A stretch of 60,243 nt of DNA, the filler included, from Sluysia triapertura (lineage: Eukaryota): assembly GCA_046118255.1 (NCBI GenBank). It is 5 parts of 5 records of this genome, joined end to end, with 100 filler letters (N's around TTAATTAATTAA, not from the genome) between each part and the next. Parts side by side here need not be neighbours in the genome. Positions count along the whole stretch, not along the records: positions 1 to 11,633 come from JBJNIA010182635.1; positions 11,734 to 24,379 come from JBJNIA010092121.1; positions 24,480 to 35,839 come from JBJNIA010185590.1; positions 35,940 to 48,192 come from JBJNIA010125411.1; 1 more part is not named here. One strand, 5' to 3'. Position 1 is the stretch's first letter, and every line of letters starts with the position of its first letter. Below, one piece after another: positions 1 through 60,243 of this stretch. The notes beneath the pieces were generated by a model. That model had not been told where the DNA came from. It did no database searches and saw only the letters and a list, made by a program, of their open reading frames with translations. The position numbers and the translations under genes were made by a program.

Positions 1-564
1 TCATCAAATAAACGGAATGAAAATATATTTTATGTTTTGATTTTATTTTTATTATTATTTTAAAATATTATTTTTATTCTTAATATTAAATCGCCACATT
101 TTTCAAACTCCCCAGTTGTCCGAATTAGTAACTAACTGGTCAGTGAAATGCGAATTGGTTACAGTAGCTGCCTAATAAAAGTATCACTAATTATTTTAAT
201 TTTACTATTTATCTTTTTTGTTAAAACCTATACTTTTCTCTAAACTTTGGAAATGGAAATTAAAAGTAAAATTAATTTTACGAATTTGTTGTCCAATATA
301 TCAATGAAACTAAAAATACGTTATCTCCTATTAAAAGTAACGATAACTAGGCAATATTCGTCGATATTTCCAACACGAACTTAGTGCTTAAACATCATTC
401 TCCATTCCACCTTAATTGGATCTGTTAGGTTGTCATCACAATCCTATTAAGATTCCAAAAAACAATTTCCCGCACTAATTATTCAATGAAATAACTTAAA
501 TTCTAAAAAAGAAAAAATATTTTCTAAAAAAGAAATTTATGCTTTAAATACAAAAATTTCTTAC

Positions 565-630
565 TAAAAATAGAAAAAACATTCTATCGGTTTCTATTGG
601 TTGATGACTAGTATGTAAGTAGCATCAATT
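565..630. repeat. Short dispersed repeat, second copy at ~4230-4310
   Basis: aacattctatcggtttctattggttgatgactagtatgtaagtagcatcaat vs aacattccatctattcctattggctgatgtctagtatataaactagcattaat. Confidence 0.65.
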
Positions 631-1199
631 TCATATGATGAAAAATGATATCTATCTAAAACAGTTATTCAATTATAAGATAGAAAAAAGGATTTAATAA
701 CTAAACATTTGTTCATAAAACATTGAGATTTTTTAGATTTACATACGATTGATGTTTTGTTTATATTTCCAATTTACATATTTTATTTATTGGTTAAATA
801 AATATTATTTTCTCTCGGACAAGACTTTCATTCCAATGATTTTTTGTATTCCAGGTACGTATACCTAGATCTAGGGTAAGATGAAGGAAAATTATACCGC
901 TAAAAAAATTTAACAATTATTATACGAAATTTCAAAATATGGATTGAGAAAAATTGGTTAAACTTAGAAAATAATTTCAAATTAAAATTAAAAGTTATTT
1001 CGCTTTAAGTTTTTCGTGACAAAATCAAAAATTGATTTTGCATAAATTAATTTTCATTGTTTTGTATTACTCACAAAGGTAAGTATTAAAAATAATACAA
1101 TTTTAGTTTTGAAATGTCAAAATTTCTATAAAAAGGCACAAACAGTTGTTAAATTTTATATTTAATCAATAATCTACAAGCATTGATTATTAATTTTAG

Positions 1200-2599
1200 A
1201 GATTCGGATAATAATAACAATAATAACAACAACAATTCAAATGACACAATAGAAGAATCTCAAAGAAATCAGGTTAGTAAATGATTGGACAATTTGTTTG
1301 TGTGTGTATGTGTGTGTTTATTGGTTATTAATGTTTGTTCATGATATATTGCTCAAATTCCTCAGAAATTCTAAGTACCATATGGCAGTTTGCTGACATT
1401 TAACAATGCATCTATTAAAATTTAAAGTAAGATAATTTGAAGATTTGAACAGTACGCTAAAGAAGATCTATCGGAATTATCGGAATTAGATAGACATTGA
1501 TAAATCTGTAATAAATTTTGACATTGCGGATTCAATGAAATCTTTCAATTTTNNNNNNNNNNNNNNNNNNNNNNNNNNNNNNNNNNNNNNNNNNNNNNNN
1601 NNNNNNNNNNNNNNNNNNNNNNNNNNNNNNNNNNNNNNNNNNNNNNNNNNNNNNNNNNNNNNNNNNNNNNNNNNNNNNNNNNNNNNNNNNNNNNNNNNNN
1701 NNNTTAAATTTATCTGTCACATCTCTTCGAGACAGAGTATAAAAGCCCTTCATTTTATTTTTTGGTCAATAGTGTAACATTTCCTACCTTTTTGTTCTGA
1801 TTATTCCACACTTTCATTTAATGGTTGAAGTAAATATAAAGTAAATTTTAATAATATTTAATATTAAAACAAAATATTTTTTGAGTTTATTTAAATATTA
1901 TTCTTGAAGCGATAATTCCATTTTTTTCAAAAAATGTGACTGTTTGTTATGTATAGGTCTGACTGTATTATGTAATTAACGAATGAAACGAAGAAAATTC
2001 ATCTTTATTAGAATCTAATTGGCCAATCTCATTTCAGATGGTTGATCTGGTAAAGGCACACACCGACGAATGGACAGCGATGAAATTACAGCAACGAAAA
2101 GAAGAACATGAACTGTGCATGCAGTTTTTGGAAACTCGTCAAGAATCTTTGTTGAGAATTATGCGAGAAGTTCAAGAAGAACAAAAGCGCGAACTGCGAT
2201 GTGTTCATGAAAGAGAAATAAAACAAATGAAGGCGCAACAAACCAAAGCATCAATTGATGCCAATAAGTAAAGAATTTAATTAAATTTTATTAATTTTTA
2301 TCTACTGACAATTTTAAGTAAATAATGTTTTGTATATATTTGAAAATGAAATCCAAAATTTTATTATTAATTACAGAAATGTACTTAATGATAAGAAATT
2401 GAAAAATAAAGCCGAAAGAGATAGACGAATACGAGAATTAAATGATTATAATACAAAGAGATTTATTGATCAACGTAAAGCACAAGCTCAAAAACACGAT
2501 CGACAAATTCAAGAGTTAAACAAGAAGCACGAAAATGAAGAAAAAGAAGTAACAAAAGCAATTGAGAAAGTATTATTATCATTATTACTTTTATTGTCA

Positions 2600-2665
<66 letters not shown>

Positions 2666-2745
2666 ATTTTAATCAGGAAAGACAATTATTAGAAATGAAA
2701 TATCAAGAAGATTTATTGGCTACTAGTCGTGCAACTGCAATATGA
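1200..2745 (+). CDS. PLCB4: Phospholipase C-beta (PLCB4/norpA/EGL-8-like), C-terminal coiled-coil exons: 1200-1272, 2038-2267, 2377-2569, 2677-2745 (stop); 5' exons lie upstream of the window
   Basis: GT-AG boundaries with consistent phases join ...EESQRNQ|MVDLVKAHTDEW...QQTKASIDANK|NVLNDKKLKNKAERDRRIRELNDYNTKRFIDQRK...AIEK|ERQLLEMKYQEDLLATSRATAI*. The KNKAERDRRIRELN..NTKRF motif is typical of the PLC-beta4 distal C-terminal domain (recognised from memory). Confidence 0.88.
1553..1703. other. Scaffold gap (plain N run)
   Basis: 151 N with no linker sequence. Confidence 0.98.
1704..1965 (-). mobile_element. Truncated copy of the Tigger/pogo-like element at 56127-56755, inside a PLC intron
   Basis: Aligns by eye to ~56490-56755 (tttcctac..ttctgattattcc.cactttcatttaa.ggttgaa...aaaaaatgtg...ggtctgactg|ta); shares the same terminus. 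Confidence 0.8.
2603..2663. repeat. (TAT/AAT)n microsatellite; similar tracts at ~21330-21360, 24330-24375, 45825-45873, 48293-48355
   Basis: Trinucleotide runs read directly. Confidence 0.95.
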
Positions 2746-4547
2746 TTGGTTAACTGCTGAACTTTGAATTTAATTGGCCCACTTATTCATACACAAACAC
2801 AGATTTTTCACTCTCCTCAACCTATTAAATGCGATTTATAAAAGACCAATTAAATTTATTCATTATTTACACAAATAAACACACAGACACACACACATAC
2901 ATACCGTAGTTACATAATTTAGACCTATTTTATTTACAACTGAAAATTGTTAAGATAATTTATAAATAAAATATATAAATTTATTTATAATTATAATAAT
3001 CTCAACAATATTCAACAATTATATGTATGATCTTATTTTATCCAATCAAAATATTTCCTTGTATTATTCTTAATTTTACTGGCCTGTTTTCGAATATCAC
3101 TGTTTTAAATTAAATAGACATTTGCAGATTTTATTAATTATTCTCTCATATCTCTTTTATATAGTTTTAATTGATTTTCTATTTTACAAAAATGATCTAT
3201 TTTGATTATTAAATGTAAATTTTGAAACAATCATAAATTTAATAAAATTTATTTTAATAACGATATTTAGCATTTTTTTGCTTATTATTATTATTACTAT
3301 TATTTTTATTGTCATTTTATTATTATTATTACCAAACAATTTTCAGATTAAAAAATTATAATAAAAAGATGATTTTAAAAATTTTATAAATCAACCTTTA
3401 TTTTTATTATTTATTATCATTATTATTACATACAGATCTGCTTGAAATTAATTTTGATTATTTTATACTTTGATGTGATATTAAAAATTTTATATTTAAA
3501 ATTATCAGATTTTATTCTATTGATTATTATAAGTAGTTAATATTTTGCTAATAATTCTTAATAAAATACATTTTTACACCATTTTCTTTCGCGTTATTAT
3601 CTTCCCACATAAGAAAAGCTTTATATTTACTAACAATCTATTTCTTCACAATTTTTCTTCACACTTTCTTTTGGTGTTGTTTTTTGCCGTTTATTCTATA
3701 GCACAAATATGAAATATTTTTCGAAAAATATTAATTTTAATGTACAACCTTGATTTTTATTTACATCAAGGGCATGTCAATTTTTAGATTTAACCTTTGA
3801 TATTATTATCATTATTATTATTATCTTTATCATTATTATTATTTGTAAAGAAGATATATTTGTTGTATTGACGAAAATGATGTATTTTAATTGCATAAAA
3901 TTAAATTAACTTCACAATGATTTTCTATTTTTAGTTATCAGTAGTATAAAAATTGTAAAAAAATTGTTTTGTAATGATATTTTTATCAATTAAAAGATCA
4001 ATATTAACCATAATAATAGAAGTTCTGGTAATGGGGTTGCAGCTTCTAGTATAAGAATAGTGTCTAAAATATTTAAACAAAAACCATTTATATATGACCT
4101 TGTTAAAATATAAAAGTACATTTATTAATTAATTTTATTCAAAAATTGTTTAATTTACTAACATTAGAATTAGTGTGCAATGTTGAAATTGTTAGGTTGC
4201 TAAATAATTTAAGAAATCTTATTTTTCTAAAAATAGAATATCATCTATAATGTTCCAGAACATTCCATCTATTCCTATTGGCTGATGTCTAGTATATAAA
4301 CTAGCATTAATGCAGTTATAAGCGCCATTTTAATTTTAACATAGTTTCGTTATTAATCCATCGTCAACCGCTCTAATTCTCAATTAGCAACTTTATTCGA
4401 GCAAGCTACTCGGGAATCATATTACATGCAATTTGTAAAATATTTTTATTTAAGGACTTAATTAATTAATTCCTGAAAATTAATATATTAAAATGTACTT
4501 AAACTCGTATTTATACATATTTAGTTCTCCAATATATTAACTTAAGA

Positions 4548-5465
4548 AAAATTACGTTTGTATGAATAACTTTTGAATGAGAAATGCTATTGTGGTGACC
4601 AACTCAATATTTCAAAATTTTATTTTAACAATACACAACAAAATCACCTTTCAGAACATTCCTCAATTCTTAATACTTCCAAACATAAAATTACATAACA
4701 CCAGATTCACACTCAAAGATTTGCTAAAAGTTAATTCAAAATATTGCAAACTTAATTCAACACACTTCACATAAAATCACATTCCATAACCTTTTAAAAG
4801 AGATACTTATAGAATAAAATAAGATTTTTTACGTGAGTCCACCAACGTACTAAACTTACCAGTTAGGGCTAGCCGTTGGATTTATAGAAAAAATGGTTTT
4901 TAATTGCAAATGGGAATAACTTCCTAATCTAAGATTCTAAAGTGTTTGCGAGCTATTTAAATATTTTGCTGTCAAATAACAATTCAGAAATTAAATATCT
5001 AAATGTTCAAGTTTGGGAGGTATTTTAAAGAAAATGGGAGTAAATTTAAATATTTTATTAACTGAAAAAATAACAGTTGAATTATTTACGTAAATCTTAT
5101 GAAAATGATTTGCAATAAATGATTTTACGATATCAGAATTAAATTTTGATAAAGTTTTAATGCATGGGCGATTTATTGATTTTGAAACTATATAAATTAT
5201 TTGGTACTCAGATATTCAAATAAAAGATTCTTCTTGAATATGTAGTAATAAATGTAATTATACAACTATTTAATAATTATAATAAGTAATAAAAACTTTA
5301 CGTTAATTAACTATCAAAGATTATATTTTTTTGTAAGATATTTTAGTTTGATTTTTCGTAGGAACCGTTAAAAGCTTCCTTATATCTTTATAGAATAGAT
5401 TTTAAATGGAGTTTACGTTTGATACTTATAAGTATCTAATCATACAAAAATAAATTAACGTTTTC
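4548..5465 (-). repeat. Diverged ~0.9-kb unit carrying the conserved hairpin motif (copy F, 4833-4879)
   Basis: Colinear similarity with ~5905-6945: hairpin motif, cgta.gaaccg.taaaag.ttcc block and tttRcgt..gatactt...aaataaa.taacg end. Boundaries are approximate. Confidence 0.7.
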
Positions 5466-5695
5466 TTTAAATTATTCGATAAATAGAAAAAGCTCTTGAT
5501 TAGTCGGGTGTCCTTTTGTCAAGTGAGAAATAGAAATGATAAGCCTTGTGTTCTTGCACAATGAAACTCTATGGTAGTTTAAAAATATGTTTTTTGTGAG
5601 AGCTGTAAATTTTTTCATATTTATTTATGTTGGGGTAAAAAGGCCTAAAGTGCCATTTAGTAAAATTGACTATAAGAAAATAAAATCGTTAGACG

Positions 5696-5767
5696 GGGCT
5701 GATAGCTCAGTGGTAGAGCAATCGAACTGCGCAGCGATGGTCCCGGGTTCGATCCCCGGTCAGTCCA
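5696..5767 (+). tRNA. tRNA-like sequence (Cys-related?) with a non-canonical anticodon arm; pseudo-tRNA or tRNA-derived repeat
   Basis: Acceptor GGGCTGA/TCAGTCC, D arm GCTC-AGTGGTA-GAGC (A box), T arm CCGGG-TTCGATC-CCCGG (B box). The anticodon arm pairs only ATCG/CGAT around a 10-nt loop AACTGCGCAG. Confidence 0.7.
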
Positions 5768-5904
5768 TCTTACGAAGTCTAACATTTATAAATAAGTATT
5801 TTATTTATATGCACTTTTGTAATGTCCTTAACCAAAATAATTTAAAACAAAATGGTATATAAAAAGAACTATTTAATTAATATTAATAAATTAATTTTAT
5901 AAAT

Positions 5905-6945
5905 TAATAAATACTTACAAAATATTTCCAAAAATCATTTATTTAAAAATACGAATAATACTGTTATTCCAAATAAATCAATTGTTAAAAACATAAATAT
6001 GCCAAAAATATAAATAGTATTGTTATTAAAATCAATAAACAAAACATAATGATAAATACATATTGTTATCAGCAATTGTTATCAACAAAACAACACTTGT
6101 TACTAATAATAATAATAAAACGTCACAATTTTAACAATTCTTACAGCTAAACCTTTTCATATTTCATTTCCTTTACTTCCACTAAAATCTTATCCTAACC
6201 TTCTCAAAACATTTCTATTTCATACTTTATAATATTAAAAGTACATTCGCTTTCAGATTAATAACAGACATTTAAAAATTTATTAAAAACATTTTACTCA
6301 TATTTCCATAACAGCATATCCATAATCACATCTGTTAACATCTTACAACTACCTTTAGAATGTATCAAAACTGTGAGATTTTACTTATAGAATAAAGTAA
6401 AACTTATACGTGAGTCCACCAACGTACTAGGCTTACCGTTTAGGGCTATCCGTTGGATTTTAAATAAAAGAATTTTAATTGAAAATTTTAAAAACTTCTT
6501 AATGCTCGTTGGTCTATTCCTAAAGTATTTTGAGAAATGAATTCTGGATTTTAAGGAATTTTGTAATTAATATAGGTTAATTATGATATTTTACGATAAT
6601 CCTATGAAAAGGATTTATTTATATTGATTTTGCGAAGTTTAAGATTTTAAAACTATAAAAATTGCTAATATTCAAAATAATAACTTGCCTTTAATGATGT
6701 ATTAACAAATATTATAAAAGTTATAATATTCACAAAGGTTATAAAAGTTATAATACAACAATAAAATGTTACACTAATTAATTATTATCAAGTTAATTAT
6801 TTAAATAATAACAAATTTAAATATATGTTACGTAAGAACCGATAAAAGGTTCCCAATATTTTATAAAAATGAATTTTAAGTGTATTTTGCGTGGGATACT
6901 TTCAGGTATCAAAACCTTAACAAAATAAACTAACGTAAATTATTT
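5905..6945 (-). repeat. Diverged ~1-kb unit carrying the conserved hairpin motif (copy G, 6410-6456)
   Basis: Colinear with 4548-5465; its left part also resembles ~7248-7470 and ~39490-39690. Boundaries are approximate. Confidence 0.7.
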
Positions 6946-9807
6946 TAGAAAATCGACAAGATCCTGGCGAAGAATAAATTTTAATCAGTTAATTGCCTTC
7001 TTGAATGTGTAAAGATCTTGATTGAAAAATTCGTAGAAATCTGGATTATGAAGAATCGTAAAAGATTTATCGTGTAAACAAAATTGTACAGTAAAATAAA
7101 TTACACCAAAAAATACATTGTGTTGTTTAATGCCTTTTTATGCTATTTTATATGCTTTTTTATGTTGGCCTTGACCTTTTATTATTAGAACAAATTTATT
7201 TTATAATAATTTTAAAAATATTATTTTATAATAATATTATAATGTTAAAAATACTTACGTTAGTTTAATCCAAATAATAAAATAAATGATTTAAATAAAA
7301 TCCAATAAATGATTAAAATAAGCGATTAAAACAAATCAATAATTAAAAATCAATAATTGTTAATAATAAATATGCACACATATTATCAAATAAAAATTTA
7401 ACAATTGTCGATTGTCACGTAATAATTACTTGTTTACAAAAGCGTTGCTATATTTTATTTCTTTCAGATCCATTAAAATCATATTTATATCTCAAAACAC
7501 TTAAGTCCACAAGTTATCAACATCCAAACTGTACTTTCAGCTAAAACCATTTAAAAAATTCATTTAAAACATTTCATTCATTATCTTATAACATTATTAT
7601 CACAATTACATCTCAAATTATCAAATTTACGTCTTAAAATTTAATTCGAAATATTTCAAGTTTACAATCATTTACACTCAATCTCTAATACCACTGAAGA
7701 CATTAAATTAATACTTTGAAATCATTTAGACATTACAATCAGAAGAACATTTACACTACAGAAAGTCATTTAAAGACAGATTATGTTGACAGAAAGAGAA
7801 AAGATTTGTGTTTTTATTAAACATATTTTACTTTATTATAATCATTATTTCGTTATTTATTATAATTATTATAATTATCAATATTTTAAATTAAAATTGT
7901 TATTTTTGTGGTTACTATACTTACTATATACTATCTATGCTGTCATCCTTGACAGCTTTGTAATTCTTTTTGATTAGTACTATTAAATTATTGTCTCAAA
8001 ATTATTTTTGTTTGATTGATTATTTTTGTCTGTGTTAATAATAAATTTGCATCACATCGTTGACATATAATCATAAACACCAGAATTGAAGAGTGACAAA
8101 ATAAACACCGTTGTAAAAAAACATGTTGGAATTTTACGGTGACAAATTAAAAATCAATTTAATTTATATTTTAATTTTATCTAATCCGAATTATTGTTTG
8201 TAGAATTTATATCAATTTTTAAATCTATTTTCGTATAAAGTAATTATTTATGGAAACTATGCTATCTAAACATAAACATTTGGATGATATTTCGTTGTAA
8301 TTAGTGTTAATCGTACAATTCGATGAATTAGAATTTAAAATATTAGAATTCGTTAAAGAACCAATTCTAGAATCGAAATTTGCTCTTTACCTTCAAATTG
8401 TATATTAAGATTAGTAGACAAACTAAATGCAAAACATGTTGATATAAAAAAATTCACTGAAATTCACGTGACTTTCAAATAAAACGATTCGATACAAACC
8501 ATCTTAATACTTCAATGTGTATCGTGATGAAAATAGATAAAAGTATACATGTCTCTATCGATGTAAGAAAATTATATCGCAAAGAAAATTATATCATTAG
8601 TAAAAAAACATGGCAAAAGTAAAAACAAAGACTGACAATTTAAAACGTTACTATAATAACAACATATCTTCGCTTAAAATTTCACAACCTTATGTCCATC
8701 AATGCAAACATTACAAACCCATTATCTTGATAAATCTTATTAAAAAAATTTTTTATCTAATTAAATCTCACAATTTCAAACTTACAATTTAATCTAATAC
8801 ATAAAACCAGTCTTATAAACATTTGAACACTTTCATAACTATCTCTTCTACATTCATTAAGAAACATCTCATCTGATAAAATCGATCAAATATATAACAT
8901 TCAAATCACAATTACATTCCAAACCATTAAATTACAGTAAAAAAAACCATTCAAAACATTTTATTTTCAGCTTTAAACAATTCAATTTCAACCACATTTA
9001 AAATCAATCATCAAACACCGTCAAATAATCTTAAACATTTAACATCCCTGTATTTACTTCTTTTACTTTTACTTAAAAACATCATCAGCACCCAAAAGTC
9101 ATTATAAACACTACCTCATGTAAAACATTAAAGTGTATGCTAACATTTAAAATTAATTCACTTCAAGTGCAAAGATAATAGTAAAATTAACATTAAAACA
9201 CATTACACAGCATCTTACATCTTTAAACTTTAACATCACAATTTTTAAAGCCCTATCTCTTTGTATTAAGTTAATATGTTTAGAAAGGTTCAAGAGTAAA
9301 AGTAAGATTATTTTGATTAGAATTTTAAGAGTTTATATGTTTTCTTTTTAACATTGATAATAATAATAATAATAACAATATTGTCGTCGTTATTATTATT
9401 ACCAATTTAATCATTATATTTGTCACTATTATTATTTTTATTTTATTCCACCATTTTTAGTTTATACAAACAAAATCAGTTGTCATATACAGATTTTAAC
9501 CAACACTGATAGTGGTTGCAATCAATTGATACACTGCAATACAAAATTTGTATTACAACCAATAAGAACACAACATTGAGTACAGTTCTAATTTCTGTTT
9601 TTAGCACAAAATAATTATTCTGAAGGTTCAATACAACATTGCCAACTAAATAGATTTAAAAAACAGAAATCATTGATTATTGGTCAGCAGTTAACAATTT
9701 ATTATTTTCATAAATACAAATTTTTTGCGAGAATTTATTGGCAGCAAAAAATTAACATTTTTTACTTTATCATTGATCACAGTTCTGTTTCAGTTAAAAG
9801 ATAGATC

Positions 9808-10998
9808 ATGAATTCTGTTAAAAGTTATAACAACAATAATGATTATAAAGACAATAACCTTAAAGTTAAAAGTTATGATAACGATGATTATAAATACATT
9901 AACCTTAAAGTTAAGAGTTTCGATATCAATGATGTCAATTATAAAAACGATAACCTTAAAGCCACGATAATCATAATGATAACTATAAAGACGATGATTT
10001 TAAAACTAAAAGTTATGATATCAGTAATAATGATTATAGAAACAATGATTGTAATGTTAAAATTTATTATATCAATAATACTTATTACAAACACGATGAG
10101 TCTAAAGCAAAATTGATCGCAATTTGCCCATTCTCTACTGACGAATGTAGTTTATGTATTAAGAACTAAAGTCAATGTCCCTACACACTTACAACATACG
10201 AATTGGAAGCTCAGAAGAACTTTGGATCAATTTGTGTTTGTCACTCTTCGAGAATAGACGGACTTCTCAAAGACCTTCTATTACGAATTACCAGAAACGT
10301 AGAAATCAAAAAGAATCGAAACGATCGACAGGTATCCTATAATTTTATTCACAATTATAATATCATAAATTTTATTTACTTTTTAGGTGGAAAACATGGT
10401 CATTTGAAGATCGTATGCAGGATCCGGCTTTTAGTGTTTAAAAATATCAAAAATAATAAAACTTTATACATTTTTATAAGAATTAATAAATTGTTGTCCA
10501 TTTTTCAGTTTTTTCTAAAAAAATTTATTAATGCTCAGATTTTAAAAGAAAATTTTAAAATTCACTTAAGTATTATATTATATAAATGTATTAATTCTTC
10601 CAAAATTTTAAAATATTTATAATTAATTTATTCAAATTATATGTATCAAAGTTCTAATTATGCTAGTTCTAATGAATGCTAATTCTATATATTTAATATT
10701 TACAATGCTAATTCTATTTACACTAGCTATATTTAACAATGCTAATTCAAATAGATTATTCTAATTCGAATAGATTATTTTAATTCAAAATTTATCATAT
10801 GAAGTTAAAATTTAATTTAATACATTATAAATATTTTAAACCACAACATTATACTTATATGGAAGAATGGATAATGGTGAGTGTTCCCGATATGGCAAAA
10901 AATGTATATATGGTCACGAAGCTTTTGAAATCAGGGATCTATTTGGTTCAACATTGAATCTCAATGATCATCCTCGTAGAATCAGGGCCTTATTATGA
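9808..10998 (+). pseudogene. Decayed gene with ~15-aa LKVKSYDNxDYK repeats followed by CCCH-zinc-finger-like remnants
   Basis: ORF 9808-10116 carries the repeats; then ICPFSTDECSLC..*SQCPYTL..YELE near 10120-10210, GT-AG at ~10332-10387, and LYGRMDNGECSRYGKKCIYGHEAFEIRD...ALL* at ~10855-10998. Stops and frameshifts are present. Confidence 0.4.
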
Positions 10999-11633
10999 AG
11001 TGTGACATCATCACCATTAGACTGGAAGAACCCATATAAAAATGTAAAATCTCAAATCTTTAGTTGGCCCTTAAGGTCAATTACAAAATAGTTATTGTAG
11101 GGTAGAGTCCTTTGGCTAGACCCTTATTATAGTTTAATTATTATCCCTATTATAAGTTTATCATACATAATATTTTTTCATTATTAATATTAATTTTTGT
11201 TGAATTTTTATAAAGTTATATTAATTTTATATCTTTGGTGTAATAAAAAGACTTGAATCTTTTTCTTATTTAAATTGAGCTTATAGTTGCTCTATTTTTC
11301 GAATAATTTACGATTAAATACAATTTTAATCTAGAATATCTTGGTTGTATTATCAACTCATTAAATTTTAAAGGTTCTATCAGTCATTGTATTAGAATTT
11401 AGAGGTATACCATCATTATTTACTTGATTTTTGTACTAATTCAAATATCTCTTAAGCTAGCGTTGGTCTTAATTAGTTTTTTAAGTTATTTATTGTTAAT
11501 TGACATAAACGACAATTTTGCCCATTATTGTTAAGTTAAGGCAAAGAATGTTTTTCGTACGATTAATTTTGATAATTGTTTTCACGTAATTTTACAGGTA
11601 CGCCATTAGTAAGTCGTATACTGTAAACGGACT

Positions 11634-11733
11634 NNNNNNNNNNNNNNNNNNNNNNNNNNNNNNNNNNNNNNNNNNNNTTAATTAATTAANNNNNNNNNNN
11701 NNNNNNNNNNNNNNNNNNNNNNNNNNNNNNNNN
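11634..11733. other. Artificial assembly linker 44N-TTAATTAATTAA-44N; also at 24380-24479, 35840-35939 and 48193-48292
   Basis: Identical 100-nt structure four times; TTAATTAATTAA gives stops in all six frames. Confidence 0.97.
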
Positions 11734-12558
11734 TATTAATGAAAAGGTTCAGTTGTTACAAATGAAATAAAAAGAAAAATAAAATTTATAATATTGATAA
11801 AGAATTTGATCAATTCAACAACTTTGTTGATTAATATTTGATTTTCATTTCCACCAAACCTACGTATTTCTGGGAGAATAACCGCGGGTTTCATATTTAC
11901 TAAATAATGCTTAATGCAATCTCTTAAATCTTCTACTGTTTGCTCCATATTTGATTTATTTTGCTTAGTTTTCCTAGTTTTACTTATTTTAATATTTTCT
12001 AAAGAATTAGTTTTGCGTAATCCGCTTCTATTTTCCTTATCGTTTAAAGCAATCCTTAAAACTACAAGGATCCAACAACAAAATCAAATTTAACAAAATT
12101 AATTCATTTGTAACTTATATTTAATGTTACTGAGTTGTCCCAATTCGGGGGCCAAATAACTGTTCGCTTTCTTGCTTGGAACAATTATGAGAAATGTGTT
12201 TATCAAATAGTCATGATTTGTATCTCCCAATTTTCACCACAAATATTTCGAGTAATCATAACAATGACTTTTCCGACGTGTTTAGTCCTAATGACGATAA
12301 ATTTGACAATATAGATCAATTTTACGATAAATACGAGTTACCAAAGTATGCTTTCCGTCCATTCCAGAATACTATATCGGGAGAGTATGGCGGCCTATAC
12401 CTTATGCTCATGATCTGAAATAACTGGTATCAATTTCGGAAAACTTTAATAAGGTAAATTTTACTGCTCTCAAACATTTTATCATTCTTGATTTTTACAA
12501 TGTATATAATAACCTTTTTATTTCAATTTTCGGATTTTATAAAACATGGCTCGTAACA
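11734..12558 (-). mobile_element. 5' end of an LTR retrotransposon (probably Gypsy): LTR 12558-12161, PBS 12154-12137, start of a gag-like ORF at 11948, cut by the linker
   Basis: Minus strand reads TGTTACG...CGAACA, a 6-nt spacer, then TGGCCCCCGAATTGGGAC (15/18 match to the tRNA-Lys3 PBS TGGCGCCCGAACAGGGAC), followed by ORF MEQTVEDLRDCIKHYLVNMKPAVILPEIRRFGGNEN. Confidence 0.65.
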
Positions 12559-13118
12559 CGCTCGAGAAACAAAAGAAAAAATTTTTATATAAATTTTATT
12601 CGTGTTATAAATTAATATTTAACAATCAATTTAAAGTTGTTTATTAAAGAAATTTGTTTATTTTTATTTATTAATTCAATATCGCGTAAAGTTTTAATAA
12701 TATCTAATAACAAAATTTTAATACAGAATAAACTTTTTAAAAATATAAACCCACTGTTTCAGAAATATTATAATGAATGATGTGTTATAAGCCCTTTTGA
12801 GTAGATATTAATTCAATATAAATTAATGTATTCTATTATTATTATTATTAAAATATTATAATTAATTTTTTATAAACATTTTGTTTAAATTAATAAATAA
12901 AAACATTTATCTTAGTTTATATTTTTTTGAATTGAATTTTATCTAATGATATTAAACAGTATGATTAAATATTTTTGTATTGCTCAGTAGTTTCAATTTC
13001 ATTATCTGATATATTTTTTATAGATAAAGCGTTTTTATCAATAATAATGTGTTGTAATGATTTTTTTGCACTATTTCTTTAATTAGATAATGTTTTTTTA
13101 TTGACTGAATAAAATAAT

Positions 13119-16100
13119 ATGAGCAAAGTGATTGAGTATGTAATTTTAAATTTTATCATCATTTGACAGTTCTGTAAAATGTAGAATATGTTTGGAATCT
13201 TGCGACAACACTGGTGACATTATTCAACCTTGTTTGTGCAAAGGTTAGTTTTGAATTTGTGTAACTACTGAGTATGAACACGTCATTGTTAGGTACCATG
13301 GCCAATGTGCATCGTCAGTGCTTACAAAACTGGTTATCCACAAATCGTCGTATACATTGTGAAATTTGTCTTCAAAAAATGACTTTCAATGAAACTCGTT
13401 TTTATGCTCGTAAATGTTGCAGTCGTTGCATGTTTAGCGATCTGTCTTGTGTGATAGTTTTAATCGTTCTATTTGGATTGTGTCTTTGGTTTACAAGTCA
13501 TTCAGTAAATTTAACACGGCGAAATTTTGTTTCAGTTGATAATACGAATAATGATTTAAATACTACGAGTTATTTGACAAACATGACCGATTTTCCGATT
13601 ATCAATATTGAAGCTTTAAGTTTAACAATTCTTTTTGTAGTTTTGATTTTGATATGTGCTTTTTGGTTAATCGTTAGTCTCAATTTTAAATTTATTCTAT
13701 TTTTCATTTAAATGATTGTCCCAAAAGTAACCGAACCGCAAACTTAAATGTTCACATCTTGAACTTCAATACAAGCACGACATCTTTTGGCAACACTGCG
13801 ACACACTTTCTGGCAAGTTTCCTCTGAAGTCTGGAATACCTAGTGATTATTCACAAAATTGTACAAAATTCTCATCGTTGATCCGAGTCATCCTCATTTA
13901 GGGCATGAAGAAGATGAGGTCTGTATGGTTTTAGACCAATGTCACGCAAGGTACGGCGGAGTGAGGTTCGAGAAATGTTTAACTCTGGGAGAATGAACGA
14001 ATGTAGCTGCAACTATATCAAGGTGAACGAACTGTTTTCGGACGACCTTATTTAGGAGCATTTGACACATTTCCAGTTACTTCAAATTTAGGTACAAGAT
14101 TGAACATTGTCGACTTACTCGGTACAGGTGTTCTGAAGTTTGCTTCCCATCTTTCTTCAACTTGCTTCTAGAGAGTCCTTGCATATTAATTCTTAATGGC
14201 GAGAATATGTTCGTTTAAATCTAAAATCGATCCAGAAGTGCAGGCTGAAGAAAAATCAATAAGATCATGCAACAAAAGTCATCTCAAAGAAATGAATGGT
14301 AGCGACGATAACATAAAATAACAAAAGAAGAAATTATGTTTAAGTTTGCGGTTTGGTTACTTTTGGGACACCCTGTATGGAAATTACTAAAACTACAAAA
14401 AAGAAAAATTAACTAAATTTGAATAAAGTTTTTAATTGTACCTCTTTTCTGCATAGAAAGTGAAACTATAACAAAAAGTAAAAGAAAATAATCTCCCGAA
14501 CAATTAAAAACAAAACATAAATAATTCATGAAAATAGATACAACTGAAAAAACTTTCGAAGAACAGTTTTTGCAAAAGTAATCTACGAAAATATTGTTAA
14601 AATTCCTCTTCAACTCAAACTTGAAGTATAATCAGTCACAGTATCACGAAATATCGCGACAAAATGTTCCTCAAGGTGAGGTATGACTGGATTAATGCTT
14701 TAACACGTTAATGTTCATCTGGGTCACGCTAATTTTATCACATAATTTAGATATCGCATTTCGAAAAAAGTTAACTTTGTACTGTAAAAATGTTCTTTTT
14801 TCATTGTTATATTTGTCTATGTTCCAAGTGAAAATTTTGTAATTGATGAATCACTTGTTCCTTTGAGAAGTAGGCTTATTTTCTGCCAATAATAAAGTGT
14901 ACTTCGTAAGGATGCACGTGGGTTAGCAAAATTTATTAGGCAAATCTGATATTTTTGATAGAAATTACGAATTAGTCGCAAAAATGAAGGTACAGCGTTA
15001 TATATGGACAACTTCTATACCAGCTATCCGCTAGCATTGGCATTTCTTCGATAAAAGACGCATGTTGTAGGCACCGTAAGAGCAAATAAATGTTTATGCC
15101 AAATGAAGTTATGTACACTAAATTAAAAAAAATGAGAAATAGTAGTGAAACTCGAAATACCCCAGAAATAGTGGATTTATATACAACTTCTGCCAGCACA
15201 GTAGGCAAAGAAATAATAAACAAAACCCACTTTCAATTTGTGCTTAAAATAAAGGTAAAGCAGAGATAGCTATTTCAGATCAAATAGGATCCTGTGAAAA
15301 GACTCTTAAGGAAGAATAAAATGGTACCTCAAGTTAGCAATGGACTATTTTCTTGGAATATCAGTCGTGAATACTTATATAATGTACAAATTTTCCACGA
15401 AAAGCAATGTAGGAATTAGACAATTTAGTGAAAATTTGGTTACTGATATGCTTAACTTAGGTTCGAACATAACTGAAAAACGAAAAACGATTTTTTAGTT
15501 TTGAAAAGAAGAATGTGCATTTGATGTTATGCCCAAATAAAAGAGGCAGAAGGTCGAGAAGTATCAAGAAAAAACAATATTGCTCAGTCTGCAAACAGCA
15601 TTGGGCAATATTATAAGTCAATGTAATTTTTTTAATGTAGTTTTTCAAGTGTAAAATATAGCATTATATAACTAAGACTGTTTTATTTGTATTTTCATAG
15701 TAATCCAAGTAATTTTCACATTTTTTTTCTGGGAGGCTTAGGTTTTGAAAGATATAGCAAATTTATCGTATATCGAATGTCAGTGACTGATGTGACCTTC
15801 CTCTTAATCCAGAATGTCGGACACATATGACTGATATGGCAATTAACGTGTATGAGAGCACTGTCAAATTCGACAATCATTGATTAGTTGAAATGTGATT
15901 GGTGCTTTTATTGTTTCATGACACATACGATCATATACTTCAAAATATAATTATGAAATTCTGCGCATCCAAGTTGTAGTTCAAGTATTGCTCTATATTA
16001 TTACCAGTTATTTCGCTCGGTGAAATATTCTAAGAGGATTGACAATTGGAAATAATGGTGACGACAGAATATTTTTATAAAAATTATCGAGATTGGAGAA

Positions 16101-16864
16101 TGTCATCGAAATGGAAGGTGATTATTTTATTGACTAAATATATTTGGAATTTATAAATGTATGTGTGTTTACTTTTCTAATTTTTATGTAAATATTTTCA
16201 TTGAAATCGAATAATTTTATTTCGATAAAGTTTAATAATAGTGCATATTTTGAAAAACTTGATATCCGAAGAATGATAGTGCGCAATAAAATTTAGATTT
16301 AATGAATTTAATTAAACATTACATTTTAATTTTTAATATAAAAATGAAGTAGTAGAAGCCACGAACACATCACTTTTAAATAGATCAATGTTAACTTTAT
16401 TAAATGGCAATTTTTTATATTAAATGTAAAATTTTTTTGCGAATCAAATTATATATTCAAAGTGAAACTTTATCAGTAAATAGAGTTAGATTTGATTTAC
16501 TGAATAAAGATGTTTTCGCTTAATAGACCCATCAACCAAAGTTTTTTAAAGTAATAATGGACAGAATAAATTTTTTAAATAAAACTTCAAATAATTTTCT
16601 TTGACATTAAGAGTACCTACATCAACTTTATTTCTGTGCATACATCTTTATCAAAAACGATTTATTATTTTGATATTTTGAAAAGTATTCGCAAATTAAA
16701 ATTATTTAAATTTATTATTAAAATTAAAATAATATTATTTTCTATAGATTATGTGTTATGAAAAAATTCGATTGTGGAGTCAAAGTTTAAGATCTGAAGA
16801 AAATGCAAATATAATGTTACCAGCATCAGCGGAATCATCTATCAGAAGTTATAGTACTATATGA
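13119..16864 (+). CDS. MARCH-family membrane RING-CH (RINGv) E3 ubiquitin ligase, MARCHF2/3-like; exons 13119-13135 (tentative), 13170-13243, 13293-13672, 16748-16864
   Basis: C4HC3 RINGv: CRIC..SCDNTGDIIQPCLCKG|TMANVHRQCLQNWLSTNRRIHCEIC, then two hydrophobic TM segments. A phase-0 last exon ends ...SSIRSYSTI*, with AATAAA ~30 nt downstream. Confidence 0.85.
13717..14375 (-). mobile_element. Internally deleted Tc1/mariner element (DD37D/maT-like) in the MARCH intron
   Basis: ~32-bp TIRs (tgtcccaaaagtaaccgaaccgcaaacttaaa / tttaagtttgcggtttggttacttttgggacaccctg|ta). Minus-strand remnants: PSKSTMFNLVPKFEVTGNV..GRPKT, RRTLRDIGLKPYRPHLLHALNEDD, CRSVAKRCRACIE. Confidence 0.88.
14704..15850 (+). 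mobile_element. Decayed, internally deleted piggyBac transposon in the MARCH intron
   Basis: TTAA|CACGTTAAT...ATTAACGTG termini. Transposase motifs YVPSENFVIDESLVPLRSRL, LYMDNFYTSYPLA, THVVGTVRANK, KWYLKLA...ISVVNTYIMY. Confidence 0.88.
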
Positions 16865-17201
16865 GGATTAAACGAAATTACGTTTCTGTTATTTAATAAA
16901 TTTGAGCATTTATGCACAGATTTTATTTTTAATTTGGAAATAATAATAAGTAATTATAAATAGTTTTAACTCGTTTAAATAAACGATATTACTATATTCG
17001 TGACAACATTTATAAATTTAATTAATATTTTTGTCTTGTAATTATAAATATATAATTATATGTATGCTATATCAAAATATTTATTTATACTTATGTAAAA
17101 TGGTCAAAGGTATGAAGTTTGTCATTGGTTTTGTGTTTTATTTTTGGTTTTGTCATGTGATCGAAATTTTTTTGTAACGAATTATTAATTAAAAAAATCG
17201 A

Positions 17202-17546
17202 ATGAGATTCATTTTGAATTTTTTTAAAGTAATTTATTTAATTTACCTCAAATTCCATTTTAGACTGTTTTTACTTTATTTAATTTTGCAAAATTGGTTA
17301 TTTTTGTTCTAACATTTCTATCTTACGCATTTTTGCATGCAAATCGTAAATCATTTTCAAATGTTAAACCAACTCTAAGTGAAATTTGGACAGTGGAAAA
17401 TTTTAATGAAAGTCAATTAAAACTGTATCCAAAAGATTTATGGCGATCTCACGATTTATTCGACAGTGAAGATAAAGTTGATTATTATTTGGGAATTTTA
17501 GATTCTGTTTTTATGGCGGCTTATGCAGTCGGTTTGTACATGTCAG
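17202..17546 (+). CDS. SLC37A3: SLC37A3-like sugar-phosphate exchanger (MFS), 5' exons only: 17202-17228 (tentative) and 17264-17546; downstream exons not found in this contig
   Basis: VIFVLTFLSYAFLHANRKSFSNVK...LW..HDLF..EDK...LGILDSVFMAAYAVGLYMSG matches the SLC37A3 N-terminus as I recall it; donor G|gtgagt at 17547. Confidence 0.85.
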
Positions 17547-17957
17547 GTGAGTTTTTTTAAATTAATTATGCATTATTAAAGAGGTGTAACTAAAGTGGCG
17601 CGTAAAGCAGGGATTACCAAAAGTAGTAAGTTTTATCTGCTGCTAATTATTTTCTGTTGATTTTGTAACAAGATTTCTACACATTAATTTATGGCAGTTT
17701 ATATACATTATTTAATTTTGTGCAATTATGCAGTCACAAAGAATTAAGTAACATTAATTTAAAACTTACACGATGGCGTAGTGGAAAGTGCACAGAAATT
17801 AATTTACCTCTAATGAAAGTTATTAGGATAATATCACTTATTGGACAGAACTTATGTTTTTCTATGTAAGTATAGTACGATGGATTTAGTTTTTTGCACT
17901 AAATTATTTAAATACAAAGTTTCCAAAATGCGACTTAGTTTGTTTTTTAACTTACAC

Positions 17958-18685
17958 AAGTGGCGAGAATCATTATTTATGAGGATATGAATAACAGTTT
18001 CCCGAAAGTTGATCGCTCTCGAGAATCGTATGAACTAGTACTATAGCAATGGTTTTATTTTATACATTTTATTTTATTTTACACAAAAAAACAATAATAT
18101 TTTATTAATAAGGAATAGAACAAACAATACAATAAAATAAAATAAAGAAAAAATATGCCATTTGTAAAAAATAACTAAAAGTACTACTACTAGAAAATAT
18201 TTACAACATGCCGTAAGCTGCCATACTGTATTTTCTTCCTGCTTCACGTCTTGTGGCCTTTTAGATTTATCCAGAGCCGAGCGATGATTTTTCAAACAAG
18301 ATTTAACGTACGCGTTAGCGTTAAATTCTTCCAAAGATTTCCCATTTAAGCAGACCGTCATAAAATCCGAAATGTGTTTAAAAGTGATAGAAGATCTTTT
18401 CATTTTAAAGATATTATTCATTGAACTAAAAGCTCGTTCAGCTTCAGCGCTGCAAACTGCAATTGTTTCCATAATGACCGTGTTAATTTCGATTTGGAAT
18501 TTTCCAGTCAGTGCGTTTTCTACTAAATCTCTAAAATCATTTATCATTAATTTCATTTTTTAAAATAAAATTCCAAGTTCATATTCTCTTTTCTTCTGGC
18601 CATATTCCACGTTTCAGGATAACATACATTGAATATGTTTTTGAAGAATAAGGGGCTCGCGCGAGCCCCATATAGCTCACCACTG
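17958..18685 (-). mobile_element. Internally deleted hAT transposon retaining the C-terminal dimerisation domain (ORF 18074-18556)
   Basis: TIAVCSAEAERAFSSMNNI...RSS....ISDFMTVCLNG is the hAT dimerisation motif. The 5' end CAGTGGTGAGC lies at 18685 with a subterminal GGGGCTCGCGCGAGCCCC palindrome; the left end (aagtggcgag, ~17958) is tentative. Confidence 0.8.
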
Positions 18686-18843
18686 GTTATATTTGTGATA
18701 ACGATGTCATACGATATTCAACTAATATTACCGAAGTTCATAATAGTCACAAACTTCTGTTATGGTAACGGTCGCTTTTATTTCATTCGTTTCAAGAATT
18801 CAACGACTTTAAAATATATTCAATATTTAAACCAAAGGAATCA

Positions 18844-18992
18844 TCGTATTTTCAGAACTATACGGCACACCGGGCTGTAAGGCACATCCTTAAAAAATGG
18901 TTAAACCATCTATTTAGCCGAATTATAAGGCGTACCTCCTGAAATTTAACTAAAAATTTTTTAAGGTGTGTCTTACAATCCCGAAAATATGG
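18844..18992. mobile_element. pogo/Tc2-type MITE; a related right end lies at ~51517-51543
   Basis: Imperfect TIRs cgtattttcagaactatacggcacacc / ggtgtgtcttacaatcccgaaaatatgg; second end ggtgcctctataatccggaaaatacgg|ta. Confidence 0.7.
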
Positions 18993-20092
18993 TGTATATA
19001 TTTCCCCCATAACTTTCATTTTCAGAACTGTTGTATCTTAAGTAATTCAATTCTTCTAGATTTCACGCCATTCGGATATTAACTCTATCTGCTAATTTTA
19101 TTTAAACCGAAAAATTTCAAATGGATTTTCGAACAATGAAGAGGGTTCATTTTTTGAATATTAAATTTATTGGTATTTCTTTATTTTTCTTGTGCGCAGC
19201 AATTATGATCAATGTCTTTTGTGGGTTCACCTGTAATCCTGTGATTAATATCCTTATGGAAGGCACGGTTACAGGTTTGAGTCAATTAATTACGAAAGAG
19301 GGTCCTTAATCGATAAGCAGAAACAATCTTTTTACCGAAATGTTTTTTATTTCTGAAATGCTTTATTTAACGGTAATTATTCGTAACTTTAAACAATTTC
19401 AGAACTAAATAGTCAATATAACGTTACATATATTTATTACGGTTATGATAATCTTCGTATTGGGATTAATTGAAATTAACCGATAAATGGATTTCATAAA
19501 ATTTCGAATTAACTATGTTATAGGCTGACAAATGTTCTAATTTTCAAATAATCACTTAATTAAATGTTTTCTTCTAACTAAAAATTTAATTTATTATTTT
19601 AGCTATTTGCGGTTAACAAACATTTTATAAAGTTTTTGTAACAAAAACAACTAAAAGTATTTGTCAATCGTTTTATTAATCAAAAAATATATAAAAACTA
19701 AGTTAATACGAAAATGACAAATAATAATAAAAATATAAACAAATGAAACTAAAGATTCCCTTAGTTTTAATCTTTACGAAATTTAAGAAATTAATATTGA
19801 GTGAAAAGTGAAAAAAAGTCAAAGATTGAGACTAAATTATTATAGTCAAACTTACGATTTCATGGATTGAAAGAACGGAAAAATCCAAACAGCAATTTTC
19901 TTTGATGAGTTTTTTGGTCAACGCAAACCAATTGATAAATAAAATTGAATGTGTCTCAAAGAGTTAATTCAGATGAAGAGAAATAGTTTCCAAGTTTTAT
20001 TGTTGTTAATTCCTTCTCAGCAGAGATTAAAATGTCTACAAATTTTTTATTGTGAGAATTTATGTTTCCATTTATTAAATTATTTACCATAA

Positions 20093-21045
20093 AAAATACT
20101 TCACGTTATTATTGAATTGAGTTATAAAAATATAAATAAAAGATAAAATATTTGTACTCATAACTTTAAAATTTTGAATTTAGTTTTTCATGTAAATATT
20201 TAAGATTAAAATTTAAGATTAAAAGTTATTCTTACAACGACTAAAGTTTAAAAATTAAAATAATTTACAAAAATATTTACAGAAATTCATTATATCAAAG
20301 TATAAATTACATTTTACAAATTCAGAGTATCATTACATACATATTTTACAAAGAAACTTTACACTCAAACACATGTTAAAAAGCAATGTGAATAGAAAAA
20401 AAAGGTAAAGATTTTATTTTATTCTTAACTGTGAGTTACCTACAATCTTAGACTTACACACTTAAGGGCTAAGTTGCAGGCGGTATCTTAGAAGAAATTA
20501 TGGAGGTACTCAATCAGATTCTTAGTAGAACTTGACAATCTTAGTGATAAGATAATGTGAAAAAATTTAACAATTGAGTTTTAAACGAGATTACTTATGT
20601 AGAAAATAATTACACTTTTGTTAATTCCTTAAAAATTTCATAAATCTTTATTGTCGGTTATCAAAAATTATCAAAAACTTCAAAAATATTTTGTCTGTAT
20701 TTCTCGACCGTGTAAAAACGGCGTACCTTAATTTTCTTTTATCCAACAGTTTCAATATTTTAACGTGAAAATTACTTCGGGAAAATTAAAATCGGGAACC
20801 TTAAGATTATTGACTAAAATTAAAATCAAGATGAAGATGTTTTTTAACAAAATATATGAAGTTAGAATACAAAATATAACAAATATATATAATTATAAAA
20901 TTTTAATAGATTATAATATAATCGACATATTTTAGTTGTTACCACCTTCTTAAAAAAGGGGTTTTATAAAACAAAGATGTTAAAACAATTGATTTTACCA
21001 ACAATTAAAATAGTGTCAACTTATAGCAATAACTAACGGATTTAA
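20093..21045 (-). repeat. Diverged ~0.95-kb unit carrying the conserved hairpin motif (copy C, 20431-20480)
   Basis: Same layout as F/G: CA-rich left flank, motif, then a taactaacg end ~560 nt to the right; left end aaatacttcacgtta is tentative. Confidence 0.55.
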
Positions 21046-21327
21046 TATTTAACTGATATGTCTGTAGATAGGTTCCTCGGCAAAATCTCCGTATAATAAA
21101 ATTATCCGTAGTGATATTCTGAAGAATTTTGTTTTGTACTCTTTACACAAATGAAATTCCAACCAAAAAATAAGCTTTTTGCGAGATTTGTAAAATTATT
21201 TTAATCATGTTAATCGTGTGTCTTTGTTAAAAATTTGTGCAGTTTTTATACATAAAAAATGGTCACCTTGACTTACATTTTATTTGATTTAAATAAACGA
21301 TAATAATACCAGATATTTTAAATAATA

Positions 21328-21362
<35 letters not shown>

Positions 21363-21633
21363 CAAATTATTTTTTACAATTATTATTTTTTGAATTAAAA
21401 ATTATTTTTAAAACATTATTTTTAGAATTAAACTGTATTATTTACAATTTTTACTACACATTTAATCGATTTATTTTTTGAAACACTAACATATTTATCA
21501 TTATTTTTAGAACTGTTGAACATAATTAGATTGATTATTGACATAACTTTCCCATGCGGAAAAATTAGTCTCTAATTTTAAAATGGTATTATTATTAATA
21601 ATATATAAAACTAGTCAAATTTAAAATCACTAT

Positions 21634-23114
21634 CTAATAGTGTGATGACGGAGATATCGTCATCACACCAAAAAATTCGTTATCAGTTAAATTTCGTCCG
21701 ATAGGTCCATATTCGCTGTCATCTTTTTCTGCGTCACTGTCGTCGAGGTCTACGGGCGAGTCTAATTTTCTCCTCTTGACTTGAGGTTCTGATGGTTTTG
21801 TCTCTATTCTTACCGGCTGTCGTTCTCTTGTTAGTTTATTCCCGTTTCCTGTGGTTTTCTTTGACTGGTTTTTCTGATTATGTACATTTTTCGATATATT
21901 GCTTTAATGGCTTTTGCGAGGGGGTGTAAAAGGAATAGGCTTATCGAAGTGTGGAAGTGATGTGCAGTTTGTGTTTTTGTTACTAGAGGTAGAAGGAACA
22001 AGAGAAAGATGTGAAGAAGAAAAAGGTGAAGGGCAAAAAGAAAAAGGAGGAGGTAAAGGAGAAGTGATTTTTGAATCGTCGATTGGTGGCAAAAATGACT
22101 TATCTTTACTTTGTATTAGGTCGAATAGCGATATTAAATCTTTAGCGTGTTGTAGGCACGAAACACGCGGTGGGAAGAGATATAGGAACTTCAAGACCTT
22201 CCGCGCCCTTAAAATTGGATTGAATGATTCGTGCGATACTAAGTTTGTGCACGAAGATTGATAATTCCCCTTAGCCAGCCATATTGGATTTTAAACGTAT
22301 TGATAATTATATCGGGGAAAAATGCCACTAATATTTTGTCTTAATGATTGAAGCCAATATTGACGAATATCATCTATATATTTCGCGTTAATTAAATCAT
22401 CTTCCCTTAACCCATGCTCTGCCGCTAGAAAATTCCTAATCCTTACACACGGTTTTAGCAATTCGTCGGAATGAAAGAGTTTGTGATATGACATCAAACA
22501 AACTCTTATTGGTTGATAATTCTCCTTAAAATCTAAAGCGAGTTGTACGGCCACAAACATTAATTTATTTTTATCTAGCATTGATTTGTGTGGGGTATGG
22601 GTAAACGTAAGTCTTTCCTCCCACTTATAAAGATTGTCCTTATCTTCCGCGTATAATAAGGGGTGCTTAAATAATTCTAAAGGTTTATCGATGTTGAGAG
22701 AAGAACATCGAAGGTTGTGGGTAGTTCCTCTGCTTCAACATGCACTTCGCAACTTGGTGTCAGATCTTTTATTATTAACGACGAATAACCCTGTATTCGT
22801 GAATATAAAGGAACCTTATTTACAAATAGTGATACCTTAAGCGAACCCCCAGCTGCGGCGATAATCACTTGACTATTATCCTTGGGGTAGCCCTGCAAGG
22901 TATTTATAATCAGAGGGTGTTGAATTTGTTTAATGTAAAACAGGTGCGTGATAAAATTTTGATTTAACTCGTTTTTTAAGATATTAGGAGTTAGATTAGA
23001 TTTCAATAGTACGAAGGGGCTGTCATTTTTATCGCAAAAACGATCAATACCATTATAAAAAGAAGGGATATTATTTGTTATGTGTGCGTGTGGAAGTTTT
23101 GTTGTTGCAGACAT
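21634..23114 (-). pseudogene. Disrupted intronless ORF (~490 codons) of unknown family, with a Pro/Ser-rich and basic/acidic C-terminal tail
   Basis: ORFs 22677-23114, 22291-22581 and 21904-22194. The last two share a frame, which continues to 21634 through two TAA stops. GC is visibly higher than in the flanks; the tail contains PQVKRRKLDSPVDLDDSD. Confidence 0.6.
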
Positions 23115-24328
23115 CTAAACATGTTTGGTGAGGAAAAGCAAATACAAAATTAGATATATTAAATCGTTAGTTGATTTTTGTTTATTATATTACAATTATT
23201 AATTCACCTATAGATTTTAGGAAGCATAAAAAGAAAATATAAATGAAAATGGGATATTACGTACATTTCTTTTTGAGAAATGGATTATGTTTAAGTCTTA
23301 AATTGCTTTTATATGAACCTATTTTTATAGGTGCTAACTAATCCTAAACAAACTTGCAAATTTTGACGAATATTTGCTTGTAGCATTGCTTTAACGGATT
23401 CTAATGAATCATGTAACGAATAACGCCTAAAGTGAATTATTACCAATTCAAGATTAAGCAAAAGCATATGCATAACGACCACTTTGTATATCATGCGCAT
23501 CTCTATGAAGTTCCAGACATGCTGTAACGAACCATAATAAGTGTCGTATCATAATCAGTAAGGATTTTAATAACTGTTATAGTATCTGCAAAACATGGTA
23601 AAACTTTATTGGCTACACTTGCGCGTAGATACACTAAGAATGTTAAATTAGAGTCATTTCATTTTGATATGTCACTCAGTTCCTCTGAAAACTCTGATTT
23701 ATATTCCTTAAATAATTGTCTTTTATTTTGATGAAAAAAATATCAAACTTTGATTTGATTTGATTTTTATTAATTTGATCTCGATAAATTTAAATTTAAA
23801 TATGTTTAAAGCCCGCTTAAGGCCTGGCGAAATCATTAACTTTGTACTTAAATGATTAATCGATTCATAATTAAATAAAAAACAAAAACACAACGAATAT
23901 CAATTCCAAAACACAGAAAACGAAAACTTAACACAAATAATCAATTTTCATGAGGACTTAGAAAGTTTTTTCAGAATCACCTAAGCAGGCATTGTTGAGC
24001 GTCGCCATAAGTAGTCTCGTAGCATCTTGATAAGCACATTTTACATGAATTTCGCTAATTCCAAGACTTATTATCAATTCATCGTAAAATCTATAAATTA
24101 CCCACATAAGGTTTAGTGCTGTCTAGAAATGATTTAATTAAACGAAGTACATTTTTTAAATCAATTAAATCTTGTATGTCACGTTTAAACATTTCTAGTG
24201 ATATTACGACATAAAAACGAAAGGATATATCTAAAATTGACAATTTAACGCAATACTTCATTTTGCGTTCACCAAAAATTCGAAAATTCTTGTAATTTGT
24301 GATGCTTCATGGTTTTACTATAATAAAT

Positions 24329-24376
<48 letters not shown>

Positions 24377-25151
24377 GTANNNNNNNNNNNNNNNNNNNNN
24401 NNNNNNNNNNNNNNNNNNNNNNNTTAATTAATTAANNNNNNNNNNNNNNNNNNNNNNNNNNNNNNNNNNNNNNNNNNNNATAATAAAAAATTTGGAAACC
24501 AAGATGAATATTTCATTGAGACATAATAATAATCTATACAGAATCCACAGTGATAAGAAGCTAGATGATAGGTTGTATATCGTTTATGTTTCAAAAATAT
24601 ACAACCAGTACTATCACAGAATGTCAAATTATTGGAAGATTATGAAATATTTAAGAAAAATGCAAAGTTCTTTCTGTTAATTTAATTTAAATAAATTTAA
24701 TTTATTTTAAGCGCTTTTGAGTACTTACTTTGTAGTAGATATGATCACAACATAAATTAATATATTATGATTATTATATTCGAATTGTCCTAAAAGTTGT
24801 CATTTTTATAAGGTTCAATCTTTGTTGTACACGAATTTTTAATCAGTCCATATAATGTGAGGTTCACTCTTAACTCATTTCTCATTGGAGATAAGAAATT
24901 GAAAATTGTTATCCAAAAATAATTTAAATATTTTACTCTATTCATTGTACTTACTTATACATTTCATCTTAGTGTATAGCTCAGAAAATAATAATCGAAA
25001 TTAGAAAATAATAAGTATAAAATTTTGCAGATAGAATAAATTTTAAAAGATATTATTAATATTATGATACAATGTCGATTGTAAACAATAAATAGGATAT
25101 ATAATAAATAAACTCAATTTCTCATTTGCTGTTTCAGTTTGAGAAGTTCCC

Positions 25152-25331
25152 ATTTGATTTTGTCATTGTTTACTTCTTAAATTGTACACATTTCTGATAT
25201 TCTTATTCAATTTGATTTTGTCATTGTTTACTTCTTAAATTGTACACATTTCTGATATTCTTATTCAATTTGATTTTGTTATTGTTTACTTCTTAAATTG
25301 TACACATTTCTGATATTCTTATTCAATTTGA
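25152..25331. repeat. Tandem repeat, 3 x 58 bp
   Basis: atttgattttgtcattgtttacttcttaaattgtacacatttctgatattcttattca starting at 25152, 25210 and 25268. Confidence 0.95.
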
Positions 25332-25469
25332 AATATGAATATATAAAGCTACCTAAAATACTCAATGTTTAAATTATGTATTTTGCGACATCAATTTCTT
25401 ATATTATATTTCTTTATTATATTTCGGAAAACTGAAGTTTGAGTTTTAAATTGATTCCAGTTTAGAATA

Positions 25470-25517
25470 AGTCTGACCGAGAATCGAATCCGGGACCTCT
25501 CGCTGTGCAGTTCGATG
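25470..25517 (-). pseudogene. 3' half of the same tRNA-like sequence as 5696-5767
   Basis: Reverse complement CATCGAACTGCACAGCGAGAGGTCCCGGATTCGATTCTCGGTCAGACT; the 5' acceptor strand and D arm are absent. Confidence 0.75.
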
Positions 25518-25827
25518 AAAAAAACATGCATTAATATATATAGTGTTTAAAACTGTTCCCTATTTAGGGAAGGAAGGTCTTTTTTTCATTTTCACTATAG
25601 AATCAGGGATTTCTCTGTGGATTTGTGTCTTCGCCGTGGTATTAAGGAGTTTCACCATAGTCCTTTAGACCTTCACTGTAGACTTACGAAGCTTCGCTAC
25701 AGACTTGTTGTCTTCTCCATAGACGTGTTTACTTCACTGTAGTTTATAACTATAGTCTTTTTAATCTTCACCACAGACTTATTTGGTTCTGCTGTGGACT
25801 GGTGAAGGATTTTTTAAGGTCATAATT

Positions 25828-26240
25828 GTTTTATTTTTCTTTTTTATATGTAATTATATGTATATGTTATCATAATTGCAGGACGTGGTCTCGATACGCA
25901 TTGGCTGATGACTCGACATCCAGTCTCAGACATTGTTTTGCCAGTGTATTGATTTCGTCTCTGCGGAAGCCTCGTGATTTGAGTAATGGTTCCTTGTCAT
26001 TATCCCATGATCCCAGAACGCCAACAATAAACGTATCCAGAGAGACCTTGCATTGGACTTGCGATTGTAACTTCTCTCGCAGGTCTCATATTGGATGTGT
26101 TGGTGGACCGAGCAATTTCACAGTTTTTCATTAGGTCTATTGGTGTTTTGACGTCGAAGAGGAGGTGCTTTTGGCTTGTGTAGCGGTCGCCGAGGATTAT
26201 TTATTATTGGTGTGGGCTAGTCTTTGATGACAGAGAAGCC
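25828..26240 (-). mobile_element. 3' fragment of a non-LTR retrotransposon with restriction-like endonuclease (R2/NeSL group)
   Basis: With frameshifts reads HLLFDVKTPID...ARSTNTS.YE..REKLQSQVQCKVSLDTFIVGVLGSWDNDKEPLLKSRGF...LAKQCLRLDVESSANAYRDHVLQL* (stop 25870-25872), followed by an A-rich tail. Confidence 0.85.
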
Positions 26241-29200
26241 TCTGCGGGTCATCATTTCAATAGATGGATTACATATGAAACAACAACAGTGAATAATTTT
26301 ACTGTCAAATGAAAGAAACAGTTCCGAATAAAGATCAATTAATTCAATTAATACACTAAATTAAAATTTAAAAAACTTAAATGTATATGTGGTTTATGTT
26401 TGTATAAAATAAACAAATTATCAAATATGTCGTTTGCTTATAATATAGTATTGTATTATGATATAATAATGTATAATAATAATTTATACAATAATTTATA
26501 AAATAAATCATTCATTATAATATTTCTGAAAATATAAATGTTCAACTTTTCTAAGCTTGAATCAATTATAAAAATTATTAAATTTACGGCTTCGCCTGTG
26601 ACACACGGTTTATATTGCGTGAAAGACGTGCTCATAGGATTTTTGTTGAAGAGTGCTGCGTGGAAGAGTTCCTTACTACTTGAATGCAACTTCTTAAATG
26701 CTAATATGTATTTGTGACTTTATAATATTTTTACAATTTTAACGCAACAAATTTAAAACTACAAAATTGTCAATAATTATTCAATCAAGATTTAACTACA
26801 AAATTATTACAAATTAATTACTCAAAATAACTCAAGAGAATATTCTTTAAATATTTAAATATTCTTTAAAAACAATAATAAATTATACAGTGTTTATAAC
26901 AAATATAAATATATAAATATAAAACACTCAGGATTTCTCCAGGATAAAATAAACTTGGGATTTTTATTAAGATTTTGACTCTGGCGATTGCTTGAGTTTT
27001 CAAAGAATTAATGATTTTAAGTAGATTTTAAGGCAAGTTATTTATGCCAAAACCTTACAAAATTTAACATACTTATTCAGGGAAACGAGTAGTTTTGAGC
27101 GATTGCTAAGTTCCAAATATATCTGTTGCTGATTCAAATATCTGCAATCAATCCACGTATCCAAACGAATTTATAAAAATCGTAAATCACGTTACTATTG
27201 TTATGGAATTCCTATTATAGTTTTTTGGTCTTTTATATGCTTTCTTTCGCCACCATGAATAAGAATGACAAACGAATAATTATTAGATTTTAATTAATTA
27301 CGATAAACATTTTATAATTTTAATCTTTGATCATTGCATAAATATAAACAATTTTTTAACTCTCATTAAATAACGTAAATATTTAATTTTCTGATTAATA
27401 ATTTAATTACCTTTTATTATATTTCGAAGTTTAAAATTAATTAATATTATTTACAATAATATATTTTATTCAACAATTTAATTAAACAAGTTTCTTTAAA
27501 AAATTCTAATAAATTAACAATTTTCATTATTAACAAAAATTTCTTTCTGAATTTACATTATTTACAGTACAATAAAATTTGTCTTTGTTCAACCAAGAAA
27601 TATGAACATTGTCGATAAATCACTTAACAAATTTATTAATTTATATATCTATTTTTTAGAAAAAGATTTCTTCAGATTCTTTATTATCATCGTCGTGTAC
27701 TTAAAAACACATAATTGTGTAAACAATGTAGAAAACATTATTCTCTTTCTACAGGATCAAATAACAATTATTTTAAAAATTTGTAATTGCACCTTTCAAA
27801 CCCGATTTTACAAATATCATAGCGTATAATAAATTTAACGCTTTAAGTTATATGTTCATAATTCATTACATTATTTTTGACCTCATTAACTTAAAATATT
27901 ATAACTTAGTATATCGTTATACAAATTTATGAATGATTTAATTAAAGTTAATTAATATAAAATTAACTTACTAACTTATTAATTTCACATTATTGCATAT
28001 ACTAAACATAGAATGTACAAAATTATGTCTAAAATTTTCACCCTAATGGAAATGTAATTAAATACCTTCAACATATTTTACGTTAAAATTTCCTCTACAA
28101 AATAAATATAAAAATCAAATTACGCGCTTAATTATTGTCAATATAAATGATTTAAACAAAATATATAATTATAAAAACGTATTAACTAGACTAAAAACAT
28201 AAACATTTGCTTTTATATTGGATTTGTTTGGTCCACGCATAAATTACCAGTTCTGATTAAAAATCAAATGATACAGAAATTGTAACTTGTACTATGTATT
28301 GAAAATGAAAATTATGCATAGAAAAAATTAAAATACTTATCTAAACTCAATGTTTCATAAGAATATTTCATTAATTTAAATAACTTAATTAACTTTTTCT
28401 ATAGAAAACATTTAATTTCAAATAATTTGTACTCAAAGACTTAAATATTGAAATTTCGTTTAACTAAAAACTTATGCTATACTATTTACATATCTTGGGA
28501 AAACAAATGCTTACTTGTCACTGTTTTGATTTCTTTTGTAATACATAGACTTTACTATCTTCAATTGCAGTATTGATTGTGATAATTTAAATAATATTAA
28601 CTCGGCAGCTTTAAGCACTTTATACTCAGTATGCTTGAAAACCAGAATCTGTGATAAATTTATTTCAATTTAACAATAAAAAAAATATTAAAAATTAAAA
28701 TTCCAACATTGGTGTAACTGTAACTTTATAATTACGTATTGCAGAAAAATCGGATCGCCAAGTTTATTTTTGCCAAATCAAACATAATGTTCATGAATTA
28801 ACGTGAAAAATTTTTAAATATTAAATAAAATTATTTAAATGACTTCTTTTATAATTATAAATTAATATTATCTATAATTTATCTACATTATGTAGGAACC
28901 AAATTAGATTTTAATTATTCTAAACAATGTAGTGGAATTATTTTAAATACACAATATATTTCAATAGAATTTAAAATTAGGGTAATATTTACTTTATCAT
29001 AAGAAAGTAAAGGAAACAAAACAAATGCGGTGATATATTATATCTTGATTATATTAATAATAATAATAGTAATAATAATAAGAATAATAATATTAAGAAT
29101 AGTAATAGTAATAAGAATAGTAATAATAATAATGTACATTACATATCCATTTTCAATACACAAGACAAAATTGTAAAGGCATTCATATCGATAAACATCT

Positions 29201-32200
29201 TAAAGTGACTTTCAGAAATATATTTTACTTGCTAAAAATGTATGTACAAACATTAATTATATTGTAATATACAAAACAAACTCTAATAATATACATGATA
29301 AAAAACAATTGTTCACAGAATCATTTTAAATTATAATAACCAATGAAAATTAAAATTAATTTTTATTCAATCATTTTGTTATTTTCTTTAATTCACTTAA
29401 AAACACTTGTTCTAATCGTTGAACAGAATCACGATCAACACTATTTGAATCAAGATAACTAGAACAATTGCTAAATATTCTCTGTAGGTCAATTTTGAAG
29501 GAACCAAGAGTTTTGTATTTCGAATTTTCTAATTTTGATTTTGCAGTTATTAAATCTAAAATAAAAAATTTAGATAAATACGTTTATCATATGCATTTTT
29601 TGATTTATAAAAATGTTAATGATGATATTTGCAGACTTAAAATAAAATAAACCAAAAGCTTTAATTATATAAACTAAAATTAATTAATGTTACTTGATAA
29701 TAATAAATTTAATAATAAAATAAAATAATAAATTTAATTTGGAAACCCGTAATTCTCTTAGTTCATATATCCTGCAACAATATTTATACAGTTGTTTTGC
29801 AATAATTTTAAATTATTACTTTAGATATTAAAATCATTGTTTCTTTTTATCAGTTAACTTTAAAAATGATATATTATTTATATACTGGAAGTGAGTTATG
29901 AATTCGTCTTTGTTTGTAGAAATGGAAACATAAATCTTAGTATTTACGAAAATGTTTTAGTTTTATATTCATTTTATTTTAAATGATAAAATAATTTTAG
30001 TATAAAATCATTCTTATAAAATTATTCTCGTAACCTCTCATGATATAGAAGCTTTGTTCCATAGTTAATTAAATGTAGTTTAAAATAAAACAGTTCGATA
30101 AAGTTTATACTGAATATTTGCTAAATGTAAAAAATATAAATAACTAGCAGTAGTTAACCAAATTTAAATTATTTACGTTATATTTTTTATTGTCATTTAA
30201 TAAGAGTTTGGATTATGTGTGGATTTGTTTGTAGATGATGTTCTCAAAGATTTCTAAAAAAATTCTTAACCAGTACTGTCCAACAGAGATGCCATGTTGT
30301 TAACAGCCAATTGAAGTATAAAAATTTATGTTATGATCTTTTAAATAAAGAATTTATCCTTTTTTCATAGAAGTCCCAGATTTGAAACAATTTGGTCGTT
30401 TGGTTGTATCATTATTAAAGATGATGACCACGTGGAAAACATTTTATGTATATCTGTCAAATTTCTAAACATACATGGGAAACCATAATTTATTATGTTG
30501 AAAAGCATTCGCAATAACTCATAATTATAATCACAAATTTTAATATACAGATTTAGAACAAAAGTCAAAACTATAAATTCTAAGGTTATAATTTATCCTT
30601 TTCTTATTATTATTATTACTGGCTTCTGAAATTGGCTACACTATGTGATCATGTGTCAATAGTAATACCATTGCGGTGCAATATCCTTCTTCGTAAGGGT
30701 AATTGAATTTTTCACAGCTTCTAATAAGATTCCTTGCATTACGTTTAAGCAGTGGTATTCGCCGTAGTATGACTTCGTGAAGATATTTTGTAACTTCATT
30801 AGAGAGATGTCTCTTTTCTCGGCATTTCTTACTTTTGAGTATCATAAATGGTTAAATTGTAGATAATATTATAGAATTAGATGTCTTAATTTACAAGTAA
30901 CTTTAGATCATTTTACTATTCCTTATACAAATGAATAAGAGATATATGAAATGTCTATTGAGTTTTTTCAAATATTGAGTTGCGATTTGAAATAGTTAAA
31001 ATAGTTTCTTAAAATTAACTATCTTTTTTGATCAGGTTTGCAATTAGTAACTAATATGTAATAATCTCTAGAAATTTCAATTTGTAAGGATAAATCAGTA
31101 TAACTATTCGTATGAACTGTTACTTCAGACGATTTTAAAGCGAACGTATACTTTTTTTTATCATGTTAAGCGCATTAGTACATATTGTGAGTTAATAAGA
31201 CAATATTCAAATTAATCCTCTGAGTGGCGCATTCATTTGACCGCAGTTGTTTTACCAATAATTTCACTATGCGAAGGTTTGTTCCGTGTATGAAATAAAT
31301 TTTCCAAATAAAGTTTTGATTAAGCTCATCAAAATCAATGAATGAAGAGAAGCAACATTAACATTATAATGTTGAATAAATGTTCTTGCATTAAAAGAGA
31401 TGTGTAATTAAGTTTGAATCAGTAATTATCACTCAGTAGCAGGCTTCAAATGTGTGATTTACGCATATAAGTGTAAGTTTAGGTCTCCCGATACCATAAA
31501 GGTTTATAATGGAGTAATACACTATATTTATTATTCAAGGAAATATAAAATGAATCTATTGCTTAGAAAGCGAATGGGTTTCATCGTGTGTTTCCGATTT
31601 GCAAGTTTCAGATAAACTACTAATTTAATTTAAACAAAAATTAATTTAGATTTTAAACTGTTGAGTACAAATTCACATCTGCACTTCATAATAATTACTA
31701 TAGCAAACACATTTTATTATTTTTTATTTTAAAACGAAAGTTCTAAAAGAACTTCTTTGTTTGTTATTCTTTCTATCGGTGAATATTAAAATTACGCTTT
31801 TTCAACACAATTTCCGCTTATGCAAAATCCGTCTATTTTTTGTATAACTACCAACTGCGATTTGATATTTGATGGTTTCTCTTTACACTTCGAATACATT
31901 ATTCTATATATACTTATTAATGAATCAAGTAAACAAGTGATTCTGATCTGTAATATTGATCTTGTTTACCAAAACTAATCATTCGTTCAAGTATTTGAAA
32001 ATCTTGATTTATTCTTTTGTGTTACTTGATTCTGCCGCAAAATTTGCATCTTGTCCTTTATTAATTATTAATTCACAAAACTTATACAATGTAGCTTTTA
32101 TAATATTTGACGCAGTTACCACTTAAAGAATTTTTCTGTAAGATCTATCTTTCATTTTCACTTCCCGTTTTAGATGGGTATACACTTTCATCCAAAATTC

Positions 32201-33789
32201 ATAATGGACAAGCAGATTCGATAACCGTTTCTTCCTTTTAAATAAATTTCTAATTTCTTCTAATGTTTTTTAAAGACTAAAATTTTTTCCAATCGCTTTT
32301 CTCCAAATACACCTTGTGTATTTTCTATTATGTATGATATAAAGATCCTATTTCATTATACTCTGAAGTAAAATCTAGGCATTTTCTTTTAGCTTTTAAA
32401 TTTAGATTAAGTGGACAATTCATCGAAATTATCAATTTCTGTATTTGAGCCATAATAATTGTAATTATGTTTTCTTTCTTTTCTTTAATATTTGTAACTA
32501 ATTTATTTTTTTACATGGTTTTATCTTTCTGATAATTTACACCATTACACGCAGACACGAACTTAAATCAATTAAGTTTTACTTAAATTATGTTTCAACT
32601 AAGGAACTGTGTGTGTAAAGGTATATGTAAAACTTTATACGGTTTACAAAATAATCGAGTTTCTAAACGTTCACACTTTAGCCACGAAATTTTAAAAAAA
32701 TTAAATATTACTTTAAATATTAAAATTATTTGGATTAGACTTTTATGATTCTTTTTATCACTATATTAAACCGTCTAGTTTTAAAAAGTGATGCACGTTT
32801 TATATTGTATAATTAGTATTTATATCACAGATGACTTTGAAACTAAGTTAGATCCAAATTTTTATATTAGATCTGCTTTTATATTAGACTGCTTTTAGTT
32901 CTAATTAATAATATGTACTTTTGGAAATGGAGAGCCAAATTTCATGTAAAACCAAAAATGATCCATCCAACAAGTCACATAAATGTACTGACGTTATACA
33001 TTTTCATTACTTTCGAATTATTATTTGTTGGATTCTCAAACAGTTCTTGGTCGAGTAAGAATTTTGAATTTGTGACAACTATTGAAGGCACAGATAAACA
33101 TCCTAATCTGATATTCTATCAACAAACATTAGCTACTTCTCATTTTGATAAATCCTTTAACAGCAACGTACATTGTAGGATCTTAAGTTTGGGCTATCAG
33201 TTCAACTTAACAAATGCGATAAGTTTCATCTTAGTTTATTAATTATATTGTTTCAGTCCTTAAAGCGATTTGTAATTTAAAAATTTTTAAATCTTTTGAT
33301 AAATATATGGACCTTAAGTTCCATTTTAATCTTACTATAATTAACTGTAGTAGGTACACGTTAACAAAATAAAATTCAATATATAATAAAAATATTTGTA
33401 ATTTGGTGTTTTAAACATTGATAAATCATATTTTATTTTATTTAATTTACTCGAATTAAATGAATGTTAAAGTAATTCAAACGATATTGTTCATATAACT
33501 GTTCGTTTAACAAATATTATTATTTAATTATTGTTAATCCAACAATCTAGTCAAATTAACTTGCGATGTTAAAAGTGAAAAATCACATTATGCAGTATTT
33601 TCCACTGATGTTATACTATGACAATAACTGCTTCACTTCAATTCTTTACTTAATTTCAGTTACATGTCCAATTTATTTTATGAGTTACATATATAATTAA
33701 ATAAACTAAAAGCTTATTCATATCTCTTTATAAACAATATTTGGCTGTTGAAGTACATCCAGGCAACTGAATATTTAACGAATATATTG

Positions 33790-34400
33790 ATTTGACCCGA
33801 TACAACGCCTTATATAATTGCAAAAACGAGAAAATCCAGTTGAATTCCAATTTTGTTTGCTATTGATATTTGTTGTCATTGAAAAAATCGATTAGGAAAC
33901 TGCTTTAGCTGAAATTTAAAGGGAAACAAATAATTCTTGGTTCACATTTAATTTTTCTTCAAACCTTGCAGTAACTTCACAATCTATAATGTCCGAAAAC
34001 ATTGAAAAGAACTACACACAAGGCCACTTTTATATCTAAATTCTTAAGAACATTACAATAGCTCCAGTTCATGTGGAGGCAAACCACTGCTTAAAAGTAT
34101 TTAAAAATTCTGTGGTATATTCCTCTACGACTTCTCCAGGAACAAATTACTTTACAAACGTCAATTCTCCAGGAAATTTTTGAATAATTATTATTATTTA
34201 ACATGTTAACTTTATCATTTGTCGATCGTGCATTACATTGAATTGCATCACTAAATATATATATTTGATTATGCTCAATGTTTTTAATAAAGTTGTAAGC
34301 TTTTTATTCCAGCGGTACTTCCGTTAATTCGTGTTCCCCATTTGCTAATTAGGTTTGGTAAGTTTCACCCCATGTTCTGGACATGTTTTTCGTTTTCATT
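33790..34400 (-). mobile_element. Decayed Helitron PIF1-type helicase C-terminal fragment
   Basis: Frameshifted motifs TNDKVNMLNN..KFPGE, EEYTTEFLNT..SGLPPHEL.GAIVM.LRNLDIKSGL, PFKFQLKQFP, QLYKALYRV. Confidence 0.85.
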
Positions 34401-35058
34401 TATTCTCTTCTTAAAAATAATGCCTTTTTGGATATTTTATTTATTTCTTAAATTCAGAGTTTTAAAACTATTACTTTGAATCTATTGAGTTTACTAGCAG
34501 GTTCTAGTTTTATTGAGTTTATTTTAAATTATAAAATTATTCTCAGTTTAATATTTCTGATTTAAAAGAAACACAATGTGAATTAAGTCATTTTGTGGTG
34601 AAATGAGAAAAAGTAACAAAATAAAACAAAATAAATAACCATGATAAGCATTATGTTTCAATAAATTAAAGTAATATTAACTTGTTTAGTTTTATTAAAT
34701 TCATATGTAATACATTAAAATATAAAAAATTACGCATGTATATTTATTACATATGAAATTTAATAAGTCTTAACAAATTAATTTTTACTGGATAGTTACA
34801 ATTATAAATTAGTTTTTGTCACAAAAGTCACAATGTATATAAATACTTTTGATTATTTCCTAAATAATTCACGTCTATTTTAAATCTAACGATTAATAAC
34901 GAATAAATGCTAAAATAACGTTTTTGCTAATGTAGTAATGGTAATCAAATTTTAATATAAAAGTGAAATTTATAAAAACAATCCAATTTTGGTAAATATA
35001 ATGTTATATTTAAAGAAAATAGTAAATTAGAATTATTCAAAAGCTCAGTGAAACTTAC

Positions 35059-35137
35059 CGATTGGATTTTTAAAGATACTTTGGTACTTAGGATCTTTCC
35101 TTGAATTTCTGAGTATACTTATTGCATCTGGGCTTTT
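35059..35137 (-). CDS. Possible isolated coding exon of an unknown gene
   Basis: tttag|KSPDAISILRNSRKDPKYQSIFKNPI(G)|gtaagt; open frame with good splice signals, but no recognised homology. Confidence 0.3.
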
Positions 35138-38100
35138 CTAAACATAAATATTCTCATATTTAATGTTAATAATTAGGTGAATATATGTAAACTAAAAATT
35201 GTAGAAATTCTAACTTTATAATATTCTAATTTTATAATATTAAAAGTAACTCAAACTGATTAGTTGATTTGGGTGAATCAGCACCATCTCTTAGAGTAAT
35301 TAGTCAATTAAGTAAAATTCAATTAAACAAAATATAATTAAATATAACAAGTGGGTTCCAATGAATTAAAATATTTTCGTTTTTCATTACTTGTAAGAAA
35401 TAAAACCCCATAAATTTTTCAAAAAAATACAAAACTAAATATATATTCATAACTTTCTTACTAAAATCAGAAGTAAATGAAATAAAATATAGACAAGACA
35501 GACTTAATTGGCAAGCCCATAAACGACACACCAGAGGAACGAAAAAAATACATAATTTTGTTGAAATATGAAATGAATATTAATAAATACAAACGCAATT
35601 ATAAAAATGGTTTATAATGTATCCAAACCAATATTATAAAAGAAAATTAAATAATATATAGATAAATTTTGTCATTTCATTGCATACTAAAAATTCTAAC
35701 TATATATTTTAATTATTTTAAAATATAAATTTTGACTGTAAAGTTTATCATTATTAAGTTGCACAAAATTATTTATTTTCGATTAATATGAAACTACAAC
35801 ATTAATAGGATTGCAATATTTTATCAATCAAATCAGTTTNNNNNNNNNNNNNNNNNNNNNNNNNNNNNNNNNNNNNNNNNNNNTTAATTAATTAANNNNN
35901 NNNNNNNNNNNNNNNNNNNNNNNNNNNNNNNNNNNNNNNCCCGTCTAACAATTTCATTTTTAATATATTCAATTATACTACTTGGCACTTTTTAGGCCTT
36001 TTGCCCCAACAATTATAATTATTATTTTTTATTGATGCATTCATCGAAAAACTTTATATCCAAATAATTTTTATTACAAGTCCAGCTACAGCTTGTTGAA
36101 TATTAAATAATTTAAAATTAATAAAAATCAACGTTGTATGCTTTTTAAATCCATTTATTATTCGATGTACTTGCTAATTGTGACTCGAATATTATTTCCT
36201 CTCAAACATTCCATAAAGTAGTCAAAGAATGTATTATGATCTGTTAAGAATACGATAATAATAATGTTAAAAATAATAATAAAATCCGAATATAACAACA
36301 ATAATAATTTAGGAAAATAATATAAATAAACTAAATGATAGTGCAAAAATAATAATAATAATAATAATAATCTTAAAATAATAATATTAAATTTAGAATA
36401 ATTGCAATAATATTAAAACAACAACAATAATAATCTTTAATTTTAACTGTTGGTAATACGTCATTTTTTATTCGAAATCCAGTAGCCGCTGACGTAGTAG
36501 TACATTTTTTGACAGAATAACTTTGCTTGTGTTGCCATAAAATAGTCGATTAAGAATTTTTAGTGGCCAGTTACGAGTTAAAAAGAAAAAATATATAAAG
36601 CTCATAAAAACATGCAGGAAAAATAATAAATGTTCTTTTACCGAAATATAACAATTGCACAAAATGATCAATCATCTAGCTATTGATATTACGAAAAAAG
36701 ATATGAGGCAAACTACAAACAGTCGAGAACAACTTGATAAAACATTTATTATCGAAATAATTAATGTCCATCGTTGTAGAACCAATAACTAAAAAATATC
36801 TTCGCTGACGTTAGTTTAATATATTTTAAACAATCATGATTTGGCCTTTTCATAAATTGAAATTGTAATAAAGTTTGTCTTTCTCCATTTCAATTATAAG
36901 TAACTTTAAATTGGCGAATGTTTTGTTGATAATCAGGGTTATTATCAGAAACGATTTCGAGATTCAGTGCATTTTGGCCAATTAAATCGTCTCATGTGGC
37001 TAGAAGTGAATACTTATGTGATGTTTCAACGATTTATCACGATTATATTATATCATCTACACCACATACGTACGCAAAAACCTCATCTTAAACACATAAA
37101 TAATGTACTTCAGGTAACACACATCAATTTCCAAATCTCCATTATTAAACATTAACTTTATAAAAATCTTAAATAAAACTTATTACCAAACTTCAACTTC
37201 AGAAATAGTAAAATTATTTATAAAACGAATAAATATATTAACATTATATGATCTCAATTTTTGTAAACAACAATATTGTATTATATTGTAAGCAATTATT
37301 TGGTCTATTGAATTAATTAAGAATTTTTATATTATATTTTTTAAAAAAGATTATTTATTGATTAATAGTAATTCTCCCCAAAAACTCAAACTATCACTGC
37401 ACACGTTTCAATTTTTTTAATTCAGAATTCAATTTCGCAAAATAAATCGATATTTGTTTTTCAACACCGATTTAAACACGGTGATAAAATAAATGTTTTA
37501 TGAATCCAATTTAAAAAAGTATTGTAAAATCAAAATACAATTAAACCTCATCTACAGAAGGAAAGTGGATTAACTAAAATGTTTATAGACACAAACTAAA
37601 TGAAGTTTAATTTTGTATGTGGGATCATGTTTACTCGCCATGATTTAAACCTTTGAGTTATTTTGCGTTATCAAATTAATAGTTATTTGCATATAAACTT
37701 AAGTTTATTTTAATCTCTGAAATCTTGTTTTTATTTCTTTCGATTTAGTAAATCTTGTGAATGAGCCATTAATTGTTTAAGTCTCGAAACACAGATGTAC
37801 ACAATAATTTCTTTTATTTATTTTTGAATTTTAAATGTCTATTTTGAGGTTTCTATTATATTAAGATTATTGATCGTTTTCAGATTTAATTAAAAATTGA
37901 TTATTTTCTGATTTAACATAATTACCGCACAATATGATCACAGAGTGAAAGCGCAATTTTACATTCTACCATTAGAGTTTATTAATTTAAAATATAATTT
38001 ATTGTTCAATTATTTTCGGGTAATATTTGTCATTTTATTTTAGCAGATAGATATGTCAACCACAATTCTCTAAATTAATTTTAAAAATTAGAACGTTTAA

Positions 38101-38439
38101 TTATGATATAATAAACTATAGTAAAAGCATTAAAATAATAATAATTTGCCGAAAAGTGTAATAATAATAATAATAATATTATTTTTTTTAAATCAAAATC
38201 GTTAAAATTCTGAAAATATATTAAGAAATTTTTAACCGACAATTATTGGCGTCTAAGGACAAATAAATTTTAACGGATCATTTTTGGTGTCAACGAAGCA
38301 GATAAATATTTGTGCGTAATTTCGGTGCACTAAACAATTACACGTTGCACGTTAGATTTTATTTCATTAGTTTTAATATCCTTAAGTGATATCTGCGAAA
38401 AAACTTTAGACTTAACTTTGTAAGTTTAAATGTTATATT

Positions 38440-39245
38440 GTGAGTACCCTATGATGTTGGGCTTACACAATTAAGTGCCAACTTTAGGTGTCAGCAAAAG
38501 AATAATGTTGCAAATTTGTTTAAATGATTTAAATCCACTGTATAGCGAGTTTTGTTTTTGATAATTTATTTTGGATCTAAATTGAACAGATATAAATGTA
38601 AATTTTAATTATTATATGTATGTGAAGAAAAATAAAGATTTGGATTTAAAAGTAAAAGAAAACTTTTATGGGTTAATCTGATGTGAGGTTTTAAATTGTA
38701 TCTATTAATGTCAGTTGATGTTATTTTACTGAGGTTCCTTATTAAATAGAACCTGTGAAATTTGGTTTGATTTTAAGGTGAAATTTAAATTTATTTTTAT
38801 TATGGTTATATTGCTAAGGTCCTTCATTGGTTAATTGGTTAAATCAAATTGGTTAATTTTTAAAACGTATATTAGTTTACACAGATTCCCTATTTAAACG
38901 GAATCTTTAGAAATTTAATTAGATTTTTCTGTGGTTTCTAAATTATTAACAAAAGATATTGATAACCATTTTTCTTCGGTTCTTTAAAATGAACCTAGTG
39001 ACTCAATTATTTTTAAATTTAGATAAAAATAATAAACAAAACAATGTATTAATATGGTACTAAATAATAGTAATATTAATAATAATTTAGAGAGGATTAT
39101 CTTTGACTGATAATCTTAAATGACTAAGAATTTAAATTGATTTTTCTTTGTTAACAAAGTAAATGCTAAACAAAATGTTTAAGTAAAATTTACTCTGTAA
39201 TAATAAATAATTGCGTGATACTTATATGAATAAGACTAACGAAGT
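38440..39245 (-). repeat. Diverged unit carrying the conserved hairpin motif (copy D, 38440-38488)
   Basis: Motif plus end block ttgcgtgatactt...gactaacg at ~39211-39241, matching the F/G ends; left boundary unresolved. Confidence 0.55.
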
Positions 39246-40568
39246 TTTAAATAATGTTTCGTTTTTTCAGTGCTAAATTTTTCTCAAATATAAGCCTTCG
39301 CCAAAGATTTTAAATCGTATGAATAAATTTAGAATTAAAAATTTTGGCTTTTAATAAATTATTTAATAAAATATTTTAATTTAAACAAAATTAATATTCC
39401 AATAATTCAATATTTCGTTAGTTTAATCATTTTTTGTTTAATTTATACAATAGAATGTTAATAATAATTTTTTTAATTTATAAATATAAAATAACTTACA
39501 TTAGTCAAATCAATAATCCAAAATCATAATTATAATTTATAACTGTTCATAAATAAACATACTTTATAAATTTACACATAATAATCGATCAATAAACACA
39601 CAGTCATTATTTGCAGTCTATAATTTGCACGAACAAGTTTACATTTTATTACGTTTTTTTTTGTAAGTATATTACAGTTATAAAGTTTGATTAATTTACC
39701 TAAAAAGAAATGGTAACTTATTGTTCTGAAGACTTTATTAGAATTTATTTATTTAAATATAAAATTAATCAATACCCCAGTTACAAAGTTTTATTAAACA
39801 ATAAACAATTTTCAATAAATATTAAAAATATGGAAAATAATAAATAAAAAGAATACAACTCGTAGTATAATATCGTGTTAATTTATTTAATAATAATAAT
39901 CCTTTATTGATAATAATTTAATGAAAATTTAAAGTATGGATTTTACTTGTGTAATTAAACTATACTAAAAATTATGTTAAATATCAATTTTAGAATATGT
40001 TAACTTTCTTTTTCAAATCTTTTAAACTAACGAAGTAAATTCATTCTTCTACAAATCACAATTGAGGTCTAATAAATAATAATAATCCGTGCTTGAACAA
40101 CTAATGATTAGAGAGTAAATAATTTTGCTAATGTTCTTTGCTAACAATTTTTTGTGCTTATACAGTTAATTTGAAACAAATTTTTTGTGTAGATCTAATA
40201 ATAATAATGATAATAATCAATAGTACTTTAGTTTTTAATAATAATAATAATGTCAATTAATAATAATAATAATAAATAAATAAACAACTATTTAAAATTA
40301 ATAAATAATTTCATATTATTATTTTACAAAATTATTATATTGTTACTTTACATGTAAATTAATATTTTTCAAAGTTTTTACAGATAACATATCTAAAATG
40401 ACTAAAAATCATTGTAGCAAACTTAAGAGAGTCAGAATTTCTTGTAATAGTTACAAAAAGAGTTAATAGTTAATTTCATATTAAGATAATAGTACTAGTA
40501 ACCCATTAATTTAAATTAAGTAAGGAACCTTCATAAATTTCGACATTTTGCATTCTTTGATTAAAAAT

Positions 40569-41090
40569 CTTATAGACAAGCCCTTAATTGTGTAAGACTT
40601 GAGTCACAGGCAAATCAATTCATGATCCTAGATTTTTAAGTCAGGGATTCGTTTGGCATGAACATGGTACAGTTTTGACCGATCTCATTGGTTCATTGTT
40701 GTGCATTGGATTTTGGTTAGAATAAGAATGCTAGTTTATAATTTTGGATTTGGTATTAGTAAATTGGAAATTAATTTCTAGTGTTTGTTTATAAACAAAA
40801 GTATTTTATGATGACATTTTAGTACTTTCTGATTTTGACCACGATTTCCAATAACTGCATTTATTTGCTACTTTTAATATACATTTTTGCTAATACATTT
40901 TTATAGGCCTTTAATATCTGTGATAAAATATTAAGAAAATGGAGGCAACTGTTCATTATTTTTAAATATATAGATTTGTGGTTTTGATTTTCTGTTATTG
41001 TACAATATTTAATAAGAGTTAACAAGATTAAATTCGTATCCTTCGGACAGTCGTACAATTCACATATAGTGTAATCACATACTGTACGTA
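40569..41090 (+). repeat. Opposite-orientation unit with hairpin motif copy E (40569-40610) and a downstream cacatactgta block
   Basis: CAAG-CCCTTAATTGTGTAAGA-CTTG; GT-rich downstream tract; cacatactgta is shared with the ends near 11620 and 47100. Confidence 0.55.
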
Positions 41091-41888
41091 GCCTGCGATA
41101 ACCATAGAACTATTAAATATTATATATAATTTTCTTGTATAAACAAATGTTGTAGTGAAACGCTACTCATCTTTCTGATTGACTAATCATTGAAATCAAC
41201 TTCAACTACTTAGAATCCAATTAACTAAGACCAATTCTAGCTAAAATTCATACCAAAACCTAACACTCAACAATCAACCAATCAAATCACTGAAAACTTA
41301 TGTGCGCATCAAAGCAGTTCTAAACTATCACTAACTCCATCATGGTAGAGGAAGAGAAATGAGGTGACATATCCATTCATTTATCTTATAAAAATAAATT
41401 ATAAATAACTTAAATAATCTTCGTTAAGTCATTAAATATGTATTGTTTAGCAACGTTTTATTGTATTAAAACTAAGATTTGAATATTGACCAATGGCTTA
41501 AACAAAGATACTAATAAAAACAAAACTCATATAATACAGTGATTTATTCACACTAAAATAAACAGAACTATAATGTTATGACTTTAATTTCCTTTTCATA
41601 TTGATTTAAAAACTAATATTAAAATACACAAACAAAAACAATAACAATAGATTTTAGAAAATTTATATTTTCTCTCTTTCTATACATTCTATACGTTTTT
41701 AATTATACGTTCTAATATATTTATTACAGTTATAATTTATTGTTATCTTTTATTAAGATTATTATAATAGCATTTCAGATATATTAATACTATATACACA
41801 AAATTTTATACTAATACTACTGGTATGTATATTTAATTTGTATGTATTGAACCATTTATGATGAAACGTATTTACTAAATGAATTTCG

Positions 41889-42147
41889 ATGTCGCGATCT
41901 CCATTAATTGAACAAAACCAATATCTAATGTCTTCATGTTATATTATAGACCAAAATATGGTTCCATATCGTTTACCAAGTCGCACAAAATTTCATCAAA
42001 ACGGTTTACAACAGTACAAACAATTGTTATTGAATTGTGAAGATAAAATTAATGACAATTGTGATTGTGTTACAAGTATAAATTATCCATCTAGTTTTGA
42101 CAAACGTGCTCAAACAAATGTGGAATTTATTATGTCGTCTAATGTAC
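41889..42147 (+). CDS. Possible first coding exon of an unknown gene
   Basis: ATG-initiated, compositionally protein-like ORF (MSRSPLIEQNQYLMSSC...) running into gtac|gtaagt donor-like sequence, after which the translation looks intronic. Confidence 0.4.
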
Positions 42148-45100
42148 GTAAGTATCGTTTTTTATTAACTTTACAATCCAAAAAACAAAGCTTAAATAAT
42201 TTATATTCAAAATTGTTTTCCGTTTCGTATTTTGAATTTTAAAATATGTTATATTTTGTGTTTCTGGAATACTCTCTAAGAGTTATTTCAAAATAATAGG
42301 TCTTAAGTGCAACAAAAAAAACTTGTTTCAAAGTAAATTAGTGCTAATAGTTTAAATTTATGTTTAAAAATGAATTATACTTTAATTTATTTAATATTTT
42401 TATTTAATATTTTATCTTATTAAGAAGCAAATCTCTGTAGCATTTACTTTACGTTACTTTATTTCATAATATATAAAATACTTCATATCCTTTTATAAAC
42501 CATAACATCCTTATCTATCAGAAATTAATCAGTATTATTACAACAAAAAGTTTTAATTAAAGATTTGTACTGTGCTGTAGCACGAAAAATGACTGTATTA
42601 ATTGAATAGTTCCGATTTGTCTTAAAAAAGGTATATTTTAGAGATAAAATTAAAATGACATAAATTACTTAGGCGATTAATAAACATTGTAAAAATAATA
42701 CAAATGTGTTGCAAAATGAAGTCAGCGAATTCAATAGCTTTAAAATGGGATTTACATGAATTTTATCATATGAAATTTATAGAACACGATCTTAATTGTA
42801 TTAATTCATTGATTATAAAAATATAAAATTAGTACTTTCTATACAGAATTAATAAAATAAAACATTTATTAGTGTTTCCATAAAATAACTTCCCAAATTG
42901 AAAAGAACGCTTATAAAAGTATAAACAATAAGTTTCACTTACAAAATTAGAAAAATATTTACATTAACAACATAAATTAAATACAATATTATAAACATCA
43001 AAATATTCTTATATCAAATTTATATTTATAGAGATTTTGGTTTGCCTTTTTTATTTAAAAAACACCAAAACTCTTTCAAGGCGGAATTCCATATAACTAT
43101 TATTAAAGATAAAGAAAATGCCCAAATGTTGAATTCGTAACTGAAACAAAAGAAACAGTAAACAACATAACAGTAATAATAGCCTACTGTATAAACTGAA
43201 TATCAAAACAGAAACAATGGAGAAAATAATAATAAACATTAATGAATAATAGCCCAATGTATAGAGTGAATTATGAATAAACATTGTTTGAAATAATAGT
43301 AATAATAATAGTAATAAAATATTAAAATATACCGTACTAAAATATTATTAAGTAAAGTTTGGAAAAAAATGAATGTAGAGAAATTATTATAGAATAAACT
43401 ATTGGCCAAAATTTAATAACAGAGAATTACTATGCAATAAATGTCTAAAAGTGTATTAAATCATTAAATTAATTATTTCACAGATATAAATAACCGTGAC
43501 ACAATTTTGAAACAGAAGTAGTACATCATTTATCATTTATCACTATGTATTCTATTATACTTTCAAAAAATATTCCTTTTTAGTTTCTGCATTATTATTT
43601 TAGGACATTTTCTTAACATAAACATTTGCAAATTTCTGAATTAAATTTGTATTTAAAATAAACCTATAATCAAATAATCATGCAAGAGAAATTGTAAATC
43701 TTGCTTTAAATAAAATAATTGATTGTGTAATTTGATGATTACAGAATTTTAATCTGCGATTTGCTCACTTCGATGATAAAAAAATTTATTTGCTCTTAAG
43801 AATGAAAAAAGAAACAAATAATTTCTTTTAAATTCTATTTCTGATACAAACACTGTAACTAAACATTACGACTATAATATAATAATAATAATGATAATGA
43901 TAATAATGATAGATATAATAATATAAAAAAGTGATAATAATTGTTATAATGATAAAGAAAATAATAATGTTGATAATAATATTAATAATAACGATAATAT
44001 TAATAGTAATAATGTAAAAACCCATTTTAAAAAATATATAATATTCTAAAAACATTTTAGAAATATAATAAAAAATAAAAACATTTTTAGTAAACCTTGA
44101 ATTTTTAAAAAAGATGATAAAATAGTATTGCACTTATTTTATAATATCTAAATATCCTGTATTATTCACATAACAAGGTAAAAACTATTAAAAAACTTAA
44201 GAAATATCTTGAGAAATTAACAAAGAAAACACTGCTTATAATATAGTAGAATTCAGAAGGAAGAAGGGGCTAATCCATCATGCTAATAAAATATGAAAAA
44301 TCAATTAAAAAATGCATACAATGTTTATATTAATAACAAATTATACAAAATGCAAAAATAATATTATGCACTTAACTAGTACATAGTGAAGACTTGGATT
44401 TATAAGCATAATATAAGATCCATAATATATGAATTGTTAAAGAATTTAATTAACTGAAAAGAGAAATATATTGTATAGTCAGAAGTCGAGTGTGGAGGAG
44501 GATCAGATATATTAAAAATTGAATTATTATTGGTTATAAATTCTGAACAGACACACATAATTTTATAATACAAGTGATTCTGGATAATGTATAATATCGA
44601 AATTGATTGGTTTGAGCCAGCAATATTATGTTAAAAATTAAAAGCATAAAACAAAAACTAAATATTGTAAAATTGAGTGTTTCTTTTTACTAACCTTTGT
44701 TATTTTATCATATTATAAATATTCGATAAAAGTTTAACTTCGATTTTTTAAAGAAATATTATATTCAAACTCATACTGAATTTAGTACTTACAATTAAGT
44801 ACTATCTATAACGCATAATCGTTGAATAATAGTCAAAATTTAAAATATAAAGGCAAAGCCCAGCTTTATAAATTAAAAGAAAATTTTAAATAAAATTAAC
44901 CCGCGATAATAATAATAATAATAAACAAAAATTTACAGTGTATACTAATTCAACAGACCAATCAATTATTGAAAAATCAACATAAAATTTAGTAAGAATA
45001 TTTTAATCAGTCCACTTTTCAAAACTAATAGTAATTCATCAAAAATAAATCTACTACTATTCTAACTGAATTGATCATTGACAAGTGTTAATGATGTACT

Positions 45101-45820
45101 ACTTGATTAGTTCTCATTGTCCGTAACACAAAACTATCTTTTAAAACATTTCAATTAATCACAATATAGGCTAGTAATTTTTGATGTATCTAGTTTCAAT
45201 ACTTACACTTTTAAAGTATAAAATTGGTCAATATTTAATCATAAAACAAAATGTTTTACAAACTACTTTTGATTGTAATCAATTGTTTAACTTAAACTTC
45301 ATTTGATCTTTTAAGCTTGTTTAATGAAGATAAATAACATTTGATTTTTATGTATGACGTCAAATTGAGAATTGTGTATTTTGCAACTTTATTTATCATA
45401 AATATACTACTTTTATGTATCAGTAAGTAAATAAAAATGAATAATTATTAAATAATATTACAAAAAGTTAATACAATTTACTTGTAAGGAAATTACTACA
45501 GTGAGGTTAATCGAAGCATTACGTTTAAACTAAACAATTTTGAGTGACATATATTGAGTGATATACGTTTGTGCGATTTATACGTTTGAGTGATGTGTTA
45601 TTGAGCGATATGTTATGAGTGAAGTAAAAAACGAAATGTTTTTTAAATATTCATGCTACTATTATTTTTCTATTCTTATTTTAGTAAATATAAATGTGTA
45701 TAGACGACTCATTGTAAGGTCTGAGTTATGTCACTATGAACATAAAAACAATACATAAACATGTAAAATAATTCCTAGCTTAACCGACGTCACTCAAGCG
45801 GTTTTCCGATGAAATATTAC

Positions 45821-45874
<54 letters not shown>

Positions 45875-46652
45875 TAAAATAAACTGACCGATAGTAATTT
45901 ATTGAATAAGCGTAAGAATAAAGCGTAGATTATAACTTTATTTTTCTTAAGCTTCACAAAATTATTTAATTTATTTTATAAAGCTATAATTTTATTCGAA
46001 CTGTAATATTTTATTATTATTACTTGAATTGTGGCAATGCTTACAATACACTTCGTAATTTTTATTTAGTTTCCATCACTTCATAATTGGTAATTGTCTT
46101 TCTTTGTAAAGTTGGAATGACAAACATTATTATTTATTTCTGTAAAGGTTGTAAATAAATATTTTTATTTGTGAATTGTTATTTTTGTATAAAATTATTT
46201 ATATTTTATATATTTTTATGTTTTGTGTATTTATTAAGAAATTATAAATATAAAAAATTCTAATTATAATTATATTAAAATTAAAAGTAATAATTAATTA
46301 TTTTAAAATTAATTCAAAAAGGAGTTTCTAGAAATGAATTGTTTTAATAAATCAAATTTAAAAATATGATTCTTTATAATCATAAAACTATATAAAGATG
46401 CACAAAGAACATCAGAATACCATTTTGATATAGTGACCATATTGAATTCAGTGATTGACTGATTAAGTGATCAAACAAAATCAATACAAATATTCGCAAC
46501 AACATTTTGATCTCAAACATTCGTTTAGAGAGGACGCATTTTTTAATTATTTTCTATATTAAGTAGTAAGTTTATTTTAAATAATTGTAGAGTTAAAATA
46601 TCGACTTAAATTACTTAATTTTCAGTTGGCCAAAATCTAATATTATCTTTTC

Positions 46653-47117
46653 GTTGGCCCTTAAGCTCAATTAGATGGATCGAGTCTTCGGGCTAGGTCA
46701 TTTTGTATTAAAAATTCTATTATTGTTATTATCAATTTTCTTTTATATTATTATCGTCTTTTGGTATAAATTATTTTGTAAAATCAATGTTTTTTGTTTT
46801 TAGTTTGATATAATACATTTTTATAATATTTGTTAATTTTAATATAAAAATTACAACATAAATTTAGTTATAATATTATTTTACTAAAACAGTCGTATAT
46901 TCTAGGATTATTAAGGCAAACGACATAAGACTTACTCTTAAATCTTGTTCACAAACAAACACGTTAAACTTGCAACTTACGCATAATAAACACATCTAGT
47001 TAATATTATTTTTGCCACGAATTTCTCGTAACGCACATTGAAGTAAAAGACATCTTTTGCATATTTTCACATTATATACAAGTACACTATTAATAAGTCA
47101 CATACTGTAAACGGACT
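46653..47117 (+). repeat. Unit related to 11061-11633 (short-loop hairpin variant B)
   Basis: gttggcccttaag.tcaatta start, gagtc....ggctag second hairpin, taaggcaaa block and shared atactgtaaacggact end. Confidence 0.75.
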
Positions 47118-47421
47118 CTGAATATTAATCTATTTTGCTGTTAGATAAGTTTTAGAGTTAAAAGGAAACAGAAAATCAGTATTTCTTTAAATTTTAATTC
47201 TATAAATAAATTAAAGTCTCAGAAATAGAAAATATCACTTCCATTGACATTTTATTACAAATAAATTTCCTATTCTATACTATAATGTTACTATAGTTAA
47301 TTTTTCCGTACAGTTAAATTCTATTTACGACCATTTTCTTATGATTGTTATCAGATAATTGATTTTATTTGATAATATTATTATTTTCTTTTGATTGTTA
47401 TCACATAAGTGATTTTATTTG

Positions 47422-47452
<31 letters not shown>

Positions 47453-48292
47453 TAATTGTGCTTTTCAGTATTAGTTTTACCATTTCTATTTTAATAAAAG
47501 TACATGTTTTCTTGTTTCGGTGGCACCAACTAATCCATACCTTTATCTACACGTTGAGTAAGTGTTTATTTTATCTTATCCATATTTTAAAATGCTTATT
47601 TCTTGATTTTAGAACTTTTAAAAATACTAAAGTGTATTGTTTTCTTTTTTTGAATATTAAGATATTTTTAAGTCAAAATCCAATGAATAATGTAAATTTT
47701 TAAAAATACAATAAATAGAATCAGATTTGTTACTATTTAAAGAAACATAAATTAATCCCAATTTCCTAAAAATATGAGCTTTTATTTTTACAGATATGTT
47801 CAATATGCTTCTTTGCAATTAATTTTTAATTTAAAAACTACTACAATAAAATATTAAAATAAAATATATAATCAAAAATATATATGTAATTAAATATAAT
47901 TAAATGTAGATATATAATAAATATATAAAATATATAATTAAAATAAATATATAATAAAATATTAAAATAAAAATATTATTTGATTATGAATTAAAAATAA
48001 ATATAAATGAATTAATATTCTTAAATAAAATATGTTTTTAGAAAATTTAGATTAATTTCAAAATATTGCTACTATTTTTTCTGTGAATCTTTGCTGGTAC
48101 TTTTGTAATATGTTACAATTAAGTAGAATATCACATATTCGAAAATTTATTAATAAAGAAACAACTAAACTTATTGTTCACTCATTGATAACNNNNNNNN
48201 NNNNNNNNNNNNNNNNNNNNNNNNNNNNNNNNNNNNTTAATTAATTAANNNNNNNNNNNNNNNNNNNNNNNNNNNNNNNNNNNNNNNNNNNN

Positions 48293-48359
<67 letters not shown>

Positions 48360-49831
48360 TGTTATTATTGTTATTATTGTGAAAATTTATTAAACAACTG
48401 GAATGAATTGAAAACGTTTAAGAAACTTCAAGAAATATATTTATGAACACCAAAAAAAGTCCTTAAACGATAAGATAAATAAAATATACTAAAAGAAAAT
48501 GTAGAAAAAATCGTATGGAATCTGCATACCTAATTAGCAGACCAGAACATTTATGGATTGAACACCCATACAACGTAAAAAACCGTTAAAAGATTAATAT
48601 TCGCATTTACAAAAGAATACTAAATACAAAACGGTTATAAACAAATTATGTCCAAAATAATAATATAGAATATAATTAACTACTGTGTGGAAAAAATTAG
48701 ACGTATAATTACGAATATATGGTTTAAGTTCTAATAGGTATCTGTAAGAATTCACGTTGCAAATTTTTTACATTGCAAAAATATTTAAATCTTGAATTAT
48801 ATAAATATTAAAAAGTATACACCCATTTAATACACGGTTTTTTTACAAGCTTTCGTTTTTCCACGGTTCAAAAAAATTTAAAATTAAATATTGAAAATAA
48901 ACCGACTGTGATCAAAAGGAACAAAACGAGGGATAGGTGCATACCTAAATATCGACGAATATTTTTGTTATAACTGCAAAAACGGTTAAAAACTTCAGAA
49001 AACACCAAAACATAATCAAGAAATGTCTCTAAATAACTATGCAGAAGCCAGGAACCAATAAACAAATATGAAGAAAGAAGGCTGGAATCTAAATCATGTA
49101 ATTATGGATAAAACGTAAAAGTGAAAAATCCATTAAAAAGTGAATACTAATGGACATAAATAAATACATGGTTGAAAAATAATACAAAGTCAAAATATAT
49201 CACCAAAACGATAATATGTACTCTTATTAACTAGTATGGTTATACTATGACAATTGTCTACGTAGTCATAGTATAGATATTACAGAAATAAATTGATTCG
49301 TGAGAGAAATATTGAATAGAGGGAAGTTATATTATTTTGTTTTGTTGTCAAATTCGAACGATTATTCTGTAATTATAATTCGAACAATAATTTCGTGGTT
49401 GCAATTCGGACGATTAATTATAATTTATACGAATTTTTTGTGGTTACCATTTAAATTTGAATTTAAATGAATTTATGACTTCTAATAATTGAATAAACAC
49501 ACAAGCTATTTAATCATTCCAAGTTAAATGAAATTAAAAATCAAAAGAAAAGAAAAGTTTTTCGATGTATTTTGTTTTTATTTCAATAATAAATCAGATT
49601 TTTTAATGCTGTACTAAATTTAATTAAATTATAACTTAAATTATTTTACGATTATTACGCATATAATGCAATGTAATCTTATTTAATCGAATGTTTGCAA
49701 ATAATTTTATAATCTAATGTTTAAAAATTAATGTTAAAGTAAGATTTTGAATGCTTGAATGAGACTGTTCGAATGTTAAGAATGTTGAGTCACTGATTTT
49801 TAAAATAGTGAACCATATTTAAAATGTATAA

Positions 49832-50031
49832 ATGATTAGTAATAAAATTCTGAATGAACCATAAACAAATTCAACGATTGTAATAGTATGCATGATTAGT
49901 AATAAAATTCTGAATGAACCATAAACAAATTCAACGATTGTAATAGTATGCATGATTAGTAATTAAATTCTGAATGAACCATAAACAAATTCAACGATTG
50001 TAATAGTATGCATGATTAGTAATTAAATTCT
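49832..50031. repeat. Tandem repeat, ~3.3 x 60 bp
   Basis: atgattagtaat(a/t)aaattctgaatgaaccataaacaaattcaacgattgtaatagtatgc repeated in register. Confidence 0.95.
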
Positions 50032-52173
50032 ATGAATGTAATAAATAAATAGCTAAACGTATTAAATAAATTTAGTAATCTCTGTAAATTAATAAATATT
50101 TTGAAAATAGTACTTAATATATTAATAATAAAAATAAAAAATGTAAATAAGTTGTAAAGATTGTTTCAATAAAAATTTTTGTCAAATAATCTGAATTGAT
50201 TGGTATTACTGTAAATTACTTAAAATAAAAAATTTTTTGGAATAAAATTGGCTGAGATTAAATAATAATAGTTATTTTGTTTGTGCATAATTCTATAATA
50301 AATTTAACATTAAAACAAATTGCATTCTAAATGATAAATTAATGATTAACGATCGATATATTCGAAGTGAAATAGTAAATTATTTGTGGAATTATTAAAT
50401 AACAAATTGTAACGAGTATAAATATTCCAAAGTTCACAATGAAATTGCACAATAAAAATTAGACAAGATTGCTAGAATTTTGGCTGTGATGATTATTTTG
50501 GTTAAGACCTTGATAATCTGGAGATCGATATATCATTCAAGGATTCGTTTTATTTGGAATTGAACAACAATTGATCATTTTGTTTTATTTACCAAGGTAA
50601 ATTATTTCATCTCAGCATAAATTAAATATAAATTATATTTATTTTAAATTAATCGAACTTTATTTATTATAAATTAATTAAATTTTAAATTAAAATTAAT
50701 GTATGTTTATTTTCTTTTTACCTATATTGTTTGAATAAAAGTTCTCATTTATTTAACTTGTTTTAATTTATTATAAAGAGTAAATGGGTTTGGGGATTTC
50801 CTTCTCTAACAGCAGAGACGAGTATCGAGCTCATTCTCTAAGTTAAAGAAGTTATTTAAAAAATTAAGTGTATCATACATAGAATAAGGTTATAGAAAGA
50901 GCCAAGATTAAAGTGAAAATTCACCAGATTAATAATTAGGATTTCAAATTTATTAAAGAATTATAAAAACTAAAAACTTTAAGATATTTTATAAATATAG
51001 AATTAGTATTCATAATAGTAATAAACGACTGAAGAAATATAAATACACTTATCAGTTTCTTTTTACAGACAGTACGTTAAGTGGAATCAATATGTACTCA
51101 ATATGTAGAGGAATAATAATTGAAATAAACACGATTTTGAGTATATTTTATAATTACAGCTTCGAAAGTTGAAATTTGCCTTAAATAAATATATTTACCA
51201 AAACATGAAATATCTGGAGTCCTAAAACGGTCTTGATTTACTATTTAACTGCAGATGATACTACTCAATGTAATTGTGAATAAACTAATAACTGCGAGGG
51301 AAAATTTTAAGAATTTTTCAAAATGGCGAATGATATTTATCAACCTAATCGATCTGATAGAAACGTAAATGATATTCGATGGACAAAAAGTATTTTGAAA
51401 AGAAATATTACCACTTCCGATAACGAAACAGATCGACCAAAACCAAGACGACGACGAAAATTATTTATATTTTCATTATATTTTGGCAGATCGCATGTTT
51501 TTGTTAAATTTTAGGAGGTGCCTCTATAATCCGGAAAATACGGTAATAGAAAACAATAGTCCTATCATTTTTAGGATGTTATCATTTTATAAACAATGCT
51601 GTTTATTGGAATATTGGGTGATAAATTAAATTGGAGATGCCATTCACTCTTTTATAACATAAGTGATCTTTTCACACACAAAGTAAACTTTAAAAATATT
51701 GATTATCCCGCAGCACAAAAATGAAACACTGATATGTTTAAATATAAAATTTTAAAATAATATTCTTAAGAACTAATCTCACGATAAAACTAGCTATGTT
51801 GAATTAGTTACAATGGGGGATTTATTATGCAAAAATTTTGATTTATTAAACATGAGATGGTATAAAAATTACGACCAATGAAATGAATTTTAGAATTTAA
51901 ATTTAAAATAATCGATAAATCTAATTACGAGTTTAACTATTTAATAAGTTAAAGATTTTGAAAATTCTAAAAACATTTCTAATTTATAATTCTTGTTCAG
52001 TTTTGCACATTTAAGTTATCTGATTGTTTATGAAATACTGATTAAAAACATAAAAATCAAGCATTTCATATATTAAACAAAGTTAGTTACTTATATTTAA
52101 CATCAGTCAGTGTTTTCAAAAAATCAAATAATTTCAAAACAATTATAATCATAAATATAAATATCATACTAAC

Positions 52174-55100
52174 GTTTAGATAACACTGGAGATAATGCAA
52201 GGTCGTCAATATTATCGATCGATTCGATCAAAACAGAGTAATCATTAAAATCCGGAAACTCACTAGTCAAGGATACATACTGAGAATTGATTCTGGAAGT
52301 GTTATCGAAATATAAACCACCACCTGATGTTACATTCGTCATAGAACCAACTATGCTTGTATTGGACCGCTGCAAAACAGTAACCATGGCTTCTGCTTCA
52401 GCTAATTTCGCTCTAAATTATTCATTAAAAATAATCATATTTAGTTTAATTACATGAAACTCATATCGAATATACACCTAGGCCTCGATTTGTGCCTTTA
52501 GAAAAGTAATACCATTTTTTCTATTTTGATTCTGTAAATCAATTTGTCTAGACAGAAACCATATAATTAATGTATAATTAAACAATTCATTATAACATTT
52601 ATTTAAGTGAAACCGTGTTAATTTAGATTTAAAAATAAATTTTTATTTTTTTTGGAAATAAATAATTGAAAATCAATGAATAAAAGTCAGAATTTATAAT
52701 CTTCAGTAATAAAAATAGCGACAATACCAAAATGTAGCAAAGTTAACTGTATGTGGTAAGATACAAAATATAGGTTGTTATATGCACTCAAAAATGAACA
52801 TGGAAGAAAATATTAATTGTATTGTTAAAAAGTATCGTTAAAATGTCAATTAAATAAAATATCACAATATCAAAATTCATATTTCAATAACTTTCATGTT
52901 AAGGATAATTGACGACAAAAACGAAAATTGAACTAAACATTTACTAAATTTAACAAAACTTACAACCGTTGACCATGGATGTGAAATGCATCAAAATGTA
53001 TTAATATTCTATTGTTAAATCAACTAGTTCAAAATAGAAAATTATGATTTAGTGCATATTAATGATGTAAAGCTAATTATTTTGATAAATTCAGAACGAA
53101 AAACTGTTCGGGATCACTTATCCTAATTTTATGGAACTCAAATCTTGGATTTATTCTAGTTAATTTCTTTACACTTAATTTCATTGTACCATAGTTTTCT
53201 TAATTAACTGAAATTGAACAAAGCGAAGCCTTATTACTCTAATACTTTTCATTAATCTACTTGATACTGGAATTCTTTTGTGCTTAAAGATTCTGACTCT
53301 GAAAAATAATTTTCTTTTGATTTTAATCCCTGTTGAGGTATTTCATGTTTAAAAACCGACGCTATTATATTGTAATTATTTTTCTAAATTATTTTCGGAT
53401 TTGACTTTACATAACTAGTTTTGTTTTTCATTTTTATTTATTTGTGGTAATTCTCCACTTGTGTTGGTATAATCATGTGTTTTTTAATTGATCTTATTTA
53501 ATTTAGTAATACTACTTTCATTCGAAATTAAATTGATTTAAATTTTAACTTTTCCAGTATGGTACCTGCAATCTATTTTAATCTATTTTAATCTGAAAAT
53601 TTACAAGGCTATTCATAGATTGTACTTTTCTTAGTTTAACACGAAAGTTAATGTCTTTATTTATTGAAATTACTGCTCAGGTATTCACGAATGCAATAAG
53701 TAATTTATCGTTTATTCTAACTGTACCTGTATTATAACTATAATTTTCACAGAAAGATCGGGATACATTTCCATTTATGTTTATTATTGTTTAAAATGCT
53801 GAGCCTTTTTTCAGGATCATTATTATTTTGATTTTCACAATTATGAGAATTAATTCTAAAGAATTAATTTAGTTTGAATTGCGATGTTGCGTGATGATGA
53901 AATTTGAAACATCCGAATATTAGTTTCCACGTAAAATCAGAAATTTTGTGCATTCCTAAAACAAATAAGACGTGAAGTAATACTAGAATCAGTGCTTGCA
54001 AAATGATATAAATGGTTATTAATCGGATCACGAAGAAACATTTCCACATTTGTTTTAAAACGTCTAGTGATACCTAAAAGTAATTTTGTCGCTTCTATCT
54101 ACAACTGCTTTAATAAAATGTCAGTTAAAATTGATTTTTTATTTGGGACAGATTTCATCATTGCCGTTTAATTTTATATAATCATGCACATTATTTTCTC
54201 GGCGGGCGATGCGACGATGAAATCAATAGATTATCGTTTCGATATTTTACTGCCATTCATTAATACAACCTCTCAATCTTCGAATGGTTAATTCTAATTT
54301 TTTTACATTCTTCACCAATTAATCTTCTAAATATTTTTGCTTGTAACGTAACTAAGCCCGAATTAGTGAGTTATGATGTATATTTGGGTCATGAAATATC
54401 TTACTTAATGGCAATCCATGCTATAATTATTTGATGCATTGTTCCTATTAGTACAATATGTTATTGTTATTAAAGAACTTCATACTAAAGGAAACAAGCA
54501 CAAAACCGCAAGAAACTTATTTTCAAGCCTAATGTTAAGAAGCACAAACAAACTAACAATCAACAATTTGCATTAATGAAATAATTCATACGTTCCAAAT
54601 TCAAGTTCTTGCGAACCAATAGGCAAGAAATGTATAAAATCTCATAAAATATGACATTTCAAATGTCATCGATTTAATTTTTGTTGGTGCTTCTTAGAAC
54701 CAATCTGGATGCAAATCGAGGCCTGTGTGTATGTGTGTGTGTTTTATGAAGATTAACATAAAACATAGACATATTTGTAATAACCTTAAATCTTCTACTT
54801 CTTTAGTATATTTTTCAACAACGTTCATAATCTCCTCTGATTCTAGATCTAATAATCCAAGTTCATCGACAGATGATCCTTGCTTCTTAAGTTTCCACAA
54901 AAAGCTTTCTTTTTCGGCTAATATTTGAGCGTTTCTTGCCTTTAGAAAATTTAATATAAGATAAGCAAATAATAGTTATATATTATATAATAGATTTTTT
55001 GAATATTATTGATATAATCTTAAATTTTTCATGTATCATAAAGAAATTTTAAAAGATATTGGAAATAATTAATTTTGTCAATACGAGAATATTACAATAT

Positions 55101-56071
55101 CGGTATTTTAAACGATATAATTTAAAACAGAAATTTCCAGTAGGACCAAAATTATTTTTCACAAATTTTGGGTTCCTAAATGTGTTGAAGATTATAATTT
55201 CGAATTTAATTAATTTAATAGTGCACCACGTAGTGCTACTGTAAGAAAATTATTTTCATATTTTAATCCCAAAATTCAACTAATTTCAAAAAACACCAAT
55301 CTGAAGGATTATGTATGAATAAATTTCTGATTGTATTTTAGCTTTTACTGTCAAATAATTATTCCTATTTTAAGTTAATCAATAATGAACAAGGTGCCAT
55401 AGTTCTTAAAAGGTTAGAAAATATTAACAAGATTATTTACAATATTTACAATATTAACAAGAAAAATCAAATACTTCAGTTAAATATGATATTAAACATC
55501 ATCTTATGACTATTTTCTAAAAAGTTTTCATTGTATTACACAAAATCTCGCCATTGTTTAATCATCATATAAACGGAAACATTTTCTTGTATAAATATAT
55601 GATAGTTATAAATATTTGGATATTAAAATACTTCAAAACTTTGATTTTTCTTAGTCAGAAACGATTTATAATAGATATAGGCGATTTCTTCAGTAATGAA
55701 ATGTTAGTTTACATTTTAAAAGATACTTTGAAACTTAAAATAAAAAACAGTATTCGTGAAACTTAAATCAAGATTAGACAATAATTAGTTCTAATTTTAA
55801 TAATTGGATTATAAGAAATTAACCTAATAAATAAGATATATAATTACCATTTGGATATCATTTAATAATTCGACGTTTAAATAATAATAATTATTATTAT
55901 ATAATAATGATAATAATAATAATAATCATGAATATAAGAAACCTTTAAGGAATCTATTGTAGTTGATAGAGCTTTTATTTTAGCACGCAAGTTTTGATTT
56001 TCTGATTGCAACATTCCATTTTCAGAATACAAATCACTAACACCTTCTTCAATATCGGCATTTCTTTTACC
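52174..56071 (-). CDS. KIF21: Kinesin-4 family KIF21A/B-like, coiled-coil stalk exons: 56071-55943, 54939-54785, 52412-52174 (partial gene)
   Basis: Phase-consistent GT-AG joins give GKRNADIEEGVSDLYSENGMLQSENQNLRAKIKALSTTIDSLK|ARNAQILAEKE...IMNVVEKYTKEVEDLR|AKLAEAEAM, matching the KIF21 post-motor region as I recall it (..ENAMLQTENNNLRVRIKA..YIKEIEDLRAKLLESEA). Confidence 0.85.
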
Positions 56072-56126
56072 CTAGATTAAATCATATTGAAATAAATTTT
56101 GATGTATTTAAAACAAGTATTATATA

Positions 56127-56755
56127 CAGTGAGACCTCTTTATAGCGAACAATCTAATAAACAAAAATATGTTATAGTATTTATTTTTTGAAACTTTCAA
56201 ATAATGCTTGATCCACTAAGCCTTCTTCTCCTGAAATATCTTTTGAGCTGATATTATGTATGCTTTTGAAACATTCAAACCATCCATTTGAAGCTTTAAA
56301 AGTATCATTTCCAATTGTAGTTGCAATTCGTAGTGCCATAGTTTTGTATCTTTTCTTAACAAACCAATCATATACTAAATTAACAATTTTTAAAGTGGAG
56401 AAGTTATTATAAACTCTTTAATGCATCTTTAAACTCATTTTTATTTACAGTATCCAATTTATTTTTATGACTCCAATAAGCATGTTAAATTTCGCTGCCA
56501 GATCTCTTTGAGAGTATAAAAATCCTTCATTTGATTTTTTGAATTTGATAAGCTGAATTTTTTTGGCAATTGTATAACTTTTCCTACTTTTTTTCTGATT
56601 ATTCCGCACTTTCATTTAAGGGTTGAAAAATATAAAGTAAATTTTAATAAAATGTAATATTAAAACAAAATGTTTTTTAGTTTATTTACATATTCTTGAA
56701 GCATTAATTCCATTTTCTCAAAAAATGTGGTGTTCATTATGTAATGGTCTGACTG
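56127..56755 (-). mobile_element. Internally deleted Tigger/pogo (CENP-B HTH) transposon in a KIF21 intron
   Basis: TA|CAGTGAGACC...GGTCTGACTG|TA termini; remnant MALRIATTIGNDTFKASNGWFECFKSIHNISSKDISGE and VYDWFVKKR. Confidence 0.88.
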
Positions 56756-58439
56756 TAATTATGAACGAAAGTTTAAACTACGACTTACGTTTTCAACAAA
56801 TTCCTTGTTCTTAAAAGTGAAACTCAAATACAAACAATTATTATTAGATATCTTAAAATTTCCTTTTATAAAATTTAACGAAATATCGAAACCTCCAAAA
56901 GTAAATGTAATGTTTTATTACTAAATATTAGTTTAAACAAAATGTTTCTATTTCCTTATTCGTTTAGTTAACCCTTTTTATATATGTGTTCATAAATAAT
57001 TATATAAGGAGATAATGAAATATTGTATTTAGCATTCTTATTCAAATCCAAACCAAAGAAATTGCAATAAACATTAATTGTTACAAGTGATGTTTAAGTT
57101 TATTCGAAACCGATTTATAAACTTAATTTGATTTTAATTAGTCTACTAAAATATCTATATTCAAATTTATTTTTAAGGTTTAACTGCAAAATTTTAAATC
57201 AGTTTATAATTAGCCATTTTATTTCTAAGAGACTAGTTCTGAATTTGACTCTAATGTTAAAAAAATTTTATAAAATCTTGTTTCAAATTGACCGAGTAAA
57301 ATTCACACAACAAAATTGAAACAAACTTTTGCAAAATTTAATGAGAAGCCACAAACCAAAAAAATATTTTATTGTTGTGGTGGGCCAAAATATTAAGTGT
57401 GTTATTCACCAATCATAAATAATGTACATATTAAACACTTACAAAATCACTTTTGACATTATTCATAACACAACGACTTTTATGTCTTCTCAAACCTTTA
57501 ACATACCTTAAAACCTTCAATACATTCTCATTTCACTATTTTGTTGTAATTATTCTCTTAGGTTTTGTCAACACTAGCATATACTTTAAATTAAATATTT
57601 AATACTTGGAAGGCGAGTCTACTTCGTTGCGAACTTACTCAATCAGCAACGTCATTTGGTGAATCTCACAGGGCTTTGGTAATTCAGTAAAATAAGCAAA
57701 AGATCAATTAACTCAGATTGTTACGTCTGAGAAGAAACAGTACAAAGTATTGCAACACAAACATTGTACATGCAATACCCTTAGTATTTATACAACACCG
57801 CTCTTTACGTAATCCGCGCTCCAGCGATAGACTATGAAAAGCGTTAGAGTACCTTACCTGCATACAATGTGTCAAAAGGATTCAAATGAATTTGTTATCA
57901 ATTTTATTAACATCAATTTTCTGCAATGTTTAAAACAAATTTTTTTATTTTAATAAAAATATGTATATTATTATAATTAATATACATAGTTATATATTTG
58001 TTTATTGTTATTTTTACTAGTATATTATATTTTTAAAAGGAAATTTTTATTAGAAAATAGAATTTTTATGCTTAGGGATGACTAATGAATTTTTGAAAAA
58101 ATTTATAAAATTTCATTTTGTTAGGTACGACAGATTTTCTAGCTCGTTAATGTCAAAAACAATTTTGAATCTGTATCTAGTTGAAAATAAAAAACTACTC
58201 CTCAGCACGATATGTTTAATTTTAGATCTAGTGGAGCTAGCACTGTTCAGTGACATGACAAAATTTCTAATTTTTTTAATTTGTTAATTTGTAAGAGACT
58301 TCTTGTTGATTATATGATTTGATTTGATTTAATTTAATTAATTAATCGTTTGTACATATAATTAAATGTTTACATAACAAAAAAAATTTAACTATACAAA
58401 AACATTAACATATTGTTTATTAGCAAACTATTTCATTAA

Positions 58440-58849
58440 CCCTTTAAGTACGGGTCACATAAATAAGCATAACTTCTGCGACAGCCTAATAGCCGAATAA
58501 CGCTTATTTCTTCTGCATATATGCTGAGTATGCGTTGTTTTTTATATTTGCGCTTGAATATCAGTTGTACGCAATATGATAGTATATTTTAGATTTGTTT
58601 GTATCACATCTACTCCGTACTTAGAATTATGGAAGTCCTAAACTATGATTATAGCCTAATAATTTATTAATCTCGTTGCCTCATTCTTTTTAGCCGTATT
58701 TCAATATTTTTCGAAGTCAGTTGTTACTTCTCGCAATGATGATGAAACAGTGATCGGCAGTTTTACTTGGCGAAATGTGAACAATTCTACAACGGATATT
58801 TTTGCGTCATGCGAGTGCGATATTGCGAAATATACCAGTACCGAAATGG
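58440..58849. mobile_element. Non-autonomous piggyBac-type element (MITE)
   Basis: TTAA|CCCTTTAAGTAC...GTACCGAAATGG|TTAA imperfect TIRs with TTAA on both sides; no ORF. Confidence 0.65.
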
Positions 58850-60243
58850 TTAATTAATTTCTTTTACGAGTTTTAATTTCTCAAAAGTTAAATTCAATTG
58901 TTAATCGTTACATTAATAATGGAACACATTTCTAAATCAGGAATTGTTTTCTATGGCCCACTAATATAATGTAATGAAAGAAGACATGGTTTAACAAGTG
59001 ATATTAAAAACTTTATTAAAGTTTATTAAAGTTACAAATATTTTTACGTGTTTAAAGTGTTTATTAAACTATATTATGAATTTAAACATAACATAAACTG
59101 AAAAATTAAATACACAAACTTTTATAGTATTCTGTAAATAAATAGAATGACAAATTCTACCTTTTTATCAACTTATTAAAATAACAAAACATTTGAATTT
59201 GAAATTTTGTTCTACAAGTAGCTTTAAAATTTTATTTTATATAAATTTAAATCGACCTCCAATTTAATATTGCATAAATATTTGATAAAGAATTATGAAT
59301 TATTGTCGATAAATTCATAACTTAGTGCAAAATTGTAACACTAAACGTAGTTTTTACTTTAAAAAATGCTATGAAATTACATTGCTTTATTATCATTTTA
59401 TAATATGACTTTCAATTTTATATATGAATAGGTGTAGATCAAACCTTGATACAATTAGTGTTAAATAAAGTTAGCATTTAATGAAATTTTTACTTAAATT
59501 AAATTTAACTAAATTTCCGTCATACAATAAATTTAGACATATTTTACAACCCTCTATTGCATACCATTCTTGATTAGGAGCTTCATTTCAAGTGTTCCAT
59601 AATTTAAAGAACTCAGCAATTTAGAAAATTATAAGTATACTAGTTCCATACAGTAAAATAATACTTTAAAATGTAGAAGACAAAACCTCTTTAAAAATAG
59701 AAACAAACTAATACAAACGTTTGGTGCCAAATATAGAAGAAATGGACATTTCTTAACCAAGATTGAATTGCCTTTTGTACCTGGTTGTGGAAAAAAATTG
59801 CTAGACAATTTTATATGTTTAGTACTATTGAATGGCTCCAAAAATTATCATTTCAATTACAAAATCTAAAATAACTGGCTTAAGAAATTCGTGGGTTTTT
59901 AGTTTTCGAAAATTATGCACTATTTTATGGACAACCTAAAAATAAGAATATTTCACAAACTGACTTTAGTATTGATAAATATTTAATAAAAGTTATTTTG
60001 CATAATAAGTCTTTTTAGATAAATTGTTTTCGTCTTACAATACAATACTTTAATTATAATTACTGATTAATTTTTAATATTTTAAAAGTATTAAATGTTT
60101 ATCATTATTCCTGGTGGAGATAATGCCGACAGTATTAAAATTTTCGTTATAGTATTATTTCACATACGTCATTTTTCATATTTGAATCTGAACCACAATG
60201 TCCTTTTCAATATAAAATTAATTCACATTATTTTTGTGCATTC

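Follow-up and report, generated by a model that had tools for sequence, protein, structure and literature searches.

A dispersed bulged hairpin with covarying stem as a probable end signal of an old non-autonomous mobile element in Sluysia triapertura

The window analysed here, 60,243 nucleotides of AT-rich DNA (filler included) from five contigs of Sluysia triapertura, contains scattered short hairpins with unlike stems and similar loops, raising the question of what would keep such a structure. An earlier note had described five of them (C, D, E, F and G) on three of the five contigs. Their sequences, coordinates and strands were correct and all five are real copies; as a count, five was too low, since five others (I, J, K, L and M) had been overlooked. 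The ten copies, approximately one per 6 kb in 60 kb and absent from one contig, are bulged hairpins of 45-55 bases, with a covarying stem of 7 bp, a 1-nt bulge and 5 bp, a loop of 12-21 nt in which the ends are conserved and the middle is variable, and a conserved 9-nt tail 3' of the stem. The motif is situated near an end of a noncoding repeat of 500-700 nt, of which there are at least three subfamilies; the near-end position is taken from the alignment of F and G, J being cut by the contig end and the other units having no alignable partner.

The covariance-model search proposed in the earlier note was run on the window with a model trained on the five earlier copies and the reversed window as null. 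Four new copies (I, J, L and M) were recovered and ranked above the null; K fell within it under this model. The copies and the hairpins associated with them are as follows.

4833..4880, minus strand: copy F, subfamily B; bulged hairpin with 15-nt loop and tail.
6410..6457, minus strand: copy G, subfamily B; identical to F at 42 of 47 positions.
4804..5497, minus strand: repeat unit containing F, with homology to 6382-6965 (nhmmer E 3e-20; alignment).
6382..6965, minus strand: repeat unit around G (nhmmer and alignment with the unit of F).
5351..5437, minus strand: conserved two-hairpin block upstream in the unit of F.
6825..6911, minus strand: conserved two-hairpin block upstream in the unit of G.
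11591..11633, plus strand: copy J, a new member of subfamily C; 12 of 12 positions paired, loop of 12 nt, tail truncated by the contig end; covariance-model E 0.018, structure-only scan, 41 bits against 14.9 for the null.
11056..11125, plus strand: upstream two-hairpin block in the unit of J; the first hairpin bears a shortened motif loop.
47075..47120, plus strand: copy K, a new but decayed member of subfamily C; four A·C mismatches; 82% identical to J over 55 nt (blastn, E 9e-7).
46646..46705, plus strand: upstream two-hairpin block in the unit of K; the second hairpin is capped by CTTCGG.
20431..20480, minus strand: copy C, subfamily A; 12 of 12 pairs, the best preserved copy.
20938..20973, minus strand: candidate upstream hairpin in the unit of C (offset -493), without demonstrated sequence match to other units.
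19221..19275, minus strand: copy M, subfamily A, new; outer stem perfect, loop long and divergent; z -3.7, 23.4 bits.
19753..19786, minus strand: upstream hairpin in the unit of M (offset -511); resembles those of D and L, in a pattern derived from these same three hairpins.
26586..26638, minus strand: copy L, subfamily A, new; loop decayed, stem retained; structure-only scan, 19.6 bits.
27023..27067, minus strand: upstream hairpin in the unit of L (offset -429).
37754..37804, plus strand: copy I, subfamily A, new and partly decayed; covariance-model E 7e-4, 22.5 bits.
38440..38488, minus strand: copy D, subfamily A; in the five- and ten-copy alignments.
38883..38918, minus strand: upstream hairpin in the unit of D (offset -429).
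38398..38425, minus strand: second, downstream hairpin in the unit of D, whose 3' arm contains TAAGT.
40569..40619, plus strand: copy E, subfamily A, partly decayed; in the five- and ten-copy alignments.

The claim that stems stay paired while their sequences change was upheld on five and then on ten aligned copies. With five, 88% of 59 cells were paired and both sides had changed in 8 of 12 pairs, a level of covariation reached in none of 500 shuffles; slid controls were paired in at most 46%. With ten, both sides had changed in 11 of the 12 pairs, and pairing was present in 100 of 119 cells. Some details had been misread: the outer stem of E, described as degenerate, retains 5 of 7 pairs, and the inner stem of G, given as paired, contains an A-G mismatch. 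Pair-breaking changes were found in K, I, E and L, and the copies are a mixture of intact and decaying ones. A loop descriptor chosen post hoc had 6 matches, compared with 0.56 in 200 local dinucleotide shuffles, and 4 compared with 0.01 when a stem of at least 4 was added. Candidate H (44770-44815, minus strand) fits this descriptor and was discarded, as the combined model failed to recover it. H was excluded from the ten-copy alignment and from the model-null, second-hairpin and both-strand comparisons; the sets of 11 or 13 sites below (TSD, subTIR, CTRR, AATAAA, C-terminal-motif and GC-skew counts) still include it. When C, D, E, F and G were folded singly, C alone was better than its own shuffles (z -2.7), with z between -0.6 and +0.3 for the other four, so the evidence for the motif is comparative and not thermodynamic.

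The strand on which the hairpin acts had been read from G-T pairs said to work in one orientation only. The ten copies contained 11 G·U and 9 A·C, which gives no evidence of strand. Folded as RNA, 3 of 10 copies did better on the strand of the earlier note; folded as DNA, 5 of 10 did. A G·U pair directly above the bulge was present on that strand in 5 of 10 copies, in all three subfamilies.

The covarying stems, and the letters conserved although unpaired in loop, bulge and tail, give the motif the look of a small ribozyme, and ribozymes occur at the ends of retroelements (PMC8501958, in the part cited). The hairpin could accordingly be catalytic RNA of a new kind, self-cleaving or otherwise, that cuts the transcripts of a non-autonomous element (retrozyme-like or Penelope-like) to unit length, a reading which we consider quite unlikely. 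On the opposite strand, tail and loop start can form a helix of 6-8 bp in C, D, F and G, but this helix never covaries, and from helix geometry it appears incompatible with a 12-bp stem across a 2-3-nt linker. The loop-tail pseudoknot suggested earlier was rejected for either strand: the pairing shows no compensatory change, and with the tail beginning 2-3 nt from the foot of the 12-bp stem the linker is too short, so that it looks sterically impossible. The loop also ranges from 12 to 21 nt, and the motif is a plain bulged hairpin without a multi-way junction. The retroelement ribozymes described in the same source (twister T-variants of Perere-3, HDV-like and hammerhead) are likewise short, dispersed by retroelements and have covarying stems, whereas their core sequences and topology differ from those of the motif. 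No small ribozyme (hammerhead, HDV-like, twister, twister-sister, pistol, hatchet or hairpin) was matched in Rfam, and core patterns of these classes gave only scattered matches. More generally, no Rfam family matched at E<=5 in the whole window or at E<=10 in three regions, in agreement with the earlier statement that the motif was not recognised as a known family.

The motif was more conserved than its surroundings. F and G had been presented as separate instances; both are copies of one longer unit and are not independent. Counted from the start of the motif, their homology spans -618 to +75, ending about 30 nt beyond the tail. The proposed link to a mobile element and a fairly constant position within a larger unit were supported. 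Identity between the two was 42/47 (89%) in the motif and 243/344 (71%) in the aligned flank (p=0.002), the motif arms having 46% GC inside DNA of 24% GC; F and G being neighbours, the excess could instead reflect host selection or gene conversion. Together with the covariation, this difference supports selection on a single-stranded structure. Between J and K the motif and the upstream block align and the interior hardly does, and C, D, E, I, L and M have the motif in common with flanks that cannot be aligned. Between 6 and 8 of the 10 copies have a second hairpin at -505 to -395 (look-elsewhere p 0.02-0.07). A switch of GC skew at the motif, as at an origin or between convergent genes, was strong only at F and G and was rejected as a general feature.

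The identity of F and G despite the GC-rich arms, and the sharing of the motif alone by six copies, might mean that the hairpin, whatever its origin, is now held by the host at many loci for protein binding or RNA processing. This is improbable: the decay of K, I, E and L, the inconsistent position relative to the few genes seen and the contig without a copy speak against it, and divergence of subfamilies explains the same pattern. The decay is what would be expected of dead copies and counts in favour of a mobile element, a reading supported also by the covariation, the retained loop and tail, the one-sided position, the higher conservation of motif than interior, and a density of ten copies per 60 kb in a genome that has relics of other transposons as well, one with a piggyBac-type DDE and one hAT-like. 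The recurrent G·U pair above the bulge counts on the same side. The hairpin is thus probably the terminal recognition signal of an old, abundant non-autonomous mobile element of about 500-700 nt. While each subfamily multiplied, the protein of a partner element would have had to recognise the hairpin end; such a requirement would let the stems drift in matched pairs and the interior diverge freely, with loop and tail held, and the copies in the window would be inserted relics.

As to the partner, a non-LTR retrotransposon of the stringent type, with the hairpin as a LINE/SINE-type 3' stem-loop, appears the most likely, at slightly below even confidence. The 3' stem of zebrafish L2 LINEs can be swapped and the loop is read specifically (PMC4176376), and LINE and SINE 3' ends of monocots carry a hairpin of approximately 50 nt with compensatory stems and conserved loop and 3' flank, a type said to be common in stringent LINEs and SINEs (PMC3747384; both sources in the parts cited). 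The stem-loops of ZfL2-1/ZfL2-2, UnaL2 and monocot L1/SINE elements resemble the motif in their length of about 50 nt near the element end, in the bulged stem with compensatory changes and in the conserved loop and 3' flank, and their stems are exchangeable (PMC4176376, PMC3747384). In this reading the hairpin would act as RNA near the 3' end of a transcript. A reverse transcriptase would recognise the sequence of the loop but only the shape of the stem, and would begin target-primed reverse transcription about 30 nt past the tail.

The motif differs from these stem-loops in its loop of 12-21 nt and variable length, in the absence of a simple-repeat tail, in that neither an RT gene nor a tRNA head was found here, and in the tendency to a second hairpin 400-510 nt upstream. 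Of the 9 scorable copies, 8 had no simple-repeat tail within 150 nt, although old copies may have lost it. No RT or ORF2 remnant was shown upstream of the motif, in searches limited to the window and weak on decayed DNA; stop codons were not depleted upstream of the sites, no Pfam match was obtained in six frames of F and G, no homologue for the best frame of D, and no codon-position bias between F and G. A C-terminal motif occurred upstream of 2 of 13 sites against a background of 6%, and CR1/L2-like C-terminal peptide remnants read by hand upstream of C, D, F, G and L were persuasive by eye and failed the tests. An ORF remnant 5' of C was rejected as the parent element (no homologue; a low-confidence model with only middling fold matches). 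AATAAA was present at 2 of 11 sites. Flanking 10-mer repeats occurred at 3 of 11, the 11-mer of K alone being plausible as a TSD. No B-box was found within -650 to +110, and the upstream end showed neither a tRNA head nor a pol III box; the sole tRNA-like sequence (5696-5767) lies on the opposite strand to F, outside the unit shared by F and G.

A fairly fixed length and a second hairpin would suit a two-ended DNA element equally well. The motif might then be a hairpin of ssDNA at the end of a non-autonomous transposon of the rolling-circle type (Helentron/HINE-like or from a new Helitron-like group). It would be read by a HUH Rep/helicase, and the upstream hairpin would be the other end, which we regard as rather unlikely. 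This agrees with the spacing of about 400-510 nt between two apparently structured ends and the free interior between them, with the tandem arrangement of F and G, and with the lack of strand bias, of a retro tail and of a consistent TSD. HINE/DINE-1 elements (non-autonomous HLE2) are, like the units here, noncoding repeats of a few hundred nt; they have a hairpin at either end, and their interior is free (PMC4067079, PMC7492417, PMC11417382). In the passages cited, the hairpin at their ends consists of a subTIR and an IR 3-22 bp from it, and a 3' palindrome is also present (PMC4067079, PMC7492417). No pair of 11-18-bp sub-terminal inverted repeats, the Helentron HINE/HLE2 trait, was found here: an inverted 11-mer match occurred in 3 of 11 units and at 42 of 193 random sites, and a relaxed search gave at best p 0.12 for inverted matches, although decay could hide a 13-mer. 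The 12-mers within 6 kb matched only other motif copies or chance. CTRR was present at 4 of 11 sites at varying offsets and no fixed distance, and the Helitron HLE1 trait, a hairpin of 16-20 nt followed at about 11 nt by CTRR, was not found at the 11 sites. Here the loop is conserved and not the arms, which is not how those passages describe HINE/DINE-1 ends (PMC4067079, PMC7492417).

Two further readings are each highly improbable. Ghost loci of Fanzor are non-autonomous, approximately 550 nt long and have conserved ends (PMC10432273), and in TnpB/Fanzor2 RNAs the apical loop pairs with the last five bases of the scaffold (PMC10711439; both as cited in part), so the motif could be the structured right-end guide-RNA scaffold of such elements. 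The units here, however, have no inverted repeats, three-stem scaffold or Fanzor nuclease remnant (F and G frames, Pfam), the pseudoknot is unsupported, and F/G homology persists for about 30 nt into the stretch after the tail in which a variable guide would be expected to start. Alternatively, the opposite strand could be a structured, introner-like spliceosomal intron of 48-57 nt: in C, D and M it starts with GTG(A/G)GT and ends with YAG|G, and introns of approximately 50 nt are present in the window. The terminal AG arises because the stem is palindromic; in F, G, J and K the terminal AG or GT is missing, and the flanks are noncoding.

Motif strings and a description of the motif were not found in the literature searched. 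In prokaryotic genome contigs a stringent motif pattern had no match and a loop-only pattern had one (L001), lacking the flanking stem; blastn of phage sequences gave no motif match. It is unlikely that hairpin and tail form an undescribed functional RNA motif, possibly self-cleaving or end-processing, that marks out a new group of non-autonomous elements of 500-700 nt; these would be structured at both ends, lack TIRs, tRNA head and repeat tail, recur roughly every 6 kb and be retained in part by the host. If the hairpin is a LINE/SINE-type 3' signal, differing by its longer loop and extra conserved tail, the copies would be a set of naturally occurring mutants of an element that reverse transcriptase recognises, and a handle for annotating old repeats that cannot otherwise be aligned and for finding the partner element. 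In a rolling-circle element it would be an end structure beyond the HLE1/HLE2 rules, and if self-cleaving, a new ribozyme class.

The hairpin under study, a 45-55-base bulged structure with a tail, is judged to be a real, covarying end-structure of a mobile repeat, without an Rfam family. The five copies reported in the earlier note, C (20431-20480, -), D (38440-38488, -), E (40569-40619, +), F (4833-4880, -) and G (6410-6457, -), were all found in place. The covariation claimed for their stems also held: the five-copy alignment pairs in 88 % of 59 cells, with two-sided changes in 8 of 12 pairs, which was reached by 0 of 500 shuffles, and slid registers pair in at most 46 %. Counting against the observation, only C beats its own shuffles when copies are folded singly, and F and G form one subfamily. 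A post hoc loop descriptor gave 6 matches versus 0.56 in shuffles, or 4 versus 0.01 with the closing stem added.

The covariance-model search proposed earlier was run on the window with these five copies and yielded I (37754-37804, +; E 7e-4), J (11591-11633, +; E 0.018) and, weakly, L (26586-26638, -) and M (19221-19275, -), both at E 0.8-0.9. A shape-only scan (7+5 bp, one bulge, no sequence term) has C, J and L at the head of its 44 rows. A combined score trained on the five copies placed J at 41.0 bits, M at 23.4, I at 22.5 and L at 19.6, its null being the reversed window (best 14.9 bits); when only C, D, E, I, L and M served for training, G, J and F came back with 36-37 bits versus 13.7. 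The tenth copy, K (47075-47120, +), matches J by blastn (E 9e-7) and is its decayed twin. H (44770-44815, -), whose tight hairpin has a loop like that of the motif, failed the combined model and was dropped; 418 nt upstream of it, a hairpin at 45200-45235 (-) carries GTGTAAGT.

On the strand of the earlier note, the motif often opens with AAAT. Its stem has an outer part of 7 bp and an inner part of 5 bp, and the loop, 12-21 nt long, has a CC(C/A)TTA-like start and TAAG(C/T) as its end. On the 3' side, a single bulged purine (A in 8 of 10 copies) separates the inner arm from the outer one, after which comes a tail resembling (C/T)G(A/G)AC(C/T)CAC. Of the 9 scorable copies, 5 have a second TAAG(C/T) 26-34 nt past the stem, often inside another hairpin, versus a 4.5 % background (post hoc). 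Judged by arm sequence, the copies fall into three groups, A (C, D, E, I, L and M), B (F and G) and C (J and K). Across all ten, pairing is seen in 100 of 119 cells, of which 89 are Watson-Crick and 11 are G·U; the remainder comprises 9 A·C and 10 other. Two-sided change occurs in 11 of 12 pairs (reached in 32 of 5000 shuffles) and in 32 cells (0 of 5000), the covariation of I, J, L and M being not wholly independent because these were selected partly for pairing. The closing G-C pair shows no covariation. The pair-breaking damage in K includes four A·C; the tail of K also forms a hairpin with bases some 40 nt downstream (47112-47165, +; -13.6 kcal/mol), the 3' arm of which repeats an 11-mer found 486 nt upstream of the motif start (-486).

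With G·U at 11 versus A·C at 9, the earlier argument for strand from G-T pairs lapses, and that strand gives the better fold in 3 of 10 copies when treated as RNA and in 5 of 10 when treated as DNA; the one feature in its favour is a G·U directly above the bulge, present in 5 of 10 copies and all three groups. The suggested loop-tail pseudoknot fared no better: its letters pair without covariation, and by helix geometry the tail, with a linker of 2-3 nt between it and the base of the 12-bp stem, should not reach the loop.

If a trans-acting protein had selected the hairpin end during the element's multiplication and the inserted copies had decayed afterwards, one would expect what is seen here: stems that change in pairs between subfamilies, a loop and tail kept alike, an interior free to diverge, and copies with pair-breaking damage. 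Among described systems, stringent LINEs and SINEs come closest with their 3' stem-loop. The stem of zebrafish L2 elements is exchangeable and the loop specifically read (PMC4176376), and a monocot LINE/SINE pair has a hairpin of about 50 nt with compensatory stems and conserved loop and 3' flank (PMC3747384). On present evidence the window hairpin works like such a signal, and it is a candidate member of that class. Searches of the window found no RT remnant near the copies, no repeat tail after the motif, no tRNA head for the hairpin units and one possible TSD only. LINE-like peptide ends, read by eye upstream of copies, gained no support in tests.

In line with the earlier note, which recognised no known family, no Rfam family matches the motif, and the reading as a known ribozyme found no match in the window. 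Apart from one loop match without stem, 185,579 prokaryotic genomes gave no motif match, nor did phages, and the motif strings, like topic searches, drew a blank in the searchable literature. The hairpin is probably a variation on an already known sort of signal, and a new functional RNA class is unlikely.

Counted from the motif start, the homology of F and G spans -618 to +75, with 42/47 positions identical in the motif and 243/344 in the aligned flank (p=0.002), and no codon-position bias in the shared unit. It contradicts a Fanzor ghost end, for which PMC10432273 and PMC10711439 predict a variable guide directly after the scaffold. Host selection on the hairpin is a possible alternative, since F and G adjoin each other. 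J and K are alike in the motif and in a block of two hairpins lying 430-540 nt upstream, and share little between these, and the 500-nt flanks of C, D and E align neither among themselves nor to F/G. Strong hairpins with start points between -505 and -395 are present in 6 of 10 copies (top 1.5 %; look-elsewhere p 0.043) or 8 of 10 (top 3 %; p 0.026), with p 0.075 and 0.017, respectively, when F/G and J/K are merged. A similar hairpin is common to D (-429), L (-429) and M (-511), with no other match in the window to a pattern derived from those three hairpins themselves. Together these observations point to a unit of 500-700 nt with two ends, though without proving it. HINE/Helentron elements carry a hairpin at each end, but the subTIR pair described for them in PMC4067079, PMC7492417 and PMC11417382 was not found around the window copies. 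An intron on the opposite strand would fit C, D and M, but only these.

I (37754) and D (to 38488) stand tail to tail, 640 nt apart, and D (38440) and E (to 40619) back to back, 2.1 kb apart, both without shared flanks; given the motif density, these arrangements are probably chance. Other features of the window are:

21650-23114 (-), frameshifted remnant of an ORF, richer in GC and 1.2 kb 5' of copy C
5617-5767 (+), tRNA-like sequence with irregular anticodon loop and upstream flank; recurrences at 35940-36022 (-) and 25473-25516 (-)
4600-4800, 5900-6400, 7400-7700 and 8600-9200 (+), four strongly C-rich, G-poor segments

For one piece of the ORF remnant (22294-22734), a search of 1.84 billion representatives gave no homologue; the structure predicted from the single sequence of 22680-23114 (pLDDT 48) is similar to AlkB/double-stranded beta-helix folds (Z 6.9, rmsd 3.1, 114 aligned), though the match is not a confident one. 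The tRNA-like sequence has an 80-nt upstream flank that is seen again at a contig start, and the 3' half of the tRNA-like sequence is found again elsewhere; it appears to be a tRNA-derived repeat with a conserved stretch 5' of the tRNA part. The C-rich segments, spaced about 1.3-1.5 kb apart and loosely alignable, two of them ending just past the tails of F and G, are possibly decayed 3' ends of another retroelement.

The window is 24 % GC overall, in five contigs of about 12 kb each with N-spacers between, and has short introns, numerous AAT repeats and no CpG depletion (o/e 1.12). These traits mark it as part of a fragmented eukaryotic assembly, probably from an animal. Two exons may be PLC-beta-like and SLC37A3-like. 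Further features are:

14600-15600 (+), broken piggyBac-type transposase (DDE remnant; PF13843, E 3e-8)
18077-18559 (-), weak hAT dimerisation-domain match (E 0.008, under the curated cut-off)
13168-13710 (+), RING-variant (MARCH-type) domain exons (PF12906, E 2e-7; intron about 50 nt)
1704-1972 and 56485-56763 (+), 217-nt repeat, 86 % identity across two contigs, without the hairpin motif
25152-25331 and 49832-50031, near-perfect tandem arrays of about three copies each (58-bp and 60-bp units)
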